DNA of 64,000 nt from positions 40,176,001-40,240,000 of the forward strand of contig NC_091995.1 in NCBI RefSeq assembly GCF_044704955.1, read 5' to 3'. The notes under the pieces are model-generated. The model was not told the DNA's origin. It made no database searches and worked only from the letters and a program-made list of their open reading frames with translations. A program made the position numbers and the translations under genes. Source of the stretch: Pristiophorus japonicus (taxonomy: Eukaryota). Below, piece by piece: positions 1-64,000 of this stretch (position 1 is its first letter; each line of letters opens with the position of its first letter).

Positions 1-378
1 ACCTCTTTAAGTACTCTGGGATGCAGTCCATCAGGCCCTGGGGACTTATTGGCCTTCAATCCCATCAATTTCCCCAACACAATTTCCTGACTAATAAGAA
101 TTTCCCTCAGTTCCTCCTTCTTACTAGACCCTCGGACCCCTTTTATATCCAGAGGTCTGTTTGTGTCCTCCTTAGTGAATACCGAACCAAAGTACTTGTT
201 CAATTGGTCTGCCATTTCTTTGTTCCCCATTATGACTTCCCCTGATTCTGACTGCAGGGGACCTACGTTTGTCTTTACTAACCTTTTTCTCTTTACATAT
301 CTATAGAAGCTTTTGCAGTCCATCTTAATGTTCCCTGCAAGCTTCCTCTCGTACTCTATTTTCCCTGCCCTAATCAAA
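1..378 (-). mobile_element. CR1-clade LINE ORF2 fragment, decayed, runs off the window start
   Basis: Minus strand encodes the CR1 ORF2 segment GPDGLHPRVLKEV; similar to the CR1 at 48596..50717. Confidence 0.85.
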
Positions 379-1950
379 TAGCCTGAGAGTGCTCCGCTTC
401 TTGATCGAGCAGAGACCCAACCAGTCCCCATCCACCACCACTGCTCTCCTCCGCCTGGCTGAACTTGTTCTCACATTGAACAACTTCTCCTTTAACTCCA
501 CTCACTTCCTCCAAATTAAAGGTGTTGCTATGGGAACCCACATGGGCCCTAGCTATCACTGCCTTTTTGTAGAATATGTGGAAAATTCTTTGCTCCAGTC
601 CTACACGGGTTCTCTCCCTCACCTCTTTTTCCGGTACATTGATGACTGTATCGGTGCCGTTTCCTGCTATTGCCATGAAGTAGAAAATCTCAGGCACTTT
701 CCATCCAATTTCCACCCTTCCATCACCTTCACATGGTCCATCTCCAACTCTTCCCTTCCCTTCCTTGACTTCTCTGTCTCCAGTTCTGGGGATAGACTAT
801 TGACAAACATTCACTATAAGCCAGCCCACTGCCTCCCACAGCTACCTGGATTATATTTCCTCCTATCATGCATCCTGTAAGGACTCCATTCCATTCTCCT
901 AGTTTCTTCGTCTCCGTCGCATCTGCTCTGATGATGCCACCTTCCCCACTCGTGTCTCTGACATGTCTTCCTTTTTTCTCAACCGATGATTCCCCTCCAC
1001 CGTGGTTAACATGGCCCTTAACCATGTCCATTCTGTATCCCGCACCTCTGCTCTCATCCCTTCCCCTCCCTCTCAGAACCACTGCAGGGTTCTCCTTGTC
1101 CTCACCTTTCACCCCACCAGCCTCCACATTCAATGGATCCTCCTCTGCTATTTCCGCCACCTCCAACATGATTCCACCACCAAGTACATCTTCTCCTACC
1201 AGCTACCCCCTTTCCCCATCATTCAGAAGGGACCATTCCCTCCGCAGCAGCCTGGTTTTACTTGTACTTCTTTCAATTTAGTATACTGTATTCGCTGCTC
1301 ACGATGTGGTCTCCTCTACATTGCGGAGACCAAGTGTAGATTGTGTGACCGCTTTGCAGAACACCTCTGTTCACTCCGCAGGCATGACCCTGAGCTTCCG
1401 GTCGTCTGTCACTTTAATTCTCCACTCCACTCCCACTCTGATATCTCCATCCTTGGACTCCTGCACTGTTCCAATGAAGCTGAACGCAAGTTCGAGGAAT
1501 ATCACCTCATCTTTTGTTTAGGCATTTTACAGCCTTCTGGACTCAACATCGAGTTCAATTTCAGATTTTAACCTCTGTCCATACATTGCTGTGATATATT
1601 TTTCTCTCTCTTTGTTTCTCATGTTAGCTGATAATTATCCTTCCATTCACACCCTATCTAAGCTATTTTTTTCTAACTGCTATTTCCATCTCAAGTCAGC
1701 CCATCATTCCTTTGGTCTCTCTATTCTCTTCTGTCTTCCACCCTATCACAGACCTTCCCTTTTGTTCAGTCCTCCACTCCCCCTGTCAGTGCTCCTTAAG
1801 AATTTGCTGATTTCGAACATTCACCAGTTCTGAGGAAGGGTCATCGACCTGAAACATTAACTCTTCTTCCCTCCACAGATGCTGCCTGCCCCACTGAGAT
1901 TTCCAGCATTTTCTGTTTTTATTTCAGATTCCAGCATCTACAGTCTGCTG
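379..1950 (+). mobile_element. Penelope-like element (RT + GIY-YIG endonuclease), 5'-truncated, frameshifted, with 3' pLTR-like end
   Basis: ORF 389..880 has GVAMGTHMGPSY and FRYIDD (RT); ORF 1002..1571 has NLVYCIRCSRCGLLYIAETKCRLCDRFAEH (GIY-YIG) and ends QPSGLNIEF; the 3' region carries a hammerhead motif. Confidence 0.9.
1826..1862 (+). ncRNA. Minimal type I hammerhead ribozyme motif of the Penelope element (probably inactivated)
   Basis: AGTT-CTGAGGA-A-GGGTC atc GACCT-GAAA-CATT-AACT: CUGANGA and GAAA cores, stem II hairpin, AGTT/AACT stem I. Confidence 0.7.
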
Positions 1951-3339
1951 CTTTTGTTCTTGTAGTTCTGTGCCTCGTCCAAGTATTGGTATCGGATCGA
2001 GTCGCCAAAAAAGCAATGGTTAAAAGGGATTTCTGGAGACTGCTCAAGAAGAGGCAAAGGAAATGTTCTGTTATATTTGTGTGAACCCAGGAGAAACAGA
2101 AGAGATCCTTCTGCACATACAATAGCATCCTGGTGCAATGTTGCCACTGCGGGAGTGCATATCGCGCACAGACCGAACCAGCTGCCAGATCAGCATCGTA
2201 GCTGACTGAATCCTTGTCCATTCCAACCGGGAGCTGCTCCGGGCACCCTTCTGGCAGATGCAGCTGGCCAGCAGCGTGTAAACAAGGCTGAAAGCCAATC
2301 ATCAGGTGCTGAAAGTGGTCTTCCTCAACAGCAGGAGACTGACTCGGAGGGAATGGGTGCTCGTTTTACACCGGGTCTGAAGTTAGATTTCATTGAGGTC
2401 AATAGAAAGGAAACTCGGGCGCATTGCAAAGCAGACTGCCTGTGTGCCGTGGGCTGATTTCATGTTTCTGGTGAAGACCCTCCCTTACATCTGAAATAGT
2501 CTTGCATTGCATTTTTGGTAAAAGTTGAAGTTTTCTACAGACTGTAGATCTTTCTGTAGATTGTGGGCTTTACCACTTGGTCATTTTGAATCACTTTGGT
2601 GGAACATAGGGTGGCACGCAGGAAATGTAATCAGGGTAAAATGGGCTGCTAATTCACTTTCGCCCAATTTACGCCACTGCCCAAGAACAATTTCACGTCC
2701 ATGGTCGCTAATTTTCTGAGCTGGGACGGCAGCAATGAGTTTTATCACTGTTACTTGCTATGAAAAAACGTGTGCGCATGGTCACTAATTTTCAGAGTTG
2801 CAACTGCAGCAATACATGTTGTCACTCTTACTGGCTATGGAAAGACATGGTCCCAGTGGTCACTGTGTTGGTGCCAGGCAAGGTCATTAATCGCTAGCAA
2901 CTGCTCGGTAATGGAGCATATAGAGCAAACTGAATTGCTTGATTCTGAAACATTGCTGTTTGTACAAGCAACAGTTCTCAAAGCTTAAATTTCCACACTT
3001 GACAGAGATTTCAATCTGAGACAACAGCTATTGGTTTTTATGTTATTTTTCTCAGAATGGACACCAAAGAATCGCTTTTATGTCATCGTATGGGGGACAA
3101 ATTGTACTTCGATTCAAACAGATTCAAATACAGCTGGGCAAAATATTGAGAAATTATTTAAGGAGGCCTCCTTACGCAGCAGCAGATATCTGGGGGTAGA
3201 AATCCTTCGGAAGATCTCTTAAGCCCCACTCAATAGTGAATTCCATTGGTCTAAGGAACTGGACAACTGGTCTAAGGAGCGGGCAGATAATGGATGGTCC
3301 GCGCATTACCAGCCAAGACAATCCTGGTCTGCATTCATC

Positions 3340-4355
3340 TCCCACACACCCCAGCCCGTGCCCTCCTCACACCCGAGCCCGCGTCCCCTCTCACACCCCA
3401 GCCCGTGCCCCCCCCACATCTCAGCCCGTGTCCTCCCCCTCACACTCCAGCCCGTGTCCCCTCATACCCAAGTCCATGCCCCTCACACCCCAGTCCGTGT
3501 CCCCCCCCCCACACCCCGGCCCGTGTCTCTCCCCCACACCCCAGTCCGTGTCCCCTCACACCCCAGTCCATGTTCCCCCCCCCTCACACCCCAGCCCGTG
3601 TTCCACCCTCACACCCCAGCCTGAATCCCCCCTCACACCCCAGCCTGTGCCCCCCTCACACCCCAGCCCGTGTTCCCCCCTCACACCCCGGCCCGTGTTC
3701 CCCCCTCACACCCCGGCCCGTGTCCCCCCCTCACACCCCGGCCCGTGTCCCCCCCTCACACCCCGGCCCGTGTCTCTCCCCCACACCCCAGTCCGTGTCC
3801 CCTCACACCCCAGTCCATGTTCCCCCCCCCTCACACCCCAGCCCGTGTTCCACCCTCACACCCCAGCCTGAATCCCCCCTCACACCCCAGCCCGTGTCCC
3901 CTCACACCCCAGCCCGTGCCCCCCTCACACCCCAGTCCGTGTCCCCTCACACCCCAGTCCATGCCCCCTCACACCCCAGTCCATGCCCTCCTCACACCCC
4001 AGTCCGTGCCCCCCTCACACCCCAGTCCGTGCCCCCCTCACACCCCAGTCCGTGCCCCCCTCACACCCCAGTCCATGTTCCCCCCCCCTCACACCCCAGC
4101 CCGTGTTCCACCCTCACACCCCAGCCCGTGCCCCCCTCACACCCCAGTCCGTGCCCCCCTCACACCCCAGCCCGTGCCCCCCTCACACCCCAGCCCTTGT
4201 CCCCCTCACACCCCAGCCCTTGTCCCCCTCACACCCCAGCCCTTGTCCCCTCACACCCCAGTCCATGTTCCCCCCTCACACCCCAGCCCGTGCCCCCCCC
4301 ACACCCCAGTCCGTGCCCCCCCCACACCCCAGTCCGTGCCCCCCTCACACCCCAA
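3340..4355. repeat. C-rich minisatellite, ~22-27 bp unit CACACCCCAGYCCGTGYCCCCCT
   Basis: About 40 tandem units visible; produces the spurious Pro/His/Thr-rich ORFs. Confidence 0.97.
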
Positions 4356-4659
4356 TCCTGGTCCTGTTTGCAGTCTCAGTCATTCCCACTCCCCTGCCCC
4401 TTCCCCATAGCCCGGCTTTTTTTCCGTTCAGATACTTATCCAACTCCCTTTTGAAGATAGCTCGGCCACAATCCATAATGAAATTTTTCTCATTATAATG
4501 TGCACATGAAACAATGTATCACTGATAAATCTTCCTTTGCTGATTATTTGCTGAGGAAAAGCAAGGGAAATACAAATTGTAGGATTTTTCACCTGGGTCC
4601 AGAAGAGAACACGGTAGAATATTACAATCAGATCTTTTTATCGCACTGAATGGTTCACA

Positions 4660-7355
4660 GAATCATAGAAATTTATGGCATAGAAAGAGGCACTTTTGCC
4701 CATCATGTCTGTGCTGGCTGCAAAGGTGCTATCCAGCCTAATTCCACTTTCCAACTCTTGTTTTGTAACCCTGCAGAATTGAGCACTTAAAGTGTATATT
4801 GAAGTAATTTAAAATGCAATGAGGATTTCTGCCTCTATCACCCTTTGAGGCAATAAGTTTCAGACCCCCACCACCCTCTGGATGAAAAACACTCTCAACT
4901 CTCCTCTAATACTTCGACCAATTACTTTAAATTTATGCCCCTGGTTATTGACCTCTTTGCTAAGGGAAATAGGTCTTTTCTATCCACTCTATCAAGGCCT
5001 CTTGTAATTATACACAGCTCAATTAAGTCACCCGACAGCCTGCTCTGTTCCAAAGAGACTATCCAATCTTTTCTCTCAGCTAAAATTCTGCAGTCCAGGC
5101 AACATCCTCGTAAATCTCCTCTGTGCCCTCTCTCGTGCAATCACATCTTTCCTGTAATGTGGTGACCAGAACTGCATGCAGTACTCTAGCTGTGACTATA
5201 ATTGTATTTTATACAATTCAAACATAATCTCCCTGATCATATATTCTAGGTCTTGGCTAATAAAGGAAAGTATCCCAATTGTCTTCTTAACCACCTGATC
5301 TACCTCTCCTACTACCTTCAGGGATCTGGTCCAAGATTTCTCTACTCTTCTACACTTCCCACTATCCTATCATTTATTTTGTATTCCCTTACTTTGTTAG
5401 CCCTCCCAAATGCATTACCTCACACTTCTCTGGATTGAATTCCATTTTCCACTTTTCTACCCACCTGACCAGTCCACTGATATATTCCTACTGTCTACAG
5501 CTTTTTCCTCACTATCAACCGCACGTCCAATATTTGTATCATCTGCAGATTTCTTAATCATGCCCCCTATATTGAAATCTAAATCATTGATATATTGATA
5601 TGTACCACAAAAATCAGGAGATCTAGTCATGAGCCCTGCGGAAGTCCACTGGAAAAAGCATTCTAATCACAAAAACACTCCTGAGCCAATTTTTGATTGA
5701 ACTTTGCACTTTCCCTTGGATCCCATCAACTTTTACTTTTCTGACCAGTCTTCCATGTGGGGCGTTGCCAAAAGCCTTACTAAAATCTATGTAGACTACA
5801 TCAAACTTATTACCCTCATCCACCCTCCGTGTTACCTCCTCAAAATATTCAGTCAATTCAGTTAGACACGATGTAATCCTAACATGAATGCAAACTATTC
5901 ATTTAGACCACACCTGCGTCTTCCGCCTTAACACACAGGTTACCTTTTTGGTCTCTTTATCGACCATACTCTTCCTTTAGTTATTTTCTTGCTCTTTATG
6001 TATTTATAACACATCTTTGCATTTTTCTTGATTTTGCTCGCCAATATTTGTATGTCCTCTCTTTGCTTTCCTCATTTGCTTTTTTAATTTCACCCCAGCA
6101 TTTTCTATACTTCTTTCTGCACATTGAGCTCTCAGTATCTGACAGAAGCTTCCCTTTTTTGCTCTTTCCTTCCCTGTATAACATTTGACAACCAGGGGCT
6201 CTAGATTTTGGAGTCCTACCCATTTTGTTTGAGGCAACATATTTGCTCTGAATCCTCACTATCTCCCCCTTGAATGCCTCCCACTGCTCTGTCACTGATT
6301 TACCTTCAAGTGGCTGTTTCTAATTAACTTTTGCTAAATCAAATCTCAGCTTAGTAAAATTGGCGTTTTCGCAATTGAGAACTTTTAATCCTGGTCTATC
6401 TTTGTCCTTTTCCATAACTACAGTAAATCTAACTGAATTATGATCACTACCACCAAAATGCTCTCCCACTGGTACGCCTTCTACCAGCCCAACTTCTTTC
6501 CTTAAAACCAAGTCCTGAACCGTGCCCTCTCTTGTTGGGCTTGCTACATACTGGCTAAAAAGGTTCTCCTGAATGCATTGTAAGAATTTTGCATCCTCTA
6601 TACATTTACACTGCTTCTATACCAGTTAATATTAAGATAGTTGAAATCCCCTACTATTAATGCCCTATTGTTTTTACACTTGTCAGAAATTTGTTCTTCT
6701 ATCTCTCTCTGACTATTTGGGGATCTATAGTATATTTCCAGCAGTGTTATTGCCCCTGTTGTGTTCTTTAGAGAAACCCAAATGGCCTCATTTGATGACC
6801 CTTCTAACATATCAACCCTCCTGAGAGCTGTAATAGTTTCTTTAACCAATTTTGCGACCCCGTCCTTTTTTTAAATCCCTCTTTTTATCACATCTGAAAA
6901 CAGTGTAACCAGGAATGTTCAGCTGCCATTTCTACCTATTTTTCAACCATATTTCATTAATAGCCATGATATCAGAGTTCCACGTGACTATCTGTGCCCT
7001 CGGCTCATCTGAGCTCATCTGCCTTATTCACTGGACGTTTTCCATTGAAGTATGTGCTTTTAAGCACTTGCAGACCCCTTTGTTGTCTATTTTTCTAACA
7101 TTTGTTTCCTTTGCTTTTTAAAACTCAGGTACTAATTTGTTGTGTTTCTTTTCATACCTGTTGAGTTGCAAACTGTCCAGCATGTACATGTACCATCTCC
7201 CCAGAACCAGTCCCAAAGCCTCAGGAATCTAACTCCCTCCTTCCTGCACCATCGTGCCTTATCCTCCTATTTCTATACTCACGAGCTTCTAGCACGAGGA
7301 ATAATCCAATGATTACTAACTTTGAAGTCCTACTTATTAATCTCTTTACTAGCAG
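4660..7355 (-). mobile_element. Old, internally deleted CR1 LINE spanning ORF1 end, endonuclease, RT and 3' end
   Basis: Peptide remnants: SRTSKLVIIGLFLVLEAREYRNRRI (ORF1 esterase-like), YYRSPNS...IVGDFN and GSDHNSVRF (APE), VYIDFSKAF (RT), RLSGDLIE (C-terminus). Confidence 0.85.
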
Positions 7356-7570
7356 ATCCTGCACACCCTCACAAACATATGCAGCAAAAACCATCAGACC
7401 CAGCATACCCTCAGAAACATCAGCAGTAAAACCCTCACAAAAACCAGTTGCAACACCGTTCAGACCCAGCACATCCTCACAAACACCTGCACCAAAATCC
7501 ATCTGACCCAGCATTCTCTCACAAACACCAGCACTGGAGACCATCAATCATCTTTACCCACAAACAGAAC
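7356..7570. repeat. Degenerate short tandem repeat (CAGACCCAGCA...CTCACAAACA)
   Basis: 4-5 diverged units visible. Confidence 0.6.
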
Positions 7571-7629
7571 CAACAAAGCCAATCAGATCCAACCCCCACA
7601 CTGGCCTCCTCCCCAGACCCCGCCCCCAT

Positions 7630-9560
7630 AAATAGTGAGAGGGAGATATGGTGAGACAGTGATTATGATAGAAATAGAGTGAAAAAAAGAGAAAGGGAGG
7701 AAGTGATTGTGAGGGAGATAGATTTAGAGAGCGAAGGAGAAAGAGTGAGAGAGATGGAGAGAGAGGGAGAAAGTACAAGCAAGGGAGAGAGAACACACGA
7801 TGTAGAGAGCGAGAGATAGTGCACAAGAGAGTTTTGCATGAGGGCGAGGAAGCAGGTGAGAGTGAGTGAGGGTGTGGGTGAGGGAGAGGGTAAGGAAATG
7901 AGAAGGTGAGGGGGAGGAAGGGGGAGTGGGCGGGAGAGCAAAGGTGAGGGAGAAGGAGGGCAAAGCTGAGGGAGGGTAAACCAAGAGTGAGGGAAATTGA
8001 GAGCGAGGGAAAGTGAGCATGAGGGTGAAGGTCAGTGAGCACCATAGAGCTGGAGAGGGAGAAGGCAGGGAGAGTGGTGGATGGTGAGAGTGATGGCGAG
8101 GGATGGCAAGCTCGAGGGAGGGTGAAAGAGTTTGAAGAAGGGCAAGGGCATTGGAAACCGAGGGAGGATGAGCTTGTGAGCAAGAGAGGGTGAGGGCGAG
8201 AGAGTTACGGGCACAGAGGCGGAAGGGCGAAAGACAAGAAGGGTGAGGGAGTCGAGGATGAGGCATGTCATGGGTGAAGGAGGTCGAGGGCGAGGACAAG
8301 GAAGAGGATGAGGGAAAGAGCAAAGGTGAGGGTGAGGGAGTGGTCGAGGAAAAGGGGAGGGCAAGGGGGTGGCAGGTGAGGAGAGAGAGAGGGAGGTCAA
8401 GGCATCGGTTGGGTAAAGACGAGGGAGAGGCAGAGGAAGGGAGCGGGCATATGAGGGAGAGGGTGTCAAAGGAAATAGGCGAGTGGGGGGAGAAACTCAT
8501 AATGAAGAGGGTGCACAGAAGGAAATGGTCCGCAAGGGAGAGTGCGCGATAGAGAAGGTGTGTGAGGGAGGTGGAGCTTGAGGGAGGCGGTCCGTGAGGG
8601 AGAGGGTACATGAGTGACAAGCATGTGAGGGAAGTAGTGCATGAGGGAGATGGTCAGCAAGGGAGAGTGCGCATTGAGAAGGCATGTGAGGGAGGTGGTG
8701 CATGAGAGAGGCGGTCCACAAGGGAGAGGGTACATGAGAGATAGGGTGTGTGAGGAAGACAGGACACGCGAGGGAGAGGACATGTAAATTATTGGGCTTG
8801 CAAGAGAGAAGGCACGCAATGGAGAGAGCGTGCGAGGGTGTAGGCACACGAGAGAGAGAGCGGCGAGGGACAAGGTGCATGAGAGAGAGTGTGCGCTAAA
8901 GGATAAGGGGAGTGTTGAAGAGGGAGTGTGAGGAAGAGTTCGAATGAGAGAGATGGCACGCAAGGAAGAGTGTATTAAAGAGGGAGAATGCGTGATCGAG
9001 AAGGCATGCAAGGGACGTGGTTCAAGAAGGACAGGGCAAGGGAGGGAGAGCACGTGTGAGGGAGGGTGGGTATGCGAGGGAAAAGGTGATGGAGCAGCAG
9101 AGAGAAATGGATTGGGAGGGTGAGGAAGGGTGACGGCGAGAGGGAGGGAGAGGTGGCATTCACGAAGAAAAAGGGCACGCGCTCAAGGGCTAGGGTCGGG
9201 GCACATGCGCAAGTGTGAGGGGACGCACGAATGAGCGAAAAGCGGTGTGGATGAGAGTGAATGAGCCAAGCGAGAGGCACAAGCAAAAGAACGTGGGCCG
9301 TGTGCTTGAGGGAGGGAGGGAGGCAGGCGCTCAAAAGAGAGATTTTGCTTGGAAAATGGGCCGTCAGCACATGGGAGTGGGGGAAATGTGTGAGGGAGAT
9401 GGCTTGCGAGGGAAGGAAATGGTGCACAAGAGACACGCAAGGGCGAGGGTGTATGTGACAATGGGTGCATGTGTGAGAAGGCGCATGAGTGAGAGGGAGC
9501 GCTTGGGGAAGAGGGGGAGTACGAATAAGTGAGAAGGCGTATGACAGAGCGGGTGCATGA
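7630..9560. repeat. ~1.9 kb purine-rich (GA/GGA) low-complexity tract with degenerate internal repeats
   Basis: Strong G+A skew on the + strand; GAGGGAG and GAGAGGG recur. Confidence 0.9.
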
Positions 9561-9562
9561 AA

Positions 9563-10125
9563 GAGATGTCTCCGCAAGATCCTGCAAATCCCCTGGGAGG
9601 ACAAACGTATCAACATCAGCGTCCTCGACCAGGCCAACATCCCCAGATTTGAAGCACTGACCACACTCGATCAGCTCCACTGGGCAGGCCACATTGTTCT
9701 CATGCCAGACATGAGTCTCCCAATGCAAGCGCCCTACTCAGAACTCTGTCACAGCAAACAAGCCAAAGGTAGGCAGAAGAAACATTAAAAGGACACCCTC
9801 AAAGCCTCCCTGATAAAGTGCAACATCCCCAATGACACCCTGGGAGTCCCTGGCCAAAGACCATCCTAAGAAGAGCAGAAGTGCATCCAAGAGGGCGCTG
9901 AGCACCTCGAGTCTCATCGCCGAGAGCATGCAGAAATCAAGCGCAGGCAGCAGAAAGAGTGTGCGGCAAACCTTTCATACCCTCCCTTACCCTCAACGAC
10001 TATCTGTCCCACCTGTGACAGGGACTTTGGGCTCTCGTATTGGACTGTTCACTCACCTAAGGACTCATTTTAAGAGTGGAAGCAAGTCTTCCTCGATTCT
10101 GAGGGACTGCCTATGATGATGATGA
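9563..10125 (+). mobile_element. RTE-clade LINE 3' end with (ATG)n tail
   Basis: Encodes RCLRKILQIPWEDKRINISVL...QLHWAGH and a C-terminal CPTC...HLRTH zinc-finger-like motif; ends GAGGGACTGCCTATGATGATGATG. Confidence 0.88.
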
Positions 10126-11105
10126 CATAGCACTGCAGATGTGGTCTTACCAAAGCACAATTGCACTTCCTTACACTTGTACTCCAACCCCCATTCAATT
10201 CATGCCAACATACCATTTGCCATCCTGTTCCTTGCTGTACCTGCATGTTAACTTTCTGTGTTTCGTGTACAAGGACATCCAAATCCTTCTGAAAACAAAC
10301 ATTTAATAGTTTCTCACTATTTAAAAAATAATCTGTTTTTCTTTTCTTCCTACCAAAGTGAAGAACCTCATATTTCTCCACGTTATACTCCATCTGCCAC
10401 CTTCTTGCCCACTCACTTAACCTGTCCATATCCCTTTGCAGACATTTTATGTCCTCCTCACAGCTTACTTTCCCACCTAGCTTTGCATCGTCAGCAAAGT
10501 TGGATACATTACACTCAGTCCCTTCATCTAAGTCATTAATATAGATTGTAAATAGCTGAGGCCCTAGCATTTACCCACTCGTAACAGCCTGCCAACCTGA
10601 AAATGAACTATTTACTCGTGTTTTCAATATATTATCCCAACCCCATAAGCCCTTTTCCTGTTCAACAAACTTCCATGTGGCACTATATCAAAAGCCTTAT
10701 GGAAATCCAAATATACTACATCCCCTGGTGCCCCTTTATCTACCCGACTAATTACATGCTGAAAAACACTAGTAGATTTGTCAAACACGATTTCCGTTAT
10801 ATAAAACCATGTTGACTCTTACTAACCCCTTTATTATTTTCTAAGTGTCCCGTTGCCACTTCCTTAATAAAGGACTTGAGCATTTTGCAGATGACTGATA
10901 TCTGGCTAACTGGCCTGTTGTTCCGTTTTCTCTCTCCCTCTTTTCTTGAATAGTGGGGTTACATTTGCTACTTTCCAATCCACTAGAACTGTTCCAGAGA
11001 CTAAGGAATTTCAGAAGATCACAACTAATGTATCCACTATCTCAGCAGTCACCTCTTTTCAAACCCTTATATGTAGGCCGTCAGATCCAGGGGATTTGTT
11101 GGCTT
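10126..11105 (-). mobile_element. CR1 LINE RT fragment
   Basis: ORF 10070..10570: LGPQLFTIYINDLD...FADDAKLGG. Confidence 0.9.
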
Positions 11106-11624
11106 TTAGTTTTAGCTTATACTGATGGTATGTATATTGTATACAATGTATACATTGGGCTGCAGACGTGGCTCAGGATGCATTTCAAAGCAAGATTAAT
11201 ACAACATACATTAGAAACTGCAATGGTATGGACCAATTTCATGTAAAAAATATATTATACAAATATATGCAAAACAGGGTGCACAGGGCTCAGGAATTAC
11301 CTTTATTCCACAAAAAAATTGCAATTATCTTCAAAGAAGTTTTTCCAAAGTGATTTCATTTTTTTTTAAATAATTAGTTATTCACAGGGGAAAATATAAT
11401 TCAACAGATTTTAAACTAACCCGCCAGGTGTGAAAAAGATGGCTGAGTTCCCCTTCAGGCAGGTTGGATTAAAATTATTGAAGTATTTTTTTAACCATTT
11501 TTATTGGGAACAGGTGCTCAGCTGGTACAATCACTCCATTGGGCCTTACTATAATTTTCTATTGTCCACTGTGACTCGAAAATGTGAGAATAACAAGCAA
11601 CCGTTGCTCACACACAGTCTTTAC

Positions 11625-11818
11625 GCTGAAATGAAAGGTAAGTTAAAATTGGGTGTTTGTGTAAAATGGGCTACACAGAACTGGCTGCCCAATATGCGCC
11701 CATCTGATTTTCCTTTCATTAAATTCGCTGGAAAGGAAAATCGTACATAATGTGTAATAGACAGCTAATCGAATATCCTCCATTTTACACGATCACTCAA
11801 TGTTAAAATTATCTCCAA
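11625..11818. mobile_element. Fold-back MITE copy (putative Harbinger-dependent family)
   Basis: GTGTAAAATGGG...GATTTTCCTTTC/GAAAGGAAAATC...CCATTTTACAC inverted arms. Confidence 0.6.
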
Positions 11819-12479
11819 GGACTTAATTGGTGGTGAAATAGTCTCGGCTGGTATCGACAAACAGGCAACACACAATTGACAGCCACTTACATTCGGTGGC
11901 TATAAAAGATCCGTTTGAGCCCGGCGGCAAAAATGAGCATTTACCCAGTTGGCCGTTTCTTGTTCGTATGAAACTCCATGTTATTTAATTCTTACTTCTG
12001 GAAGTGGCCAGAGATTCTGCATGAAACCTCAGCGAGTGCAGCCACGATAAGAACACAGCCTATCGGATTTGTGTTTCTTGTCGTTATGACGACTGGTGGC
12101 CTGAAGGGCATCTGGAAACAAAAATAATTGACGTGCCTCCTCGGTCAAGGTGAGAAGTGATTCTTAAGCAGGAATCACTTCCCATGAAAAAATGTTACGG
12201 TCTTCATCAAAGGACAGCCTTTGATAACCTTTGCAACAATTAACGTGCCCAGCGGGACTGGCCGACCATGTGGAGGTGTTTCTTGAGGCTGAGACCTTCT
12301 GGCGCCATGACGCTCAACAATGACTCATGGAAAGCGTCAGCAAGCCTTGGTCAGTTCCAATTGTGACGTGCTGCTTATCATGTGAGGCTTGTGCTCATTG
12401 TTCTGTGCGGGGCTGGTGTGATGTAGCCATCACCTGACTCACATGTGACTGTTCTCTTGATGTACCGCCCCATGATCCC

Positions 12480-13320
12480 GTCCGAACTGACCCCCATCCG
12501 GACGGAATTCCTCATCAGTGCCAAGCCCTGAAACCTCCCTCGGGAGCTGGCACCTCACAACTCAAGCCTCCTTCAGAAAATCCCTTCCGTGCCTTTCAGT
12601 TCTGCGCGGAGGGGATTCCTGTACAGGCTGCTCTTGCATACATTCCATTTTACCATCCTCATCTGCCGTCCGGATAAGCCATGGCGCACTATCTTGCCAT
12701 CCGGAGGAAGCGGGGTCCCCAATGGAGTGCTCTCTAAGCGGGAGTCCTCCGTTTATTTATTGGGGAGTTGGCCTGGCGCAGACCTGTGCAATCGGTTTTT
12801 AAGTCGGTTCACGGACTCCCAGGCCGCCTGGAATTTCATCGGTCTGGAGGAGTCCATGTGCCATGCGTATGTTCAATGTGTGAGGTTGCAGTCCCTCTTT
12901 CAATATTTGAAGGCGCTGTTCCTCAAATTCTGGTTGCACTTCAGTCCCATGCTCCTGATCTTTGGGCATCCTGTACGGAGGGGAGCAGGCAGGTCGGACT
13001 GCTCCTGGGTACGACCAAGGGAGCCATCAGCCGGTCCAGGCAGCGGGCAGAGGGGGTCGTTCAGCCCGATTGCCTGCCTCTCTTCCACGGTTACATTCGA
13101 GCCAGCATGTCCCTGGTGATGGAGCACGCGGTGTCCACCGGTATGCTCATGGCCTTCTGCGAGAGGTGGGCACTGGTGGGACTGCAGTGCAGAATTTTAA
13201 TTTGATTTGATTTGACAAAGGTTCCCTTTTATGTTCAAGTGTTAATTTGTGGTTTTTGATACCCTCAAAAAAACAAGGGGGCACTTGAATGAAACTTTCT
13301 AACAAAACTAGTTGTACTGC
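12480..13320 (+). mobile_element. Tx1/L1-clade non-LTR retrotransposon ORF2 C-terminal fragment and 3' end
   Basis: Frameshifted peptides EESMCHAYVQCVRLQSLFQYLK...LLIFG and HGYIRA...FCERWA resemble the L1/Tx1 C-terminal zinc-knuckle region. Confidence 0.7.
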
Positions 13321-13632
13321 CCTGTGGTGCACTCAGGTTTGGCTCGTGAAACTCTTGAAAGTTTAATCAGTGATATTAATAAAAAGTGGGTACTCAACAA
13401 GCACATGGCCTCGCCTATTTTATGCAGAAGTATCAAGATATAAAGGAGCCAATATTTCAATGGATATCTTTGACATGAAGAGATATAAATGTACGAGCCT
13501 ACTGAATTATTTGGTTCAGTGGAAAAAGAAGACACAAAGGCATTTTAACTCCTGGCTGTAATTGTGTGCATGAGAGCTGAAGCGAGTGACAAGCCCCCTG
13601 ACCTCGGTAGCATTAGATCTAGGCAACATTGA

Positions 13633-14475
13633 CACATGGCAGATGCAGTATAGCGTGGATAAATGTGAAGTTATCCACTTTTGTAGGAAAAACATATGGA
13701 CAAAATATTATTGAAATGGTGATGGCTTAGGAAGTGTCGATGTACAGAGGGACCTGGGTGTCCTTGTATAACAGTCATTGAAAGCAAACATGCAGGTGCA
13801 GCAAGCAGTTAGGAATGTAAATGGTATGTTGGCCTTCATTGCAAGAGGATTTGAGTACAGGAGCAAGGATGTCTTACTACAGTTATACAGGCCTTTGGTG
13901 AGACCACACCTGGAGTATTGTGTGCAGTTTTGGTCTCCTTACCTAAAAAAGGATATACTTGCCATAGAGGGAGTGCAGCGAAGGTTCACCAGACTGATTC
14001 CTGGGATGGCAGGACTGTCGTATGAGGAGAGATTGGGTCGACTAGGCCTGTATTCACTCGCGTTTAGAAGAATGAGAAGGGATCTCATTGAAACATATAA
14101 AATTCTGATTGGGTTGGATAGACTGGATGCGGGGAGGATGTTTCCCCTGGCTGGGAAGTCTAGAACAAGGGGTCACAGTCTCAGGATACGGGGTAGGAAA
14201 TTTAGGACCGAGATGAGGTGAAATGTTTTCACTCAGAGGGTGGTGAATCTGTGGAATTCTCTACCACAGAAGGCTGTGGAGGCCAAGTAACTGAATATGT
14301 TTAAGAGGGAGTTAGATAGATTTCTAGAAATAAAAGGCATCAAGGGGTATGGGGAAAAAGCGGGAATATGGTGTTGAGATAGAGGATCAGACATGATCAT
14401 ATTGAATGGCGGTGCAGACTTGAAGGACCGAATGGCCTACCACTGCTCCTATTTTCTATGTTTCTATGTTTCTAA
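13633..14475 (+). mobile_element. CR1 LINE 3' portion with (TTTCTATG)n tail
   Basis: ORF 13778..14221 VRPHLEYCVQFWSP...; tail TTTCTATGTTTCTATGTTTCTA. Confidence 0.93.
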
Positions 14476-15079
14476 CACCCGGGCCTACTGTATATGTTTC
14501 TGGATGGTTGCCTGTCTGAAACCAGCAGGAAGCAGCAGATGGCCTACAAGCAGGAGCAGAATATTGAGGGCAGAAAGCAGTCGCCAAAACTTAGGTTATC
14601 CTGAGAAGGGGGATTCAGGGGTCTTGCACTGTGAGGGAATGTCATGGCAGGAGAGGCCTAAATTGTCTATGTGATGCTTGAGGGAGCACTCCTGCTCAGT
14701 GAGTTAGTGAGACAGTTGAGCAAAAGAGAAAAACTAGCTAGCAACATGAAAAGGACAGGGAAGGCCAAGTTTGCCATCAGTGTTCAGCCTAAGGAATAAT
14801 ATATGTGTTAAAATTCTACTTTGTTGACGGCACAAACTGAGCGTTAGTATTACACACCCCGCCCGATTGTCCATTCCATTGCCTTTCATTGACCAGCTTT
14901 GTGCCCCCGCGGGTTCAATTTTGCCCCAGTCCGGCGTAGGAAGAATGGCAAAGACTCTGTTCTCAAAAGGAAAGAGCGAAACAAAACTGTAAAGACTTTA
15001 GATCAGCTCAGCGAGTGACACCTTCCAGTCTAAGTTCTGTAACATTATTTATTGCGATTAAACAATACAATATGAGTGT

Positions 15080-15575
15080 CGGCACCGCGCTTTACATAGG
15101 ATATATTGTCCTTGGAAGGATTGTAGCTCAGATACACCAGAATGTTATCAGGGCTTCAAGGGTTAGACTTTGAGCAGAGATTACATAAACGAGGCATGTA
15201 TTCTTTGGAATATAGAAAGTTAAGAGATGATTTTATTCAGGTGTTAGGATTTGAAAGGAATTGATAGGTCAAATATTGAGACACCTTTTCCACTGGTGGG
15301 GGAGTCAATAACAAGTGGAAATAACCTTTAAATCAGGGCCAGGCCATGCAGGAGAGAAGGTAGAAAAGATTTCTTCACACAAAGGGTGGTAGCAGTGTGG
15401 AACTCTCTCCCACAAAAAGCACTGGATGCTAGCTTAATGAATAATTTTCAATCTGAAATTGATGGATTTTTGCCAAGCAAGGCTATAAATGATTTTGTAG
15501 CCAGGTCGCGTGGATGGAGTTAAGAAACAGATCAACCATTGAATTTGGAACAGGCTCGAGGGTATGAATGACTCA
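15080..15575 (+). mobile_element. Older CR1 3' fragment
   Basis: Diverged TTCTTCACACAAAGGGTGGTAGCAGTGTGGAACTCTCTCCC segment and 3' UTR remnant. Confidence 0.75.
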
Positions 15576-17487
15576 CTCACCAGAGCGTGACAGGAAGGGA
15601 CAGAATGTATAAACATAAGAGTGTATCAGAAAGTGGAGTCAAAGCAGGGAAAAATGGTAACTTGTTTTTAAAGCTCTTGATCTGAATGCATGCAGCATTC
15701 ATAACAAAATAATTGAGTTGACGGCACAAATAGATATAAATGGGTATGATCTGATAGCCATTACAGAGACGTGGTTGCAAGGTGACCAAGGTTGGGAACT
15801 GAATATTCAGGAGTATTTGACAATTTGGAAGGATGGACAGAAAGGAAAAGGGGGCGGGGTAGCTCTGTTAATAAAGGATGAGATTAGTGCATTCGTGAAA
15901 AATGATATTGGCTCAGAAGATCAAGATGTAGAATCAGATTGGGTGGAGATAAGGAACAATAAGGTGAAGAAGTCATGGTGGGTGTAGTTTATAGGCCCCA
16001 TAACAGGAGCTATACTGTTAGATGGAGTAGAAAGCAAGAAATAATGGAGGCTTGTAAAAAAGGAACAGCAATAATCATGAGCCATTTTAATCTTCATATT
16101 GATTGGACAAAATAAATTGGCCAAGGTAGCCTTGAGGAAGAGTTCATAGAGTGTATCTGGGATAATTTCCTTGACCAGTACGTTGCGGAACCAACCAGGG
16201 AGAAGGCTACCTTAGAGCTGGCACTGTGTAAAGAGACAGGATTAATAAATGATCTCCTAGTATAGGATTCTCGAAGAAAGAGTGATCATAGCATGGTTGA
16301 ATTTCAAATTCAGTTGGAGGGTGAGAAAGGTGGATCTCAAACCAGTGTTCCAAGCTTAAATAAAGGAGACTACAAAGGTATGAAGGCAGAGTTGGCTAAA
16401 GTGGACTGGGAAAATAGATGAAAGTGTAAGATGGTTGATGAGCAATGGCGGATTTTTAAGGAGATATTTCAAAACTCTCAACAAAAATATATTTAAAGAG
16501 GGATCACCATTATCATCATAGGCAGTCCCTCGAAGCGAGGATGACTTGCTTCCATGCCAAAAAGTGATGAGTTCACAGGTGTTTCAATGAAGAACCTAAT
16601 ATTCCAGATCCTGAACTACATCTTGAAGAGTGAAAGATGCCTGTGCTTGGATTTTTTTTTGTAGTGGCCGTTGCACACCAGCCATCACATGGGCTTGACA
16701 GAGCTAGGTCTTGGTTCAGTGGCAAGGATTACCCAAGACTAACTGGAGACCAGCTCTGCTGCACAGACCGAGCGCGCACACATATCGCAGTGTGGGCTGG
16801 CTCGTGCTGCCACTGAGCCCTCGTCTCTCCTGGGCCCCAGATTCACGCCTCTCCTAGGCCCCAGTCACTTTACTCGACAGATTCTTGCTGCTCCTTCGCC
16901 CCTTCTGCTGTGCCTGCCCGCACTGCAATCAGCGACCTGGCTTCGTAGCCGTCGCCCTCCTGCAGCAGCACGCACTGCTCCCTGCGGTGGTACCCGCATG
17001 CTGCTCCCTCCAAAGCCCCGGCCTGCTGATGGTCTTGCAGGCCGGGACCGTGCCAATTTCCAGGCCGAGCCGCCTCACGCTGCTCCCTCCATGGGATATA
17101 CCTGCACTGAAGGCAGTTCAGAGAAGGTTCAATAGGTTGAGTCCTGAGATGAAGGAGTTGACTTATAAAGAAAAGTTGTGCAGGATGGGCCTGCACTCAT
17201 TGGAGTTCAGAAAAATGAGATAATGAGGGGGCTCATCAACTTAAATGCAGAGAGAATGTTTCCACTCATAGGGGAATCTAGAACTATGAGGAATAGTTTC
17301 AGAATAAGGATTCACCCATTTAAAATTTCTTCTCTCAGAGGGTTATTAATCTCTGGAATTCTCTGCGCCAGAGAGCGGTGGAGGCTGGGTCATTGAATAT
17401 ATATCAAGTGGAGATAGACAGATTTTTGAGCAATAAAGGAATAAAGGGTTATGAGACGTGGGTAGGGAAGTGAAGCTGAGTTCATGA
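15576..17487 (+). mobile_element. Internally deleted CR1 (endonuclease part joined to the 3' end), interrupted by an RTE-tailed element
   Basis: YDLIAITETWLQ...GGGVALLIK (APE); resumes at 17093 with C-terminal ORF2 sequence. Confidence 0.85.
16505..17092 (-). mobile_element. Non-autonomous RTE-tailed retroelement (SINE-like), copy 1
   Basis: Same 3' tail as the RTE at 10077..10125; shared non-coding body with copies 2 and 3; GGGAT direct repeat at 16500..16504 and 17093..17097. Confidence 0.8.
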
Positions 17488-18047
17488 TGTCAATCAGACT
17501 GTGAGTGGTGGGGCTGTCAATCAGTCTGAGGGGCGGGCTGTCAATTAGACTGAGAGAGGTGAGACTTTGAGTGAGGGACGGGCCGATTTCCGGGCCGTGC
17601 TGCCACACGCTACTCCCTCTAATGGCCCCAGCCTGCTGATTGGAATGCGGGCAGGTACAGCTGGAACAGTGAGGTCGGGGCAAAGGAGCAGCGAGAGTTC
17701 GTAAAGGGAGGTGATCGGGGCCCAGAAGAGGTGTGCGTTCGGGTTCCCTGAAGAAGCGAGGGCTCAGGGGCAGCACAGGCCAGCCCACACTGTGATATGT
17801 GTGCGCACTAGGTCCATGCAGCAGAGCTGGTCTCCAGTCGTCTTGGTTAATCCTTGCCACTGGACCAAGACCAACTCTGTCAACCACATGTTTAAAAAAT
17901 CCACGGAAAGGCATCTTCCATCCTTCAAGATGTAGTTCGAGATCTGGAATATTAGGTCCTTCATTGAAACACCTGTGAACTCATCCCTTTTTGGCGTGAA
18001 AGCAAGTCATCCTCATTTCTAGTGACTACCTATGATGATGATGATGA
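17488..18047 (+). mobile_element. Non-autonomous RTE-tailed retroelement, copy 2
   Basis: Body CAGCCCACACTG...CCTTGCCACTGGACCAAGACC...GAAACACCTGTGAACTCATCCC; tail CCTATGATGATGATGATG. Confidence 0.8.
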
Positions 18048-18179
18048 GCAGAGCGGGTGTCAATGAGACTGTGGGCCAAAAAAAATGTATTTTCCCTTCA
18101 AGCATATCACTGCTCGTCTATGTGAACTGGCCCTGCATTCAAACTGTGGCCAGAATATATGACTTGTGTAACAATATAT

Positions 18180-19820
18180 TCAGAAAAGGTGGGCAGATGG
18201 GAAGTTGGGCAAGGAAAAGGTAGGCAGATGGCAGTATGAATCTAAGGTACTGCTACAGTACTAGAAAATGATGATGTACTTGAGGGTTCAATGACAGTAT
18301 CTATTTGGTGAGATCTTAGGAACAGTGGAAGAACTATTACGCTGCTATGTGTATACTATCGGCTACCAAATAGTAGAATGGAGATAGAGGAGGAAATTTG
18401 CAAGTAAATTGCAGAAATATGCGAGAACTAGAGAGTAGTGATAATGTATAGTGTATTCAATTATACAAATATAGACTGGGAAAATAACAGTGTAAAGGCC
18501 AAAGAGGGGAAGAAGTTCCTGAAATGTTTACAAGAGACCTTTCTTGATCATATGTTTCCAGCCCATCGAAGAAGGAAACAGTTCTGGATCTAGCTCTGGG
18601 GCATGAAGTCGGGTAAGTGGAGCATGTTTCAGTTGGGGAGCATTTGGGGAAAAAATGATTAAAATATCATTAGGTTTAGAGTAGTTCTGCAAAAGGACAC
18701 AGAAAAATCAAATGTGAAAATACTCAACTGGAGGAGAGCTAATTTCAATGAGAAGAATGAAAGGCGATCTTATCGAAATGTATAAGATTATGAGGGTGCT
18801 TGACAAGGTGGATGCAGAGAGGATGTTTCCATTGACGGGGGAGACTAGAACTAGAGGGCATGATCTTAGAATAAGGGGCCGCCCATTTAAAACTGAGATG
18901 AGGAGAAATTTCTTCTCTCAGAGGGTTGTAAATCTGTGGAATTCGCTGCCTCAGAGAGCTGTGGAAGCTGGGACATTGAATAAATTTAAGACAGAAATAA
19001 ACAGTTTCTTAAATGATAAGGGGATAAGGGGTTATGGGGAGTGGGCAGGGAAGTGGAGCTGTGTCCATGATCAGATCAGCCATGATCTTATTGAATGGCA
19101 GAGCAGGCTCGAAGGGCCGTATGGCCTACTCCTGTTCTTATTTCTTATGTTCTAATGTTCTTATGTAAAATCAATGTGGCCCAGATTGATTGGAATCAAA
19201 GATTGGCAGGTAAAACAGTAAATGAGCAATGGGATCCCTTCAAAGTGGAGATTGTTCGGGCACAGCCTAGACACGTTCCCACAAAGGGAAAAGGAAGGGC
19301 ATCCAAAGTTAGAGTCCCTGGGTGACTAAAGATATCGAGATAAAAATGAAACAGAAAAAGGAGGATTATGATAAGTGCCAACTTCATACTCAGCAGAGAT
19401 CCAAGCTGAATGCAAAAAGTACATGGGAGTACTGAAAAAGACAACAAGAGGATTTAAGAGAATGTATGAGAATAGATTAGTGGGTAACAAAAAAGGGAAC
19501 CACAAAGTCTTTTATAAACACATAAAAAGTAAAAGATTACTCAAAGCAATACTGGGGCCAATTAGGGGCCAAAATGGAAATCTTCTTGTGGTGGCAGAGG
19601 ACATGGCTGAGGTACTAATTGGAAAATTTGCATCTGTCTTCACTAAAGAAGAGAATGCTGTCAATGCCTCAGCAAAGGAGAGGCAGTACAGAAACTGAAT
19701 AGGAACAAAATGGATAAAGGTGAGTTACTTAACAGATTTGCAGCACTCAAAGTAGAAAAGTCACCCGGTCCAGATGGGATGCATCCTAGATTGCTGTGAG
19801 AAGTAAGGGTGGAAATGACT
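18180..19820 (+). mobile_element. Old CR1 endonuclease/linker fragment with a nested younger CR1 3' end (~18746..19165)
   Basis: Host peptides KVFYKHIKSKR...FASVFTKE; nested ORF 18748..19155 plus (TTCTTATG)n tail. Confidence 0.85.
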
Positions 19821-19825
19821 TCCTC

Positions 19826-19970
19826 GGGTTAGAGCTTGACCTTGGTGCAACAGTGTAAAACTCGGTGGTCTGTTTTACATCTCAGGTCAATCGAGATGAA
19901 CATACGGAGTAAAACGGACAGTGGATTCGTTTCACCTGATTTACACCATCGCACAAATCAAATCCTACCC
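19826..19970. mobile_element. Fold-back MITE copy
   Basis: Termini GGGTTAGAGCTTGACCTTGGTGC / GCACAAATCAAATCCTACCCC; internal TGTAAAA / TTTACA. Confidence 0.6.
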
Positions 19971-20199
19971 CTTAGGTTTTAGTTTAAAAAGCAGGATGTC
20001 AAAAACAGTTGGGCAGATTTTCTTTTTTGACTTCTGTATGGGAACCTTTTGGGCGGAATGCCCACATATTTTGGGCCCATGGGGCGAAAGGTCCGATTTT
20101 AACTTTTGGCAATAATATAAAACTGGCGATATTCAATCTGCTGCCCAATTCACACCCCTCACAATTTTATCTCATTGAAGTTAATGAAAAATAAATTTG

Positions 20200-22716
20200 A
20201 GGCAGGTTATGAAACGGATAGGGTATAGAATGGGCAGGGTATAGAACTGAAAGGGTATTAAATGGGCAGGGTATAGAATGTGCAGGGTATAGAATGGCCA
20301 GGGTGCAAAACAGGCACGATTTAGAATGGGCACGGTATAGAATAGGCAGGGTATAAAACATACAAATTATATAATGGGCAGGGTATAAAACTGGCAGAGT
20401 ATAAAGCTGGCAGGATATAGAATGGACAGAATATAGATTGCACAGGCTATAGATTGGGCTGGCTATAGATTGGACAGAGTATAGATTTGGCAGGGTATAG
20501 ATTTGGCAGGGTACAGATTGGGCAGGGTATAGATTGGACAGGGTATAGAATGGACAAGTTATAGAATCGGCAGATTGTAGACTGGGCAGGGTACAAAAGG
20601 GCAGGTTATAGAATGGGCAGGGTATAAAATGGCAGGTTATAGAATGGGCAGGGTATAGAATGGGCAGGGTATAAAAGGGCAGGTTATAGAATAAGCAGGG
20701 TATAGAATGGTCAGGGTATAGAATGGGCAGGGTATAGAATGGGCAGGGTATAGAATGGTCAGAGCATAGAATGGGCAGGGTATAGAATGGGCTCTGTATA
20801 GAATGGGCAGGGTATAGAATGAGCAGGGTATAGAATGGGCTTGGTATAGAATGGGCAGGGTATAGAATGAGAAGGGTGTGCAGTGGGCAGGGTGTGGAGT
20901 GGGCAGAGTGTGGAGTGTGTTGGTTGTGCAGTGGGCAGGATGTGCAGTGGGCAGGGTGTGGAGTGTGTTGGTTGTGCAGTGGGCAGGGTGTGCAGTGGGC
21001 AGGGTGTGAAGTGTGTTAGTTGTGCAGTGGGCAGGGTGTGCAGTGGGCAGGGTGTGGAGTGTGTTGGTTGTGCAGTGAGTAGGGCGTGCAGTGGGCAGGG
21101 TGTGGAGTGTGTTGGTTGTGCAGTGGGCAGGGTGTGGAGTGTGTTGGTTGTGCAGTGGGCAGGGTGTGCAGTGGGCAGGGTGTGAAGTGTGATGGTTGTG
21201 CAGTGGGCAGGGTGTGGAGTGTGTTGTTTGTGCAGTGGGCAGGGTGTGCAGTGGGCAGGGTGTGGAGTGTGTTGTTTGTGCAGTGGGCAGGGTGTGCAGT
21301 GGGCAGGGTGTGGAGTGTGTTGGTTGTGCAGTGGGCAGGGTGTGCAGTGGGCAGGGTGTGGAGTGTGTTGGTTGTGCAGTGGGCAGGGTGTGAAGTGGGC
21401 AGGGTGTGGAGTGGGCAGGGTGTGGAGTGTGTTGGCTGTGCAGTGGGCAGGGTGTGAAGTGGGCAGGGTGTGGAGTGTGTTGGTTGTGCAGTGGGCAGGG
21501 TATGGAGTGTGTTGTTTGTGCAGTGGGCAGGGTGTGCAGTGGGCAGGGTGTGGAGTGTGTTGGTTGTGCAGTGGGCAGGGTGTGCAGTGGGCAGGGTGTG
21601 GAGTGTGTTGGTTGTGCAGTGGGCAGGGCGTGCAGTGGGCAGGGTGTGGAGTGTGTTGGTTGTGCAGTGGGCAGGGTGTGGAGTGTGTTGGTTGTGCAGT
21701 GGGCAGGGTGTGCAGTGGGCAGGGTGTGGAGTGGGCAGGGTGTGGATTGTGTTGGTTGTGCAGTGGGCAGGGTGTGGAGTGTGTTGTTTGTGCAGTGGGC
21801 AGGGTGTGGAGTGTGTTGGTTATGCAGTGGGCAGGGTGTGGAGTGTGTTGTTTGTGCAGTGGGCAGGGTGTGGAGTGGGCAGGGTGTGGAGTGGTCAGGG
21901 TGTGGATTGTGCTGGTTGTGCAGTGGGCAGGGTGTGCAGTGGGCAAGGTGTGTAGTGTGTTGGTTGTGCAGTGGGCAGGGTATGCAGTGGGCAGTGTGTG
22001 GAGTGTATTGGTTGTGCAGTGGGCAGGGTATGCAGTGGGCAGGGTGTGGAGTGTGTTGGTTGTGCAGTGGGCAGGGTATTCAGTGGGCAGGGTGTGCAGT
22101 GGGCAGGGTGTGGAGTGTGTTGGTTGTGCAGTGGGCAGGGTATGCAGTGGGCAGGGTGTGGAGTGTGTTGGTTGTGCAGTGGGCAGGGTGTGGAGTGGGC
22201 AGGGTGTGGAGTGTGTTGGTTGTGCAGTGGGCAGGGTGTGGAGTGTGTTGTTTGTGCAGTGGGCAGGGTGTGCAGTGGGCAGGGTGTGGAGTGTGTTGGT
22301 TGTGCAGTGGACAGGTTGTGGAGTGTGTTGGTTGTGCAGTGGGCAGGGTATGCAGTGGGCAGGGTGTGGAGTGTGTTGGTTGTGCAGTGGGCAGGGTGTG
22401 CAGTGGGCAGGGTGTGGAGTGTGTTGGTTGTGCAGTGGGCAGGGTGTGCAGTGGGCAGGGTGTGGAGTGTGTTGGTTGTGCAGTGGGCAGGGTATGCAGT
22501 GGGCAGGGTGTGGAGTGTGTTGGTTGTGCAGTGGGCAGGGTGTGCAGTGGGCAGGGTGTGGAGTGTGTTGGTTGTGCAGTGGGCAGGGTGTGCAGTGGGC
22601 AGGATGTGGAGTGTGTTGGTTGTGCAGTGGGCAGGGTGTGCAGTGGGCAGGGTGTGGAGTGTGTTGGTTGTGCAGTGGGCAGGGTATGCAGTGGGCAGGG
22701 TGTGGAGTGGGCAGGG
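20200..22716. repeat. 16-bp-period minisatellite in two phases: (TATAGAATGGGCAGGG)n to ~20870, then GTGCAGTGGGCAGGGT interleaved with GTGGAGTGTGTTGGTT
   Basis: Directly visible; the source of the 284-689 aa spurious ORFs. Confidence 0.97.
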
Positions 22717-22845
22717 TAGGTTTTGGAGGCGGCGTTGCCTGGTTGTGGGAGCGGCGGCGGCTGGGGCTGGGCGGGGGCTGGTTGGTTGGCGGCGAAGTGA
22801 GAAAAGATACTTCAAAGCTTCGTAGCACTCAAAGTAGAAAAGTCA

Positions 22846-23968
22846 TAGAAACATAGAAACATAGATATAGAAAATAGGTGCAGGAGCAGGCCATTCAGCC
22901 CTTCTAGCCTGCACCGCCATTCAATGAGTTCATGGCTGAACATGAAACTTCAGTACCCCCTTCCTGCTTTCTCGCCATAACCCTTGATCCCCCGAGTAGT
23001 AAGGACTTCATTTAACTCCCTTTTGAATATATTTAGTGAATTGGCCTCAACTACTTTCTGTGGTAGAGAATTCCACAGGTTCACCACTCTCTGGGTGAAG
23101 AAGTTTCTCCTCATCTCGGTCCTAAATGGCTTACCCCTTATCCTCAGACTGTGACCCCTGGTTCTGGACTTCCCCAACATTGGGAACATTCTTTCTGCAT
23201 CTAACCTGTCTAAACCCGTCAGAATTTTAAACGTTACTATGAGGTCCCCTCTCATTCTTCTGAACTCCAGTGAATACAAGCCCAGTTGATCCAATCTTTC
23301 TTGATAGGTCAGTCCCGCCATCCCGGGAATCAGTCTGGTGAACCTTCGCTGCACTCCCTCAATAGCAAGAATGTCCTTCCTCAAGTTAGGAGACCAAAAC
23401 TGTACACAATACTCCAGGTGTGGCCTCACCAAGGCCCTGTACAACTGTAGCAACACCTCCCTGCCCCTGTATTCAAATCCCCTCGCTATGAAGGCCAACA
23501 TGCCATTTGCTTTCTTAACCGCCTGCTGTACCTGCATGCTAACCTTCAATGACTGATGTACCATGACACCCAGGTCTCGTTGCACCTTCCCTTTTCCTAA
23601 TCTGTCACCATTCAGATAATAGTCTGTCTCTCTGTTTTTACCACCAAAGTGGATAACCTCACATTTATCCACATTATACTTCATCTGCCATGCATTTGCC
23701 CACTCACCTAACCTATCCAAGTCACTCTGCAGCCTAATAGCATCCTCCTCGCAGCTCACACTGCCACCCAACTTAGTATCATCCACAAATTTGGAGATAC
23801 TGCATTTAATCCCCTCGTCTAAATCATTAATGTACAATGTAAACAGCTGGGGCCCCAGCACAGAACCTTGCGGCACTCCACTAGTCACTGCCTGCCATTC
23901 TGAAAAGTACCCGTTTACTCCTACTCTTTGCTTCCTGTCTGTCAACCAGTTCTCAATCCACGTCAGCA
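22846..23968 (-). mobile_element. Young CR1 LINE, 5'-truncated, uninterrupted 339-aa RT C-terminal frame
   Basis: SGVPQGSVLGPQLFTLYINDLD...KFVDDTKL; (CATAGAAA)n tail on +; inserted into an older CR1 scrap (~22795..24020). Confidence 0.95.
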
Positions 23969-24539
23969 CATCTGGTGCGGTTCGGATGAATCCTAGGTTG
24001 CTTTGGGGGCTAACGGTGCGTTTTAATCAAACGATGGTTAATGGAAATTTGCATTAAAAGAATGAAATTTTTGCGTATTCTATATAGGGTGGGCAAGCGC
24101 CCCTACATTACCAGACAGGGAAACTAGCCCAACATCTCATGAATAACAGCAGCAACAAACTGAGCAGATAGAGACAGCAGAGTCGATACAATAGCGTGGC
24201 TTGGTAAATGCTGTACAATGGGAGATTTTATGTTTCTAAAGATATTGGTTTAAGTTTAGGACAGAGGAATTTAAAAAAATGTATTGGACTGCATTGTTGT
24301 TGATGTCCTCAAAGAATGTATCTTAGGAATAATAGAACAGACTGAATGTATTGAGGCGGGGGAGGGAGAACCTTGGGGTATGTGTGGAGCGATCACAGTG
24401 AAGGAACAACACAATGTAAGCAGCAGCATGAAAGAGAACATAGAAACATGGCGGATAGATGATTCTGTGGAACACGATGCTGAAGAAATTTTTTTATGAA
24501 GAGTAAAACATGTTCAGGCATTTTTCACCCTTATTCCTG

Positions 24540-25480
24540 CATGTGTCTGTCTGTCGTTGTGTGTGTGTCTGTGTGCGCTATGTGTGCGTGCACGCCTACA
24601 TGTTTATCTATCTGTGTGCCTATGTATATGCATATATGTCTTGTGTGTGTCAGTGTGTGCGCTTTGTTTAAGTATGTCTTTGTGTTTGTGTGTCTGTGTG
24701 TGGTATGTGTGCATGCATGACTACATGTTTATCTATCTGTGTGCCTATATATATGCGTTTGTGTCTTGTGTGTGCGTTTTGTCTAAGTATGTCTTTGTGT
24801 CTGTGTTTGTGTGTGCGTGGCAGTGTGTGCGTGTGTGTGGCAGTGTGTGCGTGTGTCTGTGTGTATCTGTGTGTCTGTGTTTGTGTGTGCGTGGCAGTGT
24901 GTGCATGTGTGTGTTTATGTCTGTGGTGTGTCTGTGCGTATCTGTGTGTGGTGAGTGTGTGTCACTGTCTGTGTTTGTTAGTTTGTTTTCTCTGTGTGTG
25001 TGTGTGTGTCTATCTATATTTGTCTGTGTGTGTGTCTGTGCGTGTGTCTGTGTGTATCTGTGTGCAGTGGGTATGTGTCTGTGTCTGTGTTTGTTAGTAT
25101 GTTTTGTGTGTGTGTGTGTGTGTGTGTGTCTATGTCTGTCTGTGTGTCTCTGTGTGTGGGTGTGTCTGTGTCTGTTCGTGTGTCTGTGCGTGTGTCTGTG
25201 TGTATCTATGTGTAACTGTGCGTGTGTCTGTGTGTGTCGCTGCATGTGTCTGAGTGTGGCTGGGTGTGTGTCTGTGTGTCTGTTTTTGTTTGTTGATTTC
25301 TATGCGTGTCTATGTGTGAGTGTCTGCCCATGCCTGTGTGTGTGTGTTTGTTAGCGTATAGTTCTGCCTGCGTGTGTTTGTTAGTTTGATTTCTGTGTGT
25401 ATGTGCCTGTGTGTGTGTGTGTGTCTGTATGTGGGTGTTTATTTGTGTTCGTGCGTGTGACTGCACGTGCGTGCTTTCTA
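24540..25480. repeat. Degenerate (TG)n/(TGTC)n microsatellite field
   Basis: Directly visible; gives the Cys/Val and His/Thr ORF artefacts. Confidence 0.95.
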
Positions 25481-26422
25481 GATGCAATTTAAGCCCTAAA
25501 CTATTTTTTGTCCATTAATTTTATAAACTCACAGTTGGGGTGAAACTAACTTTAATGGAAAAGAAAATTTGGCCGAATGCAAAGCTGGCTGTTGAATCGC
25601 TATCGCCCATTTTGGGCTACAGCCTAAGATTAATTTCATCCTCGGTCTATGTTATTGTTGTCTTTCAATGGAACTGAGCGGGCGGCAGATCTGAACACAG
25701 TTTTACACAATGGCAGCAAGTTGAAAATCGATCCCGTTATTTTCAATCCATGTGACTCAATATCAGAAATATGCCCGCTAAAGGATAACAAAGTGAGGCA
25801 AACTCTAAATAATACATAATGGGAATTAATGATAGAGTATATGATACATCGAAATTGTTGCGAAAAAGTTAAAATGGAAAACATGTCACCTAAATGTAAG
25901 TGATTCATCTCTGAAAGAAGTTTCAGATGACCTTAGCACATTGCTACTTAACCGGGAGTGTAAAGTTCTGAAGTTATTAAGCAAAAGAACACTGTTATTT
26001 TATTTCCTCAGCATTGGATTTTAGCCCGGTGATTATGTTAAAATGACCCCTACAGAATAGGCAGTCAACACGTTTACCCATAGTGTCTGTGGAACTGAGA
26101 ATGCTTTGCTGCCCTCTGACGGCAGCGGAGCCATGCGGCTAACCTCTGCTCCTAAACTCCGCACCGTATCCGGGTGAAGTAGAAATAATTGCAATTTACA
26201 ACTGGTAAACAGTCGATTCAATCTAACCAAGCGTGCCGGCATTTACCCTCCATACCAGCTAATAGTTCTAATCACACTTACCCAAACTGTCCCCATATCC
26301 CTTCATTCGAAAACAGGGCAACTCCAGCCTGGCCAATTACCATCCTATCAACTGATTCTCAATCTTGTGCAATGTGATTTTGATGGAGTGGTCAACAGTG
26401 CTATCAAATGGCACTTACTCAC

Positions 26423-27310
26423 TCATCATCATCATCATAGGCAGTCCCTCGAACGAGGATGACTTGCTTTCACACCAAAAGGGGTGAGTTCAACAGGTGT
26501 TTCATTGAAGAACCCGATATTCCAATTTGAACTCAGGGCTGGAAGATGCCTGTGCATGGATTTTTTAATGTGTGGTGACCGTTGCACATCAGCCACCACA
26601 TGGGCTTGACAGAGCTAGGTCATGGTCCAGTGGCAAGGGTTAATCAAGATGACTGGAGCCCTGTTCTGCTGCACGGACCTAGTGCGCACATATATTGCAG
26701 TGTGGGCAGGCCCATGCTGCCCCGGGCCCTTGGCTTTACTGGGTGCCATACCCTCATTGGCCGCACCTCCGCCACGATCTCTTGCTGCTCCTCCGCCACA
26801 AACATTCGCCGCACTGCCACCACTATCTCTCTCGGCTCTCCCGCCACAAAACATTTGCCGCACATCCGCCACGATCACTCATCACTTCCTCCGCACCAAA
26901 CATTTGCCGAACCTCTGCCATGATCACTCGCCAAATCTCAGCCACCATCTCTCATCGTTCCTCCACCTCAATCACTCGCCGCACCTCCACCATGATCACT
27001 CGCTGCTCATCCGCTTCCATCTCCTCCACTGTACCTGGCCCCGACGATGTTCCTGCCCACACTCCAAACGGCGATTTGGGTTTTGATGACATCGCCCATT
27101 CGCCCACCTCGAAATTGTCGCACACTTGGAATGGCTCGCGCTGGAAGTTGCAGTGGCAAGCTCTTTTATGCCCTCAACCTGCGGAGGTGTTCTCTCACAG
27201 GTTGCGGGGCCACGATGTTCCAGGCCCACCACTCCAGTTCTTTTATAGCCCGACCCTCAGGCCCTGAAGTCGCCGATCCACCTGGTCCCTCTCGGCACTG
27301 CTCACGTTCT
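26423..27310 (-). mobile_element. Non-autonomous RTE-tailed retroelement, copy 3, with a longer repetitive 5' head
   Basis: (CAT)n-AGGCAGTCCCTCG tail on +; shared body 26440..26730; CCGCCAC-rich repeats beyond it; far boundary uncertain. Confidence 0.75.
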
Positions 27311-27369
27311 GCCATTTTGTTTTTCCTTATTTACTCACTAATAACATGCTGACCAATGTTAGTTTGGGT

Positions 27370-29090
27370 TCAGATAGGACCACTCAGTTCCAGACCTAAT
27401 TACAGACTTTGTCCAAACGTGGACAAAAGAGTTGCATTACAGAGGTGTGGTGAGAGTAACTGCCCTGGACATTAAGATAGCATTCAATCGCATGTGGCAT
27501 GAAGGGACCCTAACAAAACTAAAGTCAATGAAGATCAAGGAGAAAACATCAGTTGCTGCAGTCATGCCTAGCACAAAGGAAGATGATTCTGGTCATTAGA
27601 GGCCAATCCTCTCATGCCCAGGACACCACTGCAGGAGTTCCTCAGGGCAGCATTCTTGGATCCACGAACTTCAGCTGCTTCATCAATGACCTTCCTTCCA
27701 TCATAACGACACAAGTGGGGCAGTTCTCTGATGATTGCACAGTGTTCAGCTCCATATTAAATTTCTCAGTTAATGAAGAATTCCATGCCCACATGCAGCA
27801 AGACAACATTCATGCTTGGGCTGATAAGTGGCAAGTAATATTCACACTAAACAATTGCTGGGCAGTGATTATCTCCGACGAGAGAGTTTAACCACCTCAC
27901 AATAACATTCACTGACATTCCCATCGCTACATCCAACATCATCAACATCCTGGGTGTCACCATTGACCAGAAAATAAAATGGACCAGCCACATAAATTTG
28001 GTAGCTACTAGAGTAGGTCAGAGGTAGGGTATTCTGCACCATATTCCTAACTTCTTGACTCCCCAACGCCCCTCCACCAACTGAAATGCACAAGTCAGGA
28101 CTCTGATGGATGCTCTCCACTTGTTTGTATGGATGCCACTGCAAGAACACTCAAGAAGATCGACACGTGCAGGGCAAAGCAATCCAATTGATCTGTGCCC
28201 ATCCACCACCTTAACATAGAAACATAGAAAATAGGTGCAGGAGTAGGCCATTCGGCCCTTCAAGCTTGCACCGCCATTCAATGAGTTCATGGCTGAACAT
28301 GCAACTTCAGTACCCCATTCCTGCTTTCTCGCCATACCCCTTGATCCCCCTAGTAGTAAGGACTACATCTAACTCCTTTTTGAATATATTTAGTGAATTG
28401 GCCTCAACTACTTTCTGTGGTAGAGAATTCCACAGGTTCACCACTCTTTGGGTGAAGAAGTTTCTCCTCATCTCGGTCCTAAATGGCTTTCCCCTTATCC
28501 TTAGACTGTGACCCCTGGTTCTGGACTTCTCCAACATTGGGAACATTCTTCCTGCATCTAACCTCTCTAAACCCGTCAGAATTTTAAACATTTCTATGAG
28601 ATCCCCTCTCATTCTTCTGAACTCCAGTGAATACAAGCCCAGTTGATCCAGTCTTTCTTGATATGTCAGTCCCGCCATCCCGGGAATCAGTCCCTCATCA
28701 ACTCCATTCACCACCAGCTCACCATGGTGCAGTGTTTAATATCTACAGGATATACTTGTGCAACTCACCAAGGTCTTTTCGACAACACCTCCTAAACCCC
28801 TGACTGCTACCGCCTAAAAGGACAAAGCAGCAGACATATGGGAACACCATCTCCTACACTTCCCCACCAACTTACACACCATCACGGCTTGGACATATAT
28901 TGCTCTTCTCATATCTTCATTGGTTCAAAATTCTGCAACTCCGTACCTAACAATATTGTGGGAGTATATGCACTGCATGTATTGCTCTGGTTCAAGTAGC
29001 CCCATCACCACCTTCTCAAGGGCAACTATGTATCAGCAATAACTGCCGACCTTGTTGGAGATGCCACATCCCGAGAATGAATGATAAAAT
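27370..29090 (+). mobile_element. Decayed HER1-like (CR1-group) shark LINE, RT to 3' end, split by a young CR1
   Basis: AGVPQGSILGSTNFSCFINDLP...FSDDCT; the 3' end GCAATAACTGCC...GATGCCACATCCCGAGAATGAAT resembles the HER1/HE1 tail as I recall it. Confidence 0.7.
28215..28690 (-). mobile_element. Young CR1 3' fragment, same subfamily as 22846..23968
   Basis: Near-identical to 22870..23335. Confidence 0.93.
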
Positions 29091-29099
29091 AATTATAAT

Positions 29100-29835
29100 T
29101 TTAATCACGTTTGATGTCCTCCTCTAATTCCATGCCCGTTAATCATTCCTAGTGCACTCCTGCATGGTACCTTGTCAAGGAAGTTCTCAGACTCCCAGTA
29201 TACTACATTGACTGTATTACCACTCGTCAATATAACTGTTACATTCTCAAATTATTCTGAGAGTTTTGTCAAGCACAATCATCACTTTTGACATTATTGC
29301 TGGCTACTTCTAACTTTTTGTCTTGATGTAGATACGTAACAATTTCATCCTTAGTTGAGATTGTAAGACCCCCACCACGGATATAATTACCAGGATGACC
29401 TCCATGCCCTTTTTTAAAATTGGGTGCTGCATTGATCACTCTCGAGTCATTGGACCAATATCCAGACTCAAAGGTCCCTTGATGTATAATTTCTAGGACG
29501 TCTGCAGTGTCTCCACTCATCTCATTGGAACATAACAAGATAGGAACATAGGAACAGGAGTCGGCCATTCAGCTCCTATACAATGTTTCACCATTCAGTT
29601 AGATCGTGGCTGATCTGTACATCAATTCCATTTATCTGCTTTTGCTCCATCTCCCTGAATACCGCTATCCTACAAAAAGTCTATTGAATTCAGTCTTAAA
29701 AATGTCAACTGACCCACAGCATCCACAGCCTTTTGAGTAAAAGAGTTCTAGAGTTCCACTACACTTTGTGTCAAACAGTTAATCCTGATTTCACTGGAAA
29801 ATGGCCTAGTCCTAATTTGTGGATCATGCCCCTCA
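29100..29835 (-). mobile_element. Two decayed CR1 fragments (RT scrap; 3' end with (CATAGGAA)n-type tail at ~29530)
   Basis: APNFKKG...PGNY remnant; 3' UTR GGAGTCGGCCATTCAGC. Confidence 0.65.
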
Positions 29836-30721
29836 GGTTATCTCGCTTAGGATCTGAGAATGCATTAATGGATTATTGTGCCAACTCATTTGAACTTGCG
29901 TCACAATAGCCATATCTTGAATGTTTTCCAGCAGAGAAAAACCAAATGCTGTACCGCTTTGTTTAATAAATGTTATTAAGTCACCGATAATAGTGTTGGT
30001 ACTAACAGTCCAACTGGGGTACAGCCATAGGTGTGTTTCTCCCACTGGACCCAAGTTGCACTCCCAAACCAATCTGTGCGGCAGGCTCACTCGGCGTCCA
30101 GGTATATGAGTGGCAGGGAGGTCAGGAACAAGGAGACTCCAATCATGGGAATTGCCTGCCTCTATCGCACTTCCTTCTACGTCTCACACCATATTTGAGT
30201 CAGACTGAGGTTTTGCCCCAGTTGGGCCCAATCAGAAATTTGCAGTGTAGTTCTGGAGCCCATATAGTAGGGTTTCTCCCAATTTTCTGAAGGCCACACC
30301 GTAGTCTGGGATGGCTTACACGCTGAGTGTACCACTGGCCCGGTGAAAATTCAGGACCTCTGTAGCTACAAACATTGATAGTGCCAATCGTACCTACAAT
30401 TAAACACTTATATCGTTAGATAGCACATATGTGTAATTGTTAATGTGAAAACATATGAATGAAAGGGTCTGGCTTAAATTGATATGACCCATGACTCAGT
30501 AACTGCATCTTTCGAAATAACTAAAAAGTTCAAAATAATCAGTCATTCCTTGTTTTGTGTGACTGCATTCCTGCTCTTGCTGCTGGTATAATAATATTAT
30601 CTATTGAGATGTACATCTCGTGTTCGTATCCCTCATTCCCACTGGGAAATCTGCATAACAAGGTTCTATTCCCGCTGAGCATTGGAGTAAAAACAGCTGC
30701 CTAATTAATTTGTTCAAGTAA

Positions 30722-30784
30722 CTGTAACTAATGTCAATTATTGCCTGACCTAAATGTCTTGAGATTGCTCAAAAAGTATAAATA
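30722..30784 (+). promoter_or_regulatory. Putative GPCR proximal promoter: conserved 19-mer CTGTAACTAATGTCAATTA plus TATA box (TATAAATA 30777..30784)
   Basis: The 19-mer is identical upstream of the paralogue (52188..52206) at similar spacing to the ATG (129 vs 134 bp). Confidence 0.7.
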
Positions 30785-30850
30785 TGGCCCATTTCAACGC
30801 ATCTCTTTGGTTTAAGATTCACACCAAGAGCTCACTTCGTCGCTACGAAA

Positions 30851-30920
30851 ATGGGACAATCTGTAATTCCACAGATCGAAGAAATTTACTATCCTATTCT
30901 TGCACTGGTCGGCATTCCTA
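30851..30920 (+). CDS. GPR139-like GPCR coding exon 1 (MGQSVIPQIEEIYYPILALVGIP, phase 1)
   Basis: ATG, 70 nt, GTAAGT donor; joins exon 2 in frame to complete TM1 (VGIPSNLVAIVIL); homologous 70-nt exon at 52322. Confidence 0.9.
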
Positions 30921-31917
30921 GTAAGTTACTATAATCAGTCATTCCTTGTTTTGTGTGACTGCATTCCTGCTCTTGCTGCTGGTATAATAATATTATCTAT
31001 TGAGATGTACATCTCCAGTTATTGTGAGTGAACTAGTAAAAAACAGTTTAATACAATATAATCATTACGGCATTATATAGATGTAAACACCATTTTGCAT
31101 AATGGTGTCACTCAGTGCGGTGAATGTACTGCGTTGAGTAAAGTTGTTACAGTGGAGCCAGTAGTCATCCCACAAGCCTATTGTTGTATTAGTTATTCAG
31201 CATTATAATTCAACTTCATTTCAATGTGGGGTTTTTGTTAAGCTATTTTATTACAACGATAATAGATTGCATTTATTTAATGCCTTTAATGTAGAAAAAC
31301 ATCCACAGCGCTTACAACATCAATGTTCCCAATACAGACTTTGAAATAATCTTTTATACAGTACACATCTGGTACATCTTCAGGGATTCCTTTTCAAGGT
31401 TGTGAACAGAATGATTGACCGTTGTCTCATATTTCCCTTTAATGTAAATCATTCAATTTGCTTGCAACCTTAGCTTTGTGCACAGTGAATTGTTATCATA
31501 CATTCCTAATATTTGGGAAGGATGAAGGAGGTGGTTATTTTGACTTCTCTTCCATTTATTTTATGAGCCAGGGCAATGCCTTGATAAGGGAAGTTGTGCT
31601 CCTGTTACATTCCTCAAATAGCTAATTACATTATTTGGAAATACTGGGGCATTTCTGGCTACTTTAAATAGTTTAAGGTAGTGCATAAGTTAACAATTGA
31701 ACTTATGTTTTCGGATATTGTTTATTGTTTCTGTAAAATGATATATCTTGTTAATAAGTCAACTGTGAATGTTGGCCCACCCTGTATAATTTTTTAAAAG
31801 AGATGTAATAAACCCCACATTGAGCACAGTATTGATTCAATAACTCATTGATTGTTTGATGTATTGACTGATTTGTGATTTGTTGATTCCTTGACTCTGT
31901 GAGTCACTAATTCCTTG

Positions 31918-32193
31918 AGGCAATGTTGACTTTGGGCAATAAAGTAAAACGAGTGATATTGGATATAATGTCTGTTATACATTTCTCCCAATTTTTATCA
32001 CCTTTCACTTCAATGGAAATGAAAATTGGGGAGAACCGTAAATGGCCCATATTACATTATCGCTCAGTTTTACATCTCTCCCAATTTGTATTTCCATTGA
32101 AGTCAATACAAAGTAAAATGGAAGAGGTGTAAAATGATCTGCCTACTCACTATCATCCCATTACATTATTACACAAAGTCAAGATCCACTCCC
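31918..32193. mobile_element. Fold-back MITE copy (compound) in the GPCR intron
   Basis: TTGACTTTG...CAAAGTCAA termini; internal TCTCCCAATTT/AAATTGGGGAGA and CATTGAAGTCAAT palindromes. Confidence 0.65.
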
Positions 32194-32199
32194 TGGTCA

Positions 32200-33740
32200 T
32201 AACAACAACAACAACTTGGATTTATATAGTGTCTTAAGAGTAGTGAACCTTCCCAACGTGCTTAACAGGAGTATTATGCGTCGAAATCTTTGACACCGAG
32301 CCGCATAAGGAGAAATTAGGGCAGGTGATCAAAAGCTTGGTCAAAGAGGTAGGTTTCAAGAATATCTTCAAGAAGAAAAGAGAGGTATAGAGGCAGAGAG
32401 GTTTAGGAAGGGAATTCCAGAGCTCAGGACCTTGGCAACAGAAGGCACTGCCACCCATGGTTGAGCGATTATAATCAGGAATGCTCTAACAGGGCAGAAT
32501 TAGAGGAGCGCAGATATCTCGGGGGGGTTGCGCGGCTGGAGGAGATTACAGACAAAGGGGGTGTGAGGCCATGGAGGGATTGGAAAACAAGGATGAGAAT
32601 TTTGAAATCGAGGCATTGCTTAACCAGGAGCCGATGTAGGGCACAGGGGTGATGGGTGAGTGGGACATGATGTGAGTTAGAACACGGGCAGTTGAATTTT
32701 GGATGACCTCTAGTTTATGTATTAAAGAATGTGGGAGGCCAGCCAGGAGTGCATTGAAATAGTCAAGTCTAGAGGTAACAAAGGCATGTATGAGGGCTTA
32801 AACAGCAGATGAGCTGAGGCAGAGACTGGCGATGTTACAGAGGTGGAAATAGGCGGTCTTAGTTATGCTGCAGATATGTGGTCGGATGCTCATTTCAGGA
32901 TCAAATAAGACACCAAGGATGTGAACTGTGCAGTTCAGCCTCAGACAGAAGTTGGAGAGAGGGATGGAATCAGTGGCTATGGAATGGAAGTTTGTGGCGG
33001 GGACCGAAAACAATGGCTTCGGTCTTCTCAATATTAGATTTGAGAACATTTCTGCTCATCTAGAACTGGATGTCAGACAAGCAGTCTGACAATTTGGAGA
33101 CCACGGAGGAATCAAGAGAAGTGGTAGTGAGTGAGAGCTGGGTTTCATCAGCGTACATATGGAAACTGACATTGTGTTTACAGATAATGTCGCCAAGGGG
33201 CAACATGTAGATGGAAAATAGGAGGGGGCCAAGGATAGATCCTTGTCAGACACCAGAGATAACAATGTTGGAGTGGGAAGAGAAGCAGTTGCAGGTGATT
33301 CTCTGGCTATGGTTAGATGAATAATAATGGGACCAGGCAAGTGTCGACCCACTCCACTGGATGATGGTGGATAGGCGTTGGAGAAGGATAGAGTGGTCAA
33401 CCTTGTCAAAGGCTGCAGACAAGTCAAGAAGAATGAGGAAGGATAGTTTGCCTTTGTCACTTGAATGTCATTTGTGACTTTGATGAGAGCCATTTTGGTG
33501 CTGTGGCAGGCATGGGAACCGGATTGGAGGGATTCAAACACGGAATTGTGGGAATGATGGGCACGGGTTTGGCAGGCATCAACATGTTCAAGGACTTTGG
33601 AGAGGAAAGGGAGGTTGGAGATAGAGCAGTAGTTTGGAAGGACAGAGGGTTCAAGGGTTGGTTTTGTGATGACGGCAAATTTGAGGGAGAGGGCGACAGT
33701 ATCTGAGGAGAGAACCGTTAACAATGTCAGTTAATATGGG
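32200..33740 (-). mobile_element. L2-clade LINE RT and 3' end with (TTG)n tail, in the GPCR intron
   Basis: KPTLEPSVLPNYCSISNLPFLSKVLE...[14 protein letters not shown]; ITKTAYFHLCNIA; ELWNSLPKPL; (CAA)n-CTTGGATTTATATAG on +. Confidence 0.88.
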
Positions 33741-34104
33741 AGGAAGAAAAGGAAGTTCTTAGTTCACTTCTTGTGTGTTCTTATTAATTGTAAGGATGGC
33801 ACACTAATGTGTTTGATTATCATATTGCCTGTGGAGCACCATGTTACATGGGGAATGACACTCCATTCTACAGCAGTTATTGATGTTTTGAGGTAACATA
33901 AACTGGACGTGGTGTGAAACCGGCTGCTGTTTCACTGTGAGCCGGTTTGGCGCAACCGCCCAAGGCCAATTTCACCCCATTACTGAGTCGAGCGACTGCA
34001 CAAAGGATTTGGAGTTAATTTCGATATAACATATTCTCAATCTGATTATTCCTAGGAATTAAGTGTAATGAGTATGTTTCCCTTCTATTCTCATTTTCTC
34101 GTAG

Positions 34105-35030
34105 GCAATCTAGTGGCGATTGTGATTCTCTCCCGTGGGAAGTGCGGTCTTTCTAAATGTATCACTCGTTACCTGGTGGCCATGGCAGCGGCAGATCTAC
34201 TGGTGATAATATTTGATGTGATATTTTATGAGATTAATGACATTTATTTCCCATATTCATTCTTGGACTACACTCCTGTTTGCAGCCTGATTATCGCCCT
34301 GGTTTTTGCAGCTATTGATTGCTCTGTCTGGTTAACTGTCACCTTCACTTTTGATCGATTTGTCGCCATTTGCTGCCAGAAACTGAGAGCGAAATATTGC
34401 ACCGAAAGAACCGCGGCCATTGTAATAACGATTGTGTTTGGACTGAGCTTTGTGGAAAACATTCCCATTTACTTTGAGAATGAGCACCTGGAAATGATTG
34501 ACAATGTGGCGTGGTTCTGCAGTGTAAAATCAAGCCTCTCTACCTTACCAATATGGGTAGCATACTTCTTCCTTGATATCACCATAACCCCATTCGCACC
34601 ATTTGTGTTGGTTCTGCTGCTCAATGCCCTGACCATCAGGCACATTGTACGGGCAAGTAGAGCGAGGAGGGGACTCCGGGGAAATAACAATAGTGAGGAT
34701 CACAATGATCCAGAGATGGAGAACCGAAGAAGATCGATCATATTACTGCTCGCCATCTCCAGCTGCTTTATACTGTTATGGATGGTTACGTTTGTACATT
34801 TCATATGTACACAATTTACAGACATTCAGTTTATGCTCACAGATTACAATGATCCATTCGCCATCATGGAGCACACAGGATATATGCTTCAGTGTTTGAG
34901 TTCATGCACAAACACATTCATCTACGCAGTGGCTCAAGCTAAATTCAGAGAGGAATTGAAGAATATCGTTAAATATCCCCTGAGTCTAATTGTGAAGTTA
35001 GTGGCTTCAAAAAATTTAAACTCAATGTAG
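34105..35030 (+). CDS. GPR139-like class A GPCR coding exon 2 (TM1 end to C-terminus); spliced protein 331 aa
   Basis: Polypyrimidine-TAG acceptor at 34104; YLVAMAAADLL (TM2), TFDRFVAIC (DRF), ILLLAISSCFILLW (TM6), SSCTNTFIY (TM7), helix 8 KFREEL; no stops. GPR139/142-family-like; orthology not established. Confidence 0.92.
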
Positions 35031-35309
35031 TCAAACCTCAGCCCAGCTATTAGCCAACGTGGATCACAATATATTCTCTGAATCCATTTATAATTGTAAG
35101 GCATTTTATCTTTCCCACTCTCTCTTTTTCCACGTATTGTAAGATAACAAATATACTGAAGGAATGTGCCAGATGACTGAATGCAGGAAAAATGCTCTGG
35201 GGTGAAGGTTGTCTTGTCCAGAATCGCATCATGGACAGCAGTAAATCGACAGATCATTTTACAATCTGCCTGATTTTATTTTCCATTGCATGCAATGATT
35301 GTAATAAGT

Positions 35310-35473
35310 ACATCTGCTGGTGGAGTAAAACGGGTGATATATCTGATCGGCGGTCCGTTATACACCTCTCCCAATGTACCTTTCCAATGGGAAGGACAAT
35401 CGGGAAAGTGTTGAATGGAGGCTAGTCCGATATCACCCAGTTTACACCATGGGCACAGGTTAAAGTTACCCCC
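35310..35473. mobile_element. Fold-back MITE copy 3' of the GPCR
   Basis: GTAAAACGGGTGATAT ... ATATCACCCAGTTTAC arms; end GTTAAAGTTACCCCC. Confidence 0.65.
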
Positions 35474-36519
35474 GTGTATTAAACAGGCCACAGATCCACT
35501 ATGGCTCGTTTTGCACTCCGGCCCATGACCAATTGGGTCTCCAGCTCTTTCTGCAGCCACAGAAAATCCCGCTGGGGCAATGTTTCTTCTGCCGGGCCCC
35601 TACATGCCGAAACAAGTTTAGGGCAGTGTCTGGGGTCTTTCAGGCCGACACCAGGAATCAGTTACGCCAATAATTGGCCAGCAGAACTACAGTTGGCTGA
35701 GAGCGGACGCCTGTTCTGTTCCAGGCCGAAAGTGCCGCCAAATTTCAAAAGATCAATAGCAACCAATCCTCATTTGGATAGGAGGCTAATGTCATAAACC
35801 CAGAAATAAAGGATAACATTCGAATCTCTTCCATCTATGGCTTGAGTGCCCAATGGCACTCCCACTCCAACATTAGGCCGCTTCTGTAGGACCGTGTTGC
35901 CTCCATTTCAATTTAAATAATCCCTCTACTCATATTTGGCAAGGGATCACCATCAGGTGAAGCGGCCAATGACAGTACAACACTGTCACACCCACAGTAC
36001 GTGTTTATTCATTTATTGGTTTCTTTCAGGCCAGCTGCAGCTGAAGGCATTACCTGGAGTTCAGGTATTAAAGCACTCGGCCACGTTTCCCAATTCATGG
36101 CCTATCTGATTTCAGTGCAGAGGAGCGAGCAGTTATTGCTGCCGTCCCACGGCCGCAAATGCTGGAACCTCCATTCAATGGGAAGCCCCGTGTGTTCTTT
36201 ATGTGGTCAAGAGGATGGTGGCGCGATAGTGAAATTGGCTCTTCTGAAAGCCGCTGTTCATCAAATCAGGGGTCAACCGAACAATCGGTTTTCCAATGAG
36301 TAACTGGTTTTGACTTTCCTTAAGAGGAAGGAGGTAAGAAGTAACTCCAGGATGACAAGCCTGAATCGAGGTGACGAATCAAGTTATGGCTCTGTGGTCA
36401 ATTCAGTAAAATGATCCTTGGACCAGGCACGTGTGCACTACTCTGGTACTCTGTTGACAATTTGTCAGCCAGTATGGGTCACTGGTGGAACCCTGATGGG
36501 TCGATGTGTTGTTCAGAGT

Positions 36520-37635
36520 CATAGAATCATAGCCATTTACAGCACAGAAGGAGGCAATTTCGGCCCATCATATCCGCGCAGGCCGACCAAAAGCTATCCA
36601 GCCGAATGCCACTTTCCAGTGCATAGCCGTAGCCCTGTCGGCTACGGCACTATACGTGCACATCCAAGAATCTTTTAACTGTGGTGAGGGTTCCTGCCTC
36701 TACCACCCTTTCAGGCAGTGAGTTCCAGACCCTCAACACCTTCTGGGTGAAGACATTTCCCCTCATATCTCATTTAAATTTCCCCCCAATTACTTTAAAT
36801 CTATGCCCCCCTGGTTGTTGACCGTTCTGCCAAGGGAAACAGCTCCTTCCTATCCACTCTATCCAGGCCTCTCATAATTTTATACACCTCAATAAGGTCT
36901 CCCCTTAGCCTCCTCTGTTTCCAAGAAAACAAACTCAGCATCTCCAATCTTTCCTGATAGCCAAAATTCTCCAGTCCATGCAACATTATTGTAAATCTTC
37001 TCTACACCCTTTCCAGTGCAATCACATCTTTTCTTTAATGCGGTGACCAAATCTGCACGCAGTACTCCAGCTGTGGCCTAACCAGTGTTTATACAGTTCA
37101 AGCATAACCTCCTTGCTCTTGTATTCCATGCCTCGACTAATAAAGGCAAGTATTCCATATGCCTTCTTACCCACCTTGTCTACCTGGCCTGCTACCTTCA
37201 AGATTGTTCCTCTCTTGGCTCTACATCACCTGCCATTGTAAAGCTCTAACAGGGTATGACATCATAATCTGATCGGCAGGCAGAATCTTGCCGCTCCCCA
37301 TAACACTTCACTCCCTTATCGTTCAAAAATCTGTCTATCTCCACCTTAAATATATTGAATGACCCAGCCTCCGCAGCTCTCTGGGGCAGAGAATTCCACA
37401 GATTTACAACTCTCTGAGAGAAGAAATTCCTCCTCATCTCATTTCTAAAATCACCTATTAGTGCCGTACCTTTCTTACAAGCCTCCATTATTTATTGATT
37501 TATACTCTGTCCAACAGTGTGGCTACTGTTAGGTGGCCTATAGTGTGACTTCTTCCCCTTATTATTTCTGATCTCCACCCAAACTGATTTTACATCTTGA
37601 TCTTCTGAGCCAATATCATTTCTCATCACTGCACA
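36520..37635 (-). mobile_element. Cluster of CR1 fragments (3' end 36520..37200; scraps 37285..37445 and 37450..37635)
   Basis: RRLRGDLIEVYKIMRG; NFFSQRVVNLWNSLPQ; SVWVEIRNNKG...YRPPNS. Confidence 0.85.
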
Positions 37636-38254
37636 TAACGACGTGCTGGTTTTGTCAAGCATCCAGTAATTCTGCAAGCATCGATATTTTAATAAGTTGG
37701 TTTAGAGAGCTTTAGTCACAGTGACCAATTTCTGTGCCTGGCAATTACATTTCTTCGGTAGTTAATTATGCACTCAGTCTGCGTGCCGCAAGATCCCCAA
37801 ATTAAGGCCGGTTAAACTGCATTGGTGGTGATTTAGGGACGTGTTTTGGCCAGAAAATAGAGAGATCTTGAATGCTGCCACAGGGACTTTAACGTGACCC
37901 AGAATAGAAAGAGGGCTCGTGGGTCAATGTATCGCTCCAACTATTGCCCCCGTGACAAAGTGCCGCTCCTTCAATGAGACATCCGCTCAACGCTTGAGCC
38001 AAGTTTGAACCTGCAGCCTTCTCAACCAGTGCTGAATGATCTGTCGGTTCCACAAAGCTGATCTGTTATGTGGAGAAATGCTATGAGTCTTTTCAGGATA
38101 ATTCTGATGCTCAAGTATTTATTTTGTTCAAAATGTTTAAATGAATGAATGGCGTATTCTGAGCAACTGCTGAATTTACGACGAGCAATTCCGCCCTTTC
38201 TAGCTCTTATACTGAGGCACTGAGAAGACAATGGCCCCTATAATACGAAAACAA

Positions 38255-38397
38255 CACACTGCGGATGCAGAAAATCTGAAATAAAAGCAGAAAATACAGC
38301 AAACACTCAGCAGGTCGGACAGCATCTGTGGAAAGAGAGAAATTAGTTAACGTCATCGAGCTGCTGAGCATGTCCAGCATCTTCAGTTTTCATCTCA
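38255..38397 (-). mobile_element. Penelope pLTR-derived short element with an inverted arm
   Basis: Reverse complement of the 1855..1945 PLE end, then flips to forward orientation (CTGCTGAGCATGTCCAGCATCTTCAGTTTT). Confidence 0.65.
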
Positions 38398-39171
38398 TTA
38401 GTCTCCTTACAATTGTTTGTCAGCCCCGTCTGTTCTTTAACAATAATAATAGTTCCGGCTGTAATAGTTCGATTTTAGCCAAATTGGCAATTTGAATAAA
38501 ATCTAATGAAACGGGTGTGGTGACGCAATGTATGGGCGATTTACAATTCTCCTTCTTCAAATCTGATGTATAACTGCGCAGCAGTCGCAGTAAATGAAAT
38601 ATATAAATAAAATATCAAAATACACTGTTGATTTGGAGATCTTTTGATGGGATATACTTCATTCATTCATTCTCGGAGGAAATATTAAAGATCGAATGAT
38701 GTATTTGAGAAATGACCCAGTGTTTTAATTCTCTATTTGACCAATCTCGTCTAATTCAATTTCCCTACTTGAGCTCATTGCTATTAAATCTTCCCATTCA
38801 AACAACGCAATTTTAAATGAATGATGTATTGTTATTTATTTAAATGTAATATTCAAGACAATTTACAAAAGTGAAGGAAGCACGTATTTTACGACATGGC
38901 TTATCATCCAATGTTGATTCTGATTTTAAAATTGTGAATTTGATTACGAACATCAGAACAAATACACCCATTCCAATCTCATCGATCTTTCTTTCAGTGG
39001 TTGAAAATCTGCAAATGACCTTGTTGTGAGCTACACTCCAAAGCAGAGATTTGCAGAGCCAGACTTTAGTTTACTGGTCCAGTTTTAGGATCAGTACACT
39101 CAAATACCCATAATCTGAAGATACTCTCTCTTCCAGCGTAAGTTGGAAGTTCCTGCCCGGTATAAATAATT

Positions 39172-40485
39172 ACAACAACTTGCATTTAATACAGCGCCTC
39201 CAATGTAGGAAAATGTCGCAAGGATCTTCACAGGAGCGTAATCAAGCTAAAATTGTCACTGAGTCAAAGAACGGGATATTAGGGCGGATGACTAAAAGCT
39301 TGGTGAAAGAGGTAGGAGTGTCAAAGGGCGAGAGAGGTGGAGAGGTTTAGGGAGGAAATTCTGAAGATTAGGGCCTTGATGGCTGAGGGTACGGCCGCCA
39401 ATGGTGGAGCTGCTGAAGCGGGGATGCACAAGAGACCAGATTCGGAAGAAGAGAGTAATGCTTGGGACAAGAGCATTAAAGGTGATGATAAAGGTGTGAC
39501 TGAGCAGATCGGTAACTGTAGGAACATCGTGACCAATGGCGGGTCAAAGGCTGCCAGCTGGGAGTTTGAAAGTGCTGTAGTTGTAAGTGATTTGGGGGAC
39601 AGTGTATTCCAGTGATGAACGCAGAAGGAAGTGCAGTGGGAAGGGGAAGGAGGGTGTGAGTGATGAGGGATACAAAGAAATGATCGGAGGTGGTCTGGTC
39701 TGTGATTGAGATGATAGGAATAGAGAGGCCCCGCGGTGGAAAGTTCTGGGGTGGAAGCAGTGGTTAAGGGAGGACAGGGTCACGGTTGGGAGGAGTGAGT
39801 GAGACGGGGAGGAGGTTGGCAAGATTTGCCAGCAGCCAGAATGTTGAGTGGGAAGATCGAAGATTAGAACAGCGTGTTGCGGTTGTGCACACAGGCAGCA
39901 ACGAGTGCCTCGGTGGGCCCTTCAGAGAATAGCAAAGGCTTTCGGCTTTTCCAAGTGGGTGTCAAGCTGGGGGCGGGGGTGGGGGTGGGGGTGGGCAGTA
40001 ACGTAGGAAAGTCTAGGAATAGGCAAGGACATGGGCAGTGATTAGGGGGTGGTGGACAATGTACCCGAAAGAGGAGCAATGAAAGGATGCGCGATTAGGT
40101 AACAACATGGGAGAAGACAGAAGGGAAGAGTCCGAGGGATAGAGAGAAGAGAAAGAGAAATGGCAGATAGAAATGATACACTGTGGGCCACAGCAGCAAC
40201 CAAAATACTCATGCAAATGAGCACAGGTAGACTCAGGTCACACAGGCATGGCGAGGGTTAGAATAGACATGTCCCAAATGTAGAACATGGCATCCACAGT
40301 GCTGTGATTAGTTCCGGTTAGTTCCACTTTTTCAGAAGGTCAGGTGGAGGTTCTCAGGGAACATACAACCTAATAGATTGAATCATTAGGGAGGGAAAGG
40401 TTGTAAACTCATTGTCCTGGGTCAGAGTCTGAAAGGGGCAACTTGTTCGGTATTTTCTGGTGTCTGGCTATCAACAGTTGGCGAA
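39172..40485 (-). mobile_element. Decayed L2-like LINE pieces (3' end 39172..39450; endonuclease-like scraps to 40485)
   Basis: ACAACAACTTGCATTTA tail and similarity to 32200..32500; upstream part is heavily degraded. Confidence 0.55.
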
Positions 40486-41154
40486 CACAGGGCTAGATTT
40501 TCCACTTTTTTGCATGCTTAACGCTTACTTAATGACCATTTTACCGCTGAAATGACATATAAAGCCCATATAGCGCCCATTTAGCCATAAAATGGAAAAA
40601 CTGATGGACATTTTTCAGAAACTTATCGCCGAGCATTACTTTTCCCATGTCGGGAAAAAATAATACTGCCTGCCCATTTTTTGGGGGTGGGATCATCAGA
40701 ATGTGCAAAATCAATGCCCATAATATCGCCCAGAGAACATTTCTGCACGGAATTAATGCCGAGATTCAATAATACCGCCGCCCACTTTTCTTTGTCGTAA
40801 AGATCACATTTGCCAAAACTAATGGCCATGAGATCACCCAGCGTCACTTTCACCACCTCGCACACATATCGCCCACAATATTGCTCACCCAAAAAAACGC
40901 CCAGAAAAAGTGGAACTAACCAGAACTAATCACAGCATTGTAGATGCCATGTTCTACATCACAAGTCCCATTCTTTAAAAGGCTGCTGTGCTTCAACCTC
41001 AGGGGAGTTCGGATGTACTATGGAGGTCATTGGAGTTGATGTGAACATCTGTACAAACATCTTGACCATACTGTGACCGATTGGAATTTAATAGGTGTAT
41101 TCATCAGGACATTCATAGTTTGTGGCCAATCGGTGGAAAACAGAGAGTGTTGGA

Positions 41155-42372
41155 ATGGGGCCTGTCCTTTCTCACCTTCTCTTGATGACCAATTACATGC
41201 TGCAGACTCGAGATGGCCAAAGGTACGCTCCACAGCATTATGTGCCCAATTTAAGATGTGCCATACTAATGAGAAGGGCCAGATGTTACACCCCCCCCAC
41301 CCACAAGTACAGGGACAAGCGGTCTTACCTTGACTTGCCCGACACCACCTGCCTTCGGAGACTACGCTTCCACAAAAATGTTATCACTGAGGAATGCCAG
41401 CTCATAAGAGGAGATCTGCAGCCTGCCAGCACTATCAGTACTGCACTGTCTGTCGAGGTCAAAATCACTGCGGCATTGTCGTTCTACATGTCAGGTTATT
41501 TTCAGGTCTCAGCTGATGACATTTGTGGTCTATCTCAGCATGTCACACATTGCTGCATTAGACAGGTCACTGAAGCACTGTGCGCATGCAGGAGGGACTT
41601 GATCAGCTTCCCTATGACCAGGGAGGCACAGAGTGAGAGGGCTCTAGGATTCTCCAGAATTGCAAACTTTCCCAAGGTGCAGGGAGCAATAGACTGTACG
41701 CATATCATGAAGCGGGCAACATTTCAGGATGCAGAGATTTTCCGGAACTGCAAGGGATTCCACTCCCTGAATGTCCAACTCGTTGTCAATGACCAGCAAA
41801 TTATAATGGCAGTGAATGCTAAATTTCTAGGCAGCATCCATCATGCTCACATCTTGTATGAGAGTACTGTATCTGAATTGTTTAACAATCAGCCACAAGG
41901 TCAATGCTGGATGCTTGGTCACAAAGGATATGGCCTCGCCACCTGTCTGATTACCCCACTGCGTGACACCCACACCGAAGCCGAGAGGCGATACAATTAC
42001 AGCCACAGAGCCACTTGCAATATCGTGGAGAAAACCATTGGAGTGCTTAAGCAGCACTTTAGATGCCTGGACCACTCAGGAGGCGAGCTCCAATATCACC
42101 CTGAGCAGGTAGCTCAATTCGTGGTCATATGGTCCATGCTGCACAACTTGGCTATCAAGACGGGACAAGAATTGCCTGATGAGTTTGACAGTCCACCTCA
42201 CCAGAGAGAGGAAGAGGAGGATAAGGAGGCAGATGCTGACATCGGCCCAGACAATCAGGCTGATGCTGAAGCCATGCCCACGTCCCCCTGAAGACCGCAT
42301 GAAAGGGCCCGTGGTGGCATGATACCTGCAAGAACCTTATGTCAGGAGCTCATCAATGAGCGCTTCACCTGA
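41155..42372 (+). pseudogene. Harbinger DDE transposase (HARBI1-family), catalytically dead
   Basis: RLRF, FPKVQGAIDCTH, KGFHSLNVQ, MLGHKGY (usual GDxGY Asp is His), VEKTIGVLKQHFRCL, LHN; in-frame TGA at 42289 before the typical C-terminus ARTLCQELINERF. Confidence 0.9.
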
Positions 42373-42639
42373 AAGAATGTTGGTGTTATTTACAAGGTTG
42401 ACACACTGCTGGGTATGCAGGTCATACATCAATAGTGGGCATCACCTTGGTTAAAGTTTAAGTTGATTGAAGTTAAGTGTAATTATACCCTTTGATGTTA
42501 AGGAATCACCAGTGTGTAATGGTGCAGCTATCTGAGCCAATGTGCAACAAGGTTTTGTTAAATAAAAAACATTTAAACCGAACTGTTGTCTGAAATCATC
42601 AGTATTTCTGTAAAAGCCAAGCCTTCCACCCCCCCCACC

Positions 42640-42938
42640 CCGCTTCTCCTCCCCACCACTACCCCTTCCCCTTCTGACTCCAAGACACCTGGCCGAGGAG
42701 CTCCTCAGGCGCTGCTTCATTGGGGGGTGGGGGGGATGACGGCTGAACCGCTGCTTGGACGGATACAGGAGAGGACGGTACCGAGGTGGGAATGTGCTCC
42801 AAGTCCGAAGCTCTCATGTGTGGTTGGCAATGGAGGTGCAGCACCTTGGGGTGCAGTGCCGCGCTCAGGGACCACTGGGAGCCCTCTGCCACCAGTGTTC
42901 CTGGCTACCAGCTCCAAGGCCTCCATCATCCCTTCCAT
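42640..42938 (-). pseudogene. Remnant of the Harbinger second (Myb/SANT) gene, DNA-binding domain apparently deleted
   Basis: Convergent short ORF with a Pro/Gly/Arg-rich end in the expected position; no Trp-repeat domain seen. Confidence 0.5.
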
Positions 42939-44024
42939 GTTACATCTTATTTGTTGGACAATAATTCGGTGTCAACTATGCTCTTGGTGCTTAGTCAGCT
43001 TTTTGCTGCTGGTGAATCTCCCTCGTGCCTCCCTCAACAGCCTAACTAGCACACACCACACCCACACACGCTTTCAGTCCCTTTCTGCTCCCTTTCTCTC
43101 TGTCTCCTCTTCTGCGCATGTCATGATGACCCTTGACTTCCTGAATCACAGGAATTGAGCGTTGCCATGCCGTTGCTAAGGACGGCAAGACTTTACGGCA
43201 GAAGGTCAGAAAGATTTAACGCTACTGCCCATTTCATATCACTCGCAGTAACGCCCAATTTCAAAAATGGAGACTCAGTGCTTTGAGAATGGGCGAGAAG
43301 CCGGCAATCTGAAAAGCCATTTTCATCACCCACGCTGGAAATAATGCCCATTTTTGCCAACATGCACAAAAGTGTAAAATCTAGTCCCATATGTCTTCAG
43401 AGCAGCCGCATCCACACTCTAACCCCTATTGCTCCTGGTCTTCACCCCATTGCCACCAAGTACAGGGAGATGCTCGTGAAGAATGCAATATCTAGCCTGA
43501 AACACCACTGGGAGCTGGGATGACAACAATTGTCTCCATAAAACTCATGGTCCAAACCAACCTTCCAAGGTAGTTCAGAAACAATTTACTAACAGTTGTA
43601 GGGCTGCCAATAGCAGGACGTTAACATCAAGCCCTGTATTTGTCCATGGTTACCTGTGGCGGCATTCCCTGGGAGCGGGGGGCACACCTTTTATTGCTAT
43701 TTCCAATACCAGGCATTAATTGCTACATCACAGTGGTGCGATTATCAGGCTAAGGCCGTATTTGAATCCCACTGGCTGCTAAGCATTCATTGGATTTGAC
43801 TCCCAGGAAAATCGGCTAGCTGGGATATTAGCAGTTGCTCCAAGTAGGTCCTGGGAAGTAGGTGAGAATGCAAGGTCGAGGTGTGCCATTGCAGGCAGCA
43901 GTACACTTCTTGTGCCCAGAGGAGCTTACTTTCTGCAGAACACTGGTAGAACTGGTGAAAGGTGAATGTCCAACTTTTGGCTTCGTTCTCTCCAAAAATG
44001 GCAATCGGCTCTTATGTCAGCTCT

Positions 44025-45352
44025 TAGATAAGGGGGAACCACTGGATGTGGTGTATTTGGATTTTCAGAAGGCATTAGATAAGCTGCCACCCAAGAGGGT
44101 ATTAAAGAAAATTAGGGCTCATGGGATTGGGTGTAATATATTACAATGGATTGAGGATTGGTTAACGGACAGAAAACAGAGAGTAGAAATAAACCGGTCA
44201 TTTTCAGGTTGGCAGGCTTTAACTAGTAGGGTGCTGCTAGGATTGATGCTTGGGCCCCAGCTATTCACAATCTATATAACTGATTTGGATTAGGGGGCCA
44301 AATGTAATATATCCAAGTTTACTGATGATACAAAGCTAGGTGGGAATGTAATTTGTGAGGTGAATGCAAAGAGGCTTCATGAGGGATATAGACAGGCTAA
44401 GTGAAGGCGCAAGAACATGGCAAATAGAATATAATATGTAGAAATGTGAAGTTATCCACTTTGGTAGGAAAAATAGAAAAGCAGAGTATTTTATAAATGA
44501 TGAGAGATTGGGAAATGCTGGTGGTCAAAGGGCAGGTAGGGAGTTTGACTGGGGCGGTATACCTGTCACATTGTAACGCAAGTGTCCTAAGGCGAGCTCA
44601 GGGAGGACAGAAACCTCCCATGGAGCAGAAGGGCAGCAGGTATCCTTGTACATGAATCACTGAAAATTAACATGTAGGTACAGCAACCAATTAAACAAGC
44701 AAATAGTATGTTGGTCTTTATTACAAGAGGATTTGAGTATAAGAGTAAAGTCATCTTTATGCAATTATATAGGGCCCTGTTGAGACTGCACCTGGACTAT
44801 TGTGTACAGTTTTGGTCTCCTTACCTAAGGAAGGATATACTTGCCATACAGCGAGTGCGACGAAGGTTCACCAGACTGATTCTTAGGATTGAAGGGGGAG
44901 GGGGGGGATTTTCCTGTGAGGAGAGATTGAGTAGACTAGGCCTATATTTTCTAGTTTAGAAGAATGAGAGATTATCTCATTTAACCATACAACATTCTTG
45001 CAGGGCTTGACAGGGTAGATGCAGGGAGAATGTTTCCTCTGGCTGAGGAGTCGAGAACCAGGGGTCACAGTCTCAGAATAAGGGGTCGCCCATTTAGTAC
45101 AGAGATGAGGAGAAATTTCTTCACTCAGAGGGTGATGAATCTTTGGAATTCTCTACCCCAGAGGTCTGGGAAAGCTCAGTCTTTGAGTATATTCAAGACA
45201 GAGACCCATAGATGCTTGAATATTGAGGGAATCAAGGGATATGGGGACAATGCAGGAAAGTGGAGTTGTGGTAGAAGTTCAGTCATGAACTTATTGAATG
45301 GCAGAGCCGGCTCGAGGGGCCGAATAGCATACTTCTGCTCCTAATTCTTATG
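44025..45352 (+). mobile_element. CR1 LINE RT to 3' end, carrying a 28S rRNA fragment
   Basis: DVVYLDFQKALDK...LGPQLFTIYI; ends CTGCTCCTAATTCTTATGT. Confidence 0.92.
44533..44635 (+). rRNA. ~100-bp 28S rRNA-derived fragment (non-functional insertion)
   Basis: GGGAGTTTGACTGGGGCGGTA.ACCTGTCA....GTAACGCA.GTGTCCTAAGGCGAGCTCAGGGAGGACAGAAACCTCCC.TGGAGCAGAAGGGCA matches the conserved vertebrate LSU domain V segment as I recall it. Confidence 0.9.
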
Positions 45353-46204
45353 TCCATTATAAGGCCCGTGTTCATTCTGAATGTGCTTACCACCTGACTC
45401 ACTGGACCACACTGGCCGTCCAGTGCTAGCCCAGGGCAGCATTGCTGCAACCACAGTAACAACAGGAAAGTCCCATGAGGCCATTCCCTATCAGTTTTAG
45501 GGTTCTTACTGCCTTGTTTCCGCTGGGAAGGAGGCCTGAATATTCAGCCCTATCCAGTTTGGCATGTCTCAACAAACAAATCGCTATCAATCGCCTATTC
45601 CACCAACATTGTTCAAAGTTTTTACGTTTTTCCACAGAAGAATATCATTACCCGCTTTTGCAGTCTGTCCCATATTTTTGCCACCCACTACTAAATATGG
45701 AAATATAAAATTTCAGTGCAACTTTACCTTTAAAACTGGTACTGAAGTTAACACAAAGGAAAATTGGAGAGATGTGAAATCGGCGGCTGTTCTGCGACCT
45801 CCCGTTTTAAGCCATCACTGACAGGACATGGGGTTGAAATTCATCTCAGGCTGAGCGCTAATCGTGCGGGATAATGTCGGCCCCCTGATATAGGCCCCGC
45901 TTGATATGCAGTTATATCAAAGGCAGGATTACTGTCAAACACATATGTTTCCAAACAGTCCATGTTCATGATAAAAATAATGTTTAATTTGGCAAGATAT
46001 TAAGAACATCACATCTTAATGACGTTCCATTAAAATCAGCTGTCAGTGAAATACTGTATATTGCTGCTTGATGTAACTGATGGAGTACGTGGTGCCAGAC
46101 CCAGTTCCGCCTGCGAGGCCTCTCAGCAGCTGGGCAATCTCCTGTCGATTACAGTTCATCCACAGTAAATGCCACCTGTTGGCCCGTGGGTCTCTTCCCA
46201 TCAG

Positions 46205-46825
46205 TTAGAAACATAAAAACATAGAAATTTACAGCACAGAAGCAGACCATTTCGGCCCATCATGTCCATGCTGGCCAACAAAGAGCCACACAGCCCTCGG
46301 TCAGCAGCCCTGAAGGTTATATATAAACCTATGAACAATGAACAATGGTGGAAAGGCAAAGAGCACCCAGCCCAACTAGTCCACCTCACACAACTGCGAC
46401 ACCCCTTATACTGAAACATTCTACACTCCACCCCAACCGGAGCCATGTGGTCTCCTGGGAGAGGCAAAAACCAGATGAAAACCCAAGCCAATTTAGGGAG
46501 AAAAAAATCAGGGAAAATTCATCTCCGACCCATCCAGGCGATCGGAACAAGTCCAGGAGATCACCCTGGCCATATTCGATTCCCTGCAGTACGTACCATC
46601 ATATCTGTGCCGGCCAACAAGAGGTTATCTAGTCTAATCCCAATTACCAGCTCTAGGTCGGTAACCCTGCAGGTTATTGCACTTTAAGTGCCCATCCAAC
46701 CATCTCTTAAAAGTGGTGAGGGTTTCTACATCCACCACTCTTCCAGGCAGTGAGTTCCAGATCCCCACAACCCTCTGAGTAAAGAAATCCCCCCTCAAAT
46801 CCCCTCTAAACCTTCCACCAACCAC
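46205..46825 (-). mobile_element. CR1 3' end with an extra ~340-bp segment in its 3' UTR
   Basis: FFTQRVVGIWNSLPGRVV; UTR expanded relative to the copy at 36525. Confidence 0.8.
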
Positions 46826-46929
46826 CTGTTGGGAGCAAAACCCCACAAGTTGCGCAGAGTCTTGTCAAATTCATTCCTATCTTATGTCACAGGCAGAATC
46901 ATACTTTCCTTCCATGTTTATGATTCAGA

Positions 46930-49900
46930 AAATTGAGAAAGTGTAGTGCACAAACAGGGTACAGAATTGAAGAAAAACCAGACGGCTCAACACAATGGCA
47001 GATTATTGAAGTGCAGGAACAATATATTCCACTGAAATGAAAGAACAAACTAAACAATAATGAGACTCCAAGGATGAATAAAGCCATAGGGAAAGAATTC
47101 AGGGTAAGGAAAGAGACATACATTTATATAAGACAGCAGGGGAGTGCATGATAATGGAAAAAAACAAACCGATTAGGAGAGAAGTCAAAAAAACAATTAG
47201 GAAGGCAAAGTAGAACTATGAAAATAAATTATTAAGGAACATAAAACAAAATAGTAAAATATTTTACAGCCACATCAATAAAAAAGGAAGGTTAGGATGG
47301 AAATAAAGCCATTAAGTAATAGACAGTATAATACCAAAGGCAACGATCGAAAAATGGCAGAAATATTAAATAATTATTTTGCTTCAGTATTTACCAGGGA
47401 GACAGAACAGGTGAACATTGGATGATGAGATTAGTAATGAGATAAATACATTTTAAATAAAAGGGGGGATTATTCAACAAACTAATCAAACTAAAAGAGG
47501 ATAAAACCCCTGGTCCAGATGGATTGCATCCACGCATTTGAAAATAATCTAGGGAAGAAATAGCAGAGACCTTACTACACATATTTAATAATTCATTAGA
47601 AAAAGGTATAGTGCCTGAGGACTGATGGATAGCTAACGTAATACCTATATTTAAGAAGGGGGATATTGTAGACCATTCAACTTAACACCAGTGGATTCCC
47701 GACTAAAGGTGAACATAGAAGAACATCTATAAACCAAAAAAATATTAACAAATAGTCAGCATAGATTTCAAAAAGGAAAGTCTTGCTTGACCAACCTCAT
47801 TGAATTTTCGAACAGGTAACAGAGAGAGTAGACAATTGTAATGCAGTGAATGTACTTTATCTAGATTTCCAACAGGCCTCCGATAAGATACCTCATATTA
47901 GACTGATGGACATGGTCAGAGAATGCAGAGTCAGGAGACATGTAGTAGAATGAATAGCTAGATAACTTCAAGACAGGAAGCAGAGAGTAGGGGTAAAAGG
48001 TAGCTATTCATAGTGGCAGAAAGTGGGTAGTGGTGGTCCATGAGGATCCGTGCTGGGACCACTGCTGTTCACAATTTAAATTAACGATTTAGATTTTGGA
48101 ATCAAAAACACAATTTATAAATTTGCAGATGACACTAAATTGTCAATACTGAGGAGGACTGCAACATATTACAGGAGGACATTAATACACTTGCAGAATG
48201 GGCATATAATTGGAAAATGAAGTTTAACACAGATAAATGTGAGGTATTACATATTGGTAGGAAGAATAGGAAGGTCACATGTTACTTGGATGGTGAGAGT
48301 CGAGGTGGGATAGATGAACAAAGGGATCTCGGTATACAAATACACAAATTGCTAAAAGTTGCGACACAGTAAGGCCATAATGAAAGCAAGCCAAGCAGTA
48401 GGGTTTATTTCTAGAGGTATAGAATTGAAAAGTAGGAAAGTTATGCTAAACCTGCACCGAACTTCGGTTAGACCACACTTAGAGTACTGTGTACAGTTCT
48501 GGCCGCCATATTATAAAAAGGATATAGAGCCACTGCAGATGGTGCAGAGAATATTTACAAGGATGATACCAGAAATGCGAGGCTATACATATCATAAGAA
48601 CATAAGAACATAACAACATAAGAATTAGGAACAGGAGTAGGCCATCTAGCTCCTCGAGCCTGCTCCGCCATTCAACAAGATCATGGCTGATCTGGCCGTG
48701 GACTCAGCTCCACTTACCCTTCCGCTCCCCGTAACCCTTAATTCCCTTATTGGTTAAAAATCCATCTATCTGTGATTTGAATATATTCAATGAGCTAGCC
48801 TCAACTGCTTCCTTGGGCAGGGAATTCCACAGATTCACAACCCTCTGGGAGAAGAAATTCCTTCTCAACTCGGTTTTAAATTGGCTCCCCCGTATTTTGA
48901 GGCTGTGCCCCCTAGTTCTAGTCTCCCCGACCAGTGGAAACAACCTCTCTGCCTTTATCTTGTCTATGCCTTTCATTATTTTAAATGTTTCTATAAGATC
49001 ACCCCTCATCCTTCTGAACTCCAACGAGTAAAGACCCAGTCTACTCAATCTATCATCATAAGGTAACCCCCTCATCTCCGGAATCAGCCTAGTGAATTGT
49101 CTCTGTACCCACTCCAAAGCTAGTATATCCTTCATTAAGAAAGGTGACCAAAACTGCATGCAGTACTCCAGGTGCGGCCTCACCAATATCCGATACAGTT
49201 GCAGCAGGACCTCCCTGCTTTTGTACTCCATCCCTCTCGCAATGAAGGCCAACATTCCATTCGCCTTCCTGATTACCTGCTGCACCTGCAAACTAACTTT
49301 TTGGGATTCATGCACAAGGACCCCCAGGTCCCTCTGCACCACAGCATGTTGTAATTTCTCCACATTCAAATAATATTCCCTTTTACTGTTTTTTTTCCAA
49401 GGTGGATGATCTCACATTTTCCAACATTGTATTCCATCTACCAAACCTTAGCCCATTCGCTTAACCTATCTAAATCTCTTTGCAGCCTCTCTGTGTCCTC
49501 TACACAACCCGCTTTCCCACTAATCTTTGTGTCATCTGCAAATTTTGTTCCACTACACTCTGTCCCCTCTTCCAGGTCATCTATGTATATTGTAAACAGT
49601 TGTGGTCCCAGCACCAATCCCTGTGGCACACCACTAACAACCGATTTCCAACCCGAACAGGACCCATTTATCCTGACTCTCTGCTTTCTGTTAGCCAGCC
49701 AATTCTCTATCCATGCTAATACATTTCCTCTGACTCCGCGTACCTTTATCTTCTGCAGTAACCTTTTGTGTGGCACCTTATCGAATACCTTTTGGAAATC
49801 TACATACACCACATCCATCGGTACACCTCTATCTACCATGCTCGTTATATCCTCAAATAATTCCAGTAAATTAGTTAAACATGATTTCCCCTTCATGAAT

Positions 49901-51155
49901 CCATGCTGCGTCTGCTTGATTGCACTATTCCGATCTAGATGTCCCGCTATTTCTTCCTTAATGATAGCTTCAAGCATTTTCCCCACTACAGATGTTAAAC
50001 TAACCGGCCTATAGTTACCTGCCTTTTGTCTGCCCCCTTTTTTAAACAGGGGCATTACATTAGCTGCTTTCCAATCTGCTGGTACCTCCCCAGAGTCCAG
50101 AGAATTTTGGTAGATTATAACGAATGCATCTGCTATAACTTCCGCCATCTCTTTTAATACCCTGGGATGCATTTCATCAGGACCAGGGGACTTGTCTACC
50201 TTGAGTCCCATTAGCCTGCCCAGCACTACCCCCCCTAGTGATAGTGATTATCTCAAGGTCCTCCCTTCCCACATTCCCGTGACCAGCAATTTTTGGCATG
50301 GTTTTTGTGTCTTCCACTGTGAAGACCGAAGCAAAATAATTGTTTAATGTCTCAGCCATTTCCACATTTCCCATTATTAAATCCCCCTTCTCATCTTCTA
50401 AGGGACCAACATTTACTTTAGTCACTCTTTTCCGTTTTATATATCAGTAAAAGCTTTTACTATCTGTTTTTATGTTTTGCGCAAGTTTACTTTCATAATC
50501 TATCTTTCCTTTCTTTATTGCTTTCTTAGTCATTCTTTGCTGTCGTTTAAAATTTTCCCAATCTGCTAGTTTCCCACTAACCTTGGCCACCTTATACGCA
50601 TTGGTTTTTAATTTGATACTCTCCTTTATTTCCTTGGTTATCCACGGCTGGTTATCCCTTCTCTTACCGCCCTTCTTTTTCACTGGAATATATTTTTGTT
50701 GAGCACTATAAAAGAGCTCATGAAAGGATGAACAGGTTGTGTCTATTTTCTCTTGAAAAAAGAAAGCTAAGGGGTGACCTAATAGAGGTCTTTAAAATGA
50801 TGAAAGGTTTTGATAGAGTGGATACAGAGAGAATGTTTCCAATTGTGGGAAAGAGCATTTCTAGAATCCATCGACATAAGATAGTCACCAAGAAATCCAA
50901 CAGGGAATTCAAAAGAAACTTCTTTACCCAAAGAGTGGTGAGAATGTGGAACTCGCTACCACAGGGAGTGGTTGAAGCGAATAGTGTAGATGTATTTAAG
51001 GGAAGGCTAGACAAGCATATGAGGGAGAAGGAAATAGTGGGTTATGTTGATAGAGTTAGATGTGGAAAGACGGGAGGAGACTCAAGTGGAGCATAAACGC
51101 AGGCATGGACTGGTTAGGCCGAATGGCTTGTTTCTGTGTTGTATATCCTTGTGTA
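46930..51155 (+). mobile_element. AT-rich older CR1 (46930..48595 + 50718..51155) split by an antisense younger CR1
   Basis: The reading frame RGYTYH|ERMNRL is continuous across the insertion; TCAT at both junctions. Confidence 0.9.
48596..50717 (-). mobile_element. Young CR1, ~2.1 kb 5'-truncated ORF2 with a few frameshifts
   Basis: ORFs 50444..50683, 50177..50425, 49438..50226 (NYRPVSLTS, QHGF, FADDTK) and 48704..49369; (CATAAGAA)n tail. Confidence 0.95.
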
Positions 51156-51371
51156 AATTGGTTATGAGTATTGAAGTCCGTAATTTACTGAACAGAACTC
51201 AATGGTAAATTCATTGTTAAACTGAGTCAATAATTCGTATTTTATTCAACCTGTTTCATACTGTCGGTTTACAAAAAGAATCATTCCTGCATCTAACAGC
51301 GGTTTCTGCAGTTTTAATCATCAGGAAGATGCTTCGCAGTATTGAAGATTAACAAAGTGCAACGGGAACAG

Positions 51372-51560
51372 GTGGAGCTGCAGTGGTTTAGACACTGGCC
51401 TGTCACCTCGGGGACCTGGCTCTAAATCAGTCCAGTCTAATGGGGTGAAATGTTTTTCTGTGTGCTGTCTGTACGCGTTCTATGTGAAATGAGTCAATCA
51501 AGTTCCTCATGGGACCGAGAATACAGCATAAACTTGATGTCAATTCATCGACAATTCCAC
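51372..51560 (+). mobile_element. Old tRNA-derived SINE remnant
   Basis: A-box-like GCAGTGGTTAG, then ACACTGGCCTGTCACC, degenerate B-box GGCTCTAAATC. Confidence 0.5.
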
Positions 51561-52187
51561 TCAAAGACGTGACATGATGGCTATGCGAGGAAATGGGAAC
51601 ATGTCATACTGGTGCTGCCAGTATACCCATCTGTGTGGGGGTCTATGTGTAACGCGGTGCTTTCCTCTGCACAAACTTGACCTGGGAGTGATTCGGGCTG
51701 ATAATAGCTGTGTTGAATCAGAAGAGATCCAGTCGCGAGCACCAATAGCCCACAACTTGCTGAACAGCAAGAAGAAAACATGAAAACTGTAACACACAAA
51801 TGTTTTTTTTTCAATATGTGTTTAACATTCACATTCGGGGGTGATCAAGAAATACAAAGCTTGTATTTATTTTAAAAAATAGATATACCATAAAAGAAAC
51901 TCCATGCTTTAGTGTTTAGCAAAGTGAAACCCAGTTTGGGATTATTCTGTTCATTGGTCTGATGTGACGTCGTTGCCGACGGCACCAATTATTACTGCAC
52001 CACAAACAACAACTGCGAGTGCTCAAGTCCCTGAAGGATCTGTCCCAGTTAATTTCGACCTTTCAAAAATTATATTCTAAAATAATCAACATGACATTCG
52101 AGCTGTTTTTATTGTGCTGTTTACATTACCATTGGGATGAAAAGTAACCCCTATTCACTAGTGTACCAAGGGCAAGTACTTAAATAG

Positions 52188-52250
52188 CTGTAACTAATGT
52201 CAATTACTATGTAATATAATTGTCTCATGGGCTCTCTCTCAGATATACAT
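52188..52250 (+). promoter_or_regulatory. Paralogous promoter element: 19-mer plus decayed TATA (TATACAT 52244..52250)
   Basis: 19-mer identical to 30722..30740. Confidence 0.6.
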
Positions 52251-53092
52251 GAGGGCCTCATCTGAAGATAACTCATCTTTGTGTCGCTAACACCAACAAG
52301 CTCCGTCGATTTTCATAGAAAATGGGATGTGCAATACTTGCTCAGATAGTAGAAATTTACTACCCTATTCTCGAACTGCTTGGTGTTCCTGGTAAGTCAC
52401 TATTCTCAATTACTGTTTATCTTTATCAGTGTTTAACTGCTCTTTCCACCTATGTGATAATGGCATCCGATCATTCCGAGCTATTGGCTGTATAACTATT
52501 TTTAATGGTATCAGTTAAATGACAAATGCACAAAGTTGCATAATAGTGTTTTAAGTAGATCAAATCATAGAAAGTAAAATTTCCTCTGATCTTGCAAAAT
52601 CAGCATTCTGGTTTTATTCTCCTGCAATTTTGTGGTGAATAGTCCTCTTGTTGGTAGGTTGAAGGGGAGGCAAGACTGGTGCCCACTCACTGGACTGCCA
52701 ACATTAACCCATTGAAGCTTCCTCCATTAACGATGTTAAAAGAGTCCTCATTAACGATGCAATGCTGAGGAGGGGAAACGTAGGTCCTTATTGGTTCCCA
52801 CTACTGGCAGCGATAGTGGGATTCCCATTGGGAAAAGCACGTGCCCAGTCCAATATTGTACATTAAGCAGAGCTGACTAAAAAGAGCACTAACAGTTCAG
52901 GCAGAAGCTTCAGAGCAACAAACACTTAAAATCAACAGGCAAGCAAAGTAACAGCAAACCTCAGCTGCAGCAAATATAACGGCCTGCTCAATGTGCGGTG
53001 GCCTCAGGAAACCAGTCTGCAGATGAAATCGCCCTTATATAGTGCTGGTAACAAATGGGATCGCGTTTGAGTCAAATGTTGCGGACAATGTG

Positions 53093-53511
53093 AGTCCTGT
53101 TGACTTTGGGTGATAATGCAAAATGGGTGATATCGAATTTCCGCTAATTATAGGTCCCGCTCTTTTGTCCCTTCCATCCACTCCAGCGGAAAGGAATATC
53201 GGGCCTTTGGGCGGTGAATCCCATATCGCTAATTTTATACTGTGGCCCAAAGTTAAAGTTACCCCACAATGGAAGGGGGTTCCAGCCCGCTTTAGCCTAT
53301 TTAAAGACGATTGGATGCCTTCTAGGAGGGAGTAGAGGGAACATCGCTGCTCCATTTTACTGAGTCTTTACCGAAAAGGGGCCCTAATTCAGAGCCCCTG
53401 GGGTCAGTTTAACTTTGATCTCAATGAAACGAAGCTTCGGGAGGAGTTTGTCATGGGCGGCCCATCCGATACCATTCCTTTTACACTAGCGCCGAAAGTC
53501 AAACCCGGCCC
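53093..53511. mobile_element. Two fold-back MITE copies (~53093..53265 and ~53399..53511)
   Basis: TTGACTTTGGGTGATAATGCAAAATGGGTGATAT ... ATATCGCTAATTTTATACTGTGGCCCAAAGTTAAAGTTACCCC; GGGGTCAGTTTAACTTT ... AAAGTCAAACCCGGCCC. Confidence 0.65.
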
Positions 53512-54226
53512 TTTGTCTGAACTGAGTGAGAATCCCACCGTGAACAGGTAATGCCCAGCTCGCAGCTTTTATCATTTTCAGGGCGATAAGAAACAACAGT
53601 TTGCCGCTGACTCCCCAGTACTAACCAGTATGGGCCATCACACTGCAGCAAACCCGAAAGGTGTGTATCTGTGTTATGTGCTTCCTGTGCATCGCCGATG
53701 CAGTGCCAGCAATCCGGGTCCTATTGCCAGTTCGTTAATCAATCCTCCAGCTTCTTTTTAGAATTTAAAGCAGCATTGCAAGTGAGCTAACTGTTCACAA
53801 GTGGTTAAAGTGTTTATACAGATCATATCTGAATACCTACTAATTGCAATGTTTTATATTTTATGGCGTACAAGTCTGGTACATAACACGGTTCCCGCTA
53901 CTGAGCTGTGGAACGGGCTGACTCTCGGGCTATATGTGACTGTCCTACAAGCGAGTTTGAAATAATTTGATATTGCGTTCGACCATGAAATTGAACTCAT
54001 GTTGGTCACTATGGGGGTCAAACAGCAGGATACCACCCTGCTCGCTGTTTGACTGCTTAAAATACAGGATTGAATATTAAGCGATGATTAAGATTATAAC
54101 ACCATTGCACGTGTAAAGTGAAATAATGAAGGTTATTTGCAGAAAAGGCACAAAACCTATTTATGCCTGGTTTATATTATCATTGATGTAACCTGTCAAC
54201 AAGCCATGGAATATGTGCGGGTGATG

Positions 54227-54363
54227 GCACTTGATTTAATGTTTATTTTGTCTTCCCCAAAAAGAGTTGTAGAGCTGTTGGGTAAGTGTCTGGAGTGTCC
54301 CCCAGATCAGGGGGGGGGGGGGGGCACTCGATCTAATGTTTATTTTGTACCCCCCAAAAGAGT
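54227..54363 (+). mobile_element. 137-bp insertion with a 13-bp target-site duplication; likely an extreme 3' end of a Tx1/L1-type element
   Basis: TGTGCGGGTGATG at 54214..54226 and 54364..54376; internal ~40-bp direct repeat. Confidence 0.7.
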
Positions 54364-54396
54364 TGTGCGGGTGATGCTATAAAGTATGTGTGTTAC

Positions 54397-54557
54397 ATAG
54401 AAACATAGAAAATAGATGTAGGAGTAGACCATTCGGCCCTTCGAGCCTGCACCACCATTCAATAAGATCATGGCTGATCATTCACCTCAGTACCCCTTTC
54501 CTGCTTTCTCTCCATACTTCTTGATCCCTGTAACCATAAGGGCCATATCTAACTTCC
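54397..54557 (-). mobile_element. Short CR1 3' tail
   Basis: CATAGAAACATAGAAAATAG...CATTCGGCCCTTCGAGCCTGCACC. Confidence 0.85.
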
Positions 54558-55112
54558 CAGATTCGAGTCTAAAGTTGTCTGTATAATTAAAGCCAAATGA
54601 TTGATTAAACTCCAGAAGTTACCCAATTTCACCAGTAACTATTGTTCTCCTTTGATGTAACTCAGGCAATAAAGGGTGTGACATGGATGGATAAATAGTT
54701 TTGTGTCCTCGGGATTTCCACCTGCACGTGGCACAGACAGTGAATGATTTGAGTGAATTATAAATCAGCATTAATTACCACATGACTTTGTTGTTCGAAT
54801 TACTTTTGATATCCATAATCCTGATTTATTTCCCTGCTCCCCCCGCACTATTGCCAACTTGGTGCCCATTGTGATTCTCTCGCGGAGAAGTGCGGTCTCT
54901 CCAAATACATCACTATTTACCTGGTGGTCACGGCAGCGGCTGATCTATTGGTCCTGATATTTGATGTCATGCTGTATCGGATGAATGAAATTTATTTCCT
55001 AGATTTATTCCTGGACTACACTCCGGTCTGAATTTCTTGCTAATTTTTGCTTCTATTGAATGTTCTATCTGGTTAACTGTCGCTTTCACCTTGCCATTTG
55101 TTGCCAATAATT

Positions 55113-55574
55113 GATTTATGAAGATAGGTTGAGTAGGTTGGGCCTATACACACTGCGGTTCAGAAGAATGAGAGGTGGTCTTATCGAAACACATACGGTA
55201 ATGAAGGAGGCTCAACAAGGTGGATGCAGAGAGGATATTTCCACTCATAGGGGAAACTAAAACTAGGGGACATCGTCTCAGAATAAGGGGCCACCCATTT
55301 AAAACTGAGAGAAGGAAGAATTTCTTCTCTCAGAAGGTTTTAAATCTATGGAATTCTCTATCCCAGTGAGCTGTGGAGATTGGGTCATTGAATATATTTA
55401 AGGCGGAGATAGACACATTTTTGAGTGATAAGGGAGTAAAGGGTTATGGGGAGTGGGCGGGGAAGTGGAGCTGAGTCCATGATCAGATCAGCCATGATCT
55501 TATTAAATGGTGGAGCAGGCTCGAGGGGCCAAATGGACTACTCCTGCTCTTATTTCTTACGATCTTGTGTTCCT
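55113..55574 (+). mobile_element. CR1 3' fragment inserted in pseudogene exon 2, TSD ATAATT
   Basis: ATAATT at 55107..55112 and 55575..55580; GPCR sequence resumes after it. Confidence 0.9.
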
Positions 55575-57455
55575 ATAATTAAGAGCCCAATATTACACCA
55601 ACTGCGGTGGTGGTTGTAGTAATATGAGGGCTGAGCTTTTTGGAAAATTTCCCAATTTACTTTACTTTAGAACCTCAAGTAATAAATAACAACATACCGT
55701 GAAATCAAGTCTCTATACTGTACCTAAATGGCTCACATTCTTATGGCTTGATGCAGCTTTAATGCCTTTGATTCAGTTTCTTTTGATTCTGATTATGACC
55801 ATCAGGCACATTCTGCTGACAAGTAGACTGAGGAGGGTCTCGGGAGCAGCCACAGTGACCCAGAAATGGACAATCGCAGGAAATCCGTCATTTTACTGCT
55901 GGTCATATCTGGCAGTTTTATACTGTTATGGACGGTAACTTTTATTCATTATATATGTGTACAAATTAGGGATATTCAATATTTGCACACAGACTACAGT
56001 AATCATTTCACCATCATAGAGCAAACTGGATATATGCTGCAGGATTTGAGTTCCTGCAAAAAACACCATTATTAATGCAATGTCCCAGAGTGAATTCAGA
56101 GAGGACTTAACAAATCTGGTTAAATATTTCTTGGCTCTAATTACTAAGGTAGGGAAATAATTGAAGGGTCTGAGTCTAAGCAAAACTGATTATACAGAAT
56201 TGAGACTCGCTTCCATCTTAATTATGCAACACGGACAGCAGCCGATCAGTGGCCTGTTATTCACCCAACATGAGGTTACTTTCGATAGAGTTTAATGGAG
56301 AGGAATGTCGTCAAGGGGTGTGTAATGAGCAGCCGACCTGCTCCTGCCTGGTTTGTCCCACACCTAAAGGTGAATTTCACCCCGGGCTGGTGGAACTTTC
56401 AGGTCTGGCGGGGACGAAGTCAATGAAAGGACAATCGGGCGGCGGTTATAAACGGCAGCCGAAACAATGAAGCCAGTTTTATTCCCCTCCCTGCGTTCTC
56501 TAAAATATTCCCTAATCTATTTTTAGTTGTGACATTTTAACTTTCAACTTGACTCTCTGGCGAGGATTTTCATCTTGCCGCTGAGGCCTGGAAAGGACTT
56601 TGCAGATTGGTCACCGGTGATAAATCCTCCGTCTTATTCTCATGCCCACTTTAATCCCAGGTTAGCAGCAGAGGGATTACACTGGCCTCGCTCCCTTCAG
56701 TTACACTGAATTTGCTCCGGACCGCTGTATTGGCGATGCTGCAGGTGAAATGTGAATGTGTGGACAGGAGCGGGCTCGGCTGTGTTTCCAGACATTGAAT
56801 AGTGTTTCCATGGCACTGTTTCTGTTCACAAGGGGAGACTGTTTACCTGAGGCCAATGTCAGAGTCAAGCTTTCGGGAGATAAAAGTAAATGGAAAATGA
56901 AATCAAGTTTGTGCGAATAATGTATCAATATTAACAAAACGTATTTTAAAATCCATGGCATGCCTTTATTCTGCGGGGCAGTTCTGTAATATCTAAAGAG
57001 CCAGTTTGTGCAATTATAGATGAGAGTTGACAATATTGCTTCAATGTTAAGCAAGTTAATAATATTGTAATACAGTGACTGAAACATAAGGCATGGGTGA
57101 AATGTTTATGCAAATCACATTGTTTCAGTAACAAAGCAATTGATTCACCATGACTATATCACCGTGTCCCTGGATCCAATGCAAGTCTGGTGTTTGGCCC
57201 TCTCCGGATCTGGTTAAACAACATTGTAATCTAGGGAGTGAAATACAAATGTTAGACATTCCCGAGATGATGGGGCAGAGTACAGTACAGAAAATGAAGT
57301 GACTTGTTCACACTCTTTTCATGGTTCTTCCCCTTACAGGGTGCTCCCCGTTAGCTCCCACAGTGCAGCCCTTACGGTGGCCGTTCCCCAATCCTCTGTA
57401 AATGCTGCTCTGTGGTCAGTTACACAGCAAGAAGTTGGACGCTTCAGTTCCCATT

Positions 57456-57530
57456 TCACTTCACTCCCAGTGGGAAACACTTGCTTGTTGCCTTTCCTGA
57501 TGGGAGGCTTAAATCAGGAACTCTCAGCCT
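57456..57530 (-). CDS. Candidate cytoplasmic-tail exon of the MHC class I gene (RLRVPDLSLPSGKATSKCFPLGVK*)
   Basis: TTTTAAACAG acceptor; open in phase 0, matching the TM exon donor; no homology support. Confidence 0.35.
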   Translation of the reverse strand, partial: RLRVPDLSLPSGKATSKCFPLGVK

Positions 57531-57894
57531 CTGTTTAAAACGGATTCATTAGAAGGACCCACAGTTCACAAATACCAATCTCATTCTACAGGATAAATGC
57601 TCACAGTCCAACAAGGACATCCAGTTTATTGGACATATTGCAGAGCAATAGATTCAAAGGCCGATTCTCGGTGAGAAAATGCACCGTCCTAACTGGTACT
57701 GGCCCTGTCAGCCAGGTTCCCCCTGAGTGCACCGGTCGCTGCTGTCGGAGAGTTCACATTGGCTCCAGGAGTCCTAGGCTTGGAAGGAGGGAAATGGCTG
57801 GGGTTCTGCTCCTGATGGCTATCTAACGACCCCTGCAAAAGGGCGTGTCTCGGGCAACACACATGAAGTGTGGCTCCTCAGATCAGGTACTGAG

Positions 57895-58045
57895 ATAGAC
57901 CGTTGTTTGAACGATAGGGGAGTCAATAGTTATGGGCAACAGGCAGGAAAGTGGAGGTGAGGCCAAAAACAGATCATCCATTATCTTATTGAATAGGGGA
58001 GCAGGCCCTATTTCCTTCTGCTCCTATTTCTTATGTTCTTATGTA
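57895..58045 (+). mobile_element. CR1 3' tail fragment
   Basis: Ends CTGCTCCTATTTCTTATGTTCTTATGT. Confidence 0.8.
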
Positions 58046-58132
58046 CTCATAAGCTGCTGTGTCTGCAAATCAATGAGTTGTCAGGAGAAAAAAGCCCGTT
58101 CTATAGAATTCAACATGCACGTTAATTTGACA

Positions 58133-58445
58133 GAGGTGTGGTCTTTCAGATTAGACTGTCAACTATCTATGCTCTGAGGTGGATGTGAAAGATCCCATGG
58201 CACTATTTCGAAGAAGAGCAAGGGAGTTTTTTTCCTCGTGTCCTGGCCAATATTTATTCCTCAATCAATATCACAAACAGATTATCTGGTCATTATCACA
58301 TTGCTGTTTGTCGGAGCTTGTTGAGCACACGTTGGCTGCCGCGTTTCCTACAATACGACAGTGACTACATTTTCAAAAAGTACTTCATTAGCTGTAAAGC
58401 GCTTTGGGACGTCTTAAGATAATGAAAGGCATTATATAACTATAG
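58133..58445 (+). mobile_element. Deu-domain SINE (SacSINE1/AmnSINE1-related), 5'-truncated
   Basis: AAAGATCCCATGGCACTATTTCGAAGAAGAGCA...GTGTCCTGGCCAATATTTAT...TTGGCTGCCGCGTTTCC...TGTAAAGCGCTTTGGGACGTC. Confidence 0.85.
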
Positions 58446-58557
58446 GTTTTTCTTTATAACAGATATTTAATATTGAAATATAATCCTGGGGCAGGCCACA
58501 AGATTGTCTGTGTAATAATTTTATAAACAAGACTGCAACATAATTCCCTGGCCTTAC

Positions 58558-58661
58558 CTCTCCTCTTCTCCTCCACATATAGATTGAAACCATAACGAAA
58601 GCCAGCGATACCAGTACACACACGACAATCAGCCCCACGTGCTTGTCTTTCTCTACTTTGC
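58558..58661 (-). CDS. MHC class I connecting-peptide/transmembrane exon (GKVEKDKHVGLIVVCVLVSLAFVMVSIYMWRRRGE)
   Basis: AG acceptor in frame with the alpha3 phase-1 donor, hydrophobic stretch followed by basic stop-transfer residues, GTAAGG donor; an alternative in-frame acceptor lies 9 nt downstream. Confidence 0.8.
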
Positions 58662-60518
58662 CTTTCGAAAAATATGAGCAAGGGTTGTATAATTATATGT
58701 GCGGATTGACAGTTTTACATACAACCAATGGAAACCTATGGCCCTGCTCAAGGTCAGTAGGTGGGCTGTTTTATATGTACGAGTTCCCACACCATATAGC
58801 GCACAATGTATGATTTCACTAAGGTGTGACAAGGTTCCTTTTAAAGCCATAAACTTCACTTTTTGTGAAGAACCACAGGTTCAACAAGAACTGGGCAGAC
58901 TGTAAAGGTAACTGCGGTTGGAGGGGAAGGCGGTGGGGGGGTTGGGGGGGGGGGGGGGTGCGGTAGATGCATTGGCTGCGAAGCATGGTTTCCAGAGTGA
59001 TCAGGGCTGGGCCAGCAAAATAAATGAGATGATTGGAGTCCAGTGGAAAAGGGTTGTGTTCATGGTGCCCAGCGAGGCAGGGAGAAGGCACGCTGTTCCC
59101 TCCCCCCACGGATTGCTGGGTGAGGGGATATAAGTGGGAAAGTGGCAGAGGCCTGTGTCTGTGCGGTCTGATGAAAGGGGCAATATGAGGGGTAAGTACT
59201 GGCAGTTGAATTGTTGATGGCCACTATGCCAGCTCCCAGGGCTGGGGGATCAAGCTTCTGACTGTTCCCACAGGTCCATGGGATGGGAGGGTGGTAATGG
59301 TGCAAGTTTGCAGCTCATGAGAATTGTAAATAACCAAATTATATACATAAAAGTTTACACGTAATTCAAACTGTTAAATGCTTACCTTTTTATCAATAGT
59401 AACATGGCTGCTGTATCAATTTCTAGCTTATTCTGTGGAGTTTCCCACCCAGCTCTACTTTGTGCAGTCCCAACCTTCATTCTTGCTGCAGTTTCTTGCT
59501 TTCTGGGCAAAGCCCTCACCCGCCAACTTCCCTGCCTACAGCTTCCTTTGAACTTCGAACCCTAAGGACTCGCCTCTGGACCCCTGCCATCAGGCCACAT
59601 AATTTTATCACCCCTCCCCCTCACTGTGCTACATTTTAATGAGCTTTCCCCACAACAATTCCCCACTCCTCCTCTAACATCACAAAGTGACCTGTCCCCT
59701 CAGTCCCTACCAGCGCAAAGAGACAACAGAAACAAAAACACACTGAAGCTGAGAGTGAAATAGCTTAGCACAGAGCAAACGTTCAAGCTCAGAAACTGAG
59801 CAGCTCCAGAACCACGGTGAAAGGGAACAATGAGAAAGCAGAAACAAACAGTGAAGCAACAAGCATGAATGATGAATGTAGGTTAATGTAGGTTCATCCA
59901 TTCTCTAACCCAGATAGCCTATGAAAGAGATGTGTTTGCTATCTAACTCTGAGATTGTGTGTGTGTGTATGTGTGTGTGTGTGAGAGAGGTGTGAGGGGA
60001 GGGGGGGCATGGAGAGAGACGTATAGAGTGGAATTAGACAGTAAGAAGCAATGAGAAAGATATAGAGAAAGCAAGCTTAAAAAGTACACAAGGGGTGGGG
60101 GGGGGTTGGGTGCAGATTATGGAAGAGTCAGAAGATAACAGAAATTTTCTAAAAGAGCAAGAATGAGAAACAGTCACAGGCAGCCTGCAAGTCCAGAGAT
60201 ACCCAAAGTAATGTATAAAGAAACAGGCAGAAAGAGCAAAAGTTACCCACAAGAAAATACGGTTACAAGGAGTGGAAGAATTTAATTTTCCTGTTCTTGG
60301 CTATCAGCAACAGAACAGAAGACCAAATAGTAACAACTAAAAATCACTGGGAGACAGAATATTCGGTTCATTTCTAGAGAAATGGAATAGAAAAGCAGGG
60401 AGGCAATGGGCAATTTGGTTCAGTCATGCATTTAATTGATCTCTTTCTGCTCTCTCTCCCTGTATGGGATGTTTGTGATTATTGATGGATTGTTCAGTGT
60501 TGCTGCTCATGTCCTTAC

Positions 60519-60785
60519 CCCAGGGGACAGTCTTCCCACCTGACAAGCTGCTGTGTTCAATATGACAGGAATATTGTTTCCCATCATACGGATCAAATTC
60601 AAGGCTTGTCGTTAGCTGATACGTCCCATCTTCATTGGGTAATACTCCAGTAGATTTGGTCTCAGGGGCATGTTCTCCATTCTTCAACCAGGTCACATTG
60701 ATGGACTGCGGGTAAAATCCAAGCACAATGCAGTGGAGAAACCAACGATCACCAGCCCTGGCAACAACTGAGACCTCAGGGGAAA
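60519..60785 (-). CDS. MHC class I alpha3 (Ig C1-set) exon, 267 nt
   Basis: PEVSV...LHCIVLGFYPQSINVTWLKNG...LPNEDGTYQL...YSCHIEHSSL...VPW; TAG/GTAAG splice sites, phase 1-1. Confidence 0.93.
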
Positions 60786-60850
60786 CTACATGATAGAATG
60801 ACAATTATTTTCAACTTCAATAAAAGTCGCACATTTCACAATTAATTAAA

Positions 60851-60991
60851 GGGGTTTATTTAAACCTTTGCCGCTAGTGTAAAATGGGCAATATCAGATC
60901 GGCCGCCTGTCAGAGGATAGGGTGAGGTGTGTAATGGAAGCTGATCCGATATCGCCCATTGTACAATATCGCCAAACTTTAAAATTACCCC
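60851..60991. mobile_element. Fold-back MITE filling most of the 225-bp alpha2-alpha3 intron
   Basis: ~55-bp imperfect inverted arms: GGGGTTTATTTAAACCTTTGCCGCTAGTGTAAAATGGGCAATATCAGATC / GATCCGATATCGCCCATTGTACAATATCGCCAAACTTTAAAATTACCCC. Confidence 0.8.
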
Positions 60992-61010
60992 CAGGTTGTT
61001 CTGAACTTAC

Positions 61011-61286
61011 CTTTTCTGGTTAGTGATACATTTCCAATTGAATAGTATGCCTTCCATAATTCCACACAGTCCTTTTCTAACAAGCTCTTGAAGTAATGGT
61101 TCATCATTGTTTCCTTATCCCATTTCGCTTTGAAGGTCTGAGCTAATGGATCATGTACAGTCCAAACCAATTTGTCTTTATCAAAACTAAATGCGTATCT
61201 TCCATCAAAAGCTAACTTCAGAAGCCCTCTACTAGGATTGGCGTCATTCAGCTCACAGCCAAACAGTCCTTGAATGTAATGAGTAC
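61011..61286 (-). CDS. MHC class I alpha2 exon, 276 nt, non-classical
   Basis: (G)THYIQGLFGCELNDANPSRGLLKLAFDGRYAFSFDKDKLVWTVHDPLAQTFKAKWDKETMMNHYFKSLLEKDCVELWKAYYSIGNVSLTRK; both Cys, FDG, W133, KW; TAG/GTAAGT, phase 1-1. Confidence 0.93.
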
Positions 61287-61609
61287 CTAGAACAGTAATT
61301 CAACCAATCAATGGCTACATAATTATCGCATCTATTCACACCAAGTCTGAGAATTTCAGCTATTTTCTCGTCACTTCACATCCAGTCACTCTTTCCATTA
61401 CTAAGGGTAGAAATGGAATTTAGTATCTGAAACAAGCATCATCACACAGACATACTTACAGCACTGAAAGAGAACAATTGGCACCAAAGTTAAACTGCAA
61501 CTGCCGGTTAATATTCTTGCTATAATAAGTGCTCAGGACTGCATGCAAAACCCCAACAGTGTCCTGACCAAAGTCTTCTTTGAGGCCTTGATGATATATG
61601 TTATGCCCC

Positions 61610-61833
61610 TATGATTTTAAAAAAGCGGATGGAGTGAAAGTGGTCTTTGCCAGTTGTGTGAAATGGGTTCAGAGTGGATCAGAAGCCCGGTTTACACTCC
61701 ACCCATTTTTCACAGATGTAAAGTGGGCTGTCAATTCACTGTGGCCCCAATGGAAGGGAAGATTGGGCAGATTGTGTAATGGGTGACCAATCCAAAATCA
61801 CTAATTTTACACTTAACAAAAGTTAAAATGATC
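61610..61833. mobile_element. Degenerate fold-back MITE copy
   Basis: TGTGAAATGGG...CCCATTTTTCACA; end TTTTACACTTAACAAAAGTTAAAATGATCCC. Confidence 0.5.
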
Positions 61834-61907
61834 CCTCATCTATACAACGCCACAGGAAATTGAGCAGAAAATTCAAAAATGTTACATCTTCTTGTCCACA
61901 AATAGAT

Positions 61908-62092
61908 CCCACCGGTCTGGGCCCCGGGCATTGGTCCTTTAATTCCCCTGGTCTGGGCCCTGGTCCTTTAATCCCCACCGGTCTGGGCCCCGGGCACTGG
62001 TCCTTTAATTCCCCTGGTCTGGGCCCTGGTCCTTTAATCCCCACCAGTCTGGGCCCCGGGCACTGGTCCTTTAATCTCCACCAGTCTGGGCC
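61908..62092. repeat. Short VNTR, alternating 37- and 29-bp units (66-bp period), core GGTCTGGGCCC...TGGTCCTTTAAT
   Basis: Units start at 61908, 61945, 61974, 62011, 62040. Confidence 0.9.
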
Positions 62093-62404
62093 GGTGTCCA
62101 GACCGGTGTCATATTTCTGTTACATTTGTGTTAACATTTCCTTTATAATTTCCTGTATCAACCTTTATGTTTGAAGCAGCCACTGTAAGCTGATCATGCT
62201 GTAATTATACTCTCCAACCACTGTCGAACTGCCTTGCTTTTCCCAGAGAAACTGCTGTATCTACTTCCCAAATTGAATAAATGTTGCTATTTAACTATTA
62301 ATCTACTTATATTGTATTAGAAATGTTACGTACTGCCTGTCCACACAATCTTACTTCTTTTGTCACATTGGTTATCAATTTTGCCCCATTATCAATTCCT
62401 ATGA

Positions 62405-62755
62405 ATTAAGGACTTGGATAGAGTGAATACGGAGAAACTGTTTCCCGTGGCAAAGTTTGATAACCAGAGGACGCAGATTTAAGATAATTGGAAAAAGAAC
62501 CAGAGGCGACATGAGGAGATTTTTTTATGCAACAAATTGTTGTGATCTGGAATGCAATGCTTGAAAGTGCGCTGGAAGCAGATTTAATAGCGACTTTCAA
62601 AAAGGAATTGGATAAATACTTCAAGGGGAATATTTTGCAGTGCTATGGGTAAAGGGCAGAGGAGTGAGTCTAATTGGATAGCTCTTTAAAAGACTCGGAT
62701 CAGGCATGATGGGTCAAATGGCCTCTTTCTGTGCTATATCATTCTATGATTCTAG
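62405..62755 (+). mobile_element. CR1 3' fragment
   Basis: TTGTGATCTGGAATGCAATGCTTG; tail ATTCTATGATTCTA. Confidence 0.8.
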
Positions 62756-62834
62756 CCAACGTTAACAGGCTGTAATTGCACCCTTCCTCCAGTAGTGGCG
62801 CTGTAATGCCTCAGTTTTATATTGCCCAACTCTT

Positions 62835-64000
62835 CATAGAATCATAGAATGGTTACTTTTAAAACCTGTGATTGAGGCTGCCTTCACAACCGTTTCAGGC
62901 AGTGCATTCCAGATCCTAACAACTCACTGCGCAAATAAGATTTTTTTTCTTATGCTGCCTTTGGTTCTTTTATCTGTGTCCTCTGGTTATCGACATTACT
63001 GCCAATGGTAACAGTTTCTCTCTATCTACTTTGTCCAAACCCTCATGATTTTGAACACCTCTATCAAATTTCCTCTCAATCTTCTCTGCTCTAAGGAGAA
63101 CAACCCCAGCTTTTCCAGTCTATCCACGTAACTGAAGTCCCTCATTCCTGGAATAATTCTCATCAATCTTTTCTACACCCTCTCTAAGGCCTTCACATCC
63201 CTCCTAAAGTGCGGTGCCCAGAATTGGACACAATATTCCAACTGAGCCCGAACCAGTGCATTATTCAGGTTCATCATAATTTCCAAGCTTTTGTACTCTA
63301 TTACCTCTATTCATAAAGCCCAGGATTCCGTAAGCATTTTAAATGCTTTCTCAACCTGTCCTGCCACCTTCAATGATTTGTGCACATATACCCCTAAGTC
63401 TCTCTGTTCATGCACCCCCTTTAGGATTGTACCCTTTAGTTTATATATCCTCTCCTCATTCTTTCTACCAAAATGTATCAATTCACACTTTTCTGCATTA
63501 AATTTCAACTGCCACATTTCCGCCCATTCCACCTGCCTGTCTATGTCTTGAAATTTATCACTATCCTTCTCATTTTTAACTATACTTCCAAGTTTTGTGT
63601 CATCTGTAAATTTGTAAATTGTGCTCTGTACACCCACATCAAAGTAATTAATATATATCAAGAAAAGCAGTGGTCCTAGTACTGACCCCTGGGGAACACT
63701 ACTGTATACCTTCCTTCAGTCCGAAAAACAACCGTTCACTACTACTCTCTGTTTCCTGTCACTTAGCCAATTTCAAATCATATGCTACCACTGTCCCTTT
63801 ATTCCATGGTCTTCAACTTAGCTGGCAAGCCTATTATGTGTCACTTTGTCGAACACATTTTGGAAATCCATGTGCACCACGTCAAACACAATGCCTTCAT
63901 CAACCCTCTCTGTTACTTCATCAAAAAACTCGATCAATTTGGTTAGAAATGATTTGCCTTGAACAAATCCATACTGGCTTTCCTTAAGTAATCCACATTT
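62835..64000 (-). mobile_element. CR1 RT to 3' end, runs off the window end
   Basis: IYINYFD...KFTDDTKLG...LKFNAEKCELIHFG; CATAGAATCATAGAAT tail. Confidence 0.9.

Follow-up and report, generated by a model that had tools for sequence, protein, structure and literature searches.

The 64,000-nucleotide stretch of the Pristiophorus japonicus (sawshark) genome analysed here (NC_091995.1:40176001-40240000; hereafter the window, with positions counted from its first letter) contains two receptor loci on the plus strand and a class I gene on the minus strand. The coordinates of the annotated features are given in Table 1.

Table 1. Features annotated in the window, in order of position.
Feature	Position	Strand	Remarks
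90-nt direct repeat, upstream copy	30535..30624	+	98% identity between the two copies, which are separated by 396 nt
19-nt element CTGTAACTAATGTCAATTA	30722..30740	+	upstream of gene 1; exact match
TATA-box-like motif TATAAATA	30777..30784	+	67-74 nt 5' of gene 1 ATG; read from sequence, putative
Gene 1 exon 1	30851..30920	+	ATG at 30851; 70 nt (MGQSVIPQIEEIYYPILALVGIP plus 1 nt), phase 1; donor GTAAGT; peptide is the start of P0001
90-nt direct repeat, intronic copy	30931..31020	+	lies in gene 1 intron
Gene 1 exon 2	34105..35030	+	remainder of 331-aa receptor including stop; Pfam match; AF2 model
19-nt element CTGTAACTAATGTCAATTA	52188..52206	+	upstream of gene 2; exact match
Gene 2 exon 1	52322..52391	+	70 nt, open; donor GTAAGT
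Gene 2 exon-2 remnants (pseudogene)	54826..56151	+	frame changes, internal stop, deletions, lost acceptor
Retroelement-tail insertion, ~490 bp	~55106..55600	+	breaks gene 2 between TM3 end and ICL2
Class I last coding exon (UGA lineage)	57159..57230	-	as annotated in P0121
Class I exon for connecting peptide, transmembrane segment and start of tail	58558..58661	-	2.4 kb from last pseudogene residue
Class I alpha3 exon	60519..60785	-	C1-set Ig domain, 2e-19
Class I alpha2 exon	61011..61286	-	Pfam MHC_I 2e-15

Receptor and class I genes of the window

Gene 1 (30851-35030, + strand) consists of two exons and encodes a class A GPCR of 331 aa with an intact reading frame. The product is identical to the annotated P. 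japonicus protein P0001 (331 aa), the N-terminus of which is the exon-1 peptide running on into exon 2. The exon-2 ORF matches the Pfam 7tm_1 profile over positions 1-260 of 260 (E 9.6e-22) as its sole Pfam match, and seven TM helices followed by helix 8 were found in the AF2 model (pLDDT 86.2). Gene 1 is probably an intact, functional receptor. Position 30535, at which the region of the preliminary description begins, is the first base of a 90-nt direct repeat and not of the gene; the two copies of this repeat flank the gene 1 promoter and exon 1.

Gene 2 (52322-56151, + strand) was found to have the same architecture and to be dead. As had been proposed, the two loci lie on the same strand with identical organisation, one of them intact and the other not: exon 1 has 70 nt in both, and the introns measure 3184 nt in gene 1, whose acceptor AG has its last base at 34104, compared to about 2.46 kb in gene 2. 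Exon 2 of gene 2 is split into seven pieces over three frames with an internal stop and deletions, and no AG is present at the position homologous to the gene 1 acceptor. The locus is an unprocessed pseudogene that has retained its first exon and the intron, with a reading frame that is disabled. The loci do not form a recent duplicate pair, as gene 2 is 75% identical to P0044 compared to 59.5% to P0001 and groups with P0044, P0070, P0060 and P0116 in a separate five-row clade (SH-aLRT 100). By this placement gene 2 is the sawshark representative, now decayed, of a second and old orthogroup, of which horn shark and catsharks keep intact copies. The repeat family of the insertion in gene 2 is translated many times in the window.

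A search of the window for the 19-mer CTGTAACTAATGTCAATTA gave two exact matches, compared to 0.02 expected by chance, and two matches were found in none of 100 shuffles. It sits 111-134 nt 5' of each receptor ATG (genes 1 and 2), in agreement with the suggestion of a promoter element common to both loci; its interpretation as a homeodomain-site promoter is a putative reading of the conserved 19-mer. At gene 2 the counterpart of TATAAATA is degenerate.

The class I gene is arranged tail-to-tail with gene 2; about 1.0 kb separates the class I stop codon from the last residue of the pseudogene, and the distance to the TM exon is 2.4 kb. The orientation described earlier is correct, and the distance of 1.3-2.4 kb given with it is to be replaced by these two values. 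The alpha2 and alpha3 exons match PDB 9CH4 with E 8.8e-43 and 1.1e-41 respectively, compared to about 1e-15 for classical chains, and the same structure ('shark nonclassical MHC class I, UGA') is the top Foldseek match with 71% identity over 268 columns, the next being at most 36%. Judged by sequence, the gene is a member of the UGA lineage, which is conserved in sharks and batoids. The leader and alpha1 lie outside the window; the first 105 residues of P0121, the annotated protein, which is complete, match nothing in it. In P0121, the UGA copy of the window, the annotated frame of the last exon loses the canonical DYNVV tail, in which it differs from the structure 9CH4, whereas an alternative frame behind the same acceptor gives DYNVV-stop. 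In excerpts of a review that cites a personal communication on this point, UFA and UGA are described as lipid binders that resemble CD1, are linked to the MHC and occur in one or few copies (PMC12562908). In contrast to that copy number, we found at least three UGA members in the sawshark (P0121, P0122 and P0271), and Rhinoraja has at least ten within a single 90% cluster.

A receptor family of cartilaginous fishes

About 2400 database proteins were found to be related to the gene 1 protein at a cut-off of E<=1e-5. Among the best 120 of the 2400, all the named rows are elasmobranch, with inconsistent names, and 18 rows come from the sawshark. A family member with 46% identity occurs in Callorhinchus, and the wider family is spread over many chromosomes. 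P0001 falls in a 12-row clade (support 100) containing Heterodontus, Chiloscyllium, Scyliorhinus, Mustelus, Stegostoma, Hemiscyllium, Leucoraja, Rhinoraja and Mobula, a placement that marks the gene 1 orthogroup as common to sharks and batoids (skates and rays). Species-specific and lineage-specific clades are present in the receptor tree, and the gene 1 orthogroup itself has eight members with at least 90% identity in Heterodontus and three accessions in Rhinoraja. The family thus presents tandem paralogues, lineage-specific expansions, a pseudogene and runs of neighbouring accessions, the features of a birth-and-death array. The expanded shark GPCR repertoire that had been suggested is borne out by the number of relatives together with the lineage-specific clades and pseudogenes. 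No paper describing the receptor family was found in the literature searched.

The receptors are identified as class A GPCRs by the 7tm_1 profile, the seven TM helices and the conserved micro-switch residues. D54 (D2.50), D107-R108 (DRF), W249 (W6.48), N293, I296 and Y297 (NxxIY) and C162 are invariant in the 92 sequences compared, and C83 is at least 90% conserved; neither CWxP nor NPxxY has its proline in the same sequences. Variability is higher in the extracellular halves and loops (1.32 bits) than in the intracellular ones (0.88 bits; Mann-Whitney p 3e-7), which suggests that a conserved intracellular core signals and that the extracellular half may diversify to bind different ligands.

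The family resembles the OR, TAAR, V1R and T2R receptors in its tandem arrays, lineage-specific expansions and pseudogenes, and also in having a very short N-terminus and an extracellular half that varies over a signalling core that is conserved. However, it belongs to none of these by sequence, as only the generic 7tm_1 profile is matched, and an intron interrupts its coding sequence. Higher extracellular variability is typical of most GPCR families.

Receptors and UGA genes in other species

Gene order outside the sawshark was read from equal-sized contigs, from RefSeq fusion models and from XP numbers, which were assumed to follow gene order. In Heptranchias, a contig of 529,794 bp carries a GPCR (XP_067834247), UGA (XP_067834249/250) and a second GPCR (XP_067834252). 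In Leucoraja, a contig of 249,698 bp carries LOC129716032, which comprises UGA and a GPCR, with a further GPCR beside it. This locus has six RefSeq isoforms, five of which splice the UGA TM exon to the first exon of the GPCR; in isoforms X1-X4 (574-663 aa) the UGA exons are joined to a full GPCR, giving both Pfam MHC_I and 7tm_1. Such fusion models were found in Leucoraja only, with both Pfam domains occurring in P0285 alone among the 66 rows listed and the remaining Leucoraja fusion isoforms contained in the P0123 cluster. The fused GPCR belongs to another subclade and is 62% identical to gene 1.

Nine UGA-type accessions are interleaved with about forty GPCR accessions in Rhinoraja (XP_078272012 to XP_078272238), where the recurring order is P0114-type, gene-1-type, P0063-type, UGA and P0092-type. 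UGA was also found on a contig equal in size to that of the receptors for 22 of the 27 GPCRs listed in Heterodontus, 10 of 11 in Rhinoraja, all five in Stegostoma, all four in Rhincodon, two of three in Mustelus and the single one listed in each of Pristis and Hemitrygon. In galeomorph sharks a tight adjacency is doubtful, since the UGA accession is separated from the gene-1 cluster by about 600 numbers in Heterodontus and by about 1500 in Mustelus, and the UGA and GPCR contigs of Chiloscyllium punctatum differ in size. The relative orientation of receptor and UGA is convergent in the sawshark and co-directional in the skate.

The receptor/MHC-Ib neighbourhood is therefore real and conserved. 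The preliminary description had allowed for a linkage peculiar to one species, and this is contradicted by its presence in Heptranchias, Leucoraja and Rhinoraja.

Origin and meaning of the linkage

The explanation we favour, and hold to be quite likely, is that the window belongs to the MHC class Ib neighbourhood of the sawshark, in which UGA genes lie inside a birth-and-death array of orphan GPCRs and are carried along by its duplication. The array would consist of tandem class A receptors specific to cartilaginous fish. The receptor genes are compactly built: a short upstream element that is conserved and a TATA-like box are followed by exon 1, whose 70 nt encode a tiny N-terminus and the beginning of TM1, by a single intron and by a large second exon. 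Its birth and death may proceed by segmental duplication, lineage-specific amplification and a decay aided by retroelement insertion. UGA genes would travel in the same duplicating blocks as the receptors, which would explain why the two kinds of gene lie side by side in squalomorph sharks and in skates. The linkage is perhaps best regarded as an inherited physical linkage rather than as proven functional coupling.

A functional partnership, in which receptors and UGA are co-regulated in the same cells, for example with UGA as an escort or co-receptor, and are kept together by selection, appears unlikely to us. The persistence of the neighbourhood in squalomorph sharks and skates speaks for it, as do the Rhinoraja blocks, which repeat the same gene order and appear to have multiplied as whole units, and the Leucoraja splicing described above, which suggests read-through from the UGA promoter. 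However, sawshark and skate disagree both in orientation and in the GPCR subclade that adjoins UGA, the sawshark GPCR closest to UGA (gene 2) is dead, and the UGA copy of the window lacks the canonical tail frame. The fusion proteins themselves would probably not work, because a one-TM class I chain ahead of a 7TM receptor would invert the receptor topology.

Somewhat more doubtful still is the wider proposal that the 'probable GPR139' expansion constitutes an unrecognised ligand-sensing repertoire, chemosensory or immune, with a core cluster that is co-duplicated and co-transcribed with CD1-like UGA in the MHC. If this were true, a GPCR/class Ib partnership would have arisen in cartilaginous fishes independently of the V2R/M10 partnership of the mouse.

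Chance adjacency, with one copy of a numerous family happening to lie beside a class I gene in the sawshark alone, would be in keeping with the distribution of the wider family over many chromosomes but is very improbable, as UGA and the family recur on small contigs or as interleaved accessions in three further species from two other orders (Heptranchias, Leucoraja and Rhinoraja) and on equal-sized contigs in six more species.

Our favoured explanation, an array that carries UGA genes along, can be compared with known associations of GPCRs and class I genes. Olfactory receptor clusters are linked to the MHC in mammals, and the H2-Mv (M10) class Ib molecules of the mouse, for which an escort or co-receptor role has been proposed, are associated with V2R receptors. 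The shark neighbourhood is similar in that a multigene GPCR array evolving by birth and death is linked to class I and has long been kept so. It differs in that the sawshark GPCR family is neither OR nor V2R, the class Ib lineage is UGA, and the UGA genes are placed within the array and seem to be duplicated along with it. The question why GPCR arrays and class I genes stay together can be put to the shark array as a second and independent case. Through its conserved location around UGA, the array also brings a component not described before into the class Ib region of the elasmobranch MHC. Since sharks and rays combine a keen sense of smell with a very small classical odorant receptor repertoire, the hundreds of orphan receptors per genome that evolve in a chemoreceptor-like manner are an obvious candidate for a sensory repertoire, one that is undiscussed in the literature searched.

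The relation to GPR139 was examined with searches of solved receptors. Gene 1 is 23% identical to human GPR139 (PDB 7VUG), which was the best match for the single sequence by a small margin (2.6e-9 compared to 1.2e-8 for the next) and for a 25-sequence family profile by 24 bits (5.8e-20, 74.7 bits, compared to 1.2e-12, 50.6 bits, for the next receptors). By these matches human GPR139 is the nearest solved relative only and the affinity is distant; the label 'GPR139-like' used in the preliminary description holds in the first sense and fails as a statement of close kinship. The RefSeq name 'probable GPR139' is likewise due to human GPR139 being only the nearest named relative. The comparison rests on GPR139, GPR142 being absent from the matches. 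Like gene 1, GPR139 has a short first coding exon.

That gene 1 is the sawshark orthologue of GPR139 (or GPR142), a single-copy brain sensor of aromatic amino acids, has a negligible probability despite the RefSeq name, the best solved match and the proline missing at the NPxxY position in both (NTFIY in gene 1; NFFLY in human GPR139), and 1:1 orthology is ruled out by the low identity to a receptor called highly conserved across vertebrates in extracts of two papers (PMC12208981, PMC7946892) and by the hundreds of paralogues, the TM6 proline of GPR139 (LWAP) also being missing in gene 1 (LLWMV). GPR139 and GPR142 are single-copy, whereas the shark family has its many copies in tandem arrays with pseudogenes. 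Comparison with human GPR139 (PDB 7VUG, 9M42) shows similar sequence in TM1-TM3, including the segment encoded by exon 1, whereas the shark family has DRF in place of DRY and is without the proline in TM6.

Receptor loci of the sawshark window

Two GPR139-like receptor loci of the same layout, one intact and one dead, were found on the plus strand, in agreement with the preliminary description, and a class I gene on the opposite strand lies beside the second locus. The coordinates of all annotated features, determined on sequence free of N and of masked letters, are collected in the table.

Annotated features of the receptor and class I region and of the repeats in the window
Feature	Position	Strand	Description
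Gene 1 exon 1	30851-30920	+	70 nt; ATG...MGQSVIPQIEEIYYPILALVGIP plus one base, then GTAAGT
Gene 1 exon-2 ORF	34068-35030	+	320 aa; spans the whole Pfam 7tm_1 profile, E 9.6e-22
Gene 2 exon 1	52322-52391	+	70 nt; MGCAILAQIVEIYYPILELLGVP, GTAAGT, layout as gene 1 exon 1
Gene 2 large-exon remnants	54826-56151	+	seven pieces in three frames
19-mer CTGTAACTAATGTCAATTA	30722-30740 and 52188-52206	+	identical copies, 111-134 nt upstream of each start codon
90-nt direct repeat	30535-30624 and 30931-31020		98% identical, 396 nt apart
Class I alpha2 exon	61011-61286	-	Pfam MHC_I, 2e-15
Class I alpha3 exon	60519-60785	-	C1-set, 2e-19
Class I transmembrane exon	58558-58661	-	tblastn with P0121
Class I last coding exon	57159-57230	-	tblastn with P0121
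Transposase frame	41122-42291	+	DDE_Tnp_4 (PIF/Harbinger-type), 389 aa, E 2.5e-26
Class I intron segments	61826-62174 and 62973-64000		within the long intron between alpha1 and alpha2
Repeat tracts	3236-4498, 7554-9728, 20759-22856, 24557-25354		long, low-complexity or tandem-repeat

The first exon of gene 1 sits ~3.2 kb upstream of the exon-2 ORF, and the acceptor (...tcgtag) has its last base at 34104. A 331-aa protein of the Japanese sawshark, Pristiophorus japonicus, found among the database matches (P0001, 'probable G-protein coupled receptor 139') starts with the exon-1 peptide and runs into exon 2, so that the two-exon model first proposed from the sequence is identical to the existing annotation. 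With its open frame, conserved micro-switches and conserved orthologues, the gene 1 receptor looks functional. The gene 1 promoter and first exon are flanked by the two copies of a 90-nt direct repeat. The upstream copy looks recent, since a weak gene 2 counterpart exists for the intronic copy only. Position 30535, at which the preliminary description had begun the array, marks the first copy of this repeat.

In gene 2, the large exon carries an internal stop, a repeat insertion of ~490 bp (at ~55106-55600) and several deletions, and AG is absent at the acceptor position. No third copy was found in the window using tblastn with 120 family proteins, as only the gene 1 and gene 2 loci were matched by the family and the remaining matches involve transposon-derived ends of mis-modelled proteins. 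A PIF/Harbinger-type transposase frame is located between the two genes.

Little of the upstream sequence can be aligned between gene 1 and gene 2. The exception is the 19-mer CTGTAACTAATGTCAATTA, which is identical at both genes and agrees with the shared element noted earlier. No further copies were found in the window when three mismatches were allowed (chance expectation 0.02). Downstream of the gene 1 copy, TATAAATA occurs at 30777-30784 and is degenerate at the gene 2 position. The 19-mer is a conserved footprint within a putative core promoter and may represent a homeodomain site. Bacterial promoter and terminator models, which are unsuited to a eukaryote, gave no match upstream of gene 1.

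Identity and turnover of the receptor family

With the exon-2 ORF as query, 2400 of 7638 candidate proteins scored E<=1e-5, and the best 120 of these belong to sharks, skates and rays or are Logan contigs. The names given to these 120 vary widely ('probable GPR139', 'sex peptide receptor-like', 'FMRFamide receptor-like', 'C-C chemokine receptor type 3-like'), which shows that none of the named receptors is a close relative. The family is present in chimaeras too, as shown by a protein of Callorhinchus with 46% identity, and its more distant members are found on many different chromosomes. The Logan contigs with P0074, P0080 and P0098 start in intron-derived ORF sequence and are therefore genomic, and were rejected as evidence of expression. 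Many of the long RefSeq family models from the sawshark and other species, P0012, P0062, P0071 and P0363 included, carry transposon-derived or unrelated sequence at the N- or C-terminus, so that protein lengths in the family are unreliable; P0363 combines RVT_1 with 7tm_1, and the ends of P0012 and P0062 match repeats of the window.

Human GPR139 is the best match to gene 1 among solved structures, by a thin margin (2.6e-9 against 1.2e-8 for the next), and by a clear margin when a profile of 25 family sequences is used (5.8e-20 against 1.2e-12). It shares only 23% identity with the gene 1 protein. GPR139 is described as highly conserved across vertebrates in the abstracts of two papers (PMC12208981, PMC7946892), so that gene 1 is not the GPR139 orthologue, the alternative that the preliminary description had allowed for. 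The 2400 related proteins and the 23% identity likewise exclude gene 1 being GPR139 itself.

The AlphaFold model of gene 1, built with 92 family sequences (pLDDT 86.2), shows the seven helices plus helix 8 and a hairpin in ECL2, with about four residues ahead of TM1, a design of small N-terminus and variable outer pocket. D2.50, the DR of DRF, W6.48 and the N..IY of TM7 are invariant in the family, whereas CWxP and NPxxY have both lost their proline; GPR139, as aligned here, likewise has no TM7 proline but, unlike the family, keeps that of TM6. Foldseek with the GPCR model was non-discriminating, with peptide-type class A receptors first and GPR139 at rank 22. Variability is higher in the extracellular halves and loops (1.32 bits) than in their intracellular counterparts (0.88 bits; p 3e-7), a pattern that fits ligand diversification on a shared signalling core but is also found in most GPCR families. 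Judged solely by family size, array structure and pseudogenes, a ligand-diversified sensor, of the chemosensory type first and the leucocyte type second, is more likely than a classical neuropeptide receptor.

The birth and death of the receptor family is real. In the FastTree phylogeny of 120 proteins, clades exclusive to the sawshark, the sevengill, the horn shark and the skates were observed. P0001 falls on a short branch within a clade of twelve rows (support 100), to which each of ten species contributes one to three members; two skates, Leucoraja and Rhinoraja, are among them, as is the ray Mobula. The identity of P0001 to other species is 74-86%, compared to at most 70% for sawshark paralogues among the matches listed. 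Within this orthogroup, Heterodontus has eight members at >=90% identity and Rhinoraja three accessions.

The gene 2 pieces match best with P0070 and P0044 of Heterodontus and P0060 of Scyliorhinus torazame (59-68% by BLAST), and match P0001 at 59.5%. When the pieces were read through, with X at the breaks, IQ-TREE placed gene 2 in a clade of five rows with P0044, P0070, P0060 and P0116 (SH-aLRT 100), and the pseudogene is 75% identical to P0044. Gene 2 thus belongs to a second, old orthogroup, of which it is the decayed sawshark representative. Its best matches and its placement in a separate old clade rule out a recent copy of gene 1.

The class I gene and its neighbourhood across species

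The annotated protein of the class I gene (P0121) has 343 aa, of which the first 105 residues, the leader and alpha1, have no match within the window. The crystal structure 9CH4, entitled 'Crystal structure of shark nonclassical MHC CLASS I, UGA', matches alpha2 and alpha3 at ~1e-42 each, compared to ~1e-15 for classical chains, and matches a Stegostoma UGA member with an E of 6.7e-170. In Foldseek, the class I model shares 71% identity with 9CH4 over 268 columns and <=36% with the next entries; as the model is poor (pLDDT 64.9), this match depends on the sequence component of the score. On these sequence comparisons the gene is assigned to the UGA lineage. The transmembrane exon ends in phase 0, from which the annotated frame of the last exon reads ITMLFNQIRRGPNTRLALDPGTR. 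One frame directly after the acceptor reads DYNVV-stop, which fits the D/A-Y-x-x-V/I tail of twelve of the eighteen aligned UGA-lineage members; the sawshark copy seems to have lost this motif through a frame change. Such a tyrosine-based tail motif directs endosomal sorting, as in CD1.

Gene 2 and the class I gene are tail to tail, as originally described, with the class I stop codon ~1.0 kb and the transmembrane exon 2.4 kb from the last recognisable gene 2 residue. The neighbourhood in other species was deduced indirectly, from RefSeq isoform models, accession order and equal-sized contigs. In Leucoraja erinacea, RefSeq predicts six isoforms for one gene (LOC129716032). An ordinary UGA-type chain ending in ...RRDYQNIQPNQNVPC is encoded by X6, while X1-X4 (663, 657, 576 and 574 aa) omit the last UGA exon and pass from the transmembrane exon through a short linker to MGQPVIIQIENIYYPILAIIGVP... 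and a complete receptor; X5 ends after the first exon of the receptor. Both MHC_I and 7tm_1 are recognised by Pfam in the database protein P0285. These models place a UGA gene and a receptor gene next to each other on one strand, with UGA upstream, and the isoforms suggest read-through transcripts. All isoforms lie on a contig of 249,698 bp together with a further receptor (XP_055521888). The fused receptor belongs to another subclade, being 88% identical to P0079 of Rhinoraja and 62% to gene 1, and UGA and receptor are oriented differently in the sawshark and in the skate. When the 663-aa fusion was used as query, no such fusion models were found outside Leucoraja among 66 rows.

A contig of 529,794 bp in Heptranchias perlo carries a receptor (XP_067834247), UGA (XP_067834249/250) and another receptor (XP_067834252). 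On a 41.49-Mb chromosome of Rhinoraja longicauda, nine UGA-type accessions (XP_078272016, 021, 044, 051, 153, 184, 208, 227 and 232) are interleaved with about forty receptor accessions spanning 012 to 238. The order P0114-type, gene-1-type, P0063-type, UGA and P0092-type, named after family proteins, is seen twice (174/176/182/184/185 and 229/230/231/232/234). Assuming that accession order follows gene order, such blocks would have been amplified as units, and a gene-1-type receptor would stand one gene away from UGA, which resembles the arrangement in the sawshark window.

When contig sizes were compared within each species, the listed receptors found on a contig equal in size to that of UGA numbered 22 of 27 in Heterodontus, 10 of 11 in Rhinoraja, 5 of 5 in Stegostoma, 4 of 4 in Rhincodon, 2 of 3 in Mustelus, and 1 of 1 in both Pristis and Hemitrygon. 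Against tight linkage everywhere, the UGA accession is ~600 numbers away from the gene-1 cluster in Heterodontus and ~1500 in Mustelus, and the UGA and receptor contigs of Chiloscyllium punctatum are unequal in size. The other subclade of the fused skate receptor, its different orientation and the restriction of the fusion models to Leucoraja also speak against it. The small contigs of Leucoraja and Heptranchias, the interleaving in Rhinoraja and the equal-sized contigs extend the linkage beyond the sawshark, and argue against the species-specific arrangement that the preliminary description had envisaged as an alternative.

We consider it probable that this neighbourhood reflects inherited physical linkage, in which UGA genes would lie within a receptor array that is prone to duplication, in the class Ib portion of the MHC chromosome. 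The block would grow through segmental duplication and shrink through decay, which in the window includes the retroelement insertion into gene 2. A functional partnership of the receptors with UGA appears unlikely by comparison.

Previous reports and repeat content

Both genes have existing annotations. No paper in the literature searched connects GPR139 with sharks, skates, elasmobranchs or cartilaginous fishes, and a primary description of the UFA or UGA structures was not found there either. The word 'GPR' is absent from the main text of a catshark sensory-genomics paper, as is 'shark' from a 2025 GPR139 review. Within the literature searched, the family and its conserved place around UGA thus appear undescribed. 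GPCR arrays linked to class I genes are known from mammals. The main text of Verissimo et al. (PMC10751288) does not contain GPR, GPCR or G-protein, and its supplementary elasmobranch MHC gene maps (files S1-S3) may list these GPCRs.

The long class I intron holds a short tandem repeat reading GPGPRP... and a reverse-transcriptase fragment (RVT_1, E 5.3e-10), both on the minus strand. No convincing gene was found in the first 30 kb of the window, which contains only repeats and retroelement fragments. On either strand, the four long repeat tracts in this part translate into ORFs rich in proline, serine, histidine or cysteine.

What the first reader, a model, noticed from the sequence alone, without database searches (positions are those of the whole stretch)
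58558..61286. Class I heavy chain with lost peptide-anchoring residues and a hydrophobic groove floor (possible lipid/CD1-like ligand)
Hand alignment to HLA-A2 numbering: the conserved peptide-terminus anchors Y123, T143 and Y159 become A, F and L; W167 becomes L; K146, W147 and Y171 are kept. Floor positions 97/99/114/116 read G/F/L/L, and the beta2m-contact positions Q115 and D122 become K and Y. Frames and splice sites are intact, so the gene looks functional. Inference: a non-classical molecule binding a non-peptide or hydrophobic ligand. It may belong to a named shark lineage (UBA-UFA) or to a new one.
Basis: partly seen in the sequence, partly recalled or inferred. Interest (0 to 1): 0.7.

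Follow-up and report, generated by a model that had tools for sequence, protein, structure and literature searches.

The report
Shark UGA gene lost sorting tail
This is a spliced sawshark copy of UGA, an already named and crystallised CD1-like immune gene that likely displays lipids, and a one-base deletion has erased the short tail signal that would route it through endosomes in other sharks and rays.

Summary
The best solved match is nurse shark UGA (PDB 9CH4, 71% identical, E 1e-138 against 1e-54 for the next), which was crystallised with beta2m. Alpha1 lies 5 kb beyond the window and is intact: Y7 and Y59 are kept, position 84 is Q. Spliced contigs from three samples of one study show transcription. 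'Frames and splice sites intact' holds only for the ectodomain. The TM acceptor has moved 3 nt, and a 1-nt deletion at the end of the TM exon puts the conserved D-Y-N-V-V-stop tail out of frame. Orthologs in 17 of 18 other species carry a YxxPhi motif there. Of six alpha1-alpha3 UGA copies found in this assembly, only this one has every exon in frame at its standard splice sites. Likely function: lipid display with beta2m, without tyrosine-based endosomal sorting. Known kind with a modest twist; ligand and trafficking are untested.

The parts
61287..64000 (-). Alpha1-alpha2 intron, running off the window's end. Beyond the window lie the open alpha1 exon (G000:C19:40244999-40245259; Y7, Y59, Q84, N86 sequon; Y67 unique among the UGA rows compared) and a 17-codon leader exon (G000:C19:40279234-40279285), 34 kb further upstream
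   Evidence: alpha1 joined to alpha2 in contigs of X5 and X6; the leader splice was not seen in contigs
61011..61286 (-). Alpha2 exon with the UGA groove: G97 F99 L114 K115 L116 Y122 A123 F143 K146 W147 L159 L167 Y171
60519..60785 (-). Alpha3 (C1-set) exon, open
   Evidence: joined to alpha2 in X5
58662..58666 (-). Changed TM acceptor: AG of the paralogues is GA at 58666-58665; the AG at 58663-58662 is used instead, dropping one codon (Glu)
   Evidence: alignment with 4 paralogues; joint in 3 of 3 spliced runs, absent from DNA run X3
58558..58661 (-). Connecting/TM exon, 104 nt; 1 nt shorter than in three paralogues near 58564/58563, so it ends in phase 0 instead of phase 1
   Evidence: DNA contig 58414-58637 and spliced contigs match the assembly with no gap
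57159..57230 (-). Cytoplasmic exon read in the shifted frame: 23 new residues and a stop, with no tyrosine and no canonical acidic dileucine motif
   Evidence: TM-to-57230 join in X5 and X6 contigs
57214..57230 (-). Ancestral tail D-Y-N-V-V-stop, still present letter for letter but out of frame
   Evidence: same 17 nt in 4 of 5 paralogues, first base differs in the fifth; same tail in basking shark P0009
56965..57158 (-). 3' UTR with AATAAA at 56970-56965
   Evidence: spliced-run contigs begin at 56974-56999, a weak hint only

Best explanation
This is a spliced copy of the shark and ray non-classical MHC class I gene UGA whose protein likely pairs with beta2-microglobulin and likely carries lipid in its groove, and whose tail has lost, through a one-base deletion, the tyrosine motif that would route it through endosomes. 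Shown here: lineage, exon structure, splicing of alpha1 to the last exon, the groove residues, the deletion, and the lesions in the five other full-ectodomain copies found. Taken from the ortholog: beta2m pairing (9CH4 holds both chains) and lipid binding (review, personal communication). Inferred: the heavy chain would load endogenous lipid in the ER, reach the surface and be seen by innate-like T cells; without YxxPhi it would bind AP-2/AP-3 poorly, stay at the surface or in early recycling endosomes as CD1a does, and sample fewer lysosomal lipids. It is likely the only working UGA in this assembly.
For: 9CH4, titled shark nonclassical class I UGA, is the top hit by sequence (E 1e-138, next 1e-54) and by fold (71% identity; Z 19.1, rmsd 6.6, 241 aligned). 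Published UGA rows match 9CH4 and P0010. Alpha2 tree: UGA clade 99/98. 9CH4 has three beta2m chains and shares K115/Y122. Groove: 31 of 38 positions apolar or aromatic, 3 charged, mean hydropathy 0.69, against -0.19 to 0.28 for 4 classical-type copies in this genome. Spliced contigs: alpha1-alpha2 in 2 of 3 runs, alpha3-TM in 3 of 3, TM-tail in 2 of 3. dN/dS 0.31-0.52 against 5 paralogues over alpha1-alpha2. YxxPhi after the basic stop-transfer residues in 17 of 18 other species. CD1d uses YxxPhi and AP-3, and a CD1a tail changes presentation (PMC2194227 passages).
Against: No ligand data for this protein; the lipid claim for UGA rests on one review passage citing personal communication. Y7, Y59, K146, W147 and Y171 are kept. 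The hydropathy gap is modest: skate UGA scores 0.18, inside the classical-type range. That the UGA motif sorts anything is untested; whale shark has YSLT and one sawfish copy stops before the motif. The leader-alpha1 splice over 34 kb was not seen. Two lesions in one small exon and dN/dS up to 0.52 also fit relaxed selection. All spliced runs come from one study and are not labelled RNA. Copy counts are lower bounds, and copy c45.84 has a database model that restores its frame by another donor (P0003).
Confidence: 0.62

Rival explanations
1. A UGA copy in early decay: still transcribed, but the acceptor change and tail frameshift are the first steps to a pseudogene, as in its five sister copies, and the protein no longer matters.
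For: The 5 other full-ectodomain copies each carry a lesion. Two lesions sit in one 104-nt exon. The old tail codons are unchanged, so the frameshift may be recent. dN/dS 0.31-0.52.
Against: Both lesions leave leader, ectodomain and TM helix in frame. Groove residues shared by the lineage are kept. Contigs of the three spliced runs over alpha3 match this copy with no paralogue letters, while DNA run X3 shows other letters there (contigs show presence, not absence). The one variant seen in alpha1 is synonymous.
Confidence: 0.18
2. The groove holds a lipopeptide, acylated amino acid or small metabolite rather than a two-chain lipid, as chicken YF1 or MR1 do.
For: Y7, Y59, Y171, K146, W147 are kept. 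After 9CH4, YF1 and MR1 are among the next structural neighbours, tied at Z about 16.5-16.9. This copy has bulky F24, Y63 and Y67, where nurse shark UGA has I, C and E.
Against: MR1's ligand lysine (K43, numbering recalled) aligns with T. The review reports CD1d-like lipids for UFA/UGA. Tied Z values show only a shared fold.
Confidence: 0.1
3. The tail change is a private or segregating allele; other sawsharks keep the tyrosine tail, so the species has ordinary UGA.
For: Only one assembly and one transcript study (three samples) were seen; whether those samples are different animals is unknown.
Against: All 3 spliced runs and DNA run X3 carry the short exon with no gap listed. X5 has a synonymous alpha1 letter absent from X6 and X1, a weak hint that more than one haplotype was sampled.
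Confidence: 0.06
4. A non-immune role (lipid carrier or receptor, like ZAG, HFE or FcRn), with the tail motif serving uptake instead of antigen presentation.
For: ZAG and HFE are among the fold neighbours. No T cell restricted by UGA turned up in the papers read.
Against: It lies on the MHC contig with beta2m, class II, UDA and UFA; the review treats UGA as CD1-like.
Confidence: 0.04

Closest known systems
Nurse shark UGA (PDB 9CH4, released 2026-03-18; Gcirratum_UGA in supplement file 10 of PMC10751288)
   Same: 71% identical over 268 residues without gaps; same G97, F99, L114, K115, Y122, F143, L159, L167, and kept Y7, Y59, K146, W147, Y171.
   Different: F24/Y63/Y67/L116/A123/Q84 here against I/C/E/F/I/K. 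9CH4 has no tail; orthologs in other sharks end in YxxPhi, this copy does not.
Elasmobranch UFA (PDB 8GM8; second CD1-like lineage)
   Same: Non-classical, MHC-linked, reported lipid binder; entry 8GM8 holds beta2m (that 8GM8 is UFA comes from scan notes).
   Different: A separate gene in this genome at C19 53.5 Mb, only 31% (alpha1) and 23% (alpha2) identical.
Mammalian CD1b/c/d versus CD1a
   Same: Hydrophobic groove, beta2m partner, short basic tail with YxxPhi in the orthologs; CD1d sorts by YxxPhi and AP-3 (PMC2194227).
   Different: Orthology with CD1 is not shown; UGA keeps several classical anchors. This copy resembles CD1a in lacking the motif (CD1a's lack is recalled), but by an independent frameshift.
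Classical shark UAA (PDB 6LUP)
   Same: Class I fold, Y7, Y59, K146, W147, Y171, N86 sequon.
   Different: 36% identity; R84, Y/F123, T143, Y159, W167 replaced; separate clade.
Unnamed sister lineage (Heptranchias P0017; genome copies L007, L008, L010)
   Same: G97, K115, L159, hydrophobic groove; neighbouring clade.
   Different: 47% ectodomain identity; keeps D122 and W167; longer tail.

Membership tests
Elasmobranch UGA | Closest named sequence in all three domains is UGA | tested here: met
   9CH4 is the top PDB hit for alpha2 (E 4.5e-42, next 1.6e-14), alpha3 and the whole chain; title
Elasmobranch UGA | Groups with named UGA sequences in a tree | tested here: met
   Alpha2 tree of 33 rows: clade of 21 with little skate UGA, support 99/98. 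9CH4, UFA, CD1 and MR1 were not in the tree; alpha2 only
Elasmobranch UGA | Linked to the MHC | tested here: met
   Same contig C19 as UDA-like, UFA-like, beta2m and class II genes, though 13-16 Mb from them
Elasmobranch UGA | Single or low copy (descriptive, from the review) | tested here: inconclusive
   6 alpha1-alpha3 copies plus fragments, one without lesion in the ectodomain or leader; Rhinoraja also has 10 clustered models
Elasmobranch UGA | Binds lipid | not testable with these tools
   Only groove composition and a review passage
Elasmobranch UGA | Pairs with beta2m | not tested
   The ortholog's crystal holds beta2m; no complex was modelled for this protein
Elasmobranch UFA | Sequence grouping with UFA | tested here: not met
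   31% and 23% identity to the genome's UFA-like exons, which resemble the published UFA rows
Classical class Ia (UAA) | Y7, Y59, Y171 and K146, W147 | tested here: met
Classical class Ia (UAA) | R84, T143, Y159 (and W167) | tested here: not met
   Q84, F143, L159, L167
CD1 proper | Orthology to tetrapod CD1 | tested here: inconclusive
   No tree with CD1 was built; PMC10751288 calls orthology hard to assess even for UFA
CD1b/c/d-type routing (works-like test) | YxxPhi motif in the cytoplasmic tail | tested here: not met
   No tyrosine in the spliced tail; present in orthologs of 17 of 18 species
MR1 | Lysine 43 for Schiff-base ligands (numbering recalled) | tested here: not met
   Aligns with T

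The most novel reading that the evidence does not exclude
After a burst of UGA duplication and decay, the sawshark kept one working CD1-like UGA, and that one has lost a tyrosine sorting motif kept across sharks and rays: a CD1a-like, surface and early-endosome lipid presenter made by a one-base frameshift, and a natural test of whether shark CD1-like molecules depend on endosomal routing.
Probability: 0.4. Interest if true: 0.5.

Novelty: new variant of a known kind. Interest (0 to 1): 0.33.

Why it matters
What adds something is the tail. A YxxPhi motif kept in 17 of 18 other elasmobranch species suggests that UGA is routed through endosomes like CD1b/c/d, which would push that route back to early jawed vertebrates. 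The sawshark's best-preserved, transcribed copy lacks it, giving a natural with-and-without pair for a simple trafficking assay. I found no paper on the UGA tail or on sawshark UGA in the held library, but no primary UFA/UGA paper turned up there and one may cover the motif, and an earlier scan note already mentions it in another genome.

Tried and rejected
UFA was my first guess; rejected by the 9CH4 title and by a separate UFA-like gene at 23-31% identity. New lineage: rejected. Alpha1 missing or broken: rejected. Assembly error for the 1-nt deletion: rejected, since DNA run X3 and spliced runs X5-X7 match with no gap. Spliced contigs from a retrocopy: unlikely, as no identical second copy appeared in the alpha2 or alpha3 genome searches and the alpha3-TM joint has depth 0 in X3. 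No RNA holder listed: none of the 7 runs is on record as RNA; 5 of 7 were laid, X2 and X4 were not. A splice form restoring Y-N-V-V was not seen, but contigs drop rare forms. The AlphaFold model was poor (mean pLDDT 64, pTM 0.50), so no pocket volume was computed. No complex model with beta2m was obtained. CD1 chains are not among the listed top fold matches, which excludes nothing. The neighbouring GPR139-like gene does not single out this locus: all six copies have one nearby. A search for '9CH4' gave only unrelated papers. The UDA and UEA papers (PMC7002201, PMC8454915) are not held. PMC13337447 passages had nothing on UGA.

Full report
What is there. The finding covers three exons of an MHC class I heavy-chain gene on the minus strand: alpha2 61286-61011, alpha3 60785-60519 and TM 58661-58558. 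The window is G000:C19:40176001-40240000. Fetching the next 80 kb gave the alpha1 exon 5 kb beyond the window's end (C19:40244999-40245259) and a 17-codon leader 34 kb further up (C19:40279234-40279285). With a last exon at 57230, six exons spell a 343-residue protein identical to database entry P0001, labelled Pristiophorus japonicus. Pfam gives MHC_I and C1-set above their cut-offs.

The residue calls. The alpha2 exon aligns without gaps to PDB 9CH4, whose sequence matches the nurse shark UGA rows printed beside HLA-A2 in supplement file 10 of PMC10751288 (parts 97 and 98 read). Alpha1 keeps Y7 and Y59 and has Q84. Over 38 groove-facing positions (list recalled) the protein has 31 apolar or aromatic residues (Gly and Cys counted) and 3 charged ones, mean hydropathy 0.69; the other 16 UGA rows range 0.18-0.91 and four classical-type copies from this genome -0.19 to 0.28. 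The groove is greasy, but the ranges overlap at the low end.

Lineage. 9CH4 is titled 'Crystal structure of shark nonclassical MHC CLASS I, UGA' and is the best match by sequence (E 1e-138, next 1.3e-54) and by fold (71% identity; Z 19.1, rmsd 6.6, 241 aligned on a weak model). In an alpha2 tree of 33 rows the exon sits in a clade of 21 with little skate UGA (support 99/98), apart from the UAA-type, UDA-like and UCA-like exons of this genome (the C20 fragment and two decayed off-contig hits were left out, and one of nine C3 copies was used). UFA is a different gene at C19 53.5 Mb with 31% and 23% identity. G97, F99, L114, K115 and L159 are invariant in the 17 UGA rows, so these are lineage marks and not a quirk of this copy. 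9CH4 also carries K115 and Y122 and contains three beta2m chains, so those changes are compatible with beta2m binding. A 2025 review (PMC12562908, passages) calls UFA and UGA CD1-like, single or low copy, with crystal and mass-spectrometry evidence for CD1d-like lipids, citing personal communication. I found no primary paper in the held library.

Transcription. Seven runs hold the stretch; none is on record as RNA. Three of them (X5-X7, three samples, one study) behave as RNA: their contigs cover exons and join them at GT-AG sites. Alpha1-alpha2 is joined in 2 of 3, alpha2-alpha3 in 1 of 3, alpha3-TM in 3 of 3 (X5 with only 30 letters on one side), and TM to 57230 in 2 of 3, with no differences from the assembly in these window exons; DNA run X3 shows no alpha3-TM joint. 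X5 has one synonymous difference in alpha1. The leader splice was not covered.

Four paralogues keep a TM exon. All four have the acceptor CAG followed by AAG; this copy has CGA and splices at the AAG, losing one codon. At the 3' end of the exon this copy is one base shorter than three of them. Their phase-1 junction reads the next exon as D-Y-N-V-V-stop (V-Y-N-V-V in one); here the junction is phase 0 and yields 23 unrelated residues with no tyrosine and no canonical acidic dileucine. DNA run X3 and all three spliced runs agree with the assembly there. Among orthologs from 18 other shark and ray species, 17 have at least one annotated form with YxxPhi right after the basic stop-transfer residues (YNAV, YNVI, YNIV, YNVV, YNTV, YSVV, YSFV, YQTI, YQNI, YENI, YESI); the whale shark has YSLT, and several species also have annotated forms without it.

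The other copies. The alpha2 search found six copies at 80-100% on C19 and a broken fragment on C20; further partial 3' fragments exist. Copies at 46.28, 47.46 and 51.51 Mb share a 1-nt deletion inside alpha3; 47.46 has a second deletion and an extra TM base, and 51.51 lacks the TM exon; 45.84 lacks one base at the start of alpha3, though its database model P0003 restores the frame with another donor. The 47.18 copy is open and has the ancestral tail phase, but no leader exon was found genome-wide (5 hits, none assignable to it) or in 95 kb upstream. So the window's copy is the only one found with all exons in frame at standard sites. dN/dS against the five others is 0.31-0.52 over alpha1-alpha2. 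These counts are lower bounds.

Mechanism. Shown: a spliced UGA mRNA with an open ectodomain, a TM helix and a replaced tail. From the ortholog: beta2m pairing and probable lipid cargo. Inferred: ordinary UGA would be taken up by its YxxPhi through adaptor complexes and sample endosomal lipids, as CD1d does with AP-3; swapping in a CD1a tail changes which glycolipids CD1d presents (PMC2194227, passages). The sawshark protein would then stay mostly at the surface or in early endosomes. I put this whole reading at about 0.6; early decay, a lipopeptide or metabolite ligand, a private allele and a non-immune role share the rest.

Verdict. The unreported-looking part is the loss of a conserved sorting motif in what looks like the species' only intact copy (not found; no primary UGA paper was found and the UDA and UEA papers were not available). 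An earlier unchecked scan note had already seen the UGA tail signal in another genome; I had noted the motif before that look-up. Interest 0.33.

Noticed in passing
L012-L020 (G000:C3:316.6-319.3 Mb): At least nine near-identical intronless class I genes (leader to tail in one frame; L013 is frameshifted), off the MHC contig, grouping with UAA-type exons. An earlier scan note describes them as retrocopies.
   Followed up: partly
L007, L008, L010 (G000:C19 48.54, 44.97, 49.66 Mb): Three copies of an unnamed sister lineage of UGA (like Heptranchias P0017) with a very hydrophobic groove, interspersed with the UGA copies; L007 has a stop in alpha2, the 49.66 copy a stop in alpha3.
   Followed up: partly
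L055:2759-3034 (G000:C19 about 40.2804-40.2807 Mb): Orphan, diverged alpha1-like exon (38% to this gene's alpha1) with an open frame and apparent splice sites, 1.1 kb upstream of the leader; not seen beside the four other leader copies.
   Followed up: partly
L083, L084 (G000:C19 55.008 and 54.870 Mb): Two beta2-microglobulin exons differing by one residue, both on the plus strand: a duplicated beta2m or an assembly duplicate.
   Followed up: no
window 30851-35027 and 52322-56124 (+): An intact GPR139-like 7TM gene and a decayed one, facing the UGA gene. Every UGA copy has such a neighbour, and the little skate UGA model is fused to one by annotation.
   Followed up: partly
G000 contigs C2167, C30, C2056, C27, C23: Seven 80-83% copies of the UGA last exon, 3' UTR and some upstream intron on other contigs, so not simple processed copies.
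   Followed up: no
window 61950-62110: Short tandem repeat in the alpha1-alpha2 intron, and a decayed CR1-type reverse transcriptase at about 63100-64000 (identification of the element recalled).
   Followed up: no
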